Positions 1 to 64,000 of a DNA stretch of 64,000 bases are shown one piece after another; position 1 is the stretch's first letter, and each line of letters opens with the position of its first letter. A program made the position numbers and the translations under genes. This DNA comes from Oceanispirochaeta sp. (lineage in GTDB: Bacteria > Spirochaetota > Spirochaetia > DSM-2461), in NCBI GenBank assembly GCA_963663385.2, contig CAXXXD010000004.1, forward strand, positions 672,001 to 736,000, given 5' to 3'. The notes beneath the pieces were generated by a model. It was not told the origin of the DNA and searched no databases. It saw only the letters and a program-made list of their open reading frames with translations.

Positions 1-199
1 CCGGACCGGCTGCTTTATACTGAAAGGCGCCTGATACTTCCGCCGAAAGGTATACATCATCACGGTCAGGTGTTTCTGCTGCAAGGGTATACAGATGATG
101 TACCTCCCTGATCACTCTTCCGGCTTCCAGTGTGTCTGCTTTTCTCGTTTCGTATTCTTTCTCCAGGGAGCTGTTCCATCCCCAGGATTCTCTGCTCAT
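1..199 (-). CDS. rsgA: Ribosome small subunit-dependent GTPase A (RsgA) family, N-terminal part; runs off the window edge
   Basis: Manual translation from ATG 199: MSRESWGWNSSLEKEYETRKADTLEAGRVIREVHHLYTLAAETPDRDDVYLSAEVSGAFQYKAAGP. This fits the OB-fold N-terminus of long RsgA (GW..., GRV, A.VSG). ATGA overlap with the RNHCP stop; RNHCP-rsgA is a typical pairing. Confidence 0.7.
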   Translation of the reverse strand, partial: MSRESWGWNSSLEKEYETRKADTLEAGRVIREVHHLYTLAAETPDRDDVYLSAEVSGAFQYKAAGP

Positions 200-567
200 A
201 CAATTTTCTCCAAAGTGTTTTTAGCGGGGAACGGCAGCATGGTTATCGGCTTGGCTGCCAGCCTGAACAGGACCATTTCATTGTCATCCCCGGCGATTCT
301 GTTGGTTCGTATAAATCCACAGCTTTGACAGCGATGGATAACAGACCACTCTTTTGACGGTTTGACCCATACGCTGATAGGTTCCATCAGTCCCCGGCAG
401 CCGCATCTCCGGTCGCCTTTCTTAAGGTCCACATGCAGGCTCCAGAGGCAGTGGGGGCAGTGGTTCCGGTGAGATCCTCCCGTTTCAGGGGGAGGGACTG
501 TCATGCCGCAGTTACGGCAGATAAATGTGTTTGTATAGTTGTTGTCTCTGTGATTGTATCGGGACAT
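196..567 (-). CDS. RNHCP domain-containing protein (Zn-binding)
   Basis: FICRNCG...HRNHCPHCLWSLHVD...GDR...C.GLMEPI...IHRC..CG motifs; probable start MSRYN at 567. Confidence 0.92.
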   Translation of the reverse strand: MSRYNHRDNNYTNTFICRNCGMTVPPPETGGSHRNHCPHCLWSLHVDLKKGDRRCGCRGLMEPISVWVKPSKEWSVIHRCQSCGFIRTNRIAGDDNEMVLFRLAAKPITMLPFPAKNTLEKIV

Positions 568-696
568 ACCATTTTCCTTCTGGTGCAAAATTCTATGCAT
601 AAGGTATGTGATGTCCTGTTCAATTGGAATTGATTTTGGATTTTCCGATGGGAAATGACGGGCTGAAGAATTCCTATTTTAATAAATAAGAGTGAA

Positions 697-750
697 TCAG
701 CAGCCGCACGTTCCCTGAACAGGAACATCCCCAACAGCAATTGTAAACAT
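697..750 (-). CDS. Putative leader peptide MFTIAVGDVPVQGTCGC
   Basis: Strong SD (GAGGAGG) 5 nt before ATG 750, TGA at 697-699; lies between the promoter and RNHCP. Confidence 0.55.
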   Translation of the reverse strand: MFTIAVGDVPVQGTCGC

Positions 751-784
751 GTACGCCTCCTCAGGTAACTTAAGATAGTTTTAT

Positions 785-813
785 CTTATAGACCCTGGCA
801 GGGATTCTGTCAA
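785..813 (-). promoter_or_regulatory. sigma70-type promoter of the leader-RNHCP-rsgA transcript
   Basis: TTGACA-N17-TATAAG on the minus strand; inverted repeat TAAGATA-N4-TATCTTA at 771-788 overlaps the -10/TSS. Confidence 0.6.
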
Positions 814-839
814 GGTCTATTGAAAATGAGCGATCAGGA

Positions 840-2837
840 TCAGTGATCACTTAACAGTTTTCTTTTTACTGTTCCGTCTTCTGTCTGAAAATAGTTAATT
901 GTTTCAAACATGCTTTTTGCGGATTGAGAGAGCATCAGCGCTGTTGCAGACAGTTCTTCCGAAGCTGAGGCGTTTCTCTGAATAACCTTATCCAGTTCGA
1001 GGATCGCATCGTTTATCTGGGAAGCTCCGACCTTCTGTTCTCCGCTGGCCGCGCTGATCTCCTTGATCAGGTCAGCGGTGCTGTTTATTTCTGTAACAAG
1101 AGAGGCCAGCAGGGTGCTGGTTGTGCCGGCATTTTCCATGGTGATGGAAGACAGTTCCATAATGCTCCCCGCAGCATCCTGGCTTCTTTCGGCTAGTTTG
1201 CGCACTTCCGAGGCGACTACGGCGAAGCCTTTGCCGTGCTCACCTGCCCGGGCCGCTTCGATTGCCGCATTGAGGGCCAGCATATTCGTTTGTCTGGCTA
1301 TTTCTTCAATAATGGAAATTTTCTGTACTATCTCTTTCATGGCCTCCACGGCGCTGTTCATGGATTTGCTGTTCGATCCGGCATCCTGAGCTACCTTGAG
1401 GGCTATCACTTCGGTCTGGCGGGAATTGTCGGCATTCTGCATAATTACGGATGTCATTTCTTCCATGGAAGAGGAGACCTCCTCCGATGATGCAGCCTGT
1501 TCCGAAGCCCCTTCTGCAATCTGCTGGGAGGAGACATTCACCTGATCGCTGTTTACAGTCAGCTGCTTTGCTTCCTCCTTGATATTGGCGACAATGGACC
1601 GCAGAGAGGACACCATGTGTCCCAGGGCCTGTGTCAGGTCTCCAAACTCATCCTTTCTGTTCAGAAATTCCGCGGAAGGTTCCACAGTCAGATCTCCGCT
1701 GCTGATGGACTGGCTGAGATGCAGGGCTTCATCAATGGGTTTCAGCATTATGTTCAGAATAAAGATAATAAAAGCACTTAACAGGGCAACTGTTATGAGT
1801 GATACCACTATAAAGGCAAAAAGCTGCCTTCTTATGGGCTGCAGGATCTCTCCCTTGTTTACAGCCAGAAAACTTATCCAGCCGGTCTGTTTTATCCGGT
1901 CCGTAAACAGGATATAATCCGTTCCATCCTGCCGGTATTCAATATGCGAGAGTTTCCCCTCTGCAATAAGGGGCAGGGCGTCCTTCAATTCCTGCGGGAA
2001 ACTGTCATCCGTTGCGATGGATGCTTTCATAATCAGGTCTGAATTCGGGTGAGCTATAATCATTCCATCCGTGTCTGTAAGATAAGCCCGGGTTTCCACA
2101 TCCAGTTTAAGGGTCCTTATCAGGTCCTGAATGGTCGTAATGGATAGATCAATCGCAGTTGTACCAAGCAGTTTCCCCCCCTGTACCACAGCTTTTGCAG
2201 CGGTCACAACCAGCTCTCCGGTGACACCGTCTATATAGGGGGCAGTCAGTATGGTATCACTGCTGTTTATGGCGCTCATATACCACCCGCGGTTTCTCAG
2301 GTAAAAAGATTTTTTCCCCGTCCATGTTGCTGGATCCGTATAAAACTCCTGGGTATTCTCCACCCCGATATAGGTTAACAGGAGGGATGGGTTTTTATTT
2401 GTAATATTTTTAATGGACTGTACAAAATTCCTGTGTCTTTGCATCAGGTCCGGGTCTCTTGGTGTTGTTTCATCTGCTTCCGGTATGGACTCTGCCAGTT
2501 GCTTAATATTAGCCGGCAGGGCATCGTACTGACGCTTTTCCTCCTCCTGAGAAAGAGGAGGGGGCGAGGTAAAGTAGTAGCGGTAGCTGGTATCTTCCAT
2601 AAGGGACTGTATATTATAATCTTCAGCCATGACCTGAGGAATCATCATCTGTTCCTGCAGGAAACCCTCCACATCATTTACGGTGGCGTTCAGTCTGGCT
2701 TCCGCCTGGTTGTAGGTCGCCGAAATAAGAGTTGATGTAAATCTGGTAAATGTGATTATTCCGTTGATGGTAAATAGCACAATTACGATAAGGGTAATGA
2801 ACAGGGGCAATTTGAACTTGATTGAATGTATCTTCAT
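840..2837 (-). CDS. Methyl-accepting chemotaxis protein (dCache-HAMP-MA)
   Basis: Two TM segments, Cache motif RGWY...TAPYID, and signalling hairpin [40 protein letters not shown]. Confidence 0.95.
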
Positions 2838-2961
2838 TGATGACTCCTTTGAGATAAATTAAAAAATAGCAAACCTTTTTTCTAACTTATCTTAAATAAT
2901 AAAAGACCGGACTCTTTTCATTCCCTGTTTTTTCTGTGAATATAGAGTGTGGAGACGGTGA

Positions 2962-5508
2962 TTACCCATCTATGACTCTCTCTACTGCTTCGGTGAGTTT
3001 CTGAAGGGTAAATGGCTTCCGGATGAACTCCGCAACTCCCATATCCATAAGTTCCCGTATTCTTTCATCCTCACTGAATCCTGATGTCAGCAGGATTTTC
3101 ATGGAGGGAGCAAGGTCCCGTATACCCTCTATGGTTTCCTTGCAGGTCAGACCCGGCATAATCATATCCAGCAGAACAAGGTTTATCGCGGAGGGATCTC
3201 CGGTTATGGTTTCCAGAGCCTCCCTGCCGTTTCCTGCCGTCAGGATTTCGTAGCCGAAGGATTCCAGAATATTCCGTGTCATCTCCCTCAGGACTTCCTC
3301 ATCGTCCACTATCAGAATCCTTCCCCGGCCGGTTTTTACGGCTGTCCTCTTATCCTTCTCAGGTTCTTTCTGAGGGGGCTCTTTCAGAACCGGAAGATAG
3401 ATGCGGAAATCGCTGCCTTCCTGTTCAACCGATTTTACATCAATGAAGCCGGAATGGGATTGTATAATGGTATAGGCCATGGATAAGCCCAGGCCTAATC
3501 CTTTTCCTTTTTCTTTTGTTGTGTAAAAGGGGGTGAATATCTCCTGAATTTTATCGGCAGCAATCCCGATGCCTGTATCGGACACGGATATGCACCAGTA
3601 GGACTGCGATATATCATTATCGCATCGCTTGAGATAAGGATCATCTTTGCCGGCCAGCTTCAATGCAATGCCGAGAGTCCCGCCCCATGTCTGGTCGGGG
3701 GGTCTCATAATCGTCATGGCATGTTCCGCATTGATGCAGAAATTCAGAAGGACCTGCTCCAGCTGCCCGGTGTCGGCCTGTACTAAAGCCTTTCTTTCCG
3801 TATATTCCGGATTGAGCCGGACAGATTTATCCAGAGAATGGGAACAGATTTTAATAACATTGGTCACAACTTTGTTCAGATCTACGGGAGTCAGGGTTAT
3901 ATCCCTTTTTCTGGAAAGGGTCAGCAGGTTCTGTACAATCTCCGAGGCTCTCTCTGAACTGGCTTTCAGAATATCCAGATATTCCCGGAATTTTTCGCTC
4001 TCGATTTTCTTCTCTGTTTTGAACAGGTAGTCCATCAGAGATACGGTTGCGGTTATTCCTCCGAGGATATTGTTAAAATCATGGGCTATCCCTCCGGCCA
4101 GAATTCCGACTGTTTCCATCTTCTGGGTCTGCCGCAGCTCCTCTTCTGCTCTGACTAGACTGGTTATATCGTATATGAATCCATCGAGAAAACAGAATTC
4201 CCCTGTCTTCGAATAGATCGGCTGTCCTTTTTCTCTTACCCATCTGATTGAACCGTCTGCGTGATATATCCGGTAACTGAACTGATAGATGGATCTGTTT
4301 TCCATACTTTTCCTGATGGCCCGGCGTACCTGTTCCCTGTCATCCGGATGGATGGCAGCCCGGAAGAGTTCTTTCGATGTATCTGTAAAATCGGAGCCGG
4401 GGTAACCGGTTATCTGGGAAATATAGTCGCTGATATAGATTATATTCCTGCCTTCACCGTCAATGGAGCGGTAGACAGCTCCGGGAAGGTGATTCACCAG
4501 TGATCTGTAGCGGTTTTCACTCTGGATGAGATTTTCCTCCATCAGTTTCCTCTGTCTCAGTTCATCCTTCAGGGCGCGGGTTTTCAGAGATACCGCTTTT
4601 CTAAGGGATGTTATCCAGATAAGGATTGTTCCGGCTATCAGGAGCCCGGCGGAAAACAACCCCAGTAGAAATATGCGGAAAGCCCTGTGCTCCAGTAAAC
4701 GGCCCGCTTCAATCTGCACCCATTTCTGCCAGATCTTTTTCCTGGTGCGGGAAGAGACAGTGCTCAGGGCTTTATTTAAAATACTTTGAAGTTCGGGCCA
4801 GTCCTTTCTGACTGCAAAGGCAAGGGGGGCCCTGATCTCTGTGGTCCCCGCCAGTTTTATATTACTGTAGCCCTCCACTTCTATTGTATAAAGAATACTG
4901 GGAATAAAACCCACAAAGACATCAAGCTCACCAAAGGAAAGCCGGGCCAGACCTTCTTTAATGCTGTCTACAGGAATCAGGTCATACCAGGGATAATTGG
5001 TTTTAAGAAAATTATGGGGAATATAGCTGGATGCAACGCCTATCTTTTTCCCTTCCAGATCCTCAAGAGTCAGGTCTTTCTGCCCATCCTTGGGTATGAC
5101 AATCACCGCCTGAAGTGTAATAAAGGGATCCGTAAAATTCATATATTTCAGGCGGTCTTCGGTTGGAGCTGCTGCACCGAACATATCAACTTCCCGGGAT
5201 TTCGCTTTGCCAATCACTTCCTCCCAGGTTTCCGATCGGTCAATTTCAAAACGGAGGGGAAGCATCTGTTCCAGCAGGGAAATATAATCGGCGGCCACTC
5301 CTCTGTATTTCCCGTTTTCATCAAAGAACTCTATGGGTGGAAAAAGGGGGTCCGGTCCCACCCTGATGACAGGATGGTTTTCCAGCCAGAGCTTTTCCTG
5401 TTCCGTCAGTTCCGGCATTTCTCCAAATCTGTCCGGAGAGGAACAGGTAAACACTGTCATTAGGAGCAATATGAGGCAGAGAGTATAGGCCGGTCTGGAA
5501 TTTGACAT
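2962..5508 (-). CDS. Hybrid sensor histidine kinase (periplasmic SBP_bac_3-like, TM, PAS, HisKA, HATPase, receiver)
   Basis: IRVG.DP.FPP periplasmic domain, PAS IHPDD, H-box GGIAHDFNN, FYTTK..GKGLGLGL, receiver ILIVDDE...LLDMIMP. Confidence 0.93.
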   Translation of the reverse strand: MSNSRPAYTLCLILLLMTVFTCSSPDRFGEMPELTEQEKLWLENHPVIRVGPDPLFPPIEFFDENGKYRGVAADYISLLEQMLPLRFEIDRSETWEEVIGKAKSREVDMFGAAAPTEDRLKYMNFTDPFITLQAVIVIPKDGQKDLTLEDLEGKKIGVASSYIPHNFLKTNYPWYDLIPVDSIKEGLARLSFGELDVFVGFIPSILYTIEVEGYSNIKLAGTTEIRAPLAFAVRKDWPELQSILNKALSTVSSRTRKKIWQKWVQIEAGRLLEHRAFRIFLLGLFSAGLLIAGTILIWITSLRKAVSLKTRALKDELRQRKLMEENLIQSENRYRSLVNHLPGAVYRSIDGEGRNIIYISDYISQITGYPGSDFTDTSKELFRAAIHPDDREQVRRAIRKSMENRSIYQFSYRIYHADGSIRWVREKGQPIYSKTGEFCFLDGFIYDITSLVRAEEELRQTQKMETVGILAGGIAHDFNNILGGITATVSLMDYLFKTEKKIESEKFREYLDILKASSERASEIVQNLLTLSRKRDITLTPVDLNKVVTNVIKICSHSLDKSVRLNPEYTERKALVQADTGQLEQVLLNFCINAEHAMTIMRPPDQTWGGTLGIALKLAGKDDPYLKRCDNDISQSYWCISVSDTGIGIAADKIQEIFTPFYTTKEKGKGLGLGLSMAYTIIQSHSGFIDVKSVEQEGSDFRIYLPVLKEPPQKEPEKDKRTAVKTGRGRILIVDDEEVLREMTRNILESFGYEILTAGNGREALETITGDPSAINLVLLDMIMPGLTCKETIEGIRDLAPSMKILLTSGFSEDERIRELMDMGVAEFIRKPFTLQKLTEAVERVIDG

Positions 5509-5672
5509 ATACTAATAGTATAGTTTGGGGCTGATGGGCATTTCAAACGGATTGATCATTATCCCCAACAGAGATTTTGAGGAGTTTCTGGAAGTGCCGT
5601 TTCTCCGTTTCGAGTTCAGGCTTTGCTCATTTGGGAAAGTGCGAGGGGACCTTTTGTGAACAGGAGGTAAGC

Positions 5673-6190
5673 CTCGCCATCCATTCATCAGCATCGTGCT
5701 GATTCATTCCTGGCCGCCTCCGTTCCTGAAAAAACGTCCTGTTTTTTCGCGGTTTCACCGCCGGAACTCCGTTTCGAGTCGTAAGTTATTATAAAAAAAA
5801 GGATCACTAAATCGTGATCCTTAAATACTTTAGCAGGGGTAGGACTCGCCATCCATTCATCAGCATCGTGCTGATTCATTCCTGGCCGCCTCCGTTCCTG
5901 AAAAAACGTCCTGTTTTTTCGCGGTTTCACCGCCGGAACTCCGTTTCGAGTCGTAAGTTATAATAAAAAAAGGATCACTAAATCGTGATCCTTTAATACT
6001 TTAGCAGGGGTAGGACTCGCCATCCATTCATCAGCATCGTGCTGATTCATTCCTGGCCGCCTCCGTTCCTGAAAAAACGTCCTGTTTTTTCGCGGTTTCA
6101 CCGCCGGAACTCCGTTTCGAGTCGTAAGTTATAATAAAAAAAGGATCACTAAATCGTGATCCTTTAATACTTTAGCAGGGGTAGGACTCG
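5673..6190. repeat. Three near-identical 171-172 bp tandem repeats downstream of tRNA-fMet, each containing the tRNA 3' end and its terminator
   Basis: Unit starts (CTCG) at 5673, 5845 and 6016; the last unit ends inside the tRNA at 6190. Each unit carries TAGCAGGGGTAGGACTCG and the hairpin AAGGATCAC-TAAATC-GTGATCCTT. Confidence 0.95.
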
Positions 6191-6245
6191 AACCTACGGC
6201 CTTTGGGTTATGAGCCCAACGAGCTGCCAACTGCTCCACCCTGCG
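6173..6245 (-). tRNA. tRNA-Met(CAT), initiator (fMet) type, copy 1
   Basis: CGCAGGGTGGAGCAGTTGGCAGCTCGTTGGGCTCATAACCCAAAGGCCGTAGGTTCGAGTCCTACCCCTGCTA. C1:U72 mismatch, three G-C pairs in the anticodon stem, CCA not encoded. Confidence 0.95.
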
Positions 6246-6259
6246 TCGTTTGCTTGATG

Positions 6260-6288
6260 AATGTATAGTGTATGGGATTATTTGTCAA
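6260..6288 (-). promoter_or_regulatory. sigma70 promoter of tRNA copy 1
   Basis: TTGACA-N17-TACATT. Confidence 0.7.
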
Positions 6289-6392
6289 GAGAAATGTAAA
6301 AAAAAGTGATTATTAGATTTTTCGGGCTGCTTTGATGTTTCCTTCGTTGTACTATAGAGTCCCTGTTATGCAACTCAAAAGGAGAACTTCTC

Positions 6393-7139
6393 ATGCTTTT
6401 TGAAATTTTGACCCCTCTGGATTGGGGTATCCTTGCCTTTTTTACATTGCTGATCGGTATTGATAAAGCGGGATTACGGGGAACGAATATTGTCACGATC
6501 CCGGCTTTTGCGGCGTATTTCAGCGGAAAGGTCTCCGTTTCGATTGTGCTGGTGCTGTTCCTGGCGGGAGATTTCTGTGCCATTGTAATATACAGGAATA
6601 AAATCAGCTGGAAGCATCTGATCCGGCTTCTTCCGCCGGCCCTGGCAGGAATTATTGCCGGTATGCTCGTAGGAAATGCCCTGTCTGATTCGTTGTTCCG
6701 TTTCGTTATGGGAGTTCTCGTTTTAATCTGTCTGATTCTTATGATTTTAAAAGAACTGGGTAAGCTGGGATTTGAGGTTCCGGATCATTGGGCTTTGCAC
6801 GGTTTATTTGGCTCCATGGGCGGGTTCTCCTCCATGGTCGGGAATGCGGCCGGTCCTATCATGTCTTTTTACCTTCTGTCCATGAATCTTTCAAAGGAAA
6901 TATTTATTGGAACGGGAACCCTGTTTTTTCTTGTTATAAATCTGATCAAGCTTCCGGTACATGTTTTTGTCTGGAACTCTGTTTTTATGGATTCCCTGAT
7001 TATCGATCTGATTCTTTGTCCGTTTGTCCTTATCGGGGTCTTTATTGGATTGAAAATTGTGAAGAGGATTCCCGAGAGACCTTTCCGGTTTCTGATTATC
7101 GGGGCTGCTTTTCTGGCTACCTTGAAGTTGTTTATGTAA
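6393..7139 (+). CDS. Sulfite exporter TauE/SafE (TSUP) family membrane protein
   Basis: Hydrophobic; G.DKAGL.G, NAAGP.MSFYL and NLIKLP motifs. Confidence 0.85.
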   Translation: MLFEILTPLDWGILAFFTLLIGIDKAGLRGTNIVTIPAFAAYFSGKVSVSIVLVLFLAGDFCAIVIYRNKISWKHLIRLLPPALAGIIAGMLVGNALSDSLFRFVMGVLVLICLILMILKELGKLGFEVPDHWALHGLFGSMGGFSSMVGNAAGPIMSFYLLSMNLSKEIFIGTGTLFFLVINLIKLPVHVFVWNSVFMDSLIIDLILCPFVLIGVFIGLKIVKRIPERPFRFLIIGAAFLATLKLFM

Positions 7140-7144
7140 TGGCA

Positions 7145-7393
7145 TCCTGCCCCTGCTTTTTATAATGGGAAAGTGTGAGGAGTACATTTTTTACAGGAGG
7201 CTGGCCTCGCTTTATTTCGTCGGCATCGTGCCTCCTCAATTAAGCCGGCTACAGGATTAAATGGCATCCTGCCATTTGCGCTCCAGGTATTCGCGCCATC
7301 CTTCCGCTTCGAGTCCTGCCCCTGCTTTTTATAAATGAAAAAAGATCCGAATAAATCCGGATCTTTTTTCATTTAGCAGGGGCAGGACTCGAA
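7145..7393. repeat. tRNA-linked element downstream of tRNA copy 2
   Basis: TTCGAGTCCTGCCCCTGCT (7308-7326) is a perfect inverted copy of the tRNA 3' end (7375-7393) and flanks the palindrome AAATGAAAAAAGATCCG...CGGATCTTTTTTCATTT. TCCTGCCCCTGCTTTTTATAA is directly repeated at 7145 and 7314. Confidence 0.85.
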
Positions 7394-7446
7394 CCTGCGG
7401 CCTTTGGGTTATGAGCCCAACGAGCTGCCAACTGCTCCACCCTGCG
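7374..7446 (-). tRNA. tRNA-Met(CAT), initiator type, copy 2
   Basis: Identical to copy 1 except for a compensatory T-stem pair (GCAGG/CCTGC vs GTAGG/CCTAC). Confidence 0.95.
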
Positions 7447-7460
7447 TCGTTTGCTTGGTG

Positions 7461-7489
7461 AAGATAAAGGTTATCCGGAATAATGTCAA
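7461..7489 (-). promoter_or_regulatory. sigma70 promoter of tRNA copy 2
   Basis: TTGACA-N17-TATCTT. Confidence 0.7.
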
Positions 7490-7539
7490 GGGAAGTCTAT
7501 ATATATCTGCAACTATTCTTGATAAACCTGATTAACCGG

Positions 7540-8244
7540 TCAGAAACGGAAGAATCTTCTGTCTTCGTCTATGGCATCCTGCATAATGTGCTTGGCGTGG
7601 AAGAACAGAACAAATAACAGGGGGAGGCTGAGCCAGGCGAGAGCTCCTCCGTAAAACAGGAAGAAGTCATAGAGTCCGTGGTAGAAAACGGCCAGGAAGA
7701 GTCCCAGAGGGATGAGGTTTTTTCCTTCCATTTTTGTTCTGCCCATATAATAACCCATTACGGCGGAAGTGAGCCCGTGGAGGGGAACGGCCGTGACTCC
7801 CCTTGTCAGGAGGAGGGTCCATGAGTGATAACTGTTCATGGAATAGATAATATTTTCCAGAAAGGCAAAACCCAGACCGGCTGACACGGTGTATATGATG
7901 CCGTCTGTCACTTCGTCGAACGCCGGATGGGGGTAGATATGCTGTTTCACCATATAGAGCTTACAGCTCTCCTCAACCAGAGCCGTCACAACAAAGGCCC
8001 GGAAGGCTATCTGCATTAGCGGCGTCATCCCCGGGAGGGGCAGGTAGTCCAGAAGGAGTTCGATAATTACCGCCGGGATGGTTGAGAGAATTCCAAAGAA
8101 GAAGGCCTTGATAACAACCTGCCGGGGTTCCGGCCGGGGATCCCTCCTGTAAAAATAGTTCAGAAGAATCAGGGCCGGAATCAGCGCCAGCAGAAAGTTT
8201 ATAACCTGAGGCAGCAGCAGGAAGGCAAAGAGAAATCCTATCAT
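7540..8244 (-). CDS. prsW: PrsW family intramembrane glutamic protease
   Basis: D..PEP, LVEE..K, FDE..DG.IY, GLGFAFLEN, PLHG and HGLYD motifs. Confidence 0.9.
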   Translation of the reverse strand: MIGFLFAFLLLPQVINFLLALIPALILLNYFYRRDPRPEPRQVVIKAFFFGILSTIPAVIIELLLDYLPLPGMTPLMQIAFRAFVVTALVEESCKLYMVKQHIYPHPAFDEVTDGIIYTVSAGLGFAFLENIIYSMNSYHSWTLLLTRGVTAVPLHGLTSAVMGYYMGRTKMEGKNLIPLGLFLAVFYHGLYDFFLFYGGALAWLSLPLLFVLFFHAKHIMQDAIDEDRRFFRF

Positions 8245-9305
8245 TTATCCGCAATCCCGGTCTGACTCAGTATCCGGATAAACTCCCGATTCTGATCCTC
8301 TGTGCCGATGGTGAATCGGATCCACTCCTCCATCCCGAAAGAGGCAAGGGGGCGAATCGCCATACCTTCTGACAGGAACTCATTAAAAACGGCTTTACTG
8401 TCTTTATTCACTTTTATACAGATAAAATTGGCTTCTGTGGGATAATAGGTAAATCCAAGACGATCCAGTTCCCTGTAGAGGTATGCCTTTCCCTTCTCAC
8501 AGAGTTCCAGAGTGCGGGAAATGAATTCTCTGTCATCCATGGCCGCCGAACCTGCAAGCTGCGCCAGTATATTTACATTAAAAGCCTGCTTTGTACGCAG
8601 TACCTGCTGAATCAGTTCGGGATGAGCCATGGCATATCCCAGGCGAAGACCCGCAAGACCGTAAAGCTTGGAGAAGGTATGTGTAACAATAAGCTGTTTG
8701 TTTTCCATTATAAGGTCCCGACCGGAGGAAAAATCCGCAGAGGTGGCAAACTCCCCGTATGCTTCATCCAGAACGGTAAGGACGTGAGAGGGAACGGCAT
8801 TCAGGAAATCCTGTAATTCCCGCGTATTAAGGTATCGTCCGGTGGGATTGTTCGGGTTGCAGATAAAAACCAGAGAGGTTTTGTCTGTAATCTGGTCAAG
8901 GATTCCTTTCGTATCGTAGCGTCCCTCTATTAACGGGACCTTTTTTACGTGGCCGCCGTATAGAAGGCCCGAAAAGTTATACTCCGAGAAAGTTTCCCTG
9001 GCTGTGACAACTTCGTACCCTTCCTCAAGGTAGGTCCCGGCAATCATGGCGAATATCTCATCCGATCCATTCCCGGCAATGATGCACTCTTTGGGAAGAT
9101 TGTGATGGGCCGCTATGGTTTCGCAGAGAAGTCCTGACATCCCGTCGGGATAACGGTGCAGATGATTAAGTTCCTGAGATATGGCAGCCATCGCCCTGGG
9201 AGATGGTCCGAGGGGATTTTCATTTGATGAAAGTTTGACTGCTCCGGGTCGTGTTTTCCCGGCAACATAGAGTTCTACCGATTCGAGGGTTTTGCGGATT
9301 TTCAT
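8241..9305 (-). CDS. hisC: Histidinol-phosphate aminotransferase
   Basis: KLSSNENP, RYPD, GNGSDE, CNPNNPTG, DEAY, TFSK.YGLAGLRLGY. Confidence 0.93.
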   Translation of the reverse strand: MKIRKTLESVELYVAGKTRPGAVKLSSNENPLGPSPRAMAAISQELNHLHRYPDGMSGLLCETIAAHHNLPKECIIAGNGSDEIFAMIAGTYLEEGYEVVTARETFSEYNFSGLLYGGHVKKVPLIEGRYDTKGILDQITDKTSLVFICNPNNPTGRYLNTRELQDFLNAVPSHVLTVLDEAYGEFATSADFSSGRDLIMENKQLIVTHTFSKLYGLAGLRLGYAMAHPELIQQVLRTKQAFNVNILAQLAGSAAMDDREFISRTLELCEKGKAYLYRELDRLGFTYYPTEANFICIKVNKDSKAVFNEFLSEGMAIRPLASFGMEEWIRFTIGTEDQNREFIRILSQTGIADK

Positions 9306-9320
9306 GTAATCTCCTATTAT

Positions 9321-10730
9321 TCAGGTCTTTACATACTTATGCAGGATTTTCTTAAGGTCAATAGGACTCACAGGTTTCCCTAAAAAATCATCTATTCCGG
9401 ACTCAAGTATCCTCTTCCTGTCTTCAGCCATGGCCAATGCCGTAAGAGCGATAATAGGAATGGGGCAGGATGTTTTTCCCTCCAGTTTACGTATAGCCCG
9501 GGCTGTATCATAACCATCCATCACAGGCATCTGGATATCCATTAATATTATATCCGGCTTCTCATTGATAAATTTATCCAATCCCTCTTTCCCGTTTTCG
9601 GCCGTGGTTACCTGATAACCGGCTTTTTCCATTGTGCGTACAGCCAATAGCTGGTTTACGCGGTTATCTTCCATCAGAAGAATCAGCGGTCCTTCTGTGT
9701 GGTGATGCTCGAGCTGTTCTTTTTCCAGGTGCTCCGGATGGGCTACCGGTATCAGCTCATTCTGTATCGGTTCCGGAGACGTGAGGGGGAGGAAAAAACG
9801 GAATGTGCTTCCTTCTCCTTCCCTGCTTTTTACATCTATCATTCCGCCCATACTGCTGGTCAGGTGGGCGCAGATAGCCAGTCCCAATCCGGTTCCGCCG
9901 TATTTTCTGGTAGTTGAGTCATCAACCTGTGTAAAGGACCGGAACAGGAGATGCTGCTTGTTGGACGGGATTCCTATTCCCGAATCGGCAATATAGAAAT
10001 AGATCCGGGGATTCCCCTCATTTTTCTCTACACAGGCTGATATCTCTATATACCCTTTTTTCGTAAATTTGAGAGCATTGCTCAGCAGGTTCATGATAAT
10101 CTGTCTGATTCTAACCGGATCCCCCATTATCTTTTCCGGCAGATCCGGAGAGGGGTTATAGCGAAACGCAAGTCCCTTGGCTTTAGCCTGAGGAGAGAAT
10201 ATCCGCACAATATCTTCCATAAAAACGGTTAATTTAAAGGGGATATGTTCTATATTCAGTTTCCCTGCTTCAATCTTGGAGTAATCCAGGATATCGTTGA
10301 TTACACGCATCAGGGAGTCTGCTGAAAGCCTGATAACTTCCAGATACTCCTTCAGGACGGGAGAGGTCTCTTCTTCCAGGGCCAGGTCGGTCATCCCTAC
10401 AATCCCGTTCATGGGAGTTCTGATCTCATGGGTCATGGAGGCCAGGAAGGTCCCGGCTGTGCTCCGGTTTTTCTTCCTTTTCCTTTCCTGGGAGATACGC
10501 CACATAATGGGACCGGCACTGTCAACCGGCGAAATATCCTCCAGATTAAATTCATCCTGCCGGGGAGTCAGGAGAGCATGGATATGACGGTCCCTAAGAT
10601 CGGAATCCTCCATTTTCAGCAGTTCCCGGGCTTTCCTGTTGGCGGCCTGTATCAGCCCCGCGTCGTTGCTTATAATCAGGGCTTCATTCATCGTTTCAAA
10701 AAGCTGCATCATTTCATCGAATCGAATCAA
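9321..10730 (-). CDS. Soluble hybrid histidine kinase (short PAS-like, HisKA, HATPase, receiver)
   Basis: FLASMTHEIRTPMNGI, TRKYGGTGLGL, LMDIQMPVMDG. Likely TTG start at 10730 after a GGGGAG SD, overlapping the upstream stop (TTGA). Confidence 0.9.
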   Translation of the reverse strand: MIRFDEMMQLFETMNEALIISNDAGLIQAANRKARELLKMEDSDLRDRHIHALLTPRQDEFNLEDISPVDSAGPIMWRISQERKRKKNRSTAGTFLASMTHEIRTPMNGIVGMTDLALEEETSPVLKEYLEVIRLSADSLMRVINDILDYSKIEAGKLNIEHIPFKLTVFMEDIVRIFSPQAKAKGLAFRYNPSPDLPEKIMGDPVRIRQIIMNLLSNALKFTKKGYIEISACVEKNEGNPRIYFYIADSGIGIPSNKQHLLFRSFTQVDDSTTRKYGGTGLGLAICAHLTSSMGGMIDVKSREGEGSTFRFFLPLTSPEPIQNELIPVAHPEHLEKEQLEHHHTEGPLILLMEDNRVNQLLAVRTMEKAGYQVTTAENGKEGLDKFINEKPDIILMDIQMPVMDGYDTARAIRKLEGKTSCPIPIIALTALAMAEDRKRILESGIDDFLGKPVSPIDLKKILHKYVKT

Positions 10731-12916
10731 AACTCTCCCCCGTTTTTTAAAATATGGTAGGTGAAAAACAGTACTCCCAGAGAGTTGGAACTGTCGGCTT
10801 TTTCTATATCCAGCCTGCGGATGGAGTTCAGTACCGGTATTGCGGCGCCCCTGGCACGGGTCCCGGATAATACCGAGCAGCACCACTCCCACACAAGCTG
10901 ATATTTTCCCCCCGTGAAACTTCTGTACAGCCACTCCTGGTTTTTATAGAAGAGTTCCATCTCTCTGGCTTCATCCAGCAGGATAATCATTCCTTCTCCC
11001 GGTTCATCATTATTTCTCTGAAAAATCCATCCCAGGGGCGGATTCATTCCCAATTGCTGAGAAATAAGGGTTATGTAGTTTTGTACATAGGTTTCACCCA
11101 TGGACAAGGTCTTTTCATCAAAAATGGTTTCCAGCCATTCTCCCTGGGGATGCATATTATGAAAAGCAATCAGGTAGTTTAAATCCCGTTCAATATTTCC
11201 CCGCTGACCTTCTGAAAACCTCTTATATATGGATTCGTAATGGTCCCTGTTTCCTATTCTGCCCAGGGACTTTGCCGCATTGGCCGAGATAAGACAGTCT
11301 TTATCGTCAAGCAGTTTTATCAGAAGCTCTTCCACCTTTTTTTCCGGATAAGCTCCCAGGGCGAAAATCGCCTCCTTTCTGTTGAAGCTGCAGGGCTCCG
11401 AGGCTTCCGTCAGCAGTTCCGGGATAAGCTGGGGCCTTTTCTTTTCAAAAAGGGTTTTAATGATTTCTCCCCTTTCCGGAGAAAGGGGCTGGAGGAATTT
11501 CTGACGTATCTCATCGTTTGCAAGGGAGGATCCGGTATAGCCCAGAGACAGGAGCAGGGACTTCCGCTGCAGAGTTGTATTATAGGTACTGAGCCGGTTA
11601 ATATCCCGGAATGTACGCAAATGGTCAATGGACAGGAGCATCGTCCAGGTTTCTTTTAAGGATGCGCTGCCTTTTTCTTCGAATCGGGCGGCCGTCAGGG
11701 TTATAATCAGGCACAGGATGACTCCCATGGAATAGGTTAGACCGTATGTGTTGAGATACGGCAGAGCCAGTATCTCGGACCAGTCCGCCAGATACCCTCC
11801 CGAGAACCCCAGTCCAAGGGCCACCAGAGAGGTAATAAAGACATCCATTGATGTAAAACTTACAGAATCTTCATCTGGTATAAGCTGGACAAACAGACGG
11901 GAAGCAAGAAGGATCAGCGATGTCTGGAGCATAACCGTAATAAATCCCAGAAAATAAAAAAACTCGGCACTTCGGGATGTATCTGTCAGCATCCATACAA
12001 CCAGTATCCCGCCGGTAGCTACTGCGGTGGGGAGAATGAACGGCCGGCTTCCGAGTCTGTCGGCAAAAGGTTTTATCATCTGAGCACCCATAATGGCGGC
12101 CAGGGTGATTATAATTGTATAAAGGAAGATCATGGGGGAGGAGAAGCCGGCGTATTTTCTCAAGAAGGGGATAGTCATTCCCGTTATAATTTCGATCCCC
12201 ACACTGCACCAGCGGACAATCAATACGCTCCGTTCCAGGGGTTTTCCCATATTTTCAATAAAAAGTTTTCCCACATGCCTGCCTTTGTGATGTTCAATAA
12301 TCTCACGGCAGGGGATTCTTTTCATTGCTCTGGCTGATAATGTATTTGAAAGGACGCCCAGTACCTGGAGGAACAGGATCTCGGTCTGTTCCGATACAAA
12401 CTGCGTGGTGGTTACAAGATAACTGAACACTCTGGAAAAAATAGCTGTCGTATTGAAACGGGTGGAGGCTGTCATAATAACCTCACCTCTGGTCCGGCTG
12501 GTAGAGATCATTTTCTGTATATTCTGCTGAACTGATACTCCGATTGTTCTGGTTATACTGAAAAGGGTATAGATTGTCAGGATGAGGAATACCGCTGATT
12601 GTCCGCTGAAAAAGGTAAGGGCGAGGTAACCGAGACAAAAGAATCCCCGCAATAACCAGGCGATATAACCGACGGTAAGAATGGATTTCCCGTTAAAAAC
12701 CTTTGTATAAAAAAGCAGACTGATACCTGTTATGTAAATGACAGATGAGATATAGCCTAATTGCGTGTTAGTCGCTCCGTACAGGATGGCTAACAGGTAA
12801 ACTGTCGTATTCCCCAGAAAACTGAACCCGATTCCGTTCCAGCCGGCGTATCGGTAATAATATTTTCTTCCGGTTTCTCTTTCGTACTGGGAAAGGTACT
12901 TGGTTTTTTTGATCAT
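10727..12916 (-). CDS. MFS-like transporter fused to a C-terminal HEAT-repeat region
   Basis: About 400 aa multi-TM region with the ADRLGSRP MFS loop motif, then HEAT-like RKEAIFALG...LLDD...ANAAKSLGRIG. Confidence 0.8.
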   Translation of the reverse strand: MIKKTKYLSQYERETGRKYYYRYAGWNGIGFSFLGNTTVYLLAILYGATNTQLGYISSVIYITGISLLFYTKVFNGKSILTVGYIAWLLRGFFCLGYLALTFFSGQSAVFLILTIYTLFSITRTIGVSVQQNIQKMISTSRTRGEVIMTASTRFNTTAIFSRVFSYLVTTTQFVSEQTEILFLQVLGVLSNTLSARAMKRIPCREIIEHHKGRHVGKLFIENMGKPLERSVLIVRWCSVGIEIITGMTIPFLRKYAGFSSPMIFLYTIIITLAAIMGAQMIKPFADRLGSRPFILPTAVATGGILVVWMLTDTSRSAEFFYFLGFITVMLQTSLILLASRLFVQLIPDEDSVSFTSMDVFITSLVALGLGFSGGYLADWSEILALPYLNTYGLTYSMGVILCLIITLTAARFEEKGSASLKETWTMLLSIDHLRTFRDINRLSTYNTTLQRKSLLLSLGYTGSSLANDEIRQKFLQPLSPERGEIIKTLFEKKRPQLIPELLTEASEPCSFNRKEAIFALGAYPEKKVEELLIKLLDDKDCLISANAAKSLGRIGNRDHYESIYKRFSEGQRGNIERDLNYLIAFHNMHPQGEWLETIFDEKTLSMGETYVQNYITLISQQLGMNPPLGWIFQRNNDEPGEGMIILLDEAREMELFYKNQEWLYRSFTGGKYQLVWEWCCSVLSGTRARGAAIPVLNSIRRLDIEKADSSNSLGVLFFTYHILKNGGEF

Positions 12917-13005
12917 ATTTTTTCAATTTCCCGATTCGTGAATAAGGGTTTCTAGAATAATAGGCTTTTGTTCTGTAAGGGTAAAGAAAAAAATTGAAAA
13001 AAAAC

Positions 13006-13136
13006 GTAACCATTCCCGGTCTTTTCAGTTTTACTTTATGTAAGCGTTTCCGAAGAGGGAATGACTTGCTTTTTTCATTTGAATTTCTCCAGTTTTCTGG
13101 CCCCGGTTTTCCTCCTTTTCCGGGGCCTCTTTTTTT
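13006..13136 (+). ncRNA. Candidate sRNA 1 with ECF-like promoter and terminator bearing a CCTCC loop
   Basis: GTAACC-N16-GTTTTA (13006-13033); hairpin GGCCCCGG-TTTTCCTCCTTTT-CCGGGGCC (13099-13127) plus T-tract. Confidence 0.45.
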
Positions 13137-13300
13137 ATGGGTTAACAACAGGGTTAATTCCGGTGTTCCTGCTCAATCTTTTCACAGGCTGCCGCGTCGA
13201 AGGAATACTCATTTAACACATAATAATTCCGATCTCAACCTGTTGTTATAATCGGGTGAATAAAGGGGCGGAAAAACTTTTCAAAAAAATGTTTTTTTTT

Positions 13301-13422
13301 GTAACCCTCTCTATGGGGTGATGTTTAATGAGTATAAATGGCAAAGATTTTCTTTTTGGGTTTGTAGTTTCATTTTTTTTCTTCGCCCCCGGGTTTCCTC
13401 CTTTTCCCGGGGGCTTTTTTTT
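13301..13422 (+). ncRNA. Candidate sRNA 2, paralogous architecture
   Basis: GTAACC-N16-GTTTAA (13301-13328); hairpin GCCCCCGGG-TTTCCTCCTTTT-CCCGGGGGC (13385-13414) plus T8. Confidence 0.45.
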
Positions 13423-13426
13423 CGGA

Positions 13427-15391
13427 TCAATCCGCGGCGGAAAAGAAATTCTGAAACTCGTCGTCCGCCTGACGGATAAACTGTTTGAGCTCTTCATCGC
13501 TGCAGTTTGCCATCTTTTCAAATGTACAGCTGATATCGATGTCTATATCTTCCGAGTGCCTGACATAGGTCGTCTGGTAGAGAGCCAGCTTTTTATCTTT
13601 GTGAATCCCGATCTCAAGGAGTTTGCGGGCGCCCTGACGGATCAGTTTCAGTTTTTCCATCAGGTCCTCCCGGGACTCAATGCTCCAGACTCCCAGGAAA
13701 ATAGCCTGGGAATCATTATTCATATCCCCTATGAATTCTCCTCTCAGGAGTCTGTTCTTTTCTTTTCCCAGGTAGGGGGCAAAATCAAGGTGTTCCGCCA
13801 GCTTCCGGTCTGTCGCCAGGAAATTCCCCGTTTCCGGGTCCATGGTGAATATAATAACGTTCTCAAAGGCCTGTCCGTAGCTTTTAAAAAGCGCTCCCCG
13901 GAAATCATTGATATCTATGGCGGAAAAGAGCCGTTCCTGTCTTCTGTGTATGGCTCCGGATATTTCTATCAGCCATTCCTTCATGGTCTCATACTCGCAG
14001 CTGTACTCAGAAACCTCTTCTTCCAGGGCTTCTGCACTGATCCGGTTCTGAAGATAGGAGAGCACTGTTCGGAAGATTGTTCTGATATTGTGGAATTTGC
14101 TGAATTTAAGAATCAGATCAAAAAGGAATATTTCCATTTTGCGGAGTTGCCAGATCGAGGCGATATATTCGGTTCGATCGGGATTGTCACTTCTGGCCGG
14201 TTCTTCCCACAGCTGTTTGAATTCATTCAGCCTTCGATCCATCTGAATGTACCATCTGTCCAGGGTCCCCGCGACCTTTTCCATCCGGATATGCCATTCC
14301 GTGCCCTCCCCCTCAATACTCTCCACATGGATGTTCTCCGGTCCGAAGGTGGAATAGATCTGTCTGGTTCCCAGTCCTTCTCCGCTTTTTTTACCCTTTG
14401 TCGTTACCCCGACAAACGCGGGAATACCCTCTTCGGTCAGCTTCATCTTCTCCGCCGGGATACCCGCTCCATTATCCTTCAAGAGGAGGTGAACCGTATC
14501 TTCCTTCCTGGTAATGGATATTTCTATAATGCCCCGGCGCCCTGTCTCTCTGATGGACTCCAGGGAGTTGGATACCATATTAATCAGGGCTCTGCCGATG
14601 TTTACATAAAAACCGGGAACCATGGGCATCCGGGAACTCAGTTTAAGGTAGAGTTCACAGGGAATGGTGGAGGCTTCCACGTACGGGACAATCCGGTCCA
14701 GAATAACCTCCTGCAGGTTGACTTTATGCACTATCTGCATGGTATCCCGGAAGGAGTTGAGCATGTTGATCAGCGTTGTGGTTTCCCTGTTAATATCTTC
14801 GATTATCCGGTCTCCGTTATCCACGGAAAGCATATCTACCATGCTGGAAAGCAGACGGAGGGTTTTTCTGGCATCATGACGGGTCTTTCCGATTTCCTCA
14901 TCGGTCTGGGCATAGTCTTTCCTGTCCGGCATGGAGTAGGACAGGATCTGCTCTTTTGCTGCAATTAAATTATTGTATATAAGATTCCGGTATACGATAG
15001 GATCCCTCGATTCAAACCCTTTTTTATGAAAGAACTCAATCGTATCGATCTGTTTCTCCCAGATATAGAGGTAAACCCTGGATTTCTTCGGGATACTCCA
15101 GGCAAGGTTCTCAATAAAATGCGAACCGATCCCCTTGCCTCGTCCAAAGGGACTGGTAACAATTTTGTAGATCAGAAAATTCTTCTTTTCCTTATCCGAG
15201 TAGACAAGCATATAACCAAGAATTTCACCTTCGTCTATCCAGACTGAGCTGAATTCCCTGTCTTTTGTAATTTCCGGATCCTTGATATAGGGGGAGGGGA
15301 TGATAAAGGTATCGATATTCAGAAGAGGATTCCTGAGGACCTGATCTTCAATCTCCTGAGTCAGCGGTCTGATATGATTGTGCCCTTCCAT
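13427..15391 (-). CDS. GNAT acetyltransferase - histidine kinase-like fusion with uncharacterised C-terminal region
   Basis: GNAT motif A GRGKGIG and FFHKKGF; TRHDARKTL (H-box-like), LINMVSNSLES (N), DNGAGI (G1), GEGLG (G2). ATG 15391 overlaps the HD-gene stop (TAATG). Confidence 0.8.
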   Translation of the reverse strand: MEGHNHIRPLTQEIEDQVLRNPLLNIDTFIIPSPYIKDPEITKDREFSSVWIDEGEILGYMLVYSDKEKKNFLIYKIVTSPFGRGKGIGSHFIENLAWSIPKKSRVYLYIWEKQIDTIEFFHKKGFESRDPIVYRNLIYNNLIAAKEQILSYSMPDRKDYAQTDEEIGKTRHDARKTLRLLSSMVDMLSVDNGDRIIEDINRETTTLINMLNSFRDTMQIVHKVNLQEVILDRIVPYVEASTIPCELYLKLSSRMPMVPGFYVNIGRALINMVSNSLESIRETGRRGIIEISITRKEDTVHLLLKDNGAGIPAEKMKLTEEGIPAFVGVTTKGKKSGEGLGTRQIYSTFGPENIHVESIEGEGTEWHIRMEKVAGTLDRWYIQMDRRLNEFKQLWEEPARSDNPDRTEYIASIWQLRKMEIFLFDLILKFSKFHNIRTIFRTVLSYLQNRISAEALEEEVSEYSCEYETMKEWLIEISGAIHRRQERLFSAIDINDFRGALFKSYGQAFENVIIFTMDPETGNFLATDRKLAEHLDFAPYLGKEKNRLLRGEFIGDMNNDSQAIFLGVWSIESREDLMEKLKLIRQGARKLLEIGIHKDKKLALYQTTYVRHSEDIDIDISCTFEKMANCSDEELKQFIRQADDEFQNFFSAAD

Positions 15392-15957
15392 TATTCTCCT
15401 GCCAGGCCCAGTTCGACTGCGGATTTTCTCATTCCTTCTATGGTCATGGTAATAAGTTCGCTTAACTCCATGCCCAGCATCTCCGCACCTTTTTCGATGA
15501 TGCTGCGATCCACTCCTGCGGAGAACTGTCTGGCCTTCCATTTTTTCTTTACCGATTTAGCCGTCATGTCCATTATGCTTTTTGAGGGACGGACCAGCGC
15601 TGTCGCTGTGATCAGACCGGTCAGTTCGTCTGTGGCAAAGAGAACTTTCTCCATCTCCTCGACCGGTTCCGTTTCGCTGCAGATACCCCATCCGTGGGAA
15701 ACCACCGCATGAATATATTCTGCGGGCCATCCCCTCTCTTTCAGTATCTCCTCGGCTTTGCTGCAGTGCCGGTCCGGGTACATTTCATAGTCCAGGTCGT
15801 GGATCAGGCCTATTACACCCCATTTTTCAGGATCTTCTCCTCTTATTTCCGCTGCATGCCGCATCACGGCTTCCACAGCCAGGGCGTGTTTGAAAAGGCT
15901 TTCGCTTTTGTTGAATTCCTTAAAAAGTTCTATGGCATTAGTTCTGTCCGGCATCAT
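15391..15957 (-). CDS. HDIG/HD-domain metal-dependent phosphohydrolase
   Basis: KHALAVE, GLIHDLDYE, SH and DELTG motifs; SD AAGGAG before ATG 15957. Confidence 0.88.
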   Translation of the reverse strand: MMPDRTNAIELFKEFNKSESLFKHALAVEAVMRHAAEIRGEDPEKWGVIGLIHDLDYEMYPDRHCSKAEEILKERGWPAEYIHAVVSHGWGICSETEPVEEMEKVLFATDELTGLITATALVRPSKSIMDMTAKSVKKKWKARQFSAGVDRSIIEKGAEMLGMELSELITMTIEGMRKSAVELGLAGE

Positions 15958-16050
15958 GTCCTGCTCCTTTATCGCTTTCGCGGATTTTCTTCGAAAAGTC
16001 ACTGTCGCTGATGATGAAAAGGGACCCGAATACTACCGTATTCCCTTTTA

Positions 16051-17730
16051 TCATGCCTCCTGTCTCTGACGCATCTTTTTTTCTTTTTCCAGTAGATCCT
16101 TTATATGTTTATCGGAAAAACCGGATGTTTCCTGCCAGGCAATCAGATCCAGTTCTTCCAGATTTACAAGCTTTTCCTTTTCTATGGACTGAAGAACCTC
16201 TTCCGAAAGGGTATTCATTCTGTTTTTCTCATCCTTATCCATAATGTTTTTATGGAAAACGGGGTATCGATCACTTTTTTTACTCAGCGCCGGAGCTTCA
16301 TTCAGCTGAATGAAATTATCTTCGGTCAAACAGCCTTCGGGGCCCCATCTACGCTCATATTCCATCAGTTTATTCCGGAGTTCTTCCTTTTTTGCGAGGA
16401 TATCCCCGTCGGGGGAGTGCAGCAGGTTCGTTCCTTCTCCCGGATCTTTGCTGAGATGAAACAGCTCCTCATACCCCCCATTGTAATAATAGTTATACTT
16501 GTATTCTCTGGTCCTGCAGGAAATCCATCGCCGTAAACCGGCGGAGAATTCCACGTACTGGCTGGTCCTGTCTTTATTTCTCTCTTTTTCCGGCATCAGA
16601 AGGCTTTCTCCCGGAAAACTGGTATTTTTATAATTGATGCTTATCCCGGCGGAATTCAGAATGGTGGGAAACAGATCGTTCAGATCGGCAAAGTCTTCCG
16701 AAATATCTCCCGGTTCAATTGTTCCGGGATAACTTAGTACCAGAGGAATTCTGGTACAGCTGTCATAGGGGAGTCCCTTTTCAAGAGCGCTGTGATCACC
16801 CAGCATTTCCCCATGGTCGCTGGTAAAAATAATGAGAGTTTTCTCCAGCTGACCTGTACTCTCCAGAGCATCCAGTATCCGGCCGATATTGTAATCCACC
16901 TGGCTGATGGCCGAGTAGTAGAGCTGACGGTACCGTTTCCTGAGTCTGTCCGATAAGCCTTCTGTCAGGCGGACGTTTTCCATGGCCGGCCGGGATAGGG
17001 GCGTCCTGGATTTGACAGGCTCCGGAAGTTCCACATCCTCGTAGAGATCAGCAAAACGGGGTGCCGGAGACTGGGGGGGGTGGGGGGATAACCAGCTGAC
17101 TTTCAGCAGCCAGGGGTGACGTCCCTGATTGGTTTTGAGAAAATCCACAGCCTTGTCGGCTACCCAGGTATCACCCATATGTTCTTCCGGTATAATGGAT
17201 TGCTGCGGAATATGGTAAAGCAGATTTTCACAGCCGTGCAAATTCAGAATATGTCCCCATCCTGATTCCTTGAGGTAAAGGGCGTAATCATCCTGTTCTC
17301 TGTATTCGGGTCTGCTCTCCATCAGGTGAAGCCGGTCATAACCGTGATGCCTTCGTACCGGCATAAACTGGTTCTTTCCAATGGCGATGGTTTCATAACC
17401 GTGATCGGACAGAACCTTCGGGAAGGTATTGATCCAGTTGGGCATGGTGTAGTTTTTATTGTTTTCTGTAAAACCGTGAATCTTTCCGTTCAGACCTGTC
17501 AGGATATTGTGCCGGGCCGGCATCCCGTCCGGAACAGGGGTAAACGCATGGGTATAAATCCGTCCGGAGCTGACCAGACGGTCCAGATTCGGTGTATACA
17601 TATAGGAATATCCAGCTGCCCTGATGGTGTTATAACGCATCTGGTCGGCAAGAAGGAGAAGGATATTCGGCCTGTTCTCTTTCTGTTCATACGGAACGGT
17701 TGCAGCTGTACTTCCCTGTGGGGTTACCAT
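16051..17730 (-). CDS. Sulfatase-fold protein lacking the catalytic Cys/Ser
   Basis: RPNILLLLADQMR, TPNLDRL, PHPP, FTSDHGEMLGDH and ELFHL..DPGE are present, but the signature reads G-M-P-A-R...TG. Confidence 0.85.
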   Translation of the reverse strand: MVTPQGSTAATVPYEQKENRPNILLLLADQMRYNTIRAAGYSYMYTPNLDRLVSSGRIYTHAFTPVPDGMPARHNILTGLNGKIHGFTENNKNYTMPNWINTFPKVLSDHGYETIAIGKNQFMPVRRHHGYDRLHLMESRPEYREQDDYALYLKESGWGHILNLHGCENLLYHIPQQSIIPEEHMGDTWVADKAVDFLKTNQGRHPWLLKVSWLSPHPPQSPAPRFADLYEDVELPEPVKSRTPLSRPAMENVRLTEGLSDRLRKRYRQLYYSAISQVDYNIGRILDALESTGQLEKTLIIFTSDHGEMLGDHSALEKGLPYDSCTRIPLVLSYPGTIEPGDISEDFADLNDLFPTILNSAGISINYKNTSFPGESLLMPEKERNKDRTSQYVEFSAGLRRWISCRTREYKYNYYYNGGYEELFHLSKDPGEGTNLLHSPDGDILAKKEELRNKLMEYERRWGPEGCLTEDNFIQLNEAPALSKKSDRYPVFHKNIMDKDEKNRMNTLSEEVLQSIEKEKLVNLEELDLIAWQETSGFSDKHIKDLLEKEKKMRQRQEA

Positions 17731-17853
17731 GGATTCATCCTCCCGGGTTCCTCTGGGGAACCCGGAATCATTTTACAGGATAATCTGTGATGAGAGAAGG
17801 ATGAAAACGGGAGAATCAGCCACCCCGTACCGGAACAGGGCAGCCGAAGGGCA

Positions 17854-20800
17854 TCAGATTCCCTGACAGCTCAGAGCGGCAGGCAATGTTATACTCCAGA
17901 GAAACCGGAAAAACGCCGCCCCGGGATAAACAGGATCTTCATCAAGCACTTCCTCCAGCAGTTCCCGGCCGCGGTCTGTATTACCCAGTCCGTACTCTCC
18001 CAGAGCCATCAGATAGCGGCAGTAGAGCCTGTTCCGAGCATCCCCGTCCTGATCGAATATCAGCAGATCCGGAAGGGATACGGCAAAGTAGTCTATTTCC
18101 GTTTTGTCATGGTAGTGGGATTTTCCCCAGGACAGGAGTTTGTTGAACCTTCGGCGTGCTTCAACCGGATTCCCCAGACTCAACTGGGCCACGCCCTGAA
18201 AGTAGATAAGGTCGGCGGACTGATCGTTATAGTAACGGGATGCCGCAGGTTCCTGCTCTCCCCGGGTGGCCTCTGTAAAAGACTGGCGGGCTTCCTCCCT
18301 TCTGCCGGCAGCATCAAGGGCCAGACCTCTGAAATAGTCCAGCTCGTTATCCGTTATGGTACAGAGCTTTCCTTCTCCCAGGTTGTGAGGGTAGGAGTAG
18401 GCTCTTTCAAACCGGGCGAGAGCTTCTTCCGTGCGGCCGGATATAAGATTTTTTAAACCCGTCAGAACAAGAGAGCGGATGTACTGGGCGGAAACCCGTC
18501 CCTCTCCTCCCTCCCAGGGCTGAAACTGTCTGGTATTCAGGATCCCGATGGCTTCCTCCTCCTGTCCGGTCAGATTCAGGAGAGTCAGTTTTTCCACGGT
18601 CAGATCGTCCCGGGCTTCAACACAGTCCGGATACTTCTGCAGAAAGGCCAGGCGCTTCTCGGGGGAGTATCCCATCTTTTTGTAGAGCTGATCCAGTTCA
18701 AAAAGGATCCTGCTGTCCGTTGAATCCAGAAAGAAGGCTTCCTCCAGCAGTTTCAGGGCTTTTTCCGGATTTTCTTCTTTATTGCAGGCTCCCAGGGCCA
18801 GGTTTCTCCTGACTGTGGGGAAAACCGGATCGGCATCCGCCGCTTTCCGCCAGAGAGTAATCGCTCTGTCGAAGTTCCTGTGATGATAGTAGAAGTTTCC
18901 CGCGTAATAGGGTGCTTTTGTATCGTCAGGATGGTTCTGTATAACATGTTCCAGGATCATGATTGAATCGGTTCTGACGGGGAAGCAGAAATCCGGATCA
19001 GCTTCCGCTCCTGATTTATACCAGAGCGCTGCCTCTTCACTCTTTCCGGATTTTTCATAAAGGTAACCCAGGTAGTAACAGACCAGGGGTGATTCTGTTT
19101 TCCCGTCAATAAGATTAAGCAGCCCGATCGCCTCTTCAAAGGCGCCGCACCACAGGTAATCCAGGGCCAGCTCCCTGTAGGAGAACCGGTCTCCCCGTAT
19201 GAGTTTCTGAAATGATTTCAGATTCTGTTCCGTAGGCTGGAGCAGCCCTGTTTCATAGGAGGCCGCATGGCTCAGGGGATCAGCGGTTTTCAGTTCTTCC
19301 AGAATCTTCACAGCTTCCGTGGCTCTGTTGAGTTTCCTCAGGATCAGAGCCTTCAGGTGGAGGGCTTTCCTGTTGTGACGACCTGCCCAAAGAGCGCGAT
19401 CGACTTCCAGTAGAGCCTGATCCAGATTTCCCCGGGCGCAGGACAGTCTGGCCAGTTCACAGTATCCGGCCCCCTGCCAGGCGCCGTTCCATACGGATTT
19501 ATAGAACTTTTCATAGGCTTCCCTGTCTTTGCCCTGGTAGCGGAGCGTCCATCCGAGGTGAAAAAGGGCCTCTCCGTCATAAGGGTTGGGGTTGCGGAAG
19601 GTCTGCCGTTTTACAGCCTGACGGAAATGATCCTCTGCCGCAGTAAAGCGACCTCTCTGCAGCTCCCTTTTTCCCAGAGCCGTATGACAGCGGCTGTCTC
19701 CGGGATCCCGTTTCAGGCCTTCCCGGTAGTAATCGTCGGGATTGCGGGTCGCATGACGGTACTGTTCCAGGTGAAGCCCCGTAAGAAAGAGTTCTTCTGT
19801 TGAGGCAATCTCCTCTGCGGGAGGAGCTGCTTCGGCCGGTTCCGGTATGGGGCGCAGCTGGTCTTCCTCCTTCCAGGCAGACAGGATCTGCTCCGTCCGG
19901 CTGGATAGAACCAGTGAAAAATCCTTCTCGCCGGAGCCGGCGGGCCGGGGGAAGGTGGAATGAAAACTTTTTTCCGGTGTGAGGTTCAGGGTTTGGGTAT
20001 ATAGAACTTCGGATCCCAGTTTCAGCTCCAGGGTCAGATCCTTTTCCGGGCTCATTGTATAGACCCCCATCCTGATTTCATCCTCTTCTATCTGGAGAGA
20101 GAGGGCCGCCCTGGTGGAGGCATTCTCTACACTGTTCAGTTCCTTGTAGGGCATAAAGTTCTGCCGGAAAACCTTCTCTTCTCCGGGCTGAAGCCAGGAG
20201 AAGTCCGGCTGGTTATCTGTAAAAGCCCCGGTCATCAGTTCAATATAAGGGCCGTCTTCATCAGTCAGATTCCGGTCCCAGGCCTGACCGAAGTCCCCGT
20301 TGCCCCAGGTCCACTGTTTTTTTCCCGGTACCAGGTGGTGGTTGGCCACATGAAGCATCCCGGCTTTTTTTTCATGATCATAGCAGCCCATAAAATCATA
20401 ATCCGAATGATAGGCCATATAACTGGTAGGGACGGGAATATTTTTATAGCGGCTGATATCGACCCCTTCGGAGTAGTCCATCTTGTAATAGGTTCCCGTA
20501 GCGATGGGGAAGGTGGATACATCCCTTTTCCCGTGATCCATAACAGCATGAACATCCGGCGGGAAAATGGACTGATAGCTGTCGCTTACGGCAACCGCCG
20601 GGTTGGCCCACCAGAGGAAGGTCCGGGGAGTATTGGAACCGTTATACAGCCGGGCTTCTATTTCCAGTACGGCCTTTTCCGGGCGCAGTATGAAAGCGGT
20701 GGAACAGCGGGTCAGGCCGATGTGATCCTGTTCTCCCACCCATATTACGGCGCTGCCGTCCTCCTTCGTTTCATAGAGATGATCCGTAGGTTCATAGGTT

Positions 20801-21177
20801 CCGGGACGGTGGTGCTGGGGCCAGTTGAACTCGATGCCTCCGGAGATCCAGGGGCCGGTCAGACCGACCAGGGCCGGTTTTATTACTCTGTTATGGTAGA
20901 CAAAGTGGTAATCATTTGTCTTGTCGTAGGCCATCTGGACCCTTCCTCCCAGTTCCGGGAGGACCATAATCTTAAGGTACTCATTCTCCAGGTAGAGGGC
21001 TTTCCACTGCCGGTTTTCTTTTTCCGTTCCCACCGATTCTATTACGGGATAAGGGTAAACAGCTCCGCTGGATCCCTGATAGACCCGTTTTTCCAGAAAA
21101 AGGGGATTCTTTTCTTTTTTTCCAACAGGGTAGGTCGGTATGGTTATCCTCTCCTCCCATACTTGAACAGTCCTCAT
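17854..21177 (-). CDS. yphG: DUF5107 domain + TPR-repeat protein (YphG-like)
   Basis: RVYQGSSGAVYPY, LENEYLKIMVLPELGGR, IKPALVGLTGPWISGGIEFNWPQHHRP, followed by many TPR-like helices. Confidence 0.85.
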   Translation of the reverse strand: MRTVQVWEERITIPTYPVGKKEKNPLFLEKRVYQGSSGAVYPYPVIESVGTEKENRQWKALYLENEYLKIMVLPELGGRVQMAYDKTNDYHFVYHNRVIKPALVGLTGPWISGGIEFNWPQHHRPGTYEPTDHLYETKEDGSAVIWVGEQDHIGLTRCSTAFILRPEKAVLEIEARLYNGSNTPRTFLWWANPAVAVSDSYQSIFPPDVHAVMDHGKRDVSTFPIATGTYYKMDYSEGVDISRYKNIPVPTSYMAYHSDYDFMGCYDHEKKAGMLHVANHHLVPGKKQWTWGNGDFGQAWDRNLTDEDGPYIELMTGAFTDNQPDFSWLQPGEEKVFRQNFMPYKELNSVENASTRAALSLQIEEDEIRMGVYTMSPEKDLTLELKLGSEVLYTQTLNLTPEKSFHSTFPRPAGSGEKDFSLVLSSRTEQILSAWKEEDQLRPIPEPAEAAPPAEEIASTEELFLTGLHLEQYRHATRNPDDYYREGLKRDPGDSRCHTALGKRELQRGRFTAAEDHFRQAVKRQTFRNPNPYDGEALFHLGWTLRYQGKDREAYEKFYKSVWNGAWQGAGYCELARLSCARGNLDQALLEVDRALWAGRHNRKALHLKALILRKLNRATEAVKILEELKTADPLSHAASYETGLLQPTEQNLKSFQKLIRGDRFSYRELALDYLWCGAFEEAIGLLNLIDGKTESPLVCYYLGYLYEKSGKSEEAALWYKSGAEADPDFCFPVRTDSIMILEHVIQNHPDDTKAPYYAGNFYYHHRNFDRAITLWRKAADADPVFPTVRRNLALGACNKEENPEKALKLLEEAFFLDSTDSRILFELDQLYKKMGYSPEKRLAFLQKYPDCVEARDDLTVEKLTLLNLTGQEEEAIGILNTRQFQPWEGGEGRVSAQYIRSLVLTGLKNLISGRTEEALARFERAYSYPHNLGEGKLCTITDNELDYFRGLALDAAGRREEARQSFTEATRGEQEPAASRYYNDQSADLIYFQGVAQLSLGNPVEARRRFNKLLSWGKSHYHDKTEIDYFAVSLPDLLIFDQDGDARNRLYCRYLMALGEYGLGNTDRGRELLEEVLDEDPVYPGAAFFRFLWSITLPAALSCQGI

Positions 21178-21338
21178 ATTTTTCTCCTTGCAGGGTAAGC
21201 TTTTGTCTTTTTACCTGATTATAGAACCGTACTATCCGGTTTAAAATGGACGGATTTCTTCAGGGATGGATAATCTTATGATTTGACTGTTCAATAACTG
21301 TGATATAATCGAAAATACAAGAGTTTCAGGAGATTATA

Positions 21339-22232
21339 TTGAAATATTTAAGGAAAGAGGAAGGGTTCCGGGGGCAGCGGCTGTTTGTAATACCACCGGA
21401 TGTTACAGATGAGGCGAACCTCAATCCGCACAACCGGAATCTGCAGGTCAGCGCCGCGGGGTACTACCCTTCCGCGGCGGGGCATCAGAAAATCCGCTCT
21501 GAACCTCTGGAGGAGGGGATCCTCCTTTTCTGTCACAGGGGCAGCGGTTTTGTAAGAACCGGCGGGAAGTCGGTTCTGCTCCATGAACGGGAGGTCTGTC
21601 TCCTGCCGCCGGGGCAGTCCCATATCTACGGGGCTTCGGACCATGATCCATGGAGCCTGTACTGGATGCATATCAGAGGCGATCTGCTGGGGGTCTATCT
21701 GCGGCTTCTCAAGGAGAACAGTATGGTCCCTGTCAGTTCCGGTGCGGATGAGCAGGCTGTGCAGCTGTTCGGGATGCTGTTCCAGGCTCTTGAAAGAGGG
21801 TATTCCCGGGAGATCCTGATTCACGCCGGACAGCTGGCCGGTACTATTCTTACAGCCCTTTTCTATAGTAACCGGGATTTTCATCCCCAGATGGGCTCTG
21901 CAAACAGCCGGCGCCTGGATGATGCAGTGAAGACGATGCAGGATAAGGTTGCTGAGGGTGAAAGTTTTTCTCTTTCCGAGATGGCGTTGTCCGTGGGGCT
22001 TTCGGTGCCTCATTTTTCTGAATTATTCCGAAACGGGATGGGATATCCGCCGGTTGAATACTTCAACCGGCTCCGTATTCAAAAGGCCTGCCGGCTTCTT
22101 GAACTTACCACTGAGACAATTCAGGAGGTGGCCGGAGAGAGCGGCTATAGTGATCAGTACTATTTCTCCCGGGTTTTCAGAAAGATAATGGGGGTATCTC
22201 CCAGTGAATACAGAAATAAAGCGCATCATTAA
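21339..22232 (+). CDS. AraC family transcriptional regulator
   Basis: Cupin domain (PW...WMH) and C-terminal GY.DQYYFSRVFRK.MGVSP; TTG start after AGGAG. Confidence 0.92.
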   Translation: MKYLRKEEGFRGQRLFVIPPDVTDEANLNPHNRNLQVSAAGYYPSAAGHQKIRSEPLEEGILLFCHRGSGFVRTGGKSVLLHEREVCLLPPGQSHIYGASDHDPWSLYWMHIRGDLLGVYLRLLKENSMVPVSSGADEQAVQLFGMLFQALERGYSREILIHAGQLAGTILTALFYSNRDFHPQMGSANSRRLDDAVKTMQDKVAEGESFSLSEMALSVGLSVPHFSELFRNGMGYPPVEYFNRLRIQKACRLLELTTETIQEVAGESGYSDQYYFSRVFRKIMGVSPSEYRNKAHH

Positions 22233-22245
22233 GGAGTAGAAACAC

Positions 22246-23154
22246 GTGAATAATATGGTAATACTGGAAAACAGTTCTCTGCGGCTGGAGATCCTGCCGT
22301 CGCGGGGCGGTAAGATCTTGTCTATCTGGAATAAGGAAAACGGGGCTGAATGGCTCTACCGGGGGGAGTCAGACGGTTTTCCGGCCCCCGAATCTTATAG
22401 AAGGAGGATCTTTGATGAAAAGGAAGCCTTCGGGATGGATGAAATGTTCCCGACAATCAACCCTGAAGAAATTACGGATCCCTCCGGATCTGTCTTAACC
22501 CTGCCGGATCATGGTGAAATATGGAGCCGGTCCTGGGAGGTCGTCCAGCACAGTTCCAAAGAGCTGAATCTGAAAGTTGAGGGATCCATACTCCCTTACA
22601 CTTTCAGCCGGGATCTTCTGCTGGAGAATAACCGTATCCTTCTCCGGTACAGAGCCGGGAATCCGGGGGACGCCCCCATCCCTGCTCTCTGGACCCCTCA
22701 TCCTCTCTTTTCGTTTTATGACGAAACAGAAATTCTGGTCCCCGATGAACTTGATACCATCCGGCAGGCCATGGCGGACGGTCCCCTGGGAGAGTACGGT
22801 TCCCTGCACTCCCTTGCTCCTTCCGGTGACATTCCCGGTGCGGGCAACCTGCTGCACCCCGGGACCCTGCCGGAAGGCAGCGCCTTTAAATTCTACGGAG
22901 AAAAACCTTTGAAGGAAGGTTATTGCGGATTAAAAGACAGGCGGGGGCGTCTGACTTTCACCTATCCTGCAGAACAGATACCCTGGCTGGGGTTCTGGAT
23001 TAACAGGAAAGGCTGGGGAAATCAGCAGAATCTGGCCCTGGAACCGGCTACCGCTCCCATGGACGGGCCGAAAGCCGCAGAGAAGTTCAAGGTAACCGCC
23101 CAGCTCAAATCCCGGGAGGTTTGGGAGTGGGAGATGGTTATTGAAATCCGATAA
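22246..23154 (+). CDS. Galactose mutarotase-like / aldose 1-epimerase family protein
   Basis: LPSRGGKI.S, G.DEMFP, LPDHGE.W, W..HP, LALEP. Confidence 0.8.
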   Translation: MNNMVILENSSLRLEILPSRGGKILSIWNKENGAEWLYRGESDGFPAPESYRRRIFDEKEAFGMDEMFPTINPEEITDPSGSVLTLPDHGEIWSRSWEVVQHSSKELNLKVEGSILPYTFSRDLLLENNRILLRYRAGNPGDAPIPALWTPHPLFSFYDETEILVPDELDTIRQAMADGPLGEYGSLHSLAPSGDIPGAGNLLHPGTLPEGSAFKFYGEKPLKEGYCGLKDRRGRLTFTYPAEQIPWLGFWINRKGWGNQQNLALEPATAPMDGPKAAEKFKVTAQLKSREVWEWEMVIEIR

Positions 23155-23196
23155 GATTGCTTATACAGGACGCCCCGATTCATATCTATTTGAGTT

Positions 23197-24285
23197 TTAG
23201 AACGGATTCAGCTCTTTCATGATCCTGATATAGCTGTGCAGGTTGTCCCAGGGGACTTCCGGTTCAATTACATGGGTTGGAGAGATCAGAAAGCCCCGCT
23301 TCCCATTGCTCATTTCGACTCTTTTCATCACATCGTTTCTCACATCCTCAGGAGATCCGAAAGGCATGGTTGTCTGAGTTCCGATTGAGCCCCAGAAGGC
23401 CAGTCTGTCGCAGTATTTACTGTAGACTTCCTCCACATCCATGCTTTCCGGCTGAACCGGATTCAGTACTTCAACCCCCGCATCGATCAGGTCGTCGATA
23501 AAGGGGGTGGCAAAACCGCAGGAGTGATAGGATATGATTACATCGGGATTGACAGCTTTGGCCGAAGCAATGACCCGGGCCAGTTTGGGTTGAATATACC
23601 GGAGCCATAGGTTCGGGTCCATAAGGGGAGTGGACTGCATGCCTATATCGTCGCCCAGGGCAATCAGGTCCACCCCGGCTTCCGCCAGAAAGGCGGCTGT
23701 CCGGCAGGAGTGTTCGCATATCCTGTCCAGCAGCCGTTCCGCTTTGGGATCGTCCAGCATCATATCCATCATCAGATCTTCCATTCCCCGGATCAGCCAG
23801 GAGCGTTCCCATATCGTCTGCTCAAGCCATGCCCTGACAGCAAGGCCCTTGCCATGGATCTCATTAATAGTTTTCTTTAACCGCTCTTCCTCCCCTTCTG
23901 CTATTTTCGGAAGGAGATGGTTCTCTATATCCTCCAGTGTACATTCACCTGTAAGGGGTGGATGAAAGTGAACCATATGCATGCAGGCTTCCGATCCCCT
24001 GGATGTAGCGGTTCCAAAGGGATCCACTTCAAACTCATCGGGCATATCCCGGTCTGCAAAAAGGGATTTTCCGTCTCCCTCATAGGTTTTTGCCATTTCC
24101 ACCTGAACCGTTCTGTGGAACAGCCCGAAGTACTCTTCCACGGTCTGGCCGGTCTTCATTCCATTGAACTCCGTCAGTTTGGGGGGAGTCAGATCGATAT
24201 CCGGGGGAAAGATCCTGGCATCACATTCTTTCTCTTCTCTCTTTAAAACTTTTCTAAATGCGTCTCTCTTGTTCATACCTGACAT
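23197..24285 (-). CDS. Uroporphyrinogen decarboxylase (MtaA/CmuA-like) family protein 1
   Basis: RGME..MMD, GDD.G.Q, YHSCG, LNPVQP, FWG.IGTQ, SPTH. Confidence 0.85.
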   Translation of the reverse strand: MSGMNKRDAFRKVLKREEKECDARIFPPDIDLTPPKLTEFNGMKTGQTVEEYFGLFHRTVQVEMAKTYEGDGKSLFADRDMPDEFEVDPFGTATSRGSEACMHMVHFHPPLTGECTLEDIENHLLPKIAEGEEERLKKTINEIHGKGLAVRAWLEQTIWERSWLIRGMEDLMMDMMLDDPKAERLLDRICEHSCRTAAFLAEAGVDLIALGDDIGMQSTPLMDPNLWLRYIQPKLARVIASAKAVNPDVIISYHSCGFATPFIDDLIDAGVEVLNPVQPESMDVEEVYSKYCDRLAFWGSIGTQTTMPFGSPEDVRNDVMKRVEMSNGKRGFLISPTHVIEPEVPWDNLHSYIRIMKELNPF

Positions 24286-24375
24286 TATCAGGCCGGATTA
24301 GTCTGTCGTATAGAGATTTTTTGCCGCATAATAGTGGATAAAATGATTGTTTTATATGTTTAAATAGCATTAAGA

Positions 24376-25263
24376 ATGATATATAAGGATTTTAGAGTGT
24401 ATAATATGACTATGAATTCACTCGAGAACAATATCATCTTCAAGAGCCCCGGGAAGATGATTCCCGGACTGACTGTTATTGCTTCAGGTAAAATTGAGCA
24501 CCAGGATTTCAATATTGAAGGATTCCGGGTTTTGAATAACTATGCTGCTGTTTTTGTTTCTAAAGGGCAGGGGGAGTATTACACGCCGGAAGATACGGCT
24601 CCGATCAGGCTGGAAGAAGGGAATCTTTTCTTTCTTGCTCCGGGTGTCGCTCACAGGTATGGACCTGTGGACGGACTGTGGACCCAGTATTGGGTGGTTT
24701 TTACGGGACAGATGGCCCAGCTGTTTGAAAAAGGGGGGTATTTTGATCCTGCCTCGCCGGTTTTGAACAATCTCCGGCGATGGGATGTACAGTCGGCTTT
24801 TGAAGAGCTGATCACTCTTTCCGAACGGAAACCCCTGGATTACGGGATTCAGATGTCGGTTATCCTCTACCGCCTGCTGCTTTCCGTCATTCCGGGGATT
24901 TCCGATGCCGGCAGATCCTGCAACGTGAAGGAGGAACTGACGGAGGAGATAAAAAGCCGGCTTCAGGAGAATCTGCTGACCAGGAGGACCGTAAAGGAGA
25001 TCCTGAGCATCCGGGGGTACTCCTATAACTATCTCAGGGCTGTTTTCAAGGAGATTACCGGGTATTCTCCCATACAGTATCAGAACAGGCTCCGGGTGGA
25101 GTATGTCTGCGAACAGCTCTCCTTTTCCAGTCAGTCCATAAAGGAGATCGCTTATAATGCCGGGTTTGACGATCCTCAGTATTTCAGCAGAATGTTTCGC
25201 AAAACAACCGGGATCACTCCCGGGCAGTATAGAAAGTCCATTGTCTCGTATGCACAGAATTAA
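24376..25263 (+). CDS. AraC family transcriptional regulator
   Basis: HRYGP...W..YWV.F; IKEIAY..GFDDPQYFSRMFRK.TG.TP. Confidence 0.92.
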   Translation: MIYKDFRVYNMTMNSLENNIIFKSPGKMIPGLTVIASGKIEHQDFNIEGFRVLNNYAAVFVSKGQGEYYTPEDTAPIRLEEGNLFFLAPGVAHRYGPVDGLWTQYWVVFTGQMAQLFEKGGYFDPASPVLNNLRRWDVQSAFEELITLSERKPLDYGIQMSVILYRLLLSVIPGISDAGRSCNVKEELTEEIKSRLQENLLTRRTVKEILSIRGYSYNYLRAVFKEITGYSPIQYQNRLRVEYVCEQLSFSSQSIKEIAYNAGFDDPQYFSRMFRKTTGITPGQYRKSIVSYAQN

Positions 25264-25304
25264 GTCTTCTTTTACAATCTGTTTTCCTCGGGTATAATTC
25301 TGCC

Positions 25305-26345
25305 ATGGCAGAAAGAGTATCGCTTCAGGATATCGCCGATTCCCTGGGAATCTCGCGGGGAACCGTTGACCGGGCCATCCATAACCGGGGACGGATTAAC
25401 TCCGAAACCAGAGATAAAGTCCTATCGGAAGCCAGGCGTCTGGGGTATATAGACAGAAAAATAGATTCCTTTCTCCCTCTGAAGGAGAAGAAAATCATAG
25501 AAATCCTGATTCCGGGGGAGGATCCTTTTTTCGGAAAAATCGAGGAGGGTTTCCGGAAGGCCATGGCCAATGAGCCCTCCGGCTTCCAGCTGCGGATCAG
25601 GAATGTCACCCTTGAAAATCCGGAGGAGGAAAAAAAATATCTGGATAAACTCGGCAGGAATCCCGGTGAGGTTTCCGGGGTTATTATCGTCCCATCCGAC
25701 CGGGATTATCTGAACAGTTCCATACTGAAACTGGAACTGGCGGGGATTCGGGTCGTAACGGTTAATACGGATGCTCCCGACAGCGGCAGGTCCGTTTTTT
25801 TCGGCCAGAATCTTTATGCATCCGGTCGTGTTGCCGGTGAGATTCTGATGCAGATAAGCAGTGGACCAGTACTTATCCTGAGCGGATATGAACGGCTGTG
25901 GGCCCATGAGGAGAGAATCAGGGGATTCCTTGATATTTACAGGGAAAACGGGCGTCAACGCGAGATAGTCGGGCCCTTTTTTATGCAGGATAAAATTGCA
26001 AATGCATATACGATACTATCGAATAATCTGGGAGCTGTTAACGGAATCTATGCCGTAAGCGGTCAGGCGACGGAAGGGGCCGGGAGTTTTCTGGCCGGCA
26101 ATAAATTGAAGCTTCCACTGGTGGGGTATGACTGCAGCGATGCAAACCGGAAACTTCTGAAAGCAGGAGCCGTTACATCCCTGATTTATCAGTCCCCCGA
26201 ACTTCAGGGGTATTTTGCCGTTAAATGGCTGATACAATCTTTAAACAATAATTCAATAGGCAGGGATGAAGGAATTCAGACTCCCATCGATATCTATTTC
26301 CGGGAGAATATTGACTTTTTCAAAGACCATACAGAGTTGTATTAA
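25305..26345 (+). CDS. LacI family transcriptional regulator
   Basis: LQDIA..LGISRGTVDRAIH.RG HTH plus periplasmic-binding-protein-like domain. Confidence 0.9.
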   Translation: MAERVSLQDIADSLGISRGTVDRAIHNRGRINSETRDKVLSEARRLGYIDRKIDSFLPLKEKKIIEILIPGEDPFFGKIEEGFRKAMANEPSGFQLRIRNVTLENPEEEKKYLDKLGRNPGEVSGVIIVPSDRDYLNSSILKLELAGIRVVTVNTDAPDSGRSVFFGQNLYASGRVAGEILMQISSGPVLILSGYERLWAHEERIRGFLDIYRENGRQREIVGPFFMQDKIANAYTILSNNLGAVNGIYAVSGQATEGAGSFLAGNKLKLPLVGYDCSDANRKLLKAGAVTSLIYQSPELQGYFAVKWLIQSLNNNSIGRDEGIQTPIDIYFRENIDFFKDHTELY

Positions 26346-26379
26346 ATTACGATTTTCCAGCTGATCATTTTTTTTATAT

Positions 26380-26444
26380 GCGTGCATATGAACGCTTGAC
26401 TGATACCTTTCCGGAGAGGTAAAATTAAGTGTGCAAATGCACGC
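26380..26444 (+). promoter_or_regulatory. Promoter flanked by two palindromic operators (probably for the adjacent LacI protein)
   Basis: TTGACT(26396)-N18-TAAAAT(26420); GCGTGCATATGAACGC at 26380-26395 and GTGTGCAAATGCACGC at 26429-26444. Confidence 0.6.
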
Positions 26445-26474
26445 ATAGTCCAATACTTTCTAAAAGGAGATAAG

Positions 26475-27650
26475 ATGAACGGAAGAGAACGATTACTGAC
26501 CGTATTAAACGGTGAAAGGGCAGACCGGGTCCCGGTTACCCTTTTTATTCAGGGACAGGGGCATTTCATAACCCAGGTAAACCCGGAGACCGACCCCTGG
26601 GATTTTATAGCCATCCAGAAAAATGTCATTGATTATCAGAAGAGCCTGGGGCTGGATGTCCATGCCAGGATGCTTTTTTTCAATCCCCATAAACCGGTTT
26701 TTGCCCATCTGGGGTATATGAATGTGGATGTGCAGACCGAAAACTGGGAAGTGAAACACTGGGAGGAGAGCAATGGTAATACGGTACTCCATAAATACGA
26801 GATAAAAACCCCCGAAGGGACCTTGAAGCAGACTTTCTCCATTAACGAACTCAGACCCAAAACCTATATGTATGCCTGTACGGAAAAGCCGGTAAACGGA
26901 CCGGATGATCTGAAAATCGCCATGAAGTATGAGCCGGCCTATTCGAATGAAGTCAAGAGTGAAATGAAGAGGAATGTGGCGGCTGTCAAGGCGGAAGTCG
27001 GAGATTCGGGTATCCTCTCCGCCTGGACCAACGGCGGTCTGTTCAATAATATTTCCGGTTTTATAGATCATGAAGTGCTCTATTCCATCTTCCTGCTGGA
27101 TCCGGAGTATTACGGGGCGCTCATGGCTTTTGCCAGAAAGCGGGTTTATGATTTTACCGATGCCATCATCCAGACCGGTGTCGATGCCCTCTGTGTGGGA
27201 GGGAATGTAGCCGGAGGTTTTCTGGGAGAGAACTGTTTCGATGAGTATATCCGCCCCTTTGAAACAGAGTATATAAACCATATCCAGAATCAGGAAAAAC
27301 CGGTTATCTACCATAACTGCGGCGATATTATGAACCTGATCGAACCCTATAAGAAGATGGGCATCAAAAATATCGAACCCTTCAGCCCCCGCCCTCTGGG
27401 CGACGGCGATCTGGAAGTTCTGGCGCAGAGAATGAACGGAGAGTTTACGGTAACCGGGGGGGTGGACCAGGTCAATGTGATTCAGAAGGGGAGTGTGGCC
27501 GATGTGGAGCGCGCTACCATTGATACAATCACCAGAGGCAAGAAGCTGAACCGGTATATCCTGCAGAATGCGGATTTTCTGGAGTACGGGACTCCCCTTG
27601 AAAATGTGGAAGCCTATGCCCGGACGGGACTGGCCAACGCGGGGTATTAA
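26475..27650 (+). CDS. URO-D/MtaA-like family protein 2
   Basis: MNGRERL..L.GE..DRVP, TPEGTL, YHNCG, GGVDQ, GTP.ENV. Confidence 0.85.
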   Translation: MNGRERLLTVLNGERADRVPVTLFIQGQGHFITQVNPETDPWDFIAIQKNVIDYQKSLGLDVHARMLFFNPHKPVFAHLGYMNVDVQTENWEVKHWEESNGNTVLHKYEIKTPEGTLKQTFSINELRPKTYMYACTEKPVNGPDDLKIAMKYEPAYSNEVKSEMKRNVAAVKAEVGDSGILSAWTNGGLFNNISGFIDHEVLYSIFLLDPEYYGALMAFARKRVYDFTDAIIQTGVDALCVGGNVAGGFLGENCFDEYIRPFETEYINHIQNQEKPVIYHNCGDIMNLIEPYKKMGIKNIEPFSPRPLGDGDLEVLAQRMNGEFTVTGGVDQVNVIQKGSVADVERATIDTITRGKKLNRYILQNADFLEYGTPLENVEAYARTGLANAGY

Positions 27651-27654
27651 AGAT

Positions 27655-27679
27655 AAAAAAGACCGGCAATTCGCCGGTC
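27655..27679 (-). terminator. Rho-independent terminator (minus strand)
   Basis: GACCGGC-GAATT-GCCGGTC-T6 on the minus strand. Confidence 0.6.
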
Positions 27680-27704
27680 CTGGTTCAGGAATAAACTATT
27701 TTCA

Positions 27705-28904
27705 TTACACAGCACAGTCGGGGCACCGGTCGTGTTCCAGGGAGTAATCTTTCCGTATCTCCCTTTTTCCGGCTATATCCAGGCGCCGGCGCTGGATTCG
27801 TTCAATATCCAGGGGATAGGAGCCGTATTCGTGAACTGTGTTATACATGGTTTCGATATTAAGCAGAGGGATCTTGTCGTGGACCTCGCTGGAAGAGCCT
27901 ATAAAGAGCTTTCGGGACGGTCCGATCCTCTCAATCAGTTCAAGGGTTTCATCCTCCACATCAAAGGCATTCCCGAAGGGGAGGGTCTCTTCGCAGCAGA
28001 CATTTCCAAACAGGAATTTATCAGGCCAGGCCCGGTGAATCTCAAAAATATCGTTGCATCCGCAGCGTTCTATGGGATTGAGTCCCTCTGCATGGAACTT
28101 GTTCTCTCCCAGGATAATATCCAGCAGAGCCCCGTAGCGGCCGTCCGTATGGAAGAGAAAGGATCCTCCCTTTTCCCGGATGGGCCGGGCGATTTTCAGC
28201 CATCGTTCCAGACAGTTCTCCTCTATCCACAGGGGAGAAAAAATGGGGCCGTTGGAACCGGCCATATCCTCACCCATAAACTGCAGGGGCGGTGTAGCAT
28301 TATCCGCATAGACTTTTGTCAGAGCGGCGGAATAGGCTGTGGTACAGTCCAGTATATGATCGATCAGCTCAGGCGCATCGTAAAGGACCATGGAAAAGAG
28401 TTCCAGATCCACATAGGTATAGGCATCACAGAGGGGGCCTTCGACGCAACCGATATAGACCCGGTCCTGTGAGGCGAACCGTTGGGTGATGTTTTTCAGG
28501 TAGGGGGTGAACCACTCCCTGATTTCATCCTCTTCAGGGATGGACGGCATGTTTTTTTCAAGGCCTGCCAGATCATTAAAAGGACGTCTTGATATCCAGG
28601 CTGTATCGCCACCCTGTTCCACACCCCAGCTGGAGGGATCCACACCCATAAAGCGAATCCAGTTGTCTACCTTGTGCCTCATCCAGTGGTCCACAGGATC
28701 ATGGGTAAAGCGGGTAATATCCAGACCTATCCCTTTAAGAGCTCTGGCATTGATATCCAGCAGTTCATCGGAAGAGTATTTTCTGTCGTCCCTGTATCCC
28801 CCGTAAACCCGCAGGACTTCCGTGTTATCTATCAGATCATAGGTCATAATGCGGTCGACTTCCCGGCCCTGCAGGGCCTTTGTCATTCGTTCAAGATTAT
28901 TCAT
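27705..28904 (-). CDS. URO-D/MtaA-like family protein 3
   Basis: MNNLER..AL.GRE.DR, EDMA..NGP.FSP, FHTDG, LNPIE, FGNV; SD AAGGAG before ATG 28904. Confidence 0.8.
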   Translation of the reverse strand: MNNLERMTKALQGREVDRIMTYDLIDNTEVLRVYGGYRDDRKYSSDELLDINARALKGIGLDITRFTHDPVDHWMRHKVDNWIRFMGVDPSSWGVEQGGDTAWISRRPFNDLAGLEKNMPSIPEEDEIREWFTPYLKNITQRFASQDRVYIGCVEGPLCDAYTYVDLELFSMVLYDAPELIDHILDCTTAYSAALTKVYADNATPPLQFMGEDMAGSNGPIFSPLWIEENCLERWLKIARPIREKGGSFLFHTDGRYGALLDIILGENKFHAEGLNPIERCGCNDIFEIHRAWPDKFLFGNVCCEETLPFGNAFDVEDETLELIERIGPSRKLFIGSSSEVHDKIPLLNIETMYNTVHEYGSYPLDIERIQRRRLDIAGKREIRKDYSLEHDRCPDCAV

Positions 28905-28971
28905 GCCTTGCTCCTTTCGCATAACGAATAAATATAAAACCGGAACAGGATTGTTCCGGCTGCAGTAAATT

Positions 28972-29958
28972 TTAATTTTTGGTATTTACCTGTTTAAAAC
29001 GGTCAATCAGCACGGCGATAAGAAGAATAAGACCGCGCACAACGTACTGGTAGAAAGTCGGGATATTCATCAGGTTCATGGCATTCTGCACGGTACCCAT
29101 AATCAGAACACCTACGATAGCCCCCTGTATCGGTGCAACACCGCCCGAGAGGGATACGCCGCCGAGTACACAGGCTGAAATGACATCCAGAGAGAATCCC
29201 ACGGAGGTATTGGGCTGTCCGCTGGTCATTCTGGATGCCAGTACGACTCCCGCAAAACCGGCCATCATTCCCTGAATGGTAAAAATGATTATCTTGATTT
29301 TGTCCACCGCTACACCGGCCAGACGGGTCGCTTCCATATTGCCCCCCATGGCCAGGGTGTTTTTACCGTAGGACGTGTTGTTCAGAAGAACTCCGAATAT
29401 GACAAAACAGACGGTTGTAATCCAGATAGGGTTGGGAATCCCCAGAACCTGTCCGTTTCCCAAACCGAAAAAGCGCATATCCGGAACACCTACGGCGCTT
29501 CCTCCGGAAACAATAAAGGCCAGCCCTCTGACAATCTGAGCCATAGCCAGTGTTGTAATCAGAGCATTGATTTTGGCTTTGGCAATAATCGTACCGTTAA
29601 TCAGGCCGATTAAACCGCCGCCCAGAATCCCGGATACCACACCCAGAAAGATGCTTCCCGTCGCATTGATCATCACAGCAGCGGTTACCCCGGAAAAAGC
29701 GACGATATTTTCAACAGACAGATCAAAGTCTCCGGAGGCCAGGCAGAACAGCATGGTACAGGCTACCATTCCCACCATGGACACCGACAGGCCCAGACCT
29801 ATCATGTTTCTCCATGTAAAGAAGTAGGGGACGAAGATTGAGAGTGCGATAAACAGCAGGATGAAGATTACCAGCATCCCGGAATTCTCCCATAAATGCC
29901 GGATGAATTTAAAAATCTTATTCTCCGATTTCATGGCTACAGTATTTTCCATTTTCAT
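28972..29958 (-). CDS. araH: L-arabinose ABC transporter permease
   Basis: GMVACTMLFCLASGDFDLSV, INALITTLA, ASRMTSGQP, ISACVLGGVSL. Confidence 0.92.
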   Translation of the reverse strand: MKMENTVAMKSENKIFKFIRHLWENSGMLVIFILLFIALSIFVPYFFTWRNMIGLGLSVSMVGMVACTMLFCLASGDFDLSVENIVAFSGVTAAVMINATGSIFLGVVSGILGGGLIGLINGTIIAKAKINALITTLAMAQIVRGLAFIVSGGSAVGVPDMRFFGLGNGQVLGIPNPIWITTVCFVIFGVLLNNTSYGKNTLAMGGNMEATRLAGVAVDKIKIIIFTIQGMMAGFAGVVLASRMTSGQPNTSVGFSLDVISACVLGGVSLSGGVAPIQGAIVGVLIMGTVQNAMNLMNIPTFYQYVVRGLILLIAVLIDRFKQVNTKN

Positions 29959-29970
29959 TTCCTTTTCTTG

Positions 29971-31485
29971 TTATACTGATTTTTCTTCACCGGCTTTATC
30001 CGGCAGAGCTTTGCTTAGAATAGCTTCATCCGAGTATTCCTCTTTCTCAAATGAACCGACAATCTCTCCTTCCCGCATAATAATCATACGGTCGGATACA
30101 CCCATAACTTCGGGCAGATCGCTGGATATACAGATAATGGACTTTCCCTCTTCCGCCAGATTATACATCAGCTGGTAAATTTCATTTTTTGTCCCCACAT
30201 CGATTCCCCGGGTGGGTTCATCCATAATCAGAACATTCACATCTTCCGCCAGCCACCGCGCCAGGATTACCTTCTGCTGGTTTCCGCCCGAAAGGCTTCC
30301 CACATTGTTCTCCCTGCTTGGGGTCTTTATCTGCAGGGTATCGATAAAGGAGTCTGTCGTTTCCTGCTCCGCTTTTTTGTCCAGAAAAAAACCGGCTTTC
30401 ATACTGTGGCGTCTGACGCTTATATTGATGTTTTCATCCACACTCCGGATCGGAATGATTCCATCGTCTTTTCTGTCCTCGGGACAGAAGAAAATCCCGT
30501 TTTCAATGGCATCCCGGGGCGATTGGATCCGAACCTTCTTATCCTCAAGGGTAATGGTTCCGCCGCTGTGTTTTTCCGCGCCGTAAAGCAGCCTCATCAA
30601 TTCGGATCGTCCGGCTCCCACCAGTCCGAAGAATCCCAGAATTTCACCTTTTCTCAGTTCAAAACTGGCCGGTTTCTTCAGTCCGGGACCGGAGATATCG
30701 TCCGCCCTGAAAACAGTATTCCCCAGGGGTCTGCTCCGGTAGGAGTAGATATCCCTGATATCCCGGCCCACCATGCGGCTCACAAGCAGGTCATGGGTTA
30801 CATTCTGCATATCCTGGAAGGTTTCTATTTTTTTCCCGTCCCGGAATACAGTAACGGAATCGCAGATCTTGAAGATCTCTTCCATCCTGTGAGAGACATA
30901 AATGATGGATTTGCCCTTTCCTCTGAGATTTCTGATAATGTCGAAAAGACGGATGGTCTCTTTGTCGGAAAGGGAGCTGGTCGGTTCATCAAAGGCTATA
31001 ATATCCGCATTATGCAGCAGCGCTTTGGCTATTTCTATCATCTGCCTCTGGCCGATGGGCAGATCTTTAATTTTCCTGTTAGGGTCTATATCTTCCAGTA
31101 TGTAGCTGAGTTCTTCACTGGCAATGGACTTCATCGCTTTAAAGTCGATCAGACCGGACTTTTTCAAAGGGTAGTGGCCCAGCAGCAGATTTTCTGCAAC
31201 GGTCATCTCCGGTACAAGGTTCAGTTCCTGATAAATAATGGCCACTCCTGCGTCCAGAGCGTCCCTGGTTCCCTGAAAATCCCGGGGGGTTCCATTAATG
31301 ATGACCTTTCCGTCGGAGGGGTAGTAGGCTCCGCTGAGGATTTTCAGCAGAGTGGACTTACCGGCTCCGTTTTCTCCGATCAGACCGCGAACTTCACCGC
31401 TCTGCACTTCGAAGGAAACTCCATCGAGAGCGCGAACCCCGGGAAAGCTTTTTGATACCGACTGAAATTGTAAATAGGGTGTCAT
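29971..31485 (-). CDS. araG: L-arabinose ABC transporter ATP-binding protein (two NBDs)
   Basis: GENGAGKSTL, IAFDEPTSSLS, YVSHRMEEIF, CPEDRK, LSGGNQQK. Confidence 0.92.
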   Translation of the reverse strand: MTPYLQFQSVSKSFPGVRALDGVSFEVQSGEVRGLIGENGAGKSTLLKILSGAYYPSDGKVIINGTPRDFQGTRDALDAGVAIIYQELNLVPEMTVAENLLLGHYPLKKSGLIDFKAMKSIASEELSYILEDIDPNRKIKDLPIGQRQMIEIAKALLHNADIIAFDEPTSSLSDKETIRLFDIIRNLRGKGKSIIYVSHRMEEIFKICDSVTVFRDGKKIETFQDMQNVTHDLLVSRMVGRDIRDIYSYRSRPLGNTVFRADDISGPGLKKPASFELRKGEILGFFGLVGAGRSELMRLLYGAEKHSGGTITLEDKKVRIQSPRDAIENGIFFCPEDRKDDGIIPIRSVDENINISVRRHSMKAGFFLDKKAEQETTDSFIDTLQIKTPSRENNVGSLSGGNQQKVILARWLAEDVNVLIMDEPTRGIDVGTKNEIYQLMYNLAEEGKSIICISSDLPEVMGVSDRMIIMREGEIVGSFEKEEYSDEAILSKALPDKAGEEKSV

Positions 31486-31516
31486 GTAAAACTCTTTTAA
31501 TTTGATTGAAGATGAG

Positions 31517-31543
31517 AAGCGGGAGGAACGGCTCCTCCCGCTT
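31517..31543. other. Intercistronic hairpin between araF and araG (mRNA stabiliser or partial terminator)
   Basis: AAGCGGGAGGA-ACGGC-TCCTCCCGCTT. Confidence 0.5.
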
Positions 31544-31571
31544 CCGGACTTGTATCTACTGATTATGAATC

Positions 31572-32570
31572 TCAGCCGTTTTCTTTAAGTTTCTGTTCGT
31601 AGTTATCCCGGTTCATCATAACAGCGGTTGTCCATGTGGTGGCAGGAGGTTCAACACCTTCGGTAATCCATTTGTAGACATATTCGCTTGTTTCATATCC
31701 GTGTCTTCTGGGAGAGATCAAGGCTGTGGCATAAAATCCGGTAATTTCGGATTTGGCAAACTCGGCCGTGGCTGTTCCGCTTCCGCCGATTCCCACAGCA
31801 CAGATGTCAGCAGCTGTAAATCCGTTTCCTTCACAGGCTCTGGTTCCGCCCATGGCAGCTTCATCATTCAGACCGCCGATCAGCCAGTGCTTAATCTGGG
31901 GGTTTTTGGTGATTGTGATATTGGCTGCGTTGAATCCGCCTTCTGTATCGGTTGTTTTTTCGGGTGATTCAAAAATAAAAGCTTTGTCGAATCCTTTTTC
32001 CAGCAGGGCATCGGTCATACCGCTTGTTCTGTCTACGGCAGTAGGCAGTTCATTGAAACTGATTCTCATAAAACCGGTTTCATTCTGTTTCCATCCTCTG
32101 GCGTCCATCTGCTCCTTCAAGGTATAACCAACCTGCTTTCCGATTTCATAGGCGGAAATACCCATATGGGGAACTTCTTCCATAGGATTGCCGTTGGCAC
32201 CGACAAAGCGGTCATCCACGCTCATGACCTTCAGGCCGTTGGCTTTGGCTTTGGCCATAATAGCAGGACCGAGTTTTACATCGGGAGTACAGATGACAAA
32301 ACCCTGTGCACCCTGTGCTGCAATATTATCAATAGCCGATAGAACCTTTTCTCCATCGGGGGTTCCGATTTCCAGTACTTTAAAACCGAATTCTCCTCCG
32401 GCTTCCTGGGCGAATTTCCATTCATTCTGGAACCAGGGTTCTTCGGGCATTTTTACAAGAAAACCGATTTTTACCTCATCAGATGATCCGGCTCCCTCCT
32501 GGGCACCGTTGGCAAAGAGCGCTCCTGATAAAAGCATAAAGCAGATTGCAAGGACTAATCCTTTTTTCAT
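31572..32570 (-). CDS. araF: L-arabinose ABC transporter substrate-binding protein
   Basis: GFLVKMPEEPWFQ.EWKFA, PDGEK.L.AID, GFVICTPD.KLG, SVDD; closely matches the AraF pattern as I recall it. Confidence 0.9.
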   Translation of the reverse strand: MKKGLVLAICFMLLSGALFANGAQEGAGSSDEVKIGFLVKMPEEPWFQNEWKFAQEAGGEFGFKVLEIGTPDGEKVLSAIDNIAAQGAQGFVICTPDVKLGPAIMAKAKANGLKVMSVDDRFVGANGNPMEEVPHMGISAYEIGKQVGYTLKEQMDARGWKQNETGFMRISFNELPTAVDRTSGMTDALLEKGFDKAFIFESPEKTTDTEGGFNAANITITKNPQIKHWLIGGLNDEAAMGGTRACEGNGFTAADICAVGIGGSGTATAEFAKSEITGFYATALISPRRHGYETSEYVYKWITEGVEPPATTWTTAVMMNRDNYEQKLKENG

Positions 32571-32605
32571 ATATAACTCCTTTAAGGTTGTTTTCCTCTT
32601 TCAAT

Positions 32606-32768
32606 TACAAGTTATATGCCATTTATTGGAGAATATTGCAAAAAAAATGTAATTTCTTATATGGAATAAAAATGTACTAGGAACATTAAAATAGTACAAT
32701 GGGTGTTCTCCGGAAAGTGGGAAAACCCGATTTCCCCTTTCCCATGGGAATGGGAAAAAACTTTCCCA
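32606..32768 (-). promoter_or_regulatory. Putative sigma54 promoter of araF plus upstream activator sites
   Basis: Minus strand TGGCAT-ATAAC-TTGTA (32606-32621; -12 GT instead of GC). Palindromes TGGGAAA-N4-TTTCCCA (32751-32768) and TGGGAAA-N6-TTTCCC (32718-32736). Confidence 0.5.
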
Positions 32769-32830
32769 GAACCCGGGCTCCCGTCGGATTTGCTTGTCAT
32801 TACTCCATATCACCCTTTATTATCATTCCT

Positions 32831-34150
32831 ATGAGTAAGAGAATTCTGATTGTGGATGATGAGGAGCAGCTTTGCGTCAGCCTCTCCCGGCTGCTGAAAG
32901 CCAGCGGGTATGATCCCGTTTATACAACAGTTCCCGAAATGGCTCTTTCCCTTCTTAAAGAGCAGCCCGCCGACCTGGTCATTACGGATTTGAAAATGCC
33001 CGGGTTTTCCGGAATTGATCTGATTAGGGAAATCCGCATCAGATTTCAGGATCTTCCCATTATAATGGTCTCAGGATACGCCTCAGTGGATAATGTCGTA
33101 AAGGCCATGCGTTACGGAGCCCTGAACTTTTTTGAGAAACCTGTCCGGTTTACCGATTTGATCAAGGATATAGATCTGCTTTTCCCGCAGGGAAAATGCG
33201 ATTCAGGTTCTGGTCCGAACCTGCTTGATATAACCTCCTCCAATAAGAGGATGCAGGATAAAATTTCCATGCTTCACAAAGCCGCCCCGACGGATGCCCC
33301 GGTCCTGATTACGGGAGAGTCCGGTACGGGAAAGGAGCTGGCCGCATCGGCCATCCATTCAAGAAGCAACCGCCGTGACGGCCCGTTTATAAAACTCAAC
33401 TGTGCTGCCATCCCCGAGTCTCTTCTGGAAAGCGAGCTTTTCGGGCATGATAAAGGGGCTTTTACTGATGCCGTAGACAGCCGGCCCGGGAAGTTTGAGG
33501 TGGCCGAAGGGGGTACCATTTTTCTGGATGAAATAGGAGAGATGAGTATTAAAACACAGGCCAAACTCCTCCGTGTCCTTCAGGAGAAGGAGTTTGAACG
33601 CCTGGGATCGCATAAAACCCGTAAAATGGATGTGCGGATCGTAGCGGCAACCAACCGGGATCTGAATAATCAGATTAAAAAGGGAGGCTTCCGTGAAGAT
33701 CTGTACTACAGGCTTTCGGTAATACAGATCGAACTGCCGGCTCTGCGTGAACGCAGGGAAGATATTCTACCTCTTTTTCGGGGGTTCCTTGCAGAGTTCA
33801 ACAGCAAGTACTGCAAAAATATAAAAGGGATGGATCTTGAAACAGAGACTCTGTTTCTGGGGCACGACTGGCCCGGCAATATCAGGGAGCTCCGGAATAC
33901 GGTGGAAAGGATGGTTATCTTCTGTGAAGGGGAAACTCTCTGTTCTCAGCTCCTGCCGGAACAGTACAATCGTTATCCCCTTACGGATGAACTTATCCCT
34001 CTCCGTTATGCTTCGGACAGCATTACAAGGGAGATTATTCTGGATACTCTGGAGAAAACCGGAGGCAGCCGCAGCAGATCGGCGGAAATCCTGGGGATTA
34101 CCAGACGAACCCTGTACAATAAAATGAAGAAACTGAGGATAGAGGTCTGA
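32831..34150 (+). CDS. sigma54-dependent NtrC-family response regulator
   Basis: Receiver ILIVDDE/TDLKMP, GESGTGKE, GAFTDA, FLDEIG, FREDLYYRL, WPGNIREL, Fis-type HTH. Confidence 0.95.
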   Translation: MSKRILIVDDEEQLCVSLSRLLKASGYDPVYTTVPEMALSLLKEQPADLVITDLKMPGFSGIDLIREIRIRFQDLPIIMVSGYASVDNVVKAMRYGALNFFEKPVRFTDLIKDIDLLFPQGKCDSGSGPNLLDITSSNKRMQDKISMLHKAAPTDAPVLITGESGTGKELAASAIHSRSNRRDGPFIKLNCAAIPESLLESELFGHDKGAFTDAVDSRPGKFEVAEGGTIFLDEIGEMSIKTQAKLLRVLQEKEFERLGSHKTRKMDVRIVAATNRDLNNQIKKGGFREDLYYRLSVIQIELPALRERREDILPLFRGFLAEFNSKYCKNIKGMDLETETLFLGHDWPGNIRELRNTVERMVIFCEGETLCSQLLPEQYNRYPLTDELIPLRYASDSITREIILDTLEKTGGSRSRSAEILGITRRTLYNKMKKLRIEV

Positions 34151-35965
34151 ATGGATTCCCCGATACGGCAGCCTCTGCTTCAAATGCAGAATATCCGCTA
34201 CTCCTATGGGTCTCTCAAGGCTCTGACCGGTATTGATTTCGACCTTTACCCATCCGAGATACACGCCCTCTCCGGTGATCATGGATCCGGGAAATCCTCT
34301 CTGGTAAAGCTGTTGAGCGGTTCTCTGAACTGCCAGACCGGTATGATAAAGATTAAAGGCAGACAGATCACAACCCTGTCTCCCTCCATCGCGGTACAGC
34401 TGGGAATCGGCATGGTTTATCAGAATGAGGAGATTATTCCCACCGGAACCCTTATGGATAATGTCTATCTGGGGCAGTTCCCCCTGTTTATGCTTCCCAG
34501 GAGTAAAGCGGCGCTGCTGCAGCAGTGCCGGGAACTGTTTGACTTTTACGGGTTTGAAGAGGACCCGAGAATGAAAATTGCGGAACTGTCTCCCACACGC
34601 CGGCATATGCTCCCTTTTTTAAGGGTTCTTGCCCGGGGAGCGGATATACTGATTCTGGATGAAATCGCACAGAAAACAACTCCCGAAGAACAGGAACACA
34701 TCTATAAACTGCTGCAGATCTGCAGGGATGCCGGTAAGGGCATAATCTATGTAACTTCCAATATTGATGAAATCTTTCGAATCGCCGACCGTGTAACGAT
34801 TCTTCATAACGGTTTACGCCGCAGTACCGAAGAGGTTTCCCGTGTGGACCGTACGCGGCTGGTTAACCTTGCCTTCAATTTTGCCATGGACCGGGAAGAC
34901 GGCGAATCGCCAGTGGACCATGAGGTCCTTCTGATCTCCCGTTATGATAAGCGGATAATTAATGATATCCCCCAGGGGATAATGATTATTTCTCCGGAAA
35001 ATGAAATACAGGATATTAATACGGCGGCTGCCAGGATACTTGAGTGTCAACCCGAGGATCTGACCGGGTCGGATCTGTCCGAGTATTTCATGGCGCTGCC
35101 GATTGAAAAAAAGGAAGAAATTCACAGGGCAATCCTGGAGCGGAGGAAGGTATTGTGGCAGAGCCTCAAATTCCTCAGGAACAAGAGACTGAAAATCCGG
35201 ATCTCCCCTCTGGGAGAGGAAGGGGACAAGAAACAGGGGCTGCTTCTTTTTCTTGAAGATTTTTCTTCGGATTATGAAACACGAGAATACCTGCTGCAGG
35301 CGGAAAAATTTGTTTCTACTGCGGAAATGGCCGCAGGGGTTGCTCATGAGGTGAATAATCCTCTGGGGATTATTCAGAATTATCTGGATCTTCTCCAGAT
35401 GGAATCTCTGAGCGAGAACGGCGAAGACTGCGTTCAACGGATTCAATCCGAGCTGAGCCGGATTGTAGAGATCATCAGCAGTCTGCTCTCCTTTTCCAGA
35501 GCCGGCGTTCGTCCCCTGAAAACCTTGAATGTGCATGATCTTCTGGATGACGTTGTCCTATTGATGGGGCATAAGCTTAAGCACCGGGAAATCCGTTTAT
35601 TCAAACGCTACTCATCCGGGAAATTATACATAGTGGCTCATGAGAACAAGCTGAAACAGCTGTTCCTTAATCTGCTGAACAATGCATCCGAGGCTGTACT
35701 TAATAAGGGTGAGATTTCCATCTCGACCGGAAAATCGGGAAACTATGTGAATGTAAACATTACAGATAACGGAAACGGCATCCCCGGGGATATCAGGGAT
35801 CAGATCTTTTCTCCTTTTTTTACCACTAAAGTAACGAAAACCAATACCGGTCTGGGATTGTCCATCTGTCAGCATATTGTCGAATCCTATAATGGCTTTA
35901 TAACAGTGAAGAGTACTCCGGGCGAGGCAACCACCTTTACCGTGCGATTGCCTCTTCAAGCCTGA
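34151..35965 (+). CDS. Histidine kinase with N-terminal degenerate sugar-ABC ATPase domain (NBD-PAS-HisKA-HATPase)
   Basis: Walker A GDHGSGKSS, Q-loop MVYQ, Walker B ILILDE, ADRVTIL.NG; then PAS, GVAHEVNNPL, DNGNGI, FFTTK..TGLGL. One continuous ORF with no TM segment. Confidence 0.88.
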   Translation: MDSPIRQPLLQMQNIRYSYGSLKALTGIDFDLYPSEIHALSGDHGSGKSSLVKLLSGSLNCQTGMIKIKGRQITTLSPSIAVQLGIGMVYQNEEIIPTGTLMDNVYLGQFPLFMLPRSKAALLQQCRELFDFYGFEEDPRMKIAELSPTRRHMLPFLRVLARGADILILDEIAQKTTPEEQEHIYKLLQICRDAGKGIIYVTSNIDEIFRIADRVTILHNGLRRSTEEVSRVDRTRLVNLAFNFAMDREDGESPVDHEVLLISRYDKRIINDIPQGIMIISPENEIQDINTAAARILECQPEDLTGSDLSEYFMALPIEKKEEIHRAILERRKVLWQSLKFLRNKRLKIRISPLGEEGDKKQGLLLFLEDFSSDYETREYLLQAEKFVSTAEMAAGVAHEVNNPLGIIQNYLDLLQMESLSENGEDCVQRIQSELSRIVEIISSLLSFSRAGVRPLKTLNVHDLLDDVVLLMGHKLKHREIRLFKRYSSGKLYIVAHENKLKQLFLNLLNNASEAVLNKGEISISTGKSGNYVNVNITDNGNGIPGDIRDQIFSPFFTTKVTKTNTGLGLSICQHIVESYNGFITVKSTPGEATTFTVRLPLQA

Positions 35966-35970
35966 ATGGC

Positions 35971-36822
35971 TTACAGACGGATCTTTTTCTCAAATGCCGC
36001 CCTGAGTTTTCCGGATATCCCCCCCGGGGTTCCCGTCCCGATAATCCGTCCGTCAATACAGGTTACAGGGATTATTTCAGCCCCGGATCCTGTCAGAAAG
36101 CACTCTTCCGCCGTATAAAGGTCAAAGCGGGTCAGGGTTGTTTCCTCAACAGGGATCCCCAGTTCACGGCCCAGCTCAAGTATGGTTGCACGGGTTATCC
36201 CTTCCAGAATCCCCAGCCAGGGGGCGGGTGTCAGGAGTTTCCCTTCCCGGATAATAAAAATATTGTCCGCCGTACACTCCGTCACATACCCGTCCCTGTT
36301 CAGCATTACCGCTTCAGGGCATCCGGCATCCCGGGCTTCCATCTTTGCCATGATGTTTGTCATATAGTTGAGGCTCTTTACCCGGGGATCAAATATATCC
36401 GGGGAGAGTCTTCTTGACGCGGACGTAATGATTTTCATTCCCTTGTCGTAGAGTTCCTGCGGATAGATCTGGATATCCTCGACTATTATAATGACCGAGG
36501 ATACGGGGCAGCTGGAGGGATCAATTCCCAGATTCCCCTTTCCCCTGGTGACAAGCAGACGGATATAGCCCTCTTTTTTTTCATTTAGCTCAACCGTTTT
36601 TTCTACTGTGCGGATCATCTCCTCCCGGTTCATCGGGATAGTCAGTCTGAGGACTTTTGCGCTGTCATAGAGGCGCCGGATATGCTCCTCCAGTTTAAAC
36701 ACTCTGCCTGCGTAAATCCGGATTCCCTCGAAAATTCCGTCGCCGTACAGCAGGCCGTGGTCAAATACGGAAACCTTTGCCTTATCCCTGTCGTAATATT
36801 TGCCGTCCATATAGATTTTCAT
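35971..36822 (-). CDS. ilvE: Branched-chain amino acid aminotransferase
   Basis: SVFDHGLLYGDGIFEGIR, YIRL.VTRG, KSLNY, LEGITR, EECFLTG. Confidence 0.92.
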   Translation of the reverse strand: MKIYMDGKYYDRDKAKVSVFDHGLLYGDGIFEGIRIYAGRVFKLEEHIRRLYDSAKVLRLTIPMNREEMIRTVEKTVELNEKKEGYIRLLVTRGKGNLGIDPSSCPVSSVIIIVEDIQIYPQELYDKGMKIITSASRRLSPDIFDPRVKSLNYMTNIMAKMEARDAGCPEAVMLNRDGYVTECTADNIFIIREGKLLTPAPWLGILEGITRATILELGRELGIPVEETTLTRFDLYTAEECFLTGSGAEIIPVTCIDGRIIGTGTPGGISGKLRAAFEKKIRL

Positions 36823-37631
36823 TCTGGTGATACCTCCCGGTTATGAAATATATCTCTCAGAAAGGGATAACCCTCTCCGAACTTCTCGATCAGCCGGGCA
36901 TCGAAGCGTTCAACAATTTTCATGATATAGATGTCGTGCTTGATGTAATCTTCTGCTAGGGTGACAAAGCCTTTGTTGCTGCTCCAGGCTCCCTGCGGTT
37001 CGTCCCGGGAGAATGTTCCCGAGAGGGCGGAAGAGGAATCCGTTACCAGAGTGAATCCCCTCCCTCCCTTTTCCGAGTAGAGGGTATCCTGTATGGGATG
37101 ACTGAAGAGGGATTCCCAGGTCAGTGCTGAGGGGCCGAAGTGTACAACCGCGCATTTTACGCCCTGGTTTTCCTTCTCCTTGACAAGATCCGCCAGAGAG
37201 GAGAACTCCTCCTCCCAGACAGAAAGAAGAATTGTTTCCTTTGACGCAATTATCATACGTTCGGCCCGTTCCATAAGGGCTTCTCTGTCTTTCAGATTCC
37301 ATATATACGAGACATTTCTGCTTTTACCCGTTTTTTTCAGTTCCCGGGAAAGATTTGACAGGGTTTTGTCCATTTTATAGCGGTAGGAGCCCAGGAATTC
37401 TTCCGGATCCTGCGGGGAATACCGTTTTTTGCTTCCCTCCGCCAGTTCCAGGACCATCTCTTTTTCAATCAGTTTTTTTATTACCCCGTAAATTTTTGAT
37501 GTGGGGAGTCCCGCCTGGCCGGCTGCTTCATAGGCTGTCAGGGGGCTGTCCTCCAGAAGGGTCAGATAGGTCCTGGCTTCGTAATCGCTCAATCCGATCT
37601 CTTTGAGTCTGTCAATTATATTAACTACCAT
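36819..37631 (-). CDS. TrmB family transcriptional regulator
   Basis: LKEIGLSDYEARTY..LL...TAYE.....GLP.SKIY..L winged helix. Confidence 0.88.
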   Translation of the reverse strand: MVVNIIDRLKEIGLSDYEARTYLTLLEDSPLTAYEAAGQAGLPTSKIYGVIKKLIEKEMVLELAEGSKKRYSPQDPEEFLGSYRYKMDKTLSNLSRELKKTGKSRNVSYIWNLKDREALMERAERMIIASKETILLSVWEEEFSSLADLVKEKENQGVKCAVVHFGPSALTWESLFSHPIQDTLYSEKGGRGFTLVTDSSSALSGTFSRDEPQGAWSSNKGFVTLAEDYIKHDIYIMKIVERFDARLIEKFGEGYPFLRDIFHNREVSPE

Positions 37632-37668
37632 GGTAGTCAATATAAGACGAATACAAAAAAAATGTCAA
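37621..37668 (-). promoter_or_regulatory. Promoter and palindromic operator overlapping the TrmB start codon
   Basis: TTGACA(37663-68)-N18-TATATT; palindrome TTAACTACCATGGTAGTCAA at 37621-37640. Confidence 0.6.
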
Positions 37669-37685
37669 GAATTCTGTAATAATAA

Positions 37686-38387
37686 TTAACCGTATTTTTC
37701 GCTTTTTTCGGCATCAAGAATCAACCCGAGGGCTTTATCCCTGCTTCTGGCTTTAATCAGGTTCCGGATTAATTGATTGTCTGCCGCCATCTGACTGATA
37801 CGGGACAGGATGCGCAGGTGCACCACCTCACTGTCTGTAATTATCAGAAAGAAAAGGTGAGTGGGAAGGTTGTCCAGTGAATCGAAATCGCAGCCCTCCG
37901 GGCAGATCCCCAGGATAACTTCCGGTCCCGGCAGGATATTCTCCTCCGGTCGCCGCAGATGGGGGATGGCTACATGCAGACCAATGGCCGTTGAGCTCAT
38001 TTCTTCCCGGTGCATGAGCTTCTTCAGAAAAAGCAGTCTGTTATCCTGACTGATCTGCAACGGGGCTGTCAGCTGTTGAAGCACTTCCTCTTTGCTGCCG
38101 GGCTTCAGATCGCAGATTATACGTTCTTTTCTGATCAGACGGGAAAGGGGAACCAGGGAGCCTTCCTTCTCCAGAAGGGAGGACAGGTCATTCCTGGGAA
38201 GAACAGTCATTCTGGATATCAGCCAGTCATCAATCATAGGCCTCATGAAACGCCATTGACTGGCAATTTTAGCACAGGGAATTTCTCCTTTCTGGATCAT
38301 CCGCAGAACTGTTTTTTCTGCAACCTTGAGGTATTCCGCCACTTCACTGAGGGTCATAATCTGGTTATTAAAAGTGCTGTCAGGCAT
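37686..38387 (-). CDS. HTH_17 (excisionase-like) + PTS EIIA (PtsN-like) protein
   Basis: MTLSEVAEYLK...GEIP..K...QWRF; RE..STAIG..VAIPH phospho-His; D.LP..LFF. Confidence 0.88.
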   Translation of the reverse strand: MPDSTFNNQIMTLSEVAEYLKVAEKTVLRMIQKGEIPCAKIASQWRFMRPMIDDWLISRMTVLPRNDLSSLLEKEGSLVPLSRLIRKERIICDLKPGSKEEVLQQLTAPLQISQDNRLLFLKKLMHREEMSSTAIGLHVAIPHLRRPEENILPGPEVILGICPEGCDFDSLDNLPTHLFFLIITDSEVVHLRILSRISQMAADNQLIRNLIKARSRDKALGLILDAEKSEKYG

Positions 38388-38496
38388 TTATAGTACACTA
38401 TAGTCTGTATCCGGCTCAGATGCAATCCATATTCTGAAGCTTCTCAACTGGGATAAACGGATTTATTCTGATATGCTGACAGAAGGAGAGCAGAAC

Positions 38497-39267
38497 ATGG
38501 AAGAGTTTATTCAGAAGGTGATCCGGGGGGCAGGTGAACTTGCCATGGAATTCAGGAACCGCCTGGATTCCATAGAAGTTGAGAAGAAAGGATCAGAAAA
38601 AGATCTGGTGACCGAAGCGGATAAAGCTGTGGAGCAGTATATTCGAGATCAGATAACCGGAACCTATCCGGATCATGCCGTAACCGGCGAGGAACAGGGG
38701 GCTACAGGAGATCATGATTACAGATGGATTATCGATCCTATAGACGGTACGGTTGCTTTTCTGCACGGTCAGTATTTTTTCAGTGTTTCCATTGCCCTTA
38801 CCTATCGGGATGAAACCATAGCGGCAGCTGTCTACGCCCCGGCTCTGGATGACCTTTTTTTCGCGGCTAAAGGGAAGGGAGCCTTTCTGAATGGGAAGTC
38901 CATTCATGTCTCTTCCAGGGACCGGCTGGTAAATTCAATCTGTTGTACCGGTTATGACTGCCGGGATGGAATTCTTCAGGCCGGGTCTCTGAAAATTTTC
39001 AACCGTATCATGCCTCATCTGAGGGATATCAGGCGTTACGGATCAGCAGCTCTGGATCTCTGTCTGGTGGCATGCGGTCAACTGGAGGGCTACTGGGAGC
39101 AGAGCCTGATGATTTATGATGTCGCCGCCGGCCTTCTTATTCTGGAAGAAGCGGGAGGAACGGTCAGTGACTACAGGGGCGGTTCTTCCGGGATGCCTGC
39201 TCAGGTTGTCGGAACCAACGGTCTGATCCACCGGGAGCTGGTGGATCTTATTTCATCTGGGGATTAA
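38497..39267 (+). CDS. Inositol monophosphatase family protein
   Basis: [36 protein letters not shown]. Confidence 0.92.
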
Positions 39268-40667
39268 ATTGAGAACCGGCCTACCAGTTGCCGCAGAGCG
39301 CCAAGAGTTTCCCGGTTCTGTTCGGCATTGGAGTTGATCATCCGGGAGGAGGAGCTGATTTCTCTAATTCCTCCCGATATTTCCCTCATGGAGAGGTCGA
39401 GTTGACTGCTCATATCCTCCAGCCCTTTCATACTCCCGGATATTTCCCTGTTGATAGTGTTGATGTTTTCGGTGCTGGACCGTACGGTTTCGGTAATATT
39501 GCGGATATCCTGAAGGGCTCCGAAAATTTCCTGACTGCCGCTCATCTGCTCGGCAACAGCATCCTTCATTTCAATCATACTCCGGCTCAGATCCTGTACA
39601 GAGTTGTTGACTTCTGTAAATGAGTAACCCGCATTTCCCGCCATCTCCTGAACATCATGGATGTCGTTGATTATCTGGACCAGAGATGAATTGATATTTT
39701 TAGACTGTTCGGACGATGTTTCCGCCAGCTTCCTGATTTCATCTGCCACCACGGCAAACCCTTTTCCCGCTTCTCCCGCATGAGCTGCTTCGATGGCTGC
39801 ATTCATGGCAAGGAGGTTTGTCTGACTGGCTATGCTCTGAATTATGGAATTGGCTTCGGTCAGTTTGCCCGAATCATTTGTTATGGCTGCAATTTTAGAG
39901 TTCACACTATCCTGAAGATTCTTCCCGTTATGGGAGATGGATGTAAGCTGATCAAAGGATTGAACCGTCTTCAGTATACGCGTATCGATTTCGGTAAAGG
40001 TTTTCATCATCTGTTCAATAGACGCAGAACTTTCATGTACCGCGGAAGCCTGTTCATCCACAATGGATTTCAGTGTATTCAGGTGGCTTGTGATTTCGTT
40101 AATCTGGTTTCGGGAAGAACTGACGGCTGAATTCTGGGAGTTCATCTGGCTGGAGTTATTCTGAATATGCTCATCAATCTGCGTTATAGCGGCGGATGTT
40201 TCTTCCAGGTGACTTTTCAGAAGGTCAAAGGAGGAGTTGATTTCATCGGAAGATTCAATAATTTTCCTGACCATGGAATTCATAAAGTTAAGAAAGGCAT
40301 TGAAATTCCCGGCCATCTGACCGAATTCATTGGTTGAACGGTTTTTGAGTCTAACCGTTAAATCCCCTTCGCCGGAAGAGAGGGTTTTAAGAAAGCGGTC
40401 AAAAATCCGTAATTCTCTTATAAAATGAGTATTCATTAAAATGGCATTGATCCCGAAAATAACGAACGTGAGCGGAATGGCCCAGATCAGATGCCGGAAT
40501 CCGTACTTTCCTATAAAATAGGACGCAAGCGCAGTTTCTGCAGCCAGCAGCTGATGGCTGTAGATGAGGACATTCACCAGTGACTTTTTAAAAACAATTT
40601 TTACCGCCGCTGCCGCAACAGCGACAACCGCTATTACAACCCCGACAAAGAGGATATCCTGAATCAT
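39264..40667 (-). CDS. Methyl-accepting chemotaxis protein (intramembrane N-terminus, HAMP, MA)
   Basis: GEGDLT.RL...[46 protein letters not shown]. Confidence 0.93.
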
Positions 40668-40792
40668 TTTCCTACTCTCCGTTTTTTGTGATGATGATTA
40701 AATATAATTGGTCCGGGGAGATAGGACAATAACAAAAAAATATTTTGTATTCATTTTTTTATGTGGTATTTGAATTGTTTATACCACTTATC

Positions 40793-41536
40793 TCAGGAAA
40801 TCAGAATCTCCACACCTGCCTGTTTAATTATATCCCTGTACTCATTGGAGATGCCGTCATCTGTAATCAGGTACTCGATATCTTCGATTCCGCAGTACCG
40901 GGAAAGGGCAATCTTGCCGAATTTACTGGAATCTGTCAGAACAAAAGTCTGGGGGCTGCGTGCAATAATTTCACTGTTGATCTCGGCGCGCATCATGTCC
41001 CGGCCGGTAAATCCGGTTTCAGGAGTAAAGCCGTCTATTCCGACAAAGGCTTTGGAAAAATTGAGTGCATTCAGGCAGAGTTTTACCATATTGCCCACCA
41101 TGCATTCGCTTTCCGGCTGATAGATGCCTCCCAGGAGAATCACTTTGCCCAAGGCATCCTTCCCGATCTGCCTGGCAATAAAGGCGTTGGATGTAATGAT
41201 CGTTGTTTTTGGAATCCGGGAAACCTCTTTGGCAAAAAGGGCATTGATTGACCCCGATTCAATATAAATCGTTTCACCTTCGTCCACGTACTCTGCCGCC
41301 AGTCTGGCTATTTTCAGCTTGCTTTCGTAATTGATTCCCATCCGATGGGAAATATCGTCTGTTTCATCCAGAACGGCTCCGCCATGAACCCGGCGGAGGA
41401 AGCCGTTATTCTCCAGCAGGGTAAGATCCTGCCTTACTGTGGCCTGGGACACTCCCAGCTGATCTGCCAGAGCATTGACTGTAACTTTTCGCCCGTCCGA
41501 CATTATACTCAATATCTGTTTGTGCCTCTCGTTCAT
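40793..41536 (-). CDS. yciT: DeoR family transcriptional regulator, YciT-like
   Basis: VS..TVRQDL..LE...LRR.HG; LGG.YQ..SE.MVG; FSKAF.GIDG..PETGFTGRDMMR, which I recall as characteristic of E. coli YciT. Confidence 0.8.
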   Translation of the reverse strand: MNERHKQILSIMSDGRKVTVNALADQLGVSQATVRQDLTLLENNGFLRRVHGGAVLDETDDISHRMGINYESKLKIARLAAEYVDEGETIYIESGSINALFAKEVSRIPKTTIITSNAFIARQIGKDALGKVILLGGIYQPESECMVGNMVKLCLNALNFSKAFVGIDGFTPETGFTGRDMMRAEINSEIIARSPQTFVLTDSSKFGKIALSRYCGIEDIEYLITDDGISNEYRDIIKQAGVEILIS

Positions 41537-41575
41537 AATCCTGCCATTCCAATTGTTTTTATAATTACTGCCATC

Positions 41576-42028
41576 CTATACGATTCCCTTCAGAATCTCT
41601 ACTGCAAAATCATGATCTTCATAGTCTTTTAACCCCGAAATAGTAAGAACCGCCACCAGACCGGAACCTTTTATCTGTATGGGGAACGCTCCGCCTTTCA
41701 GGCGGTATCTGTCAGGATTGAGGAAATTATTCTGTCTGATATCTTTTTTATTCTGCTTGAAATAATCAGCCATATAGAGAGAACTGTGCAGAAAGTGATA
41801 GCAGACGCGTTTCTTCCCTTCAATCCAGAGAGCATTATCCGGACCGGTTCCGGGAAGGGCCGCATGAAACAGGCATTGCCCGTATCTGTCAATATCAATC
41901 ACAACCGGGAGATTCCTTTCAAGGGCTATCCCGGCAGCCAGCCGGCCCATTTCCCAGGCGGTTGTATTTGAAAATGTTGCAAGCTGAAGATTTTCTTCCT
42001 CATTCAGCAGTTCGTCCAGATTTTTCAC
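41576..42028 (-). CDS. Heme-degrading-domain (UPF0303/GlcG-like) protein
   Basis: F....AW.MG, PGT.PDN..W...K, GGAFPI, TISGL..EDH; GTG start. Confidence 0.8.
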   Translation of the reverse strand: MKNLDELLNEEENLQLATFSNTTAWEMGRLAAGIALERNLPVVIDIDRYGQCLFHAALPGTGPDNALWIEGKKRVCYHFLHSSLYMADYFKQNKKDIRQNNFLNPDRYRLKGGAFPIQIKGSGLVAVLTISGLKDYEDHDFAVEILKGIV

Positions 42029-42050
42029 AATAAAAACCCCGGAAATATAT

Positions 42051-42084
42051 TTTCGAATGAAATCTTTAAAACAGTCATATGAAA
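42051..42084. promoter_or_regulatory. Operator pair (TTTCATATGAAA-like), 22-bp spacing
   Basis: TTTCGAATGAAA at 42051; AGTCATATGAAA at 42073. Confidence 0.6.
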
Positions 42085-42210
42085 ATAGTATGCTGGTGTT
42101 TTTCCGGTTTGTCAATGAATTCTGTTTGCTGTTTGAACTGTACCAACAGCATGGGATTATATAGAATGGAAATCCATAGAGATAATCCGGAGAGGAAAAA
42201 GGGGCTTTTT

Positions 42211-43332
42211 ATGAATAAAATCGGAATAGCTATGGCAGGATTCGGGGCAATCGGACGGATACATCTATTGGCATACAGGGATATTCCCCATTTCTACCCG
42301 GGACAACTGCCCGGGATTCGTCTGTCAGGAGTGCTTCGTTCAACTAAAGAAGCATCAGACGCTACAGCCCGGGAGGCGGGATTTGAGAAGGGGTATGCTG
42401 ATTATCAGGAAATCCTGGATGATCCCGCTGTGGATGTGATTGATCTTGCCACACCTAATTATCTTCATAAGGAGCAGATTCTGCAGGCTTTGAGAGCCGG
42501 AAAGCATGTTCTTTGCGAAAAACCCCTTGCTCTCAACGGCGGTGAGTCGGTGGAAATACTGAAGGAGCTGGACCGATCGGACTGTCAGGTAGGGATGATA
42601 TACAATTACCGGTTTGTTCCTGCCATAATAAAAGCAAAGGAGCTGATCGGCCAGGGCCGTCTGGGAGAGATTTACACTTTCAGGGGGGAGTATTTTCATA
42701 CGGGCTATCAGAATCCTGCAAGACCCTTCAGCTGGCGGATGGATTTCAGCCGTTCCGGGGGAGGAGCTCTCGCCGATCTCGGAGTTCATGTGATAGATCT
42801 TCTGAATTATCTTCTGGGAGATTTTTCAACGGTCAGGGCGGAATTGGAAACGTATATCACGGAGAGACCTGCAGCAGGTGATTCAGGAAGAATGGATGCC
42901 GTTACAGTGGATGATGCCGCCTGGCTGCAATGTATGCTGAATGACGGAGGGAAGGGAACAATAGAAGTTTCCCGCTTTGCAACGGGAACTCTTGATGAGT
43001 TGAATCTGGCTGTCTACGGAAGCAGGGGCGCATTCCGGTTTAATCTGATGGATCCGGGTTACCTTTACTGGTTTGACGAAGAGAAGAAGGAGATGGGGTG
43101 GAACCGCCTTGAAACCCTGCAGCATTACGATGGAGCCGTTATTCCCAATCCCCGATCTGTTGTAGGATGGACGCGTTTTCATTTGGAGAATCAGTACCGT
43201 TTTCTGAAATCTCTTCGGGATAATACTGTTTTCCATCCCGGAGCCATAGACGGAGCACGGGCTCAATTTGTACTGGATGCTGCTTATAGAAGCGGGCAGA
43301 CAGGGCAAATCGAACCGGTCCGGCAGATCTAG
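42211..43332 (+). CDS. Gfo/Idh/MocA family oxidoreductase
   Basis: GFGAIG, AGKHVLCEKP, YRF.P, GGGALADLGVH.ID. Confidence 0.92.
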   Translation: MNKIGIAMAGFGAIGRIHLLAYRDIPHFYPGQLPGIRLSGVLRSTKEASDATAREAGFEKGYADYQEILDDPAVDVIDLATPNYLHKEQILQALRAGKHVLCEKPLALNGGESVEILKELDRSDCQVGMIYNYRFVPAIIKAKELIGQGRLGEIYTFRGEYFHTGYQNPARPFSWRMDFSRSGGGALADLGVHVIDLLNYLLGDFSTVRAELETYITERPAAGDSGRMDAVTVDDAAWLQCMLNDGGKGTIEVSRFATGTLDELNLAVYGSRGAFRFNLMDPGYLYWFDEEKKEMGWNRLETLQHYDGAVIPNPRSVVGWTRFHLENQYRFLKSLRDNTVFHPGAIDGARAQFVLDAAYRSGQTGQIEPVRQI

Positions 43333-43628
43333 TCAGTAAGATAATCGAAAACCAGAACATCCTTTAACAGCGGTCCGGCAAATTCGCTGAACACCACATG
43401 ATGAGGGTGTGTCAGGTAGCTGTCCCGTTCCTTCTCACCGGCGAAACTCACCACATAGGCATCTGTAAATCCATGGTGTCTGTTTTCCACGCTTACATCT
43501 TTTCCCGATTCAAATGAAAGAATTTCTGGAATCAGAGACGGTAATGTACTAAATTTTTCATGAAGGGCGGTTAACTGTTCATCACTGGCCTCCTTTTTAT
43601 ATGAAAATAGAACTATATGTTTAACCAT
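43329..43628 (-). CDS. Dabb (stress-responsive alpha/beta barrel) family protein
   Basis: MVKHIVLF...IP.I..FE.G...Y..HP.H...LVFDY. Confidence 0.88.
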   Translation of the reverse strand: MVKHIVLFSYKKEASDEQLTALHEKFSTLPSLIPEILSFESGKDVSVENRHHGFTDAYVVSFAGEKERDSYLTHPHHVVFSEFAGPLLKDVLVFDYLTD

Positions 43629-43702
43629 TTAAAACTCCTTTTGACTGACATGGGTTGGTATTCTAATGCAAACGCATATGTTTGTATATTGCAGATATAA
43701 GT

Positions 43703-43735
43703 CTTCATATGAAAAAAATATCTTTACATATGAAA
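43703..43735. promoter_or_regulatory. Operator pair, 21-bp spacing
   Basis: CTTCATATGAAA at 43703; TTACATATGAAA at 43724. Confidence 0.65.
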
Positions 43736-43805
43736 ACGCGGGTGTTAGAATTATTATAAATTATGATCATTTATCCACAGATGATGTGAGATAAAGGGAG
43801 GAAAA

Positions 43806-45092
43806 ATGAAGAAAGTATCAATCAGTCTGATCGCACTGTTGCTGATGTCAGCTATGGCACTGTTTGCGGGGGGGCAGAAAGAGCAGGGAGCCGCTGAGGA
43901 AGCTGTTGATGGAAACAATGTGGAAGTTCTGCACTGGTGGACATCCGGTGGTGAGGCGGCTGCGCTGAATGTACTGAAAGAGGATCTTGAAAAGAAGGGT
44001 ATTACCTGGACCGATTCCCCTGTGGCAGGGGGAGGCGGAGATCAGGCTATGACTGTTCTTCGTTCCAGAGCAACAGCCGGGAACCCCCCTGTAGCTGTAC
44101 AGATGCTCGGTTTTGATATTATTGACTGGGCTGAACTTGGATTCCTGGCCAATCTGAACGATGTCGCCCGTGATGAAAACTGGGATTCGGTTGTTCCCGA
44201 AGCACTGAAGTTTTTCTCAAAACAGGACGGTGTATGGGTTGCGGCTCCTGTAAATGTTCACTCAACCAACTGGGTCTGGGCCAATAAAGAGATTATGGAC
44301 GGCCTCGGAATTGCCGAACCCAAAACATGGGACGAATTTATCGCGGCCATGGAAAAAGTCAAGGCTTCCGGTAAAATCGCTCTGGCACACGGCGGACAGG
44401 CATGGCAGGATGCAACCATGTTTGACAGCTGTGTAATTGCGGCAGGCGGACCTGAATTCTACAAGAAAACCATGATCGATCTGGATGATGCAGCTCTTCG
44501 GTCTGCAACAATGGCTGATGCGTTTAACAAAATGGCCCAGCTGAGAAGCTTTGTGGATGACAACTTTTCCGGCAGAGACTGGAACCTGGCTTCTGCCATG
44601 GTTATTGAAGGACAGGCCTGTTTCCAGATGATGGGTGACTGGGCCAAGGGTGAGTTTAAAAACGCCGGTCTGGAACCTGGAAAGGATTTTTACTTTTTCA
44701 GAACCCCCGGAACAGAAGGAACCGTCACCTTCAATTCCGATCAGTTTGTTATGTTTGATGTAGATGATGTCTATAAGGATGCCCAGAAAGAACTGGCCAA
44801 AGCCATTATGACTCCCAGTTTCCAGATTGCCTTCAACCTGGTTAAGGGATCTGTTCCTGCCAGAACCGATATCTCCGATGCCGAGTTTGATGCAGCCGGT
44901 AAAAAAGGTATGAAAGATCTGGCGGAAGCTGCCCAAAACGGTACCCTTTTCGGTTCCATGGGTCATGGACATGCTGTTCCTGCCGGAATCAAACAGGCCA
45001 TGTATGATGTTGTGACTTCTCACTTCAATGGTGTTTATGACGGTCAACAGGCTGCCAATGATCTGGCTGATGCTGTTGCAGCTGCCAAATAA
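43806..45092 (+). CDS. Sugar ABC (CUT1) substrate-binding protein, glucose/mannose GtsA-like
   Basis: [54 protein letters not shown]. Confidence 0.9.
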
Positions 45093-45113
45093 GAAATAAG
45101 TCGAATTACAATC

Positions 45114-45143
45114 AAGCTGCCCGTATAATAATGCGGGCAGCTT
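45114..45143 (+). terminator. Intercistronic hairpin/terminator after the SBP gene
   Basis: AAGCTGCCCGTA-TAATAA-TGCGGGCAGCTT. Confidence 0.6.
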
Positions 45144-45174
45144 TAACTGACTGTTTTCCAAAGGATTAAAATCT

Positions 45175-46059
45175 ATGACTCTAAACAGCAAATGGCGTTT
45201 TACCAAGGATGATCTTACAGCCAGGTTCGTACTTCTGCCGACCCTCATTCTGACATTCGTTTTTGTTTACGCCTTTATTATCTTTACCATTTATATTTCA
45301 TTTACCAATTCCAGATTAATGCCCTCCTATGAATGGGTGGGGATACAGAACTATGTAAAAATGTTTAAGCTTGCACACTGGCATACAGCATTGAAGAACT
45401 TTGCCATCTTCAGTGTTCTCTATATATCCATTTCAACTTTACTTGGTCTGTTTCTGGCGATTCTTGTAGACTGGAGCAAGCTGGGAGAAAGAGTCTTCCG
45501 GCCTATCTATCTCTATCCTATGGCAATCTCCTTTATTGTTACCGGTACAGCCTGGAAATGGTTTCTCGACCCCGGTATCGGACTGGAACAGATTATGCAT
45601 GCCTGGGGATTCGCCAATTTTAAATTCAACTGGATAAAGGATTCGAATTTTGCCATTTATACCATAGTCATTGCCGCAGTCTGGCAGGTAACCGGATATG
45701 TTATGACCATGTTTCTGGCGGGGCTTCGTGCAGTCAATCATGCGACTATCGAATCGGCCGTTGTAGACGGGGCAGGGGCATGGAAACTATATACCAGAAT
45801 CATTATCCCCCAGCTGGGACCGTCATTTACATCTGTTTTTGTTATATTGGGACATATGGCGATCAAGTCGTACGACCTGGTTATTGCACTGACAAACGGC
45901 GGCCCGGGACGGGCAACCGAACTGCCTTCCACCTTTATGTACTCCTACACTTTTACCAGGAATCAGATGGGAGTCGGAGCCAGTTCCGCTGTATTTATGC
46001 TGGTATTATTTGCCATCATCATCATCCCCTATATCAAAAGTATTGTGAAGGATCGTTAA
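45175..46059 (+). CDS. CUT1 sugar ABC permease (GtsB-like)
   Basis: IYLYPMA.SF.VTG.AWKW, EAA loop ESA.VDGA, IKSYDLV.ALT.GGPG. Confidence 0.9.
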   Translation: MTLNSKWRFTKDDLTARFVLLPTLILTFVFVYAFIIFTIYISFTNSRLMPSYEWVGIQNYVKMFKLAHWHTALKNFAIFSVLYISISTLLGLFLAILVDWSKLGERVFRPIYLYPMAISFIVTGTAWKWFLDPGIGLEQIMHAWGFANFKFNWIKDSNFAIYTIVIAAVWQVTGYVMTMFLAGLRAVNHATIESAVVDGAGAWKLYTRIIIPQLGPSFTSVFVILGHMAIKSYDLVIALTNGGPGRATELPSTFMYSYTFTRNQMGVGASSAVFMLVLFAIIIIPYIKSIVKDR

Positions 46060-46062
46060 GGT

Positions 46063-46935
46063 ATGACTATAAAAGATACAATGCGTATGCATAAAGCGGC
46101 GGGGTATGTCATCTACTTTTTAATGATAATCTTTGCCATATTTTTTCTGACGCCCCTGTATGTCATGGTCGTCAATTCATTTAAACCTCTTGAAGAGATC
46201 CGGGGAGGGAACATGCTGGCTCTTCCCCAGGCTTTTCAGCTCATCCCCTGGGGAACGGCCTGGTCCAAGGCTCAGATAGGTGTACAGGCTACCGGTCTCA
46301 GGCCCTATTTTCTGAATTCCATCAAAATGGTAATCCCTGCGGTATTCATGTCTACGCTGATGGGGTCTCTGGGCGGATTTGTTTTGTCCAAGTGGCAGTA
46401 TCCGGGGGATAAGCTCCTCTTCGGTCTGATCCTTTTCGGCTGCTTTATCCCTTTCCAGATTGTGCTTATTCCCACCGCCCGCGTGCTGGGCAGTATGCAC
46501 CTTGCCGGCACAACCAGCGGCCTGGTTCTGGTTCATACGGTCTACGGGCTGGGGTTTACCACCCTGTTTTTCAAGAATACCTACGACAGTTTCCCGGCGG
46601 AACTGGTTCAGTCCGCCCAGGTGGACGGGGCCCATTTCTTCAAGATTTTCAGGGATATTATCCTTCCCAATTCCACTCCGATTATCGTTGTATCCGTTAT
46701 CTGGCAGACAACCAATATCTGGAATGACTTTCTGTTCGGAGTATCCTTCGGGGATGCCACATCCCAGCCCATGACGGTTGCCCTGAACAATCTGGTCAGT
46801 TCTTCCACGGGTGTGAAAGAGTACAATGTCCATTTTGCGGGCGCTCTTATGGCAGCCCTGCCTACTCTTACCATCTATATGGTATCGGGGCGTTACTTTG
46901 TCCGCGGGCTGATGTCCGGATCAGTTAAGGGGTAG
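46063..46935 (+). CDS. CUT1 sugar ABC permease (GtsC-like)
   Basis: GCFIPFQ, P.EL...A.VDGA, IWQ.T.IWNDFLFG, YFVRGL..GSVKG. Confidence 0.9.
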   Translation: MTIKDTMRMHKAAGYVIYFLMIIFAIFFLTPLYVMVVNSFKPLEEIRGGNMLALPQAFQLIPWGTAWSKAQIGVQATGLRPYFLNSIKMVIPAVFMSTLMGSLGGFVLSKWQYPGDKLLFGLILFGCFIPFQIVLIPTARVLGSMHLAGTTSGLVLVHTVYGLGFTTLFFKNTYDSFPAELVQSAQVDGAHFFKIFRDIILPNSTPIIVVSVIWQTTNIWNDFLFGVSFGDATSQPMTVALNNLVSSSTGVKEYNVHFAGALMAALPTLTIYMVSGRYFVRGLMSGSVKG

Positions 46936-46939
46936 TGAA

Positions 46940-46978
46940 CCCTCTCCCCCGGCCCCTCTCCCAGAGGGTGAGGGGAGA
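46940..46978. repeat. REP-like palindromic element (CCCTCTCCC type)
   Basis: CCCTCTCCCCCGGCCCCTCTCCCAGAGGGTGAGGGGAGA directly after the stop codon; single copy in the window. Confidence 0.4.
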
Positions 46979-47041
46979 CATGATTTGTAACTGAAATTAT
47001 TACGAACTTTTTGCTATTTGATAAATAGGAGTATGGATTTA

Positions 47042-48007
47042 ATGTCAGAAAAATTAATATGCGGTGTGGATCTGGGCGGCACCAAACTGTCGGCGGCTCT
47101 GTTTAAACAGGACGGCTCTCTTGTGGGAAAAGAGACTGTCTACGATCATAGCGATAAAGAGTGGGATGATATCGTCCGGATAATCGCCGGTCTGTTAACC
47201 CGCCTGTTTGAGTCCTGCTCGGTGAAAAAGAGGAACGTTCTGGGAATCGGTGTTGCCCTGGCCGGGCATATCCATTTTAAAAAGGGAATGATTGTCACGG
47301 TCAGCAATTTTGCCCATAACATTTACAATTACCCCTTTGTGGATAAACTGTCTGCCCTGTTTCCCGGAGTCAGGATTATCCTGGATAATGATGCCAATGC
47401 CCAGGCTTACGGAGAGTACAAGTTCGGGGCGGGAAGGGGCTATCAGGACCTGGTTTTTGTAACGGTCAGCACCGGAATAGGCGGCGGGATTGTTCTGAAC
47501 GGAAAGATGCTCCGTGGAAAGGTGGGAACCGCCGGAGAAGTCGGGCATTCCATTATCGATATCGATTCGGATGTCAAGTGTACCTGCGGGAATTACGGCT
47601 GCGCCATGGCACTGGCTTCAGGGCTGTTTTTTCCGGACCTCTACCGGATGCACCTGAAAAAAGGGATGAAAAGCACCATCGGTATAACAGAGGAGTCCGC
47701 AGGTGAAATGGACGGGAAAGCGATAGAAGACGGAATGAATGCCGGCGATCCCATCTGCCAGGCCATTGTGGACAATTCGGCTGATGTGGTTGGTTCGACT
47801 CTTTACAATATCTATAAAATGCTGGATCCCGAACTGGTTATCCTGGGGGGCGGCCTGATGTCCTTCGGAGACTACTATATAAACCGGATAAAAGAACGCT
47901 TTATGTCCCATACCCATGAGATGATGGCCGAGGAGATGGAAATCAAACTGGCCGAAACCGGACGGGATGCTGGGCTTCTGGGAGGCGCTGCTCTGGTTCT
48001 GGAGTGA
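47042..48007 (+). CDS. ROK family sugar kinase 1
   Basis: GVDLGGTK, DNDANA, STGIGGG, GEVGH, CTCGNYGC (Zn site), LGGG; no HTH. Confidence 0.9.
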   Translation: MSEKLICGVDLGGTKLSAALFKQDGSLVGKETVYDHSDKEWDDIVRIIAGLLTRLFESCSVKKRNVLGIGVALAGHIHFKKGMIVTVSNFAHNIYNYPFVDKLSALFPGVRIILDNDANAQAYGEYKFGAGRGYQDLVFVTVSTGIGGGIVLNGKMLRGKVGTAGEVGHSIIDIDSDVKCTCGNYGCAMALASGLFFPDLYRMHLKKGMKSTIGITEESAGEMDGKAIEDGMNAGDPICQAIVDNSADVVGSTLYNIYKMLDPELVILGGGLMSFGDYYINRIKERFMSHTHEMMAEEMEIKLAETGRDAGLLGGAALVLE

Positions 48008-48044
48008 TCCCTTTTCAAATAAATCATTACAGATTTACATTCTG

Positions 48045-48077
48045 ACCGCTGCTTCTGTGAAAGCGGCGGTTTTTTTT
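48045..48077 (+). terminator. Rho-independent terminator
   Basis: ACCGCTGCTT-CTGTGA-AAGCGGCGGT-T7. Confidence 0.75.
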
Positions 48078-49102
48078 CAGTTTAAGTCCCTGATACTTTC
48101 CCGTTCAATCAGCTTGCCTCCGAAAACCACCTTGGCAGGAGGGGAATCGGCATCTTCAAGAATCCGGTCGGTAAGAAGCTGGACAGCCATTCTTCCCATA
48201 CGGTGTTTGCTTACCTCGATGGTTGTCATTCCCGGGGTGCTCATGGATGTTATGGGAAGATTGTCAAAACCGCAGAGGGATATATCGCCGGGGACATTGT
48301 AACCGGTCTCGGTAAGGGCTTTTAGGCAGCCGCAGGCAATAATATCATTGGCACAGAAAAAAGCCGTAGGGAGAATATCATTCTTGCTGAGTTTTTCCAT
48401 CATATCCGTATAGGCCCCGTTAAACGTTGAATCTACGGAAAAGGAAAGATCCTTCTGGTAGGGGATTTCCAGGCGATTGAGGCTCTCCCTGAAAGCCGCC
48501 TCCCTTATCCTGAAATTGGGAGTGGGGTGGATACTGCTTATCATGCCTATCTCTCTGTGTCCCTTTCGGGCAAAATTATTAATAATCTGCCACACCGAAT
48601 CTTCGTTATTCATGTCGATAAAATCAAACCGCAGGTATTTATAGAAGCTGTCCAGAAATACAATAGGTTTTTCGATAACCGAGAAAGCCTCCACATCCTG
48701 GTAACTCAATTCCGTTCCCAGGATAATTACACCTGAATCATCGCTCTTCTGAACATAATCAACAATTTCCTCTATGGGCGTTGTTTTGTAAGTAACCAGT
48801 TTCAGACTGAAGTTTTCATTTTTGGCCTCTTTGCTCATTCCCCGGATATAATCCGCAATAAAGACATCATGATCCCTGTTTAGAATATGACCGTGTCTGG
48901 CAATCTGAAGAAAGCAGATCGAACCGGTTTCATCGTTTGCATTCTGTCTGGTGGAAGGACCTTTGTACTCAAATTCTCTGATGATGGATTGAATACGATC
49001 TCTTGTTTCCTGTCCAACTCCCGGCTTGTTGTTTATAACCAATGAGACTGTAGCGGGAGAAACGCCGGCTTCCTCTGCAATATCCTTAATTCTTACACCC
49101 AT
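48077..49102 (-). CDS. LacI family transcriptional regulator
   Basis: IKDIAEEAGVSPATVS.VIN.K.GV; FCAND..A; VPGDIS..GFDN; IERES. Confidence 0.93.
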   Translation of the reverse strand: MGVRIKDIAEEAGVSPATVSLVINNKPGVGQETRDRIQSIIREFEYKGPSTRQNANDETGSICFLQIARHGHILNRDHDVFIADYIRGMSKEAKNENFSLKLVTYKTTPIEEIVDYVQKSDDSGVIILGTELSYQDVEAFSVIEKPIVFLDSFYKYLRFDFIDMNNEDSVWQIINNFARKGHREIGMISSIHPTPNFRIREAAFRESLNRLEIPYQKDLSFSVDSTFNGAYTDMMEKLSKNDILPTAFFCANDIIACGCLKALTETGYNVPGDISLCGFDNLPITSMSTPGMTTIEVSKHRMGRMAVQLLTDRILEDADSPPAKVVFGGKLIERESIRDLN

Positions 49103-49141
49103 AAGGTTACTTTATATGTGTTTTGAGAATATGGCAAGAAA

Positions 49142-49296
49142 AACTAAAATTTAATTAAAAACAACTAAAATAATAGTTGTTTGCTATTCTGCATGTAGCG
49201 AAAATGGTGATCCATGTTGGCTTTAATACAGTAAAAATGGTTTATCAACTAAAAATTACTAAAATAAATTGACAGATATTTAATTGATGTTACAAT
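49142..49296 (+). promoter_or_regulatory. Promoter and candidate LacI operators of the ABC/rhaM operon
   Basis: TTGACA(49269)-N16-TACAAT(49291) with extended TG; palindrome ACAACTA-N6-TAGTTGT at 49161-49180; repeated ACTAAAA half-sites. Confidence 0.55.
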
Positions 49297-49329
49297 TGGT
49301 TTATATCCACAAGTTAAAGGAGTTTTGAT

Positions 49330-50355
49330 ATGAGTTGGAAAAAGGGTATTCTTCTGCTTCTGGCAGCCCTGATGTCATTTTCTACAGTTTTTGCCGGCGG
49401 TCAGTCTGAAGCCGCAGGTCCCAAGCCTGAATCCGAATGGAAAATCGCACTTGTTCCCAAAGACAGTACAAATGCATGGTTTGTAAGAATGGAAGTCGGT
49501 GTCCGGGAGTTTGCCAAGGACAGCGGATTGAACGCATTTCAGAAAGGACCCGCAAAAACCGATGCGGCCATGCAGGTTCAGGTTATTCAGGACCTTATTG
49601 CTCAAGGTGTTGATGCCCTTTGCATTGTTCCTGTCGACCCTGCCGCTCTGGAACCTGTTCTGGCAGAAGCCCTGGATAAAGGAATCGTTGTAGTCACCCA
49701 CGAAGCATCCTTTCAGGAAAATACAATGTATGATATCGAAGCATTTAACAATGCTGATTACGGTGCTTTTATTATGGATAACCTGGCAAAAGCTATGGGA
49801 GAAGAGGGTGTTTATACAACTATGGTTGGACATGTAACCAACGCTTCCCATAACGAATGGGCTGACGGCGGTGTTGCCCATCAGGCCAAGGCGTACCCCG
49901 GCCTTACCCTTCTGGCGGAAGAACCCAGAGTCGAATCTGAGGATAACATGGAAAGGGCCTATGAAAAAGCCAAGGAACTATTCAAAAAATACCCCAATCT
50001 GAAAGGTATTATGGGAACGTCCTCCAAAGACGCACCCGGTGTTTCCAGAGCCATTGAAGAACTTGGTCTGAAAGATAAAGTATTTGTAGCGGGTACCGGT
50101 CTTGTTTCCGAATGCGGACCTTTCCTGGAAAGCGGAATCCTGCAGTATATTACTCTCTGGGATCCCAAGGATGCCGGTTATGCCATGTGTTCACTGGCTG
50201 CCAAAATTCTGAGAGGCGAAGAGATCGGAAACGGTCTGGATCTGGGGCTCAAAGGTTATGACAACATGCAGTTTGCACCCGGCTCGGATAAAGTGCTGAT
50301 CGGCTCCGGATGGATTGTTATGGATAAGAACAATATGCTTGACTATAACTTCTAA
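49330..50355 (+). CDS. CUT2 sugar ABC substrate-binding protein (LsrB/RhaS-like)
   Basis: VPK...AWF.RM..G, GP...DAA.Q, DLIAQGVDA, LWDP..AGY. Confidence 0.85.
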   Translation: MSWKKGILLLLAALMSFSTVFAGGQSEAAGPKPESEWKIALVPKDSTNAWFVRMEVGVREFAKDSGLNAFQKGPAKTDAAMQVQVIQDLIAQGVDALCIVPVDPAALEPVLAEALDKGIVVVTHEASFQENTMYDIEAFNNADYGAFIMDNLAKAMGEEGVYTTMVGHVTNASHNEWADGGVAHQAKAYPGLTLLAEEPRVESEDNMERAYEKAKELFKKYPNLKGIMGTSSKDAPGVSRAIEELGLKDKVFVAGTGLVSECGPFLESGILQYITLWDPKDAGYAMCSLAAKILRGEEIGNGLDLGLKGYDNMQFAPGSDKVLIGSGWIVMDKNNMLDYNF

Positions 50356-50370
50356 TTACCCGGTTTGAGG

Positions 50371-50402
50371 AAGGGCTACCTCTGAATGGGGTAGCCCTTT
50401 TT
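50371..50402 (+). terminator. Intercistronic terminator/stabiliser
   Basis: AAGGGCTACC...GGTAGCCCTTTTT. Confidence 0.6.
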
Positions 50403-50424
50403 ATAGGAAAAGGAGTTAGTCCCT

Positions 50425-51933
50425 ATGTCTGAATATATTTTACAAGTTGATAATATAAAGAAGTCCTTCGGTGGCGTTCAAGCGCTCAAAGGTGTTTCTC
50501 TGTCTATTAAAAAGGGCGAGATTCACTCTCTCGCCGGAGAAAACGGGTGTGGAAAATCTACACTGATAAAAGTTATATCAGGTTTCTATGAAGCCGATGA
50601 AGGTTCCCTTACTCTGGATGGGGAGACGTATGACAAAATCTCCCCCATGGAAGCCATTCATAAAGGGATTCAGGTTATCTACCAGGATTTCTCCGTCTTC
50701 CCGAATCTGACGGTAATGGAAAATCTGGCTTTTAATATGGAACTGATGAACCGTCGTAAATTTGTTAATCAAAGACGGATGAGAAAAATTGCTGAAACGG
50801 CTCTGTCTCGAATCGATTTCAAGGTTGATCTTGATGAACGGGTAGAGAATCTTCCCGTTGCGGATAAACAACTGATTGCTATCAGCCGCGCCCTTCTCTA
50901 TGATGCCAGGCTGATTATAATGGATGAGCCGACTACTGCTCTGACCAAAAAAGAAGTGAAAGCCCTGTTTGAAGTTATAAAAAGCCTTCAGGCCCAGGGG
51001 ATCGCCATTCTGTTTGTCTCTCATAAACTGGATGAAGTATTTGAAATCTCGGAAGGATACACCATTCTCCGGAATGGTGAAAATATAATCAGCGGTGAAA
51101 CAGCCGAGCTTACGGATAGTAAGTTTGCCTATTATATGACAGGCCGTGAGTTTAAGGAGGCTTCTTTTACACCTCCGTCAATCGGTAAAACACCCATTGT
51201 CCAGACTGAAAATCTCAGCCTGAACGGAGCCTATAAGGACGTCTGCTTTGATTTGAAGCCGGGAGAGATCCTGGGGATAACAGGACTTCTGGGATCCGGA
51301 CGGACCGAACTGGTGCAAACCCTGTTCGGTTTGAGTACGCCGGATTCGGGTACCATAAAAATGGAAGGGAAGGCCGTTCAGTTTAACAATGTGAAAGATG
51401 CGGTTGCCAAAGGCATTGGTTATGTTCCGGAAGACCGCCTGACAGAGGGGCTTTTTCTTCCCCAGTCCATCAGCCTTAATACAATCGTTGCCAAAATGGA
51501 CAAACTTTCCGGTAGTTCCGGGTTTCTTGATCAGGAACGGATCGATGGAGAAGTCAAGGGCTGGATAAAGGATCTGGCAATTGCTGCCAGTGATTCGGAA
51601 CAGCCTGTTCAGACTCTGTCCGGAGGAAACCAGCAGAAGGTTGTTCTGGCCCGCTGGCTGGCTAACGATTTGAAAGTTCTTATATTAAACGGTCCGACAG
51701 TCGGTGTCGACATCGGGTCGAAATACGATATCCACTCTCTGCTTCGAGAGCTGGCCGGTAAAGGAATGGGGATTATTGTTATTTCCGATGACCTTCCTGA
51801 AATCATGGCCACATGCAACCGCATCCTTGTTATGAGGGACGGCAGCTTTGTTGAAGAGCTGGATCCTTCCTCAACAACGGAGGAGCATCTGAGCAATGTT
51901 ATTACGGGAGATCTGGAGGGAGCATCCATATGA
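50425..51933 (+). CDS. CUT2 sugar ABC ATP-binding protein
   Basis: GENGCGKST, MDEPTTAL, FVSHKL, VPEDR, LSGGNQQK. Confidence 0.93.
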   Translation: MSEYILQVDNIKKSFGGVQALKGVSLSIKKGEIHSLAGENGCGKSTLIKVISGFYEADEGSLTLDGETYDKISPMEAIHKGIQVIYQDFSVFPNLTVMENLAFNMELMNRRKFVNQRRMRKIAETALSRIDFKVDLDERVENLPVADKQLIAISRALLYDARLIIMDEPTTALTKKEVKALFEVIKSLQAQGIAILFVSHKLDEVFEISEGYTILRNGENIISGETAELTDSKFAYYMTGREFKEASFTPPSIGKTPIVQTENLSLNGAYKDVCFDLKPGEILGITGLLGSGRTELVQTLFGLSTPDSGTIKMEGKAVQFNNVKDAVAKGIGYVPEDRLTEGLFLPQSISLNTIVAKMDKLSGSSGFLDQERIDGEVKGWIKDLAIAASDSEQPVQTLSGGNQQKVVLARWLANDLKVLILNGPTVGVDIGSKYDIHSLLRELAGKGMGIIVISDDLPEIMATCNRILVMRDGSFVEELDPSSTTEEHLSNVITGDLEGASI

Positions 51934-52958
51934 AATTGAAACGACTTTCCAAAAGTACAGAACCCTATGTACTGGGCGCCATTATACTGCTGAGCCTGCT
52001 CATTCAGTTCAGAAGCGGCCAGTTCTTTACAGGAAATAATCTGGTGGATCTGAGCCGTTCTCTTATTGTTCCGGCACTGTTTGCCATAGGCGCCCAGATT
52101 GTTATTGTTTCAGGAGGAATTGATGTTTCCTTTCCCGCAATCGCCTCCCTGTCCATGTATATCACCACCAGAATCCTGCTGAGTGTGGATTATGCCGGAC
52201 CGATTATCCTCCCTTATCTGATGGGAGCGGTTTTCGGTATCGTTATGGGGCTGTTGAATGGTGTCCTGATCGGATTTTTCCGATTCCCCACACTCGTTGT
52301 TACATTGGGTACTTCCAGTCTGTATATAGGTATAATGCAGGGTGTTCTGGCTGCCCATGAGCTGCCGGTTCCTCCCGCCATGTTTGCCCATGGCAAAGCA
52401 AAGCTGTTTTCCGCCTACAATGCGGGGCTGGGGCTCAGTTCCGATATGCCTGTGACTATTTTTATTCTGATTTTCTTTCTCCTGGTTACCTTCCTTCTGC
52501 TCCGCTTTACCATGCTGGGAAGGGGTATCTATGCTCTGGGAGGGGATGAAGTTTCAGCGCAGAGGGCCGGTTTCAATATTCTGGGGATTAAGCTGTTTAT
52601 CTATTCCTATGTCGGTTTGATAGCAGGTATTGCCGGTATCGCCCGGGCTTGTATGATGCGGAACTGCCATCCTACCAACCTCCTCGGGATTGAGATGATC
52701 GTTATTGCTGCGGTTGTACTGGGGGGAACCAGGGTAACCGGTGGTTTGGGTTCCTTAACCGGGACCATGCTCGGTATGGCTTTGATGACTATCATGTCCA
52801 ACAGTCTCATTCTCCTCGGCATTTCAACATACTGGCAGAAAGTATTCACCGGAGCTATTATTCTGATCGGAACGGGAGTATCCGCCTCGCAGGTTTCCGG
52901 GAAGAGAAGAAAGAAAAAATCGGAAGGGGTTCCCGAAAAGAAGGAGGCTCTCTCATGA
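51930..52958 (+). CDS. CUT2 sugar ABC permease
   Basis: SGGIDVSF, GRGIYA.GG, IAAVVLGG...GG.GS. Confidence 0.9.
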   Translation: MKLKRLSKSTEPYVLGAIILLSLLIQFRSGQFFTGNNLVDLSRSLIVPALFAIGAQIVIVSGGIDVSFPAIASLSMYITTRILLSVDYAGPIILPYLMGAVFGIVMGLLNGVLIGFFRFPTLVVTLGTSSLYIGIMQGVLAAHELPVPPAMFAHGKAKLFSAYNAGLGLSSDMPVTIFILIFFLLVTFLLLRFTMLGRGIYALGGDEVSAQRAGFNILGIKLFIYSYVGLIAGIAGIARACMMRNCHPTNLLGIEMIVIAAVVLGGTRVTGGLGSLTGTMLGMALMTIMSNSLILLGISTYWQKVFTGAIILIGTGVSASQVSGKRRKKKSEGVPEKKEALS

Positions 52959-53971
52959 ACCTGAAAAACAGGATAACCACCAATTCCAACAATTTCCGTC
53001 TCTTTGTAATGCTTGTTGCAGTCTTTACGCTGATGAGCCTGATGAGGCCGGAGATTTTTCTCCGTTCCTGGAATCTGGTTTCCATGCTGAAACAGTTTCC
53101 CGAATACGGCCTTATGGCCGTCGGAATCAGTATTACCATGATTACCGGAGGAATAGACCTTGCGGTTGTCGGAACAGCAAACCTGTCGGCCATAATCACA
53201 GCCCGTTTTCTGATTGCCATGGTTCCCAAGGGAGCCCCCACCGGTTTCGTTATTATGATGATACTCCTGTCCATCGGTATCGCCGTGCTGATAGGAGCTG
53301 TCGCCGGTATTTTCAACGGGATTCTTATCTCCCGATTCAGGATCCCTCCCATTCTGGCAACACTTGGAACGCAGCAGCTTTTTACCGGGCTGGCCATTGT
53401 TGCAACCAGAGGAAGACCTATCAGCGGCCTGCCGATAATGTTCTCCCGGGTCGGAAACAAGACCCTTCTGGGATTCCTTCCCGTTCCTTTTATCATCTAT
53501 GCCGTAGCTGCTGTTCTGGTGGGGATTATGCTCTCCCGGACCCGCTTCGGTAAACAGATCTATCTGATTGGTACCAACCCGACGGCCTCACGGTATGCAG
53601 GGCTGAACAATACAATGATTCTGATTAAAACCTATATGATTTCCGGAATCCTTTCGGCGGTCGCCGGTCTGATTATGATGGCCCGGGTCAATTCGGCCAA
53701 GGCTGATTACGGTGCATCCTATACCCTGCAGTGCGTTCTGATTGCCGTGCTGGGCGGGGTTCATCCGGAAGGGGGATTCGGAAAAATCACCGGTGTTACC
53801 ATGGCGATTCTGATCCTCCAGATTCTTTCTTCCGGTTTGAACATGTTCGAGAATGTGAGCAACTTCTATCGGGATGTAATCTGGGGCGGTGTTCTGATTC
53901 TGGTTCTGATACTGAACTATGCCATTTCCCGCCGGAATACAAGAAAGGCACTGCGGGCTTCCCGCAGCTGA
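52955..53971 (+). CDS. CUT2 sugar ABC permease
   Basis: TGGIDL, PPILATLG, SAKADYG.SY.L, LGGV.P.GG.G. Confidence 0.9.
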   Translation: MNLKNRITTNSNNFRLFVMLVAVFTLMSLMRPEIFLRSWNLVSMLKQFPEYGLMAVGISITMITGGIDLAVVGTANLSAIITARFLIAMVPKGAPTGFVIMMILLSIGIAVLIGAVAGIFNGILISRFRIPPILATLGTQQLFTGLAIVATRGRPISGLPIMFSRVGNKTLLGFLPVPFIIYAVAAVLVGIMLSRTRFGKQIYLIGTNPTASRYAGLNNTMILIKTYMISGILSAVAGLIMMARVNSAKADYGASYTLQCVLIAVLGGVHPEGGFGKITGVTMAILILQILSSGLNMFENVSNFYRDVIWGGVLILVLILNYAISRRNTRKALRASRS

Positions 53972-53982
53972 AAGGAGAGTTT

Positions 53983-54297
53983 ATGCAGCGCGTCGGATTT
54001 AAAATGAAGCTTCATCCCGGAAACGCGGAGGAGTATAAAAAACGTCATGATGAGATTTGGCCCGAGTTGAAGGAAGAGCTGCACGAGGCCGGCCTCAGAG
54101 AATTCAGTATCTTCCTGGACGAGGATAATCTGACTCTGTTTGCCTTTCATCTGCTTACAGCCGACAGGGACAATCCCGATCAGCCAGGCGGGGAAGTGCA
54201 GAGACGATGGTGGAAGTATATGGAGCCGCTTATGGAGTGCAATCCTGATTCTTCCCCTAAAATATGGCCTTTAAAAGAGGTCTTTTATCTTAAGTAA
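53983..54297 (+). CDS. rhaM: L-rhamnose mutarotase
   Basis: MQRVGFKMKL.PG..EEYKKRHDEIWPE...SIFLD...RWW.YM...EVFYL; ATG after AAGGAG. Confidence 0.88.
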   Translation: MQRVGFKMKLHPGNAEEYKKRHDEIWPELKEELHEAGLREFSIFLDEDNLTLFAFHLLTADRDNPDQPGGEVQRRWWKYMEPLMECNPDSSPKIWPLKEVFYLK

Positions 54298-54319
54298 CAG
54301 CATGTGAAGGAGAAGCGTT

Positions 54320-55294
54320 ATGATTAAATATTCTGTAATTCTGGGCAATCTGGGCAATACCTGCGACCGTTTCCTTTCTTCGGGATATAAAGATGTGGAA
54401 ACGAAGGAAAGCCTTATACGGCAGGCTTCCGAGATAGACGGCGTCAAGGGAATTGAACTGGTGGGGACCTGGGATGTTACCATGGATAATGCCCTGGAAG
54501 TGAAACAGATGCTGGACCATTACGGACTGGAGTGCGTCTCTATTATCCCCGATCATTTCAGTCAGAAGAAGTGGGGGCGGGGAACCCTTTCCGCCAAGGA
54601 TGCCTCAACCCGGCAGATGGCACTGGATTATACGGCGGAGTGTGTGGAGATCGCCCGGAAACTGAACTGCGGGATTCTGAATATATGGCCCGGACAGGAC
54701 GGTTACGATTATCATCTGCAGAGCGATCTGGTTCAGGAACGCCGCTGGCTGATGGAAAATCTGAGGAAACTGGCTTCCGATGCCCCGGATATCAGATTCT
54801 CTCTGGAATATAAACCCAAGGAACCCCGGAATTTTTCCTTTATGGCCCGGGCTTCAGATACACTGCTTCTGGCCAAGGAGATAGGACTGGATAATGTGGG
54901 TGTAACTATCGATACGGGGCATTCATTTGTTGCCGGAGAAAATGTGTCGGAAGCAGCAGTCATACTTCAGGAGTATGGGCAGAAACTCTTTCATATGCAT
55001 TTCAATGATAATTACAACAGTTGGGATGACGATATGATTGTGGGAAGCGTACACTTCCCCCTGTATGTGGAACTCCTTTACTGGCTGGAGGAAACCGGGT
55101 ATAACGGCTGGTACTCAATGGATCAGTACCCATACAGGGAGGATGGCAAAGCTGCTGTCGAAGCCAGTGTAAAGTACCTGCAGATGATTGAGCGGCTGCT
55201 GACTCCTCAGGCCAGGAACGAAATAAAGGACCTTTTGAAAGAGGGCAATGCCGTACGGTCTCAAACCTGGCTGCGGGAGACTTTCTTTAAATAG
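54320..55294 (+). CDS. Xylose isomerase-like TIM-barrel sugar isomerase (substrate uncertain)
   Basis: WPGQDG.DY, EYKPKEPR, D.GH, H.NDN...DDD, DQYP. Confidence 0.85.
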   Translation: MIKYSVILGNLGNTCDRFLSSGYKDVETKESLIRQASEIDGVKGIELVGTWDVTMDNALEVKQMLDHYGLECVSIIPDHFSQKKWGRGTLSAKDASTRQMALDYTAECVEIARKLNCGILNIWPGQDGYDYHLQSDLVQERRWLMENLRKLASDAPDIRFSLEYKPKEPRNFSFMARASDTLLLAKEIGLDNVGVTIDTGHSFVAGENVSEAAVILQEYGQKLFHMHFNDNYNSWDDDMIVGSVHFPLYVELLYWLEETGYNGWYSMDQYPYREDGKAAVEASVKYLQMIERLLTPQARNEIKDLLKEGNAVRSQTWLRETFFK

Positions 55295-55324
55295 TACGTA
55301 TTTTTTCTTTGATAGAACACTTCG

Positions 55325-55354
55325 ACCGCTGTTCCTCCGGGGCAGCGGTTTTTT
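55325..55354 (+). terminator. Rho-independent terminator
   Basis: ACCGCTG...CAGCGGT followed by a T-tract. Confidence 0.7.
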
Positions 55355-55402
55355 AATTAATGTATGCTTTTTATCAAACGAAGAACATGTGTAGATTTAA
55401 TG

Positions 55403-55611
55403 TTTCGTATGAAATGAAATATAATTTCGAAAGAAAGCTTAGGGCTGGTGAAAAATATCATATGAAAAATATGTATAATCATACGAAAATAAATAACAAT
55501 CATATGAAATTTATGTTGACAGGTGGTAATCCCGGTGATAACATCTCTCATATAAATCATCATACGAAAAATATTAAGATTCACATGAAAGCAAATAGTC
55601 TTCGAAAAGAA
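55403..55611 (+). promoter_or_regulatory. Array of about 8 TTTCATATGAAA-like boxes around a sigma70 promoter
   Basis: Boxes at 55403, 55425, 55456, 55477, 55498, 55558, 55579 and 55600 (weak); promoter TTGACA(55516)-N17-TAACAT(55539). Confidence 0.7.
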
Positions 55612-55725
55612 GAAAGTGAACAGCTTGCGCTTAGTGAAATAGGGTTTGATTCCAGAGCTGAGTCGGGATTCAAAATCTGCGAGGCCCTGCCTGGATAAAA
55701 TATGTATCTATCAAAAGGAGAGAGT

Positions 55726-56682
55726 ATGAAAAAGAAACTCTGCGTAATTATTAGTGTTTGTCTGCTGATGAGCTCAATGGTATTTGCCAATGGACAGCAG
55801 GATGGAGTTAAAGAGGGAACTCCCAGGGTTGCCTTCATTCCCGGTGATATGGCAAACGAGTCTCAGGCATTTGCAGCAAAGATGTTCGAAAAGCATGCCG
55901 CGGAGTATGGATTTGAGGTCATCATTCTCGATGGAAAGGGTGATGCTCAGGTTCAGGCACAGGTTGTGAACAATGCTATTGCCCAGAAACTGGAGGCAAT
56001 CTATATAAATCCGAATGACATCAATGCCATCATTCCCAGTCTGATGCAGGCAAAACAGGCCGGTTTGATTGTCGGCATGTTTTCTTCCGACGTTCCTGAA
56101 GCTCAGGAAAGTGTCAGGGATTTCTTTGTCGGTGTAAATGACAATATGGCCGGAGAGGCCGCCGGTGAAGCATTTCTTTCCAATTTTCCGGGGGGGGCAA
56201 ATATTGTGGAAATCGGTGGACAGTCCGGCCATGATGCCCAGATAAAAAGGCATGACGGTTTTAACAGCGCCATCAGCGGTACAAATATCAGGGTTATTGA
56301 CTATAAAGCGACCCAGCAGTGGGCAACTGCGGAAGCAATGGCCATTATGGAAGATATGATTGTTAAAAACGGTGACCGGATTGATGGCGTTTTCTGTCAC
56401 TGGGATAACGGCGCTACAGGTATTCTGGGGGCCCTGAAAGCTGCCGGAATGGAAGGTAAGTACATTGTCGCTGTTGATGGAAACAGAGCGGGGTTTGATC
56501 AGGTCCGAAGCGGCGAACAGAGTGTCACAATTATGCAGAACTTTGAAACTTTTGCCATAAAATCTCTGGAGATGACACGGACTATCCTGGATGGCGGCAA
56601 GATTGATACACCCGTAAACTTTGTTCCTCTCGATATAGTCAGCCTTGAGAATATAGATCAGTTTACACCTCCCGAATGGTAA
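55726..56682 (+). CDS. CUT2 (ribose-like) sugar ABC substrate-binding protein
   Basis: FANGQQD signal; D...D.Q.Q, I.INP.D, R.DGF, W, VFCHWD, VDG, Q. Confidence 0.88.
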   Translation: MKKKLCVIISVCLLMSSMVFANGQQDGVKEGTPRVAFIPGDMANESQAFAAKMFEKHAAEYGFEVIILDGKGDAQVQAQVVNNAIAQKLEAIYINPNDINAIIPSLMQAKQAGLIVGMFSSDVPEAQESVRDFFVGVNDNMAGEAAGEAFLSNFPGGANIVEIGGQSGHDAQIKRHDGFNSAISGTNIRVIDYKATQQWATAEAMAIMEDMIVKNGDRIDGVFCHWDNGATGILGALKAAGMEGKYIVAVDGNRAGFDQVRSGEQSVTIMQNFETFAIKSLEMTRTILDGGKIDTPVNFVPLDIVSLENIDQFTPPEW

Positions 56683-56774
56683 TAATTTGTCATGTAAAAA
56701 AGTAGAAATGACTCGTTTCGGGCTGGACCGGAACGGGTCATCCTGTCGGAACAATTGTTATGAGGTTAGGGAGA

Positions 56775-58280
56775 ATGAAAGAAAAGGAACCGGAAGTCAT
56801 TCTATCGGTTAAGGATGTAAGTAAGGCATTTCCGGGAGTTAAAGCTCTGGATCAGGTTTCCATTGATGTCCAGAGAGGATCTGTCCATGGAATTGTAGGA
56901 GAAAACGGCGCCGGTAAGTCGACTCTGATGAAAATACTGTCCGGAGTATACAGGAAAGACTCCGGAACCATTATTTTTGATGGGGAAAATATCAAAACCA
57001 CAACCCCTCTGCAGTCAATGCAGAGGGGGCTGAGTATTATTTACCAGGAGTTGAACCTTGTTGACACCATGACCGTTGGTGAGAACGTATTCCTGGGCCG
57101 GTTCAAGGAACTGAGGGGGATGCGGAATACCCATGCCAGGGCAAAAGAACTTTTGAACAGTATCGCCTGTTCTATTGATACACATACAATGATTTCGGAA
57201 TTGAGTGTTTCCGAAAAACAGATGGTGGAGATAACCAAGGCACTGTCGTTTGATTCAAAACTGATAATAATGGATGAACCCAGCAGCAGTTTGACAAGCG
57301 AAGAAATGAATGAGCTGGAAGTGATTATTCATCAGCTGAAAGAGAAAGGAATCTCCATTATTTATATCAGTCACAAACTGGATGAAATCTTTGATTTCTG
57401 TGACCGTGTTACTGTTATGCGCGACGGGAAGGTTATCGATACAAAACCGATTGGAGAAATTGACCGCAGCGAGATGATAGCCAAAATGGTCGGCCGTACC
57501 ATTGAGAACGAATTCCCCGAACGGCCCCGCTGTGTCGGCGGTACACTGATGAAAGTTCAGTCCATCAATACTTCCAGGCTGAGTAATGTTTCATTTGAAC
57601 TGAAGAAAGGGGAGATCCTCGGATTAGTCGGACTGGTAGGGGCCGGCCGGACAGAAATTGTCCGGGCGATTTTCGGAGCCGACAAGGTAAAGGGTCATAA
57701 GATATCCATCAACGGAAATCCGGTTAAAATCAGAAAACCCTCTGATGCCAAAAAGGCCGGGGTCTGTCTTGTTCCCGAAGACCGGAAACTCCAGGGGCTT
57801 GTTCTGCCATTTTCTGTTGAATCCAATATCACTCTTGCCAGTCTGGATAGAATCACCAGGTTCGGATTTTTGAATAAATCGAAAGAGAAAGAGATTGCAG
57901 AGAAACATATAAAAAGACTGGGAGTTAAAACGCCATCGGCAAAAACCCGGGTTGAAAGCCTTTCGGGGGGGAATCAGCAGAAATGCATTGTCGGCCGGTG
58001 GATGGAACTCGACCCGAGCATCCTTATTCTGGATGAACCTACCAGGGGAATTGATGTAGGGGCCAAGTTTGAAATCTATCTTCTTATGAAACAGATTGTA
58101 GAGAACGGCGGTTCCGTAATTCTTATTTCCTCGGAACTTCCGGAAGTTCTTAATATGAGTAATCGTGTTTTGACCATTTGTGACGGGCGGATTACCGGAG
58201 AGTTTAATCCTGAAGAAGCCTCTGCAGATGCCATTATGGCGAAGTCTCTGGAATTTAAAGATAAAGGAGCTGCACAATGA
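56775..58280 (+). CDS. CUT2 sugar ABC ATP-binding protein
   Basis: GENGAGKST, MDEP.SSL, YISHKL, VPEDRK, LSGGNQQK, LDEPTRG. Confidence 0.93.
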   Translation: MKEKEPEVILSVKDVSKAFPGVKALDQVSIDVQRGSVHGIVGENGAGKSTLMKILSGVYRKDSGTIIFDGENIKTTTPLQSMQRGLSIIYQELNLVDTMTVGENVFLGRFKELRGMRNTHARAKELLNSIACSIDTHTMISELSVSEKQMVEITKALSFDSKLIIMDEPSSSLTSEEMNELEVIIHQLKEKGISIIYISHKLDEIFDFCDRVTVMRDGKVIDTKPIGEIDRSEMIAKMVGRTIENEFPERPRCVGGTLMKVQSINTSRLSNVSFELKKGEILGLVGLVGAGRTEIVRAIFGADKVKGHKISINGNPVKIRKPSDAKKAGVCLVPEDRKLQGLVLPFSVESNITLASLDRITRFGFLNKSKEKEIAEKHIKRLGVKTPSAKTRVESLSGGNQQKCIVGRWMELDPSILILDEPTRGIDVGAKFEIYLLMKQIVENGGSVILISSELPEVLNMSNRVLTICDGRITGEFNPEEASADAIMAKSLEFKDKGAAQ

Positions 58281-59284
58281 TGGACCAGTTGACCCTGAAA
58301 AATGGATTATTGAATAGGAAGCCCGATATGGCCGGCTGCTTTTCATCACTCTTTAAGGAGTACCTTGTTCTAGCCGCTATCGGTCTGCTGGTTCTGGTAA
58401 CAGCTATTGCTGAACCGAAATTCCTGTCTGCGGCAAACCTGACTAATATTATGCGGCAGTTCGGACCATTGATTATGGTGGCTCTGGGCATGACATTTGT
58501 TATTATCGGCGGATTTATAGATCTTTCGGTGGCCGGCATTATGTCGCTGGTAGCTGTTGTCACTCTATCGCTTATTGAACCTCTCGGGCAGATTCCCGCC
58601 TTGATCCTCGGACTGAGCCTGGGAGCCTTCTGCGGTTTATTCAACAGTTTTCTTGTCCTGGTCAGCGGTGCTGTAACACAGGCGGAGGCGCTTTTCATCA
58701 CTTTCGGTATGAGTGTCGTCTATGGCGGAGCCGCTTTGATCTATACAGGCGGCGTGACCGATCATATGAGCTATATAGAAAGAGATTATTCGGTTTTTAC
58801 AAGTATAGGGACAGGAACACTGGGTATTTTCTCGGTATCGTTTCTGATTTTTCTCTTTGCCCTTTTTGTACTTTTTATTTTTCAGAGCAAAACCTATATG
58901 GGAAGAACCATCAGCCTTATCGGAGGGAATAAAACCGCCGCCGGATTATCGGGAATCTCAATAGGCAAGGGTATTATGACGATCTATACCGTATCAGGTT
59001 TGATGACAGCTCTCGGAGCCATTGTCCTTTTTTCCAGGGTCACAACGGCATCTCCCGTTATCGGAAAAAACTTTGATACAAATGCCATCCTGGCTGTTGT
59101 CGTAGGCGGGACCTCTCTGTCGGGAGGGAAAGGCAGTGTTATCCGGACCGTTCTGGGAACAATGCTGGTTATTCTTCTTGCCAACTGCATGAATCTTCTG
59201 GGTGTTTCTGTCTATATGCAGAATGTTATGAAAGGGGCCATCCTTATCCTGGCCATCTGGCTGGACAGCCGAAAACAGAAATAG
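58277..59284 (+). CDS. CUT2 sugar ABC permease
   Basis: GMTFVII.G.IDLSV, AVVVGGTSL.GG.G. Confidence 0.9.
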   Translation: MMDQLTLKNGLLNRKPDMAGCFSSLFKEYLVLAAIGLLVLVTAIAEPKFLSAANLTNIMRQFGPLIMVALGMTFVIIGGFIDLSVAGIMSLVAVVTLSLIEPLGQIPALILGLSLGAFCGLFNSFLVLVSGAVTQAEALFITFGMSVVYGGAALIYTGGVTDHMSYIERDYSVFTSIGTGTLGIFSVSFLIFLFALFVLFIFQSKTYMGRTISLIGGNKTAAGLSGISIGKGIMTIYTVSGLMTALGAIVLFSRVTTASPVIGKNFDTNAILAVVVGGTSLSGGKGSVIRTVLGTMLVILLANCMNLLGVSVYMQNVMKGAILILAIWLDSRKQK

Positions 59285-59296
59285 GAGATTCCCTGA

Positions 59297-60256
59297 ATGA
59301 ATGATCTTAATAGAAAATTCTTTATTATGGTAACCAGACAAAAGGCATTCCTGGCAGTTCTTGCCATGTTTTTTATGATGCTTTTTTTTAAAACCAATTT
59401 CTTTACAGGTTTTAATCTTTTCGATCTTGTGAATTCCGCCTCTATTCTGCTTATACTGGCGTTTGGCATTACCCTTGTAATCATAGCCGGCGGGATTGAT
59501 CTTTCCATAGGCGGGACTATGGCTCTGTCCGGCATTATCTGTATTAAATTTCTGAACTCGATGCCAATAGTCCCGGCGATTACGGGAACCCTTCTCGTGG
59601 GAGCTCTAATCGGCATGGTTAACGGTTATCTGGTTGTGTATCAGAAAACTGAGCCCTTTATCATCACTCTGGGAATGGGTATTTTCCTGACGGGACTGGC
59701 CCAGCAGATTACGGACGCCCATCCCATTGCAGCCTCAAATCTCAATTTTATGATGATTGCCAACGGGCGGCTGTTTAATGTTATCCCCAATCTCGTGATT
59801 ATAATGCTGCTGGTATTTGCCGTAACATTCCGGATTCTCCGTTATACCCAGTTTGGAAGAAACTGTTATGCCGTTGGAGGAGACTATGACGTGGCAAAAT
59901 ACTCCGGGATCAATGTCCGGCGGATCAGATCGGCTACATATGTACTGTGCGGTACTGCCGCGGCTCTGGGAGGGGTCATGCTCTCTTCCAAGCTGAACTC
60001 AGGTTCCTCCGTTTACGGGGATGCTACCGCTCTGACTGTTATCAGCGGTGTTGTTGTAGGAGGAACATCCCTGGCCGGCGGTGTAGGGGGTGTCACCCAG
60101 ACGGCAGTCGGGCTCCTTGTGTTCGGTGTTATGGAAAATGCCATGAATATGCTGGGGATCGATTCCTATGTACAGATGATCCTGCGGGGGGTTGTTATTG
60201 TGAGCATCCTCTGTCTTGACAGCTACGGTCGCAAGCGCAAACGGGAAGCCGTATAA
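59297..60256 (+). CDS. CUT2 sugar ABC permease
   Basis: GGIDLSIG, PFIITLG, FGR..YAVGG, VVGGTSLAGG.G. Confidence 0.9.
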   Translation: MNDLNRKFFIMVTRQKAFLAVLAMFFMMLFFKTNFFTGFNLFDLVNSASILLILAFGITLVIIAGGIDLSIGGTMALSGIICIKFLNSMPIVPAITGTLLVGALIGMVNGYLVVYQKTEPFIITLGMGIFLTGLAQQITDAHPIAASNLNFMMIANGRLFNVIPNLVIIMLLVFAVTFRILRYTQFGRNCYAVGGDYDVAKYSGINVRRIRSATYVLCGTAAALGGVMLSSKLNSGSSVYGDATALTVISGVVVGGTSLAGGVGGVTQTAVGLLVFGVMENAMNMLGIDSYVQMILRGVVIVSILCLDSYGRKRKREAV

Positions 60257-60260
60257 TCCT

Positions 60261-61226
60261 ATGGAGAAATTACTGTGCGGCGTGGATCTGGGAGGAACGA
60301 AACTTGCGGCGGCTCTCTTCAAACAGGATGGAACCCTGATCGCTAAAAAGCTTGTATACGATCACCGGAAGGACTCCTGTGATGAAGTTGTTCAGGTCAT
60401 TGTCGAACTTCTGGGGAAACTCTTTAGGGAGAATGGAGTAGACACCGCCCGGATTGCGGGAATCGGAACAGCACTGGCCGGTCATATACTGTACGAAGAA
60501 GGTAAAATCATCACCACAAGTAATTTCCCGGTCAACATGCAGGGGTATCCCTTTGCAGACAGACTGGGCGCTTACTTTCCCGGTGTGAAAATCCTGCTGG
60601 ACAATGATGCCAACGCCCAGGCCTACGGAGAGTATAAATATGGCGCCGGGCGGGGCTCCGGATCACTGGTTTTTGTTACGGTCAGTACAGGACTCGGCAG
60701 CGGGATAATCCTGGATGGAAAGGTGATTCGGGGGCAGAGCGGTACGGCGGGAGAGATCGGACACTGTATCGTTGATTATAAATCCGATGTAAGGTGCAGC
60801 TGCGGTAATTTCGGCTGTGCCATGGCACTGGCTTCGGGACTGTTCTTTCCTGATCTTTACAGTATGTATATGAAACAAGGTCTTTACAGCACTATTGATA
60901 TAACAGAAGAGAATGTCGGTCAGGTTGACGGCAGGATGATTCTGGAGGGGATTCGCGCAGAAGATCCTGTTTCCTGTGCGGTTGCGGAAAATTCGGCTGT
61001 TGTTGTAGGAACCAGCCTCTTCAATATCTTCTCAATGCTGGATCCGGAACTTGTCGTTCTCGGCGGTGGTCTGATGGCTCTCGGGAAAGACTATATTAAG
61101 CGGATCATTGAGGAATTTCACTCTCATACCCATGGAATGATGTATAGGGAGATGAAGATCAAGCTGGCTGAAACCGGTGCTGACGCCGGATTGTTGGGAG
61201 CCGCTTCACTTATTCTGGAGGGGTAA
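60261..61226 (+). CDS. ROK family sugar kinase 2 (paralog of 47042-48007)
   Basis: GVDLGGTK, DNDANAQAYGEYK, GEIGH, CSCGNFGCAMALASG. Confidence 0.9.
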   Translation: MEKLLCGVDLGGTKLAAALFKQDGTLIAKKLVYDHRKDSCDEVVQVIVELLGKLFRENGVDTARIAGIGTALAGHILYEEGKIITTSNFPVNMQGYPFADRLGAYFPGVKILLDNDANAQAYGEYKYGAGRGSGSLVFVTVSTGLGSGIILDGKVIRGQSGTAGEIGHCIVDYKSDVRCSCGNFGCAMALASGLFFPDLYSMYMKQGLYSTIDITEENVGQVDGRMILEGIRAEDPVSCAVAENSAVVVGTSLFNIFSMLDPELVVLGGGLMALGKDYIKRIIEEFHSHTHGMMYREMKIKLAETGADAGLLGAASLILEG

Positions 61227-61267
61227 ATCATTCCTTTCGGAATCAGTTTGTACTGTCAGAATCTGTT

Positions 61268-61302
61268 AAACTCATCGGGACATTCCCGGTGAGTTTTTTT
61301 TT
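61268..61302 (+). terminator. Rho-independent terminator
   Basis: AACTCATCGGGA-CAT-TCCCGGTGAGTT plus T-run. Confidence 0.75.
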
Positions 61303-61459
61303 GCCGTCCGGAAACTGCCCGGTTCAGATCAGTTCCTCTTTTTTGTCTACCGGAGGCGATCGTCTACTGATTGTTCCGGGTGCCGATTACTATAGGCCCG
61401 TCAGAAATGAATGCGGAATGGATGCGGGTTGATAAAGGGAGCAACCCGCAGAAATCCGG

Positions 61460-62329
61460 TTAGTTCATATTGAGAAAATACTCTCTGACACACCTGGCAA
61501 CAGCATCGGAGGTTTCGGAAAATATGATTCCCTTTGAGCGGATAAGGGACGTATCCAGACGGGCGTCACGGGGTTTGTCCGCATACTTCTCCTCATCCCG
61601 GATTACCAGTTCCGGGATGCGGTGTTCCAGACCCATTTCCTTCAGAATCTGACAGACCACATCATACCGGTTCTTTTTGTTCTCTGCTCCCACATGGTAG
61701 GTTCCGGGAGGAAGGTTCATAATTTTATCGAACTGATCCATGAGCTCATTGACATAGGTGAGCCCGCGGTACTCGTTGCAGGGAACCCTCATCGGTTCAT
61801 TCCTCATTACGGATTTTACCGTATCCCAGAAGATATTATTCACAACAGGCCTGTTCCTCTCGGGAACGCCGAACATCCAGGTAAAGCGGAGGATGATCAG
61901 ATCGCCCAGAATGTCCTTGATTTTACCTTCCGCTTCCAGCTTGTTCCTGCCGTACATGGTATCGGGAACAGGGGTGTCTGTCTCTTTATAGGGACCGGGA
62001 TCGGGGTTGCCGTTGAATACCTGCTCCGTACTGAGAAAGATCATCCTGGCGCCTGTCTCCCTGCAGGCTTCTGCTATATTGACCGCCCCGTCCACATTGA
62101 TGGCATGGCATTTTTCGGGATTTTTATTACAGAAATCCGTCAGGGCTATGGCAGCCGCATGAATCACATAATCGGGCTTGTAAAGCTTGAAGGCATCCAG
62201 GATTTTATCCTTTTCAAGAATATTCAGTTCCTGTACGTCCGTAGCCAGTATTTCATAGTTATGATGATGAGCTTCCCGGAATCGGGTCCCGATAAAACCG
62301 TTCCCGCCGGTCAGAAGAACTCTTTTCAT
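61460..62329 (-). CDS. RmlD-like (extended SDR) NAD(P)-dependent oxidoreductase
   Basis: TGGNGFIG, PD.VIHAAA, N..G..N.A, STE.VF.G, PY.E.D...P...YG..K. Confidence 0.85.
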   Translation of the reverse strand: MKRVLLTGGNGFIGTRFREAHHHNYEILATDVQELNILEKDKILDAFKLYKPDYVIHAAAIALTDFCNKNPEKCHAINVDGAVNIAEACRETGARMIFLSTEQVFNGNPDPGPYKETDTPVPDTMYGRNKLEAEGKIKDILGDLIILRFTWMFGVPERNRPVVNNIFWDTVKSVMRNEPMRVPCNEYRGLTYVNELMDQFDKIMNLPPGTYHVGAENKKNRYDVVCQILKEMGLEHRIPELVIRDEEKYADKPRDARLDTSLIRSKGIIFSETSDAVARCVREYFLNMN

Positions 62330-62407
62330 TCCTCTCTCCTTGTTTTCTGTTTTTTATCTGATTTTTCGAATATTATACACTAATCTGTAAAATAAAGATA
62401 GACTAAT

Positions 62408-62440
62408 TTTCATATGATAGTATATAATTTTCATATGATA
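62408..62440. promoter_or_regulatory. Operator pair, 21-bp spacing, in the divergent RmlD-like/GRE intergenic region
   Basis: TTTCATATGATA at 62408 and 62429. Confidence 0.7.
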
Positions 62441-62457
62441 AATATTGGAGGTGCGTT

Positions 62458-64000
62458 GTGTCTGATATCTCAATGCTGAAATCCATGAAAATTGAAGAGG
62501 AAATCCTCAGTTTAAAGAATAAGATAATGGGTGAAGAGCGGATTGTTTCAATGGAACAGGCTGTCAGTATCACCAGATCCTATAAAGAGAATCCCGGTGA
62601 TCCGGTTGTTCTGCAGAGGGCAAAGGCCTTTTCCCGCTCCCTTGAAGAAATCCCTGTAAGGATTGATCCGGAAGAAAGGATTGTCGGAAACAGAACCCCC
62701 GGTATCCGCAGCGGTGTCGTATTTCCCGAAGCGGGCCTTTCCTGGCTGGAGAGGGAGTTTGATACCCTCCACAGCAGACCTCAGGACAAATTCCGCCAGT
62801 CCAGTAAAGACCTGGAAATCCTTTTCGGCTATCTTCTGCCTTTCTGGAAGGGGCATACCCTGGAAGACTATATCGGGAGGGAGAAGGGGACGGAGATAAA
62901 GGAGATCGGCAAGGTTGTAAAAATCAACCAGAAGGATCATGCCCAGGGGCATATCGCTCCCGACTGCATTTCCTGGTTAAAACAAGGACCGGCCGGTCTG
63001 GCGCAGCAGTACCGGACGGCCCTGAAAGGATCTTCCGGTTCCCGTCGAGATTTCTATCAGGCCGTGGTGATCGTTCTGGAGGCCGCCAGCGCCTATATGC
63101 TCCGCTATGCGGAACAGGCGAAGAAACAGGCCGGTGAATCGGAATGGATGATGGAAACTTCCCGGATCTGCCGGAAACTGGCCGTGGAACCTCCCGAAAC
63201 GTTTCATGAAGCCCTTCAATCGCTCTGGTTTCTCTTTGTTCTCCTTCAGGCGGAATCCAATGCTTCCTCCTTCTCTCCCGGACGGCTGGATCAGTACCTG
63301 TACCCTTTTCTGAAAGGGGATCTTGATTCGGGTCGGCTATCTCTGGGAGAAGCTCAGCTTCTGCTGGAGCATCTCTGGTTAAGTTTCAACAAGATTGTGT
63401 ACCTCAGGAATTCAGAGGGGGCCCGTTATTTTGCAGGCTTTCCCATCGGATTCAATGTGGCTGTAGGCGGTCAGACAGAAGACGGCAAAGACGCTTCCAA
63501 TCTCCTTTCCTGGATGTGTCTGAAGGCGCAGGAACATATCGGCCTGCCCCAGCCGAACCTTTCAGTCCGTTTGCATGCGAACAGTCCTGACAGTTTTATT
63601 GATTTCAGTTCCCGGGTTATCGGTCTGGGCAGCGGGATGCCCCAGATTTTTAATGACGAGAGTATAATCCCGGCTCTGGAAAATGTGGGAATCTCCCATT
63701 CTGATGCCATGAACTATGCTGTAGTAGGGTGCGTTGAACTGACGACTCCCGGGAACAACCTGGGATGGAGTGATGCGGCCATGTTCAATCTGGTGAAGGC
63801 GCTGGAGATGGCCCTGAACAATGGTGTCTGTCTGCAGACGGAAGAGCAGATAGGTCCCCGTTTCGGCTCTCTTGAAGATTTTAAAAGTTTCGATGAACTG
63901 GAAGAGGCATTCCGGAAACAGATGGACTACTATATAGACCGGATGATGGGGATCTGTGATTTTGTCGACCGGGCCCATGCCGAAATCCTTCCGTCTCCCT
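62458..64000 (+). CDS. Glycyl radical enzyme, PflD-like; truncated by the window end and absent from the ORF track
   Basis: Manual translation from GTG after GGAGG: ...IVGNRT...RPQDKF...INQKDHAQGHI...ESNASSFSPGRLDQY...ARYFAGFPIG...LPQPNLSVR...GMPQIFNDE...VVGCVEL.TPG..GWSDAAMFNL.K. Catalytic Cys at 63730-63732; frame open to 64000. Confidence 0.9.
   Translation, partial: MSDISMLKSMKIEEEILSLKNKIMGEERIVSMEQAVSITRSYKENPGDPVVLQRAKAFSRSLEEIPVRIDPEERIVGNRTPGIRSGVVFPEAGLSWLEREFDTLHSRPQDKFRQSSKDLEILFGYLLPFWKGHTLEDYIGREKGTEIKEIGKVVKINQKDHAQGHIAPDCISWLKQGPAGLAQQYRTALKGSSGSRRDFYQAVVIVLEAASAYMLRYAEQAKKQAGESEWMMETSRICRKLAVEPPETFHEALQSLWFLFVLLQAESNASSFSPGRLDQYLYPFLKGDLDSGRLSLGEAQLLLEHLWLSFNKIVYLRNSEGARYFAGFPIGFNVAVGGQTEDGKDASNLLSWMCLKAQEHIGLPQPNLSVRLHANSPDSFIDFSSRVIGLGSGMPQIFNDESIIPALENVGISHSDAMNYAVVGCVELTTPGNNLGWSDAAMFNLVKALEMALNNGVCLQTEEQIGPRFGSLEDFKSFDELEEAFRKQMDYYIDRMMGICDFVDRAHAEILPSP

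Follow-up and report, generated by a model that had tools for sequence, protein, structure and literature searches.

A soluble histidine kinase carrying a CUT2 transporter-type ATPase domain: candidate sensor of a sugar transporter-induction module in Oceanispirochaeta

Transport components are reused for signalling in systems such as ChvE-VirA, LuxP-LuxQ and MalK-MalT—with the kinases of the first two carrying periplasmic domains of their own, and MalK sequestering the activator MalT with no fused kinase involved. CbrB, the partner of the kinase CbrA, is a sigma54 activator. The ABC transporter BceAB and the histidine kinase BceS act as one sensing unit, the regulator of which induces the transporter (PMC10314905); in PstSCAB-PhoU-PhoR, the kinase, which lacks a sensor facing outside, responds to the conformation adopted by an ABC importer, with a PAS domain in the signalling path (PMC5775613); and CbrA has part of a transporter covalently fused to PAS-kinase domains (PMC7096432). 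The tandem ATPases of CUT2 transporters (AraG, RbsA, XylG and NupO) are reported to combine one working and one degenerate site, and their first nucleotide-binding domain (NBD1), with an intact Walker A motif and a degenerate signature, forms half of the single working site (PMC11466899). Here, we examined a gene of Oceanispirochaeta sp. whose product joins a nucleotide-binding domain (NBD) of this type to a histidine kinase. The gene lies within a window of 64,000 nucleotides—the whole stretch of DNA analysed—and the features of the locus are collected in Table 1.

Table 1. Features of the araFGH and regulator-kinase locus (positions in the window; residue numbers are those of the kinase)
Feature	Position	Strand	Remarks
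araH, CUT2 permease	28972..29958	-	NF008441 493 bits, cut-off 378; BPD_transp_2
araG, intact tandem CUT2 ATPase	29971..31485	-	NF008442 780 bits, cut-off 689
araF	31572..32570	-	Homologue of L-arabinose-binding protein, E 1e-100 vs solved proteins
Predicted sigma54 -24/-12 promoter of araFGH	32606..32621	-	TGGCAT-N5-TTGTA, GT variant at -12
Candidate enhancer, inverted repeats	32718..32768	.	TGGGAA-N6-TTCCCA at 32751-32768; imperfect repeat at 32718-32737
Sigma54-dependent response regulator	32831..34150 (likely start 32831)	+	REC-AAA+-HTH_8, GAFTDA loop
Fusion histidine kinase	34151..35965	+	CUT2 NBD1-like domain, linker helix, PAS, HisKA, HATPase_c
ABC nucleotide-binding domain, residues 8-245	34172..34885	+	Pfam, alignment, tree
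NBD motifs			Walker A 42-49 incl. His44, Gln91, degenerate signature 146-150, Asp170-Glu171, Ser203 at switch-His position
PAS domain, residues 267-371	34949..35263	+	Lowest conservation of all domains, mean identity 25%
Kinase core	35324..35959	+	Phospho-acceptor His399 (HEVNNPL); N, G1, F, G2 boxes intact

The kinase is encoded by a single ORF of 604 amino acids, in which Pfam placed ABC_tran at residues 25-172, PAS at 267-370, HisKA at 392-451 and HATPase_c at 498-603—all four of the domains expected from an earlier note on this DNA. The features of a HisKA-type (NtrB-like) kinase are present, i.e., HisKA with its phospho-acceptor His and HATPase_c with the four boxes listed in Table 1. The NCBIfam AraG model covers residues 7-239 with 155 bits against a cut-off of 689, and one ABC_tran stretch was found rather than the two fused NBDs of a CUT2 tandem ATPase (AraG/RbsA). 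No membrane helix was detected in the protein, which we regard as soluble because its top 19-residue hydropathy is just 1.14. The domain and hydropathy data bear out the earlier description of one ORF joining an NBD to PAS-HisKA-HATPase with no transmembrane segment, and the motifs quoted there are all in place: GDHGSGKSS, MVYQ and ILILDE, together with DEIAQK and YVTSNIDEIF where AraG has DEPTSS and YVSHRMEEIF, respectively. The AlphaFold2 model (mean pLDDT 83.8, with 140 relatives in the alignment) displays a full NBD fold and, C-terminal to it, linker helices, PAS and the kinase core; among the Foldseek matches listed, none was a solved structure of an NBD-kinase fusion. At the DNA level, the stretch from 32500 to 36200 lies inside a single contig, with zero differences, in three of the four runs compared (two samples, two studies; one of the two samples may be the sequence's own source, and the fourth run spans part of the stretch only).

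A search with this protein returned 119 other proteins among its best 120 matches, 40-84% identical and all carrying ABC_tran, HisKA and HATPase_c at full length; the best 120 matches of a search with a distant paralogue likewise carry the three domains at full length, and the two lists share nothing. Among the matches listed, those with organism names belong mostly to Spirochaetota, with KSB3 and others also represented. Five copies of the fusion kinase exist in the Oceanispirochaeta genome, the other four (L001:9055-10860, L002:9161-10996, L003:9101-10945 and L004:8960-10777) being 26-34% identical to the one studied here; each has a sigma54 activator in front and a CUT2 operon with a sigma54 site alongside. 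The L004 paralogue is paired with a nucleoside-like transporter of the Bmp type that has two permeases. Single genomes carry up to six copies of the fusion kinase. The family is common among Spirochaetota: hits to its profile were obtained in 31 of 61 relatives, in 59 of 251 genomes at the level of the class and in 13 of 301 at that of the phylum. It is also present in genomes around loci titled KSB3 (7/41) and Planctomycetota (18/51), as well as in two further genome sets (4/14 and 1/51). In two scans of sequence collections, fusions made up 13 of 80 and 2 of 80 listed matches, the plain kinases among the rest serving as controls. The ESM Atlas holds a 62-member cluster with the fusion architecture (score 0.99), and it also offered leads with a score of 0.83, namely ABC_tran-GAF-kinase clusters of about 830-850 amino acids in Actinomycetota and a 515-aa Spirochaetota cluster with ABC_tran-HisKA-HATPase and no PAS family shown. 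The earlier note knew of no characterised example of this architecture; our literature search, outside of which most subscription journals and supplements lay, likewise found no published description of an ABC ATPase-PAS-kinase arrangement. In the accessible passages of the KSB3 genome paper, many sensors are noted and this protein is not among them (PMC4312070).

To place the NBD, we built a midpoint-rooted FastTree phylogeny from 87 kinase NBDs, the NBD1 and NBD2 of 69 cognate ATPases and the remaining ATPases of the genome. All 87 kinase NBDs fell into one clade (support 1.0), sister to the sugar-type NBD1s (0.87). Because they form one clade, the phylogeny points to a single, old fusion event in which the kinase NBD arose from NBD1, the N-terminal half of CUT2 ATPases. 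A recent copying of the neighbouring araG was considered and rejected: the domain shares 30% identity with AraG NBD1, other ATPases of the genome score higher, and the kinase NBDs group together. Stand-alone or otherwise fused copies of the kinase NBD were also sought—42 short matches proved to be ordinary CUT2 ATPases or fragments, and the best 150 matches in a representative set were all ordinary ATPases with canonical motifs.

The residues retained by the domain follow a distinct pattern. Among 140 aligned members, Lys48 (Walker A) and Asp170 are invariant, and near-complete conservation was found for Glu171 (Walker B; 138), Gln91 (Q-loop; 139), an acidic residue at position 103 (136) and Asn104 (136). 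The D-loop Asp is absent, with position 177 being mostly Ser or Thr, and the LSGG signature occurs in 0 of 240 members, this protein having a degenerate LSPTR instead. Over 62 loci, the kinase domain retains Lys48 in 100%, Gln91 in 97%, Asp170 in 100%, Glu171 in 87% and His203 in 66%, and the cognate NBD2 has LSGGNQQK and the D-loop Asp in 100%, its Walker A Lys, Q-loop Gln and switch His having been lost. As this motif comparison with NBD1 and NBD2 indicates, motifs that act within the NBD are present in the kinase domain and those supplied by a partner are absent. Since the N-terminal half of AraG also has no LSGG, the missing signature is inherited rather than newly lost. Two further changes set the family apart. 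In 133 of 140 kinases, the P-loop carries His (His44 in this protein) in the position of an Asn that is invariant in NBD1 and touches the partner D-loop in ABC dimers, and the Pro after Walker B, invariant in both NBD1 and NBD2, is absent in 140/140. Given that LSGG is missing in all 240 members, the kinase homodimer would be expected to bind ATP and not to hydrolyse it well. The earlier note had attributed such a hydrolysis-dead state to loss of the switch His; this holds for the present protein, with its Ser203, but not for the family, in which 105 of 140 relatives keep the His and nearly all keep the Walker B Glu. Over the 62 loci, the loss concerns a subclade, the His being kept in 41% of clade I and 90% of clade II. 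The degenerate signature, the P-loop His, the sigma54 promoter of araF and the four additional paralogues had been overlooked there.

The last base of the regulator, 34150, immediately precedes the kinase ATG, and both genes point away from araF, so the coordinates agree with the earlier placement of the kinase directly behind a sigma54 NtrC-type regulator. We surveyed a first set of 95 distinct genes (90 full length) and a second, independent set of 59 genes, with neighbour labels taken from profiles built on checked seeds. An activator gene is found directly upstream of the kinase in 143 of 144 members with room (87/88 and 56/56 in the first and second sets, respectively), and a CUT2 permease within 7 kb in 98 of the 104 members with 7 kb on both sides (62/64 and 36/40). 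A full transporter is located near the kinase in 61/64 and 34/40 cases, a full tandem ATPase gene remains at 95 of the 104 loci with room, and the partner transporter always belongs to the CUT2 class, i.e., the class from which the NBD originates. By comparison, a CUT2 permease was near plain kinases in 0 of 145 control loci (0 of 57 long ones), and within the Oceanispirochaeta genome such a permease lies near 5/5 fusion kinases vs 6/60 other kinases. Kin are not independent, and the neighbourhood counts are therefore read as patterns, not probabilities; together with the promoter counts given below, they lend strong support to the proposed link with CUT2 transporters and an NtrC-type regulator.

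Several loci depart from the usual layout. At L206:8962-13568, the kinase, permease and binding protein are intact (58-72% identity to orthologues) and there is no ATPase gene; the best ATPase match in that genome reaches just 45%, none being orthologous, and the 219-aa regulator has REC and HTH, the AAA+ domain having been lost in frame. This single case may represent a receptor-only module or decay. At L248:7670-16135, the regulator-kinase pair is followed by LacI and araB/araD/araA-like genes with no transporter within 9 kb, and L256 has no transporter in 9 kb either. Two adjoining regulator-kinase pairs surround one transporter at L258 and L284 and two transporters at L010/L260 and L268, and at L307 the genes after the kinase are a binding protein, an ORF of 723 codons that matches permeases, and another permease, with no separate tandem ATPase labelled. 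Elsewhere in the window, three genes of the URO-D family (methyltransferase-like) lie just downstream of araH together with two AraC and one LacI regulators (23200-28922); an excisionase-type HTH_17 is fused to a PTS EIIA domain (37686-38387); and two more CUT2 operons, with two permease-like genes each, have neither an upstream sigma54 site nor a fusion kinase (49330-60253). The genome also carries an arabinose isomerase gene.

On the output side, the neighbourhood counts and the sigma54 promoter pattern make it very probable that the regulator-kinase pair activates the transporter operon araFGH. The sigma54 match upstream of araFGH is not above chance in the window alone, its support coming from the pattern across loci: a site precedes 72 of 83 partner operons vs 0 of 83 on the reverse strand and 1.8% of shuffles, and further controls gave 18/586 for other genes and 0/87 for activator genes. 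Within the Oceanispirochaeta genome, the site is found before all five fusion-kinase operons vs 0/33 other tandem-ATPase operons. It is not universal, as a strict site was present at 19 of 20 loci in one group of the second set and at 6 of 22 in the other. Of 63 loci, 46 have inverted repeats 40-200 bp upstream (vs 32% of shuffles), and those of araFGH recur at the same position in L209 and with the same motif in L199 and L193. The candidate enhancers vary by regulator group (TGTTCA...TGAACA, TGTCCT...AGGACA, TGTGCA...TGCACA and TGGGAA...TTCCCA), and such group-specific elements could insulate paralogues from one another. Moreover, 69 of 70 activators have a GAFTGA-type loop and the genome has a sigma54 gene—hence, the sequence-level features of sigma54 enhancer-binding regulation of araFGH are all present, from an enhancer-binding protein with a GAFTGA-type loop and a -24/-12 promoter to upstream repeats and sigma54 itself.

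Building on the observed architecture, ancestry, neighbourhood and promoter pattern, we infer phosphotransfer, ligand, docking and the direction of signalling as follows. The kinase would be the sensor of a transporter-induction module and would sense sugar by docking of its NBD on AraH—a reading to which we give slightly better than an even chance. Having no outside sensor of its own, the kinase would use its NBD, taken as a retained CUT2 NBD1, to bind the cytoplasmic coupling loop of AraH as AraG does, so that in a fraction of AraH dimers a kinase dimer would occupy the place of AraG. AraH would shift once sugar-loaded AraF docks, moving two ATP-bound, non-hydrolysing NBDs, and the linker helix and PAS would relay this motion to the core of the kinase. 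The soluble kinase would then phosphorylate the adjacent sigma54 activator, which would bind inverted repeats about 100-150 bp upstream and open the araFGH promoter; meanwhile, complexes containing AraG would go on transporting.

Evidence on docking points both ways. In its favour, the NBD stays beside its source transporter class and keeps the Q-loop and EN motifs, which in ABC importers face the membrane subunit; in addition, L206 keeps kinase, permease and binding protein without an orthologous ATPase. A complex prediction of AraH2 with the kinase NBD, made with our own alignments, scored 0.54 vs 0.00 for the best of three controls. In calibration, 116 of 157 solved pairs and 2 of 215 mismatched ones attained the mark; the range of ≤0.60, in which this value falls, held 18 of the 157 and both mismatches, and scores in it are wrong more often than right except where contact is likely beforehand. 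The runs agreed in at least 97% of contacts, with a partner pLDDT of 76, and the fit may reflect the likeness of any NBD to solved ABC transporters; a sequence search found no solved CUT2 permease, other ABC complexes being solved. This prediction, akin to the modelling of a kinase dimer with AraH2 proposed in the earlier note, lends docking weak support. In 18 of 22 genomes (68 loci, z 2.1), kinase NBDs are slightly closer to their cognate NBD1 than to the remaining NBD1s present there, most strongly so in residues 92-145 (z 2.3-2.5, for 12 regions tried in related genomes). Evidence against docking begins with the trees of kinase and transporter, which agree poorly: the rank correlation of the NBD was 0.30 with the permease and 0.75 with its own kinase core, and mirror-tree signals reached z values of at most 2.0-2.4 after removal of close kin, 8 of 70 loci having been left out of the later tests for ambiguous pairing. 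AraH-like permeases that are 68-93% identical pair with kinase NBDs of 31-86% identity, including those of another clade; partners were therefore swapped. In 62 loci, losses at position 103 were shared with the cognate NBD1 in 5/5 cases and with permease position 203 in 6/7. This coupling, predicted in advance, failed in 40 new loci—two kinase losses occurred there, neither with a partner change, as did 2 + 2 partner changes without a kinase loss, these being few events of low power. Also against docking, no permease lies within 7 kb of six of the 104 members with room (one of them, L248, has just arabinose catabolic genes beside it), the kinase must compete with AraG and choose one of 38 tandem-ATPase systems in the cell, and the catalytic Glu and His persist in most relatives although docking alone would not require them. 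As to the idea that the kinase docks on AraH in place of AraG, docking itself is weakly supported as plausible, but 'in place of' cannot mean genetic replacement because of the tandem ATPase genes that accompany nearly all of the kinases.

Other explanations of the locus have to be weighed against this one. That the fusion is an assembly or frameshift artefact, a possibility raised in the earlier note, or else a decaying leftover, is scarcely credible. The stretch sits in identical single contigs from two samples, the best 120 matches of each of two non-overlapping searches give 240 distinct full-length homologues, Lys48 and Asp170 never vary in the alignment and the kinase NBDs are monophyletic; contig support and conservation lead us to reject the artefact, and nothing was found in its favour. 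The neighbourhood and promoter data fit equally well a free cytoplasmic sensor, whose PAS domain or remodelled NBD pocket would bind the imported sugar or a metabolite, with the NBD as an ATP-gated dimerisation or energy-check module and the transporter as target and inducer supplier only. PAS is the most variable domain, as expected of a ligand-specific sensor, some members have no permease nearby, and two family-specific changes at the NBD dimer face, His44 and the universally lost Pro, suggest a remodelled NBD-NBD contact. However, such a sensor leaves unexplained the near-exclusive location of a CUT2-derived NBD next to CUT2 permeases and the retention of its membrane-facing motifs; PAS has no conserved ligand residues beyond structural ones and tracks the binding protein weakly (partial r 0.13, z about 1), and the 515-aa cluster mentioned above, a lead only, shows no PAS family. 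We consider this explanation unlikely, if by no means negligible.

The complementary motifs of the kinase domain and NBD2 over 62 loci could also be taken to mean that the kinase senses flux, its NBD pairing in trans with AraG NBD2—which would supply the signature and the D-loop Asp—so that a shared ATP site would report the transport cycle. Retention of the tandem ATPase in 95/104 loci agrees with such pairing, as does the kin-corrected partial correlation between NBD and NBD2, the highest obtained (r 0.22, z 2.0 and 1.6). Yet NBD2 already has a covalent partner in the NBD1 of the same protein, most kinases carry His at the position of the P-loop Asn, Ser replaces the switch His in this protein and L206 has no cognate ATPase, all of which render trans pairing improbable to our minds.

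Returning to docking on AraH, a bolder and more tentative version, which we put somewhat below even, holds that the kinase is an alternative ATPase subunit: depending on whether AraG or the kinase dimer joins them, the same AraF-AraH parts would form a pump or a transmembrane sugar receptor, respectively, and signals would travel through the ABC coupling interface itself. Some loci, e.g., L206, may have kept the receptor form only. If docking is true, a kinase carrying its transporter's ATPase domain would reuse the ABC coupling interface for signalling, and a soluble kinase would gain access to outside sugar with the specificity of a binding protein; should the kinase prove an exchangeable ABC subunit, this would be a new kind of system. 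The finding would also be relevant to the question of why, in CUT2 ATPases, one site works and the other is degenerate. The arabinose locus lends itself well to testing, with a ligand that can be predicted and AraFGH homologues that have been studied in depth.

Transporter-dependent kinases are known, and in the cases compared here contact runs via membrane helices or an adaptor. BceS is a separate membrane kinase that contacts BceB via membrane helices (PMC10314905); unlike BceS, the fusion kinase is soluble, has a transporter-derived NBD, and would signal to sigma54 in the service of a sugar importer. Neither an intramembrane kinase with two helices nor a BceB-type (FtsX) permease is found at our locus, the permease being of the BPD_transp_2 type. 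PhoR differs in being membrane-anchored, in needing the adaptor PhoU and in having no NBD (PMC5775613); no PhoU-like gene is among those annotated in the window. In CbrA the fused part is described as a membrane SLC5 carrier rather than an ABC ATPase domain (PMC7096432)—the N-terminal SLC5 domain of CbrA/CrbS-type kinases is absent from the fusion kinase. Compared with NBD1 of the CUT2 tandem ATPases, its ancestral source, the kinase NBD is followed by no NBD2, has His for the P-loop Asn, has lost the Pro after Walker B and leads through its C-terminal helix into PAS and kinase. The fusion kinase thus resembles BceAB-BceS, Pst-PhoU-PhoR and CbrA in part, while departing from each in its defining features.

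What the first reader, a model, noticed from the sequence alone, without database searches (positions are those of the whole stretch)
40793..64000. Candidate PTS-independent 1,5-anhydrohexitol radical catabolism regulon (ABC + ROK kinases + PflD-like glycyl radical enzyme + YciT-like repressor)
Seen: a shared operator precedes the DeoR/UPF0303-Gfo/Idh/MocA pair, the Dabb-CUT1 ABC-ROK1 unit, the CUT2 ABC-ROK2 unit and the RmlD-like/GRE pair. The GRE has PflD-type motifs and the DeoR protein resembles YciT. Established, from recall: E. coli PflD and YbiW isomerise 1,5-anhydromannitol-6-P and 1,5-anhydroglucitol-6-P; YciT binds at the ybiY/ybiW locus; a Gfo/Idh/MocA enzyme reduces 1,5-anhydro-D-fructose to 1,5-anhydromannitol. 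Inference: here ABC import plus ROK phosphorylation replaces PTS, and the Gfo and RmlD-like reductases interconvert anhydrosugars upstream of the GRE.
Basis: partly seen in the sequence, partly recalled or inferred. Interest (0 to 1): 0.82.

Follow-up and report, generated by a model that had tools for sequence, protein, structure and literature searches.

The report
PTS-free anhydro-sugar regulon with YciT boxes
A spirochaete gene cluster marked by the DNA box found at E. coli YciT-repressor sites encodes two sugar importers, two unusual kinases and a glycyl-radical enzyme that likely break down 1,5-anhydro-sugars (starch by-products) by an ATP-driven variant of the known "anhydroglycolysis" route.

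Summary
Observation confirmed, interpretation largely supported with corrections. Tandem boxes (TTTCATATGAAA-like, 21-22 bp apart) precede all four units. In E. coli 6 of 10 such boxes lie in YciT ChIP-exo peaks and 3 more in YciT-repressed ybi promoters; the window's DeoR is 47% identical to YciT. The GRE (783 aa, activase just past the window) groups with E. coli PflD (support 1.0) but is only 43% identical, with fixed motif changes. Both ROK kinases keep the catalytic residues but have Met where the sugar 1-OH-binding acid normally sits; Met-type ROKs lie beside YbiW/PflD-type genes in 45 of 49 metagenome loci, Glu-type in 0 of 21. The CUT1 importer is 59-66% identical to the one beside rhizobial anhydrofructose reductase. 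No PTS EIIC was found in this 98%-complete genome. Corrections: 48.1-55.3 kb is an unrelated LacI unit; the Gfo resembles levoglucosan dehydrogenase, not Afr; no FSA aldolase was found; a YbiW ortholog lies on another contig. No activity was tested. The scan already reported PTS-free anhydroglycolysis loci on other DNA. New variant of a known pathway.

The parts
40793..41536 (-). DeoR-family repressor, YciT-like (247 aa)
   Evidence: 47% identity to E. coli YciT; best NCBIfam YciT 249 bits < 450 cut-off; same T-[IV]-R-Q-D-L recognition helix
41576..42028 (-). UPF0303/HbpS-like protein, role unknown; likely co-transcribed with the repressor (probable GTG start; ORF finder start 42115)
   Evidence: conserved in the cluster in G003, G007, G008, G009, G018, L008, L009
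42051..42084 (.). Tandem YciT-type boxes (22-bp spacing) between UPF0303 and Gfo; the first equals the E. coli ybi-cluster 12-mer
42211..43332 (+). Gfo/Idh/MocA oxidoreductase of the levoglucosan-dehydrogenase clade
   Evidence: PDB best 6a3f 201 bits, Afr 91-94 bits; NCBIfam LevoglcsnDh 232 < 650
43329..43628 (-). Dabb alpha/beta barrel protein, role unknown
   Evidence: Pfam PF07876; conserved in G003, G007, L009
43703..43735 (.). Tandem boxes (21 bp) overlapping the -35 of the predicted SBP1 promoter
43806..46935 (+). CUT1 ABC importer: SBP1 (43806-45092) and two permeases; no ATPase gene in the unit
   Evidence: 64.5/59/66% identity to the ABC proteins of the S. meliloti cluster holding annotated 1,5-anhydro-D-fructose reductase; PDB best 4r2b
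47042..48007 (+). ROK1 sugar kinase with Met in place of the 1-OH-binding acid
48077..55294 (.). NOT part of the regulon: LacI (48077-49102,-) with CUT2 ABC, RhaM mutarotase and xylose-isomerase-like enzyme; no YciT box
   Evidence: same insert in G007 only among G003/G007/G008/G009
55403..55590 (.). Seven YciT-type boxes in three tandem arrays around the predicted SBP3 promoter (55516-55544)
55702..60256 (+). CUT2 ABC importer: SBP3, ATPase, two permeases
   Evidence: orthologs (56-75% SBP) next to the same GRE in L008, L009, L010, G018
60261..61226 (+). ROK2, Met-type paralog of ROK1 (63% identical)
61460..62329 (-). RmlD-like extended SDR reductase of a separate clade (Thr and YxxxK kept)
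   Evidence: TIGR01214 142 < 224; PDB best 9gpi 185 bits vs about 97 for other RmlD entries; alignment
62408..62440 (.). Tandem boxes (21 bp) inside the predicted GRE promoter (62399-62428)
   Evidence: tandem kept in G003, G006, G007, G008, G009
62458..64000 (+). PflD-clade glycyl radical enzyme, 783 aa; continues to 64809, followed by its activase at 64824-65723 (beyond the window)
   Evidence: AF2 model pLDDT 89

Best explanation
This is a YciT-type regulon in which two ABC importers and two ROK kinases likely replace the E. coli PTS to supply 1,5-anhydrohexitol-6-phosphates, and a PflD-clade glycyl radical enzyme is predicted to ring-open one of them (likely 1,5-anhydromannitol-6-P) to 1-deoxyfructose-6-P. 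Shown here: gene set, boxes, box identity with E. coli YciT sites, GRE clade and activase, kinase motif and its linkage to YbiW/PflD-type genes, lack of PTS EIIC. Inferred: the repressor is released by a pathway sugar phosphate; SBP1 takes up 1,5-anhydrofructose or a 1,5-anhydrohexitol; the Met-ROKs phosphorylate 1-deoxy (1,5-anhydro) hexitols at C6, serving both this GRE and the YbiW ortholog on contig C2; the RmlD-like and Gfo enzymes likely interconvert keto and alcohol forms (C2/C3) to feed the two GREs. How 1-deoxyfructose-6-P is cleaved in this FSA-less genome is unresolved.
For: Box: pattern TTTCRWAYGAAA has 10 sites in E. coli K-12; 6 lie in YciT ChIP-exo peaks, five at one constant offset, 3 sit before ybiU, ybiV and ybiY/fsaA, the genes YciT represses. 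11 of 26 activase-gene upstream regions carry the box vs 1.8 in shuffles. GRE: best solved match PflD 645 bits, YbiW 426; clade with E. coli PflD support 1.0 among 130 representatives; CVE, NASS, ARYFAGFP, YTVSAH, LADGG and RVAGY motifs kept. FSA lies in 9 of 29 orthologous GRE loci, 8 right behind the GRE/activase, pointing to the fructo-configured product. YbiW lies within 10 kb of the GRE in 7 of 9 relatives. ROK: NagK D187 engages the 1'-OH (PMC10031466) and aligns to the CxCxxxGCx[D/E] acid; ROK1/2 have Met there, as do 120 of 120 closest homologs; Met-type 45 of 49 loci with YbiW/GRE/activase vs Glu/Asp-type 0 of 21; 4 of 4 further spirochaete hits sit between YbiW and a YciT-like gene; a separate Glu-type ROK exists at C3:96336. 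SBP1 orthologs flank rhizobial afr. No PF02378, PF03609, PF03611 or PF03608 match in a 98%-complete genome.
Against: GRE is only 43% identical to PflD and below the PRK09983 cut-off (741 < 1109); the whole subfamily differs from both solved PflDs at fixed motif positions (DKG to DHA, PTGY to PIGF, LHDI to WSDA), and Foldseek ranks glycerol dehydratase level with PflD. No FSA-type or GldA homolog found in this genome; FSA also not found in 6 of 9 relatives. Met-ROKs sit almost only beside YbiW (the PflD-like GRE in 1 of 49 loci); other genomes pair this GRE with different kinases. The Gfo is not an Afr ortholog. The two strongest ybi ChIP peaks lie 100-150 bp from the boxes. One relative (G018) has PTS genes about 10 kb from its cluster. 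Related lineages are not independent counts.
Confidence: 0.7

Rival explanations
1. Same architecture, different sugar: the GRE subfamily opens another 1,5-anhydrohexitol-6-P (a C3 or C4 epimer such as the allo/altro or galacto/talo form), and epimerases bring the product back to the fructo form.
For: Fixed motif changes relative to PflD; an Rpe-family protein directly upstream of the Gfo in 6 relatives and one metagenome locus; GatZ/KbaZ-like genes directly upstream of the GRE in L012 and L013; the Gfo is in the C3-dehydrogenase (LGDH) clade.
Against: FSA follows the GRE/activase directly in 8 loci, with no epimerase seen in those maps; this genome lacks the Rpe-like gene at the locus and has only a 27% homolog elsewhere; co-occurrence with YbiW mirrors the E. 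coli gluco/manno pair.
Confidence: 0.17
2. The RmlD-like and Gfo enzymes work downstream of the GRE, giving an FSA-independent lower pathway (for example reduction of 1-deoxyfructose-6-P at C2 and re-oxidation to a 6-deoxy-ketose-1-P, or TPP-dependent cleavage).
For: No FSA in this genome or in 6 of 9 relatives; RmlD-like gene shares the GRE's divergent promoter in 5 relatives; in L033 an E1/E2 dehydrogenase pair precedes a ROK-activase fusion and the GRE.
Against: In L009 the RmlD-like gene and FSA are adjacent, so RmlD does not replace FSA there; no aldolase or TPP enzyme with a conserved box was found.
Confidence: 0.2
3. The Gfo and importers serve a levoglucosan/3-keto-glycoside pathway and the GRE is a neighbour by chance.
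For: Gfo closest to levoglucosan dehydrogenase; GMC oxidoreductase in 5 relatives' clusters.
Against: That pathway needs two TIM-barrel enzymes LgdB1/B2 (PMC7676230); the only TIM barrel here is in the box-less LacI unit and resembles xylose-isomerase-like 3ktc; all units share the box with the GRE, also in relatives.
Confidence: 0.06
4. SBP1-ABC-ROK1 is the cell's ordinary glucose uptake and glucokinase unit.
For: SBP1's closest solved relatives include sugar/glucose-binding proteins; the genome lacks sugar PTS.
Against: ROK1 lacks the 1-OH-binding acid; a Glu-type ROK exists elsewhere; the unit carries YciT boxes.
Confidence: 0.05

Closest known systems
E. coli anhydroglycolysis, PflD/PflC branch (frwCB-pflDC-frwD, ptsA-fsaB-gldA; PDB 8YJO, 8ID0)
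   Same: GRE of the same clade with CxE motif and activase; predicted same ring-opening chemistry (PMC13450708).
   Different: 43% identity with fixed motif changes; ABC + ROK instead of Frw PTS; no FSA or GldA found; boxes present, whereas the E. coli pflD region has none; extra redox genes.
E. coli YciT regulon (ybiUVWY, fsaA) and YbiW/YbiY
   Same: Repressor 47% identical with the same recognition helix and the same 12-bp box; a YbiW ortholog (53%) with activase and a second YciT paralog at C2:445.6-449.8 kb.
   Different: Here the box controls transporters, kinases, reductases and the PflD-like GRE; YbiU/YbiV are not in the cluster; the C2 YbiW promoter lacks the canonical box.
Rhizobial 1,5-anhydro-D-fructose reductase (afr) cluster, S. 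meliloti
   Same: CUT1 SBP and permeases 59-66% identical; relatives also share its GMC oxidoreductase (about 40%).
   Different: Aerobic route via anhydromannitol to mannose (PMC12441222); the window's Gfo is not an Afr ortholog; no GRE there.
ROK sugar kinases (NagK, glucokinase)
   Same: Metal Asp, T10, K11, N104/D105, T132, E154, H157 and zinc cysteines kept.
   Different: The 1-OH-binding Asp/Glu is replaced by Met throughout the subfamily.
Levoglucosan dehydrogenase LgdA (PDB 6A3F)
   Same: Closest solved relative of the Gfo; oxidises C3 of an anhydro-sugar.
   Different: 232 bits vs cut-off 650; LgdB1/B2/C partners absent from the regulon.

Membership tests
PflD (AM6P C-O lyase) | Falls in the PflD clade of GREs rather than YbiW, GD or others | tested here: met
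   FastTree support 1.0 with E. coli PflD among 130 of 150 representatives kept by length; best PDB sequence hits 8yjo, 8id0
PflD (AM6P C-O lyase) | Catalytic Cys-x-Glu and glycyl loop, cognate activase | tested here: met
   GCVE at 424-427, RVAGY near 756, activase adjacent, TIGR02494 336 > 174
PflD (AM6P C-O lyase) | Equivalog-level similarity (PRK09983 cut-off) | tested here: not met
   741 bits < 1109; 43% identity
PflD (AM6P C-O lyase) | Same substrate-contact residues as 8ID0 | tested here: inconclusive
   Most motifs shared, three motif changes fixed in the subfamily; the contact list is in the JACS paper, which was not held
PflD (AM6P C-O lyase) | Converts AM6P to 1-deoxyfructose-6-P | not testable with these tools
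   needs an enzyme assay
Anhydroglycolysis pathway (E. coli type) | PTS import and phosphorylation | tested here: not met
   no match to PF02378, PF03609, PF03611, PF03608 or FrwB/C/D; PF02302 search returned no answer
Anhydroglycolysis pathway (E. coli type) | FSA aldolase and GldA downstream | tested here: not met
   only two about 350-aa transaldolase-type PF00923 genes in unrelated operons; no FsaA/B or GldA hit
YciT | Closest family and reciprocal best match in the genome | tested here: met
   best of 14 genome hits for E. coli YciT, 47%; best NCBIfam model
YciT | NF040887 cut-off | tested here: not met
   249 < 450
YciT | Same DNA box as at E. coli YciT sites | tested here: met
   binding by the spirochaete protein itself not tested
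ROK sugar kinase | Catalytic and ATP/metal residues of NagK | tested here: met
ROK sugar kinase | Acid binding the anomeric 1-OH | tested here: not met
   Met in ROK1, ROK2 and 120 of 120 homologs
1,5-anhydro-D-fructose reductase (Afr) | Closest characterised relative of the Gfo | tested here: not met
   LGDH 201 bits, scyllo-inositol DH 164, Afr 91-94; 36% over only 164 aa, though it is the best Afr hit in the genome
RmlD | TIGR01214 cut-off and rml operon context | tested here: not met
   142 < 224; no rmlABC neighbours

The most novel reading that the evidence does not exclude
Spirochaetes run a complete, undescribed anaerobic 1,5-anhydrofructose pathway: a Met-type ROK family is the dedicated 1,5-anhydrohexitol kinase, RmlD-like, LGDH-like, GMC and Rpe-like enzymes funnel keto and epimeric anhydro-sugars to two GREs, the PflD-sister GRE acts on a third stereoisomer or the product leaves by a new FSA-independent route, and all is read out by a YciT box conserved from E. 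coli to spirochaetes.
Probability: 0.3. Interest if true: 0.75.

Novelty: new variant of a known kind. Interest (0 to 1): 0.52.

Why it matters
It extends anhydroglycolysis to PTS-less anaerobes and gives three directly testable handles: (1) a one-residue signature (Met for the 1-OH-binding acid) that marks a widespread ROK subfamily as candidate 1,5-anhydrohexitol kinases; (2) an explicit YciT box conserved across phyla, which ties the E. coli regulator, so far described as osmolarity- or anaerobiosis-related, to anhydro-sugar catabolism and lets its regulon be predicted in any genome; (3) a link between the aerobic rhizobial anhydrofructose importer and the anaerobic GRE route. The missing aldolase points to an unknown lower pathway. 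The core chemistry is already known, and PTS-free versions were noted by this scan on other DNA.

Tried and rejected
Gfo as Afr ortholog: rejected. FSA in the genome: not found by family and protein searches. A tandem near-box at C4:456999 before an SDR/dehydrogenase/kinase/transketolase operon as the lower pathway: 0 of 10 relatives keep a tandem there, rejected; two other loose pairs (C2:1581139, C3:1525056) were not followed. LacI unit at 48-55 kb as part of the regulon: no box. Foldseek could not separate PflD from glycerol/propanediol dehydratases. RmlD-like profile at E 1e-100 found only its centre genome among 401 of that phylum, so its neighbourhood there could not be surveyed. A fold and Atlas look-up of the RmlD-like protein were not obtained, so the identity of PDB 9gpi stays open. 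Sequencing runs: no RNA holder listed. Papers not held: Ma et al. JACS 2024, PMC3264092, PMC7726757. Literature searches listed no paper on a ROK/ABC-fed anhydroglycolysis or on the YciT box sequence, but the JACS paper and its supplement were unseen and may already show such neighbourhoods; the YciT logo in PMC8464067 Fig. 2C is a figure I could not see.


Full report
Setting. The window is G000:C4:672001-736000 of a 5.3-Mb, 98%-complete genome; the closest titled GRE relatives are Spirochaetales records (79% and 73%). Genes between 40793 and 64000 were called and typed with Pfam and NCBIfam. The GRE runs past the window to 64809 (783 aa) and is followed at once by an activase (64824-65723); then unrelated signalling genes follow.

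The operator. A 12-bp box (consensus TTTCATATGAAA, variants TTTCGAATGAAA, wwTCATAYGAAA) stands in tandem, 21-22 bp apart, at four promoters: UPF0303/Gfo (42051, 42073), Dabb/SBP1 (43703, 43724), SBP3 (seven boxes, 55403-55590) and RmlD-like/GRE (62408, 62429). None precedes the LacI unit, ROK1 or the DeoR gene itself. The core pattern gives 6 tandem pairs genome-wide, all in the window, against about 0.16 expected; a looser rule gives 10, of which 3 lie elsewhere, and the one I tested was not kept in 10 relatives. Because the pattern came from these sites, independent tests matter more. Tandem boxes recur at the same promoters in G003, G006, G007, G008 and G009. In E. coli K-12 the pattern TTTCRWAYGAAA has 10 distinct sites (reversed-pattern control 1 per strand). 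Six fall in YciT ChIP-exo peaks of PMC8464067 (47 of the 49 listed peaks seen): the offsets between genome versions are 787, 1986, 1987, 1987, 1987 and 2008, i.e. five at 10 bases from the peak start given version shifts of 777 and about 1977 that I recall rather than looked up. Three more precede ybiU, ybiV and ybiY/fsaA, the genes the paper's supplement names as repressed by YciT, though they are 100-150 bp from the listed peaks or without one; one site has no peak. The window's DeoR is the genome's best match to YciT (47%) with the same recognition helix. The boxes overlap or abut predicted promoters (such scans are weak evidence). Inference: the DeoR represses four transcription units through YciT boxes.

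The GRE. Best solved matches are E. coli PflD (645 bits) and S. dysgalactiae PflD (610), then glycerol dehydratase (580) and YbiW (426). In a tree of 139 sequences (130 of 150 cluster representatives kept by length 720-880 aa, plus references) it forms a clade with E. coli PflD at support 1.0, as a sister subfamily at 43% identity. PflD and YbiW convert AM6P and AG6P to 1-deoxyfructose-6-P using a CxE motif (review passages). The motifs NASS, ARYFAGFP, GCVE, YTVSAH and LADGG are PflD-like, but three changes are fixed in the subfamily (DH for DK in 119 of 120 homologs, PIGF in 118, WSDA-type in 116). I could not map them onto the AM6P pocket. The AF2 model (pLDDT 89) gave no discrimination in Foldseek. 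Among 29 orthologous loci, FSA is present in 9 and Frw-type PTS genes in 0 (flanks vary in length). Of 40 sampled relatives 9 carry the GRE, and 7 of the 9 have YbiW within 10 kb; here YbiW is on contig C2. AM6P is therefore the most likely substrate (about 55%), another anhydrohexitol phosphate the main alternative.

The kinases. ROK1 and ROK2 (63% identical) keep the residues that NagK mutagenesis shows to be needed (D6, T10, N104, D105, T132, E154, H157; PMC10031466 passages) and the zinc cysteines. That paper states that D187 engages the 1'-OH; D187 is the acid two places after the last zinc cysteine. Both kinases have Met there, as do 120 of 120 closest homologs: what a kinase for a sugar with no 1-OH would be expected to show. 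In a metagenome scan (best 80 of 589 confirmed loci) 49 were Met-type, 21 Glu/Asp-type and 10 other or unread; YbiW/GRE/activase genes were in 45 of 49, 0 of 21 and 1 of 10 (32 of 32 versus 0 of 14 for loci of 5 kb or more). The usual order is activase-YbiW-ROK-YciT, also in 4 of 4 hits among 400 further spirochaete genomes, and 11 of 26 activase upstream regions carry the box versus 1.8 in shuffles. These loci are related and not independent. Only 1 of the 49 shows the PflD-like GRE, so the family is tied most firmly to YbiW; which kinase feeds the window's GRE is open.

Transport. No PTS EIIC of the Glc/Fru/Lac, Man, Gat or Gut families was found. SBP1 and its permeases are 64.5, 59 and 66% identical to the ABC proteins encoded with annotated 1,5-anhydro-D-fructose reductase in S. 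meliloti, with similar order in Roseibium, an independent pointer to anhydro-sugars; close solved relatives include glucose-type binders, so the ligand is not fixed. SBP3 has no close solved relative, but its transporter lies beside the same GRE in L008, L009, L010 and G018.

Redox genes. The Gfo is closest to levoglucosan dehydrogenase, a C3-specific enzyme, not Afr, although it is the best Afr hit in the genome. The RmlD-like protein keeps the SDR triad but is a separate clade (346 homologs at E 1e-40) that shares the GRE's divergent promoter in five relatives. Relatives add a GMC oxidoreductase and an Rpe-family protein. An upstream role interconverting 1,5-anhydrofructose, its 3-keto form and the two alditols is my preferred inference; a downstream role is possible.

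The gap. No FSA-type aldolase or GldA was found here; FSA was also not found with this query in G003, G004, G006, G008, G009 and G020, was clear in G018, and weak or partial in G007 and G016. The fate of the GRE product in these spirochaetes is unexplained.

Literature seen. Passages of PMC13450708, PMC12441222, PMC7676230, PMC10031466, PMC10465942 and bioRxiv 2025.05.13.653802; passages and supplement parts of PMC8464067. The primary paper (Ma et al., JACS 2024) was not held; its text and supplement may already describe kinase/ABC neighbourhoods. Nine searches listed no such description. Earlier scan notes report PTS-free YbiW/PflD loci in other genomes; they are unchecked AI notes and count as leads only.

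Verdict. A real, conserved regulon; a new variant of a known pathway, with no activity shown. What this window adds is the YciT box across phyla, the Met-ROK signature, the link to the rhizobial anhydrofructose importer, and a missing lower pathway. Interest 0.52.

Noticed in passing
G000:C2:445581-449775 (L038:13581-17775): YbiW ortholog (53% to E. coli), its activase and a second YciT paralog (RSDL helix) on another contig; the intergenic region has CGAACGAAA-like variants rather than the canonical box. In 7 of 9 relatives YbiW lies within 10 kb of the window's GRE.
   Followed up: partly
window 48077-55294: Separate LacI-controlled pentose/deoxy-sugar unit: CUT2 ABC (SBP closest to 5bra), RhaM mutarotase, xylose-isomerase-like enzyme closest to 3ktc (recalled, not from a call: 3ktc may be a D-apiose isomerase); tandem AACTAAAA-like repeats in its promoter.
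   Followed up: partly
L009:13323-15149, L010:13284-15119, L011:3119-5041, L059:9514-11346, L065:7148-9022: About 610-aa protein with no Pfam/NCBIfam match but ASKHA/ROK-like motifs, encoded beside the activase of the same GRE subfamily; absent from this genome.
   Followed up: partly
L033:1003-8937: Chloroflexi locus: E1 (alpha-beta fused) and E2 of a 2-oxoacid/acetoin-dehydrogenase-like complex, then a ROK-activase fusion, then the GRE; could cleave the methyl-ketol product to acetyl-CoA plus erythrose-4-P (speculation).
   Followed up: no
L052:12290-14639, L055, L056, L058, L062-L064, L114: Relatives add a GMC oxidoreductase (about 40% to the one in the S. meliloti afr cluster) and an Rpe-family protein with altered metal ligands directly before the Gfo; both are missing from this genome's locus.
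   Followed up: partly
L012:3835-5160, L013:29-1408: GatZ/KbaZ-like gene directly upstream of the GRE, and a Zn-finger-less ROK behind the activase.
   Followed up: no
G000:C3:433160-434236 and C3:270480-271520: Two long transaldolase-family proteins with Gln at the FSA Gln59 position but no Tyr131; in unrelated operons without the box.
   Followed up: partly
G000:C2:730498, C2:1010508, C4:244883: Three further glycyl radical enzymes of other clades in the genome (26-35% to PflD/YbiW).
   Followed up: no
NC_000913.3:863547 and 859079: The E. coli ybiY and ybiU boxes lie about 100 and 150 bp from the listed ChIP-exo peaks; the ybiY box position fits the preprint's remark that its own YciT site is about 100 bases from the ChIP site.
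   Followed up: partly
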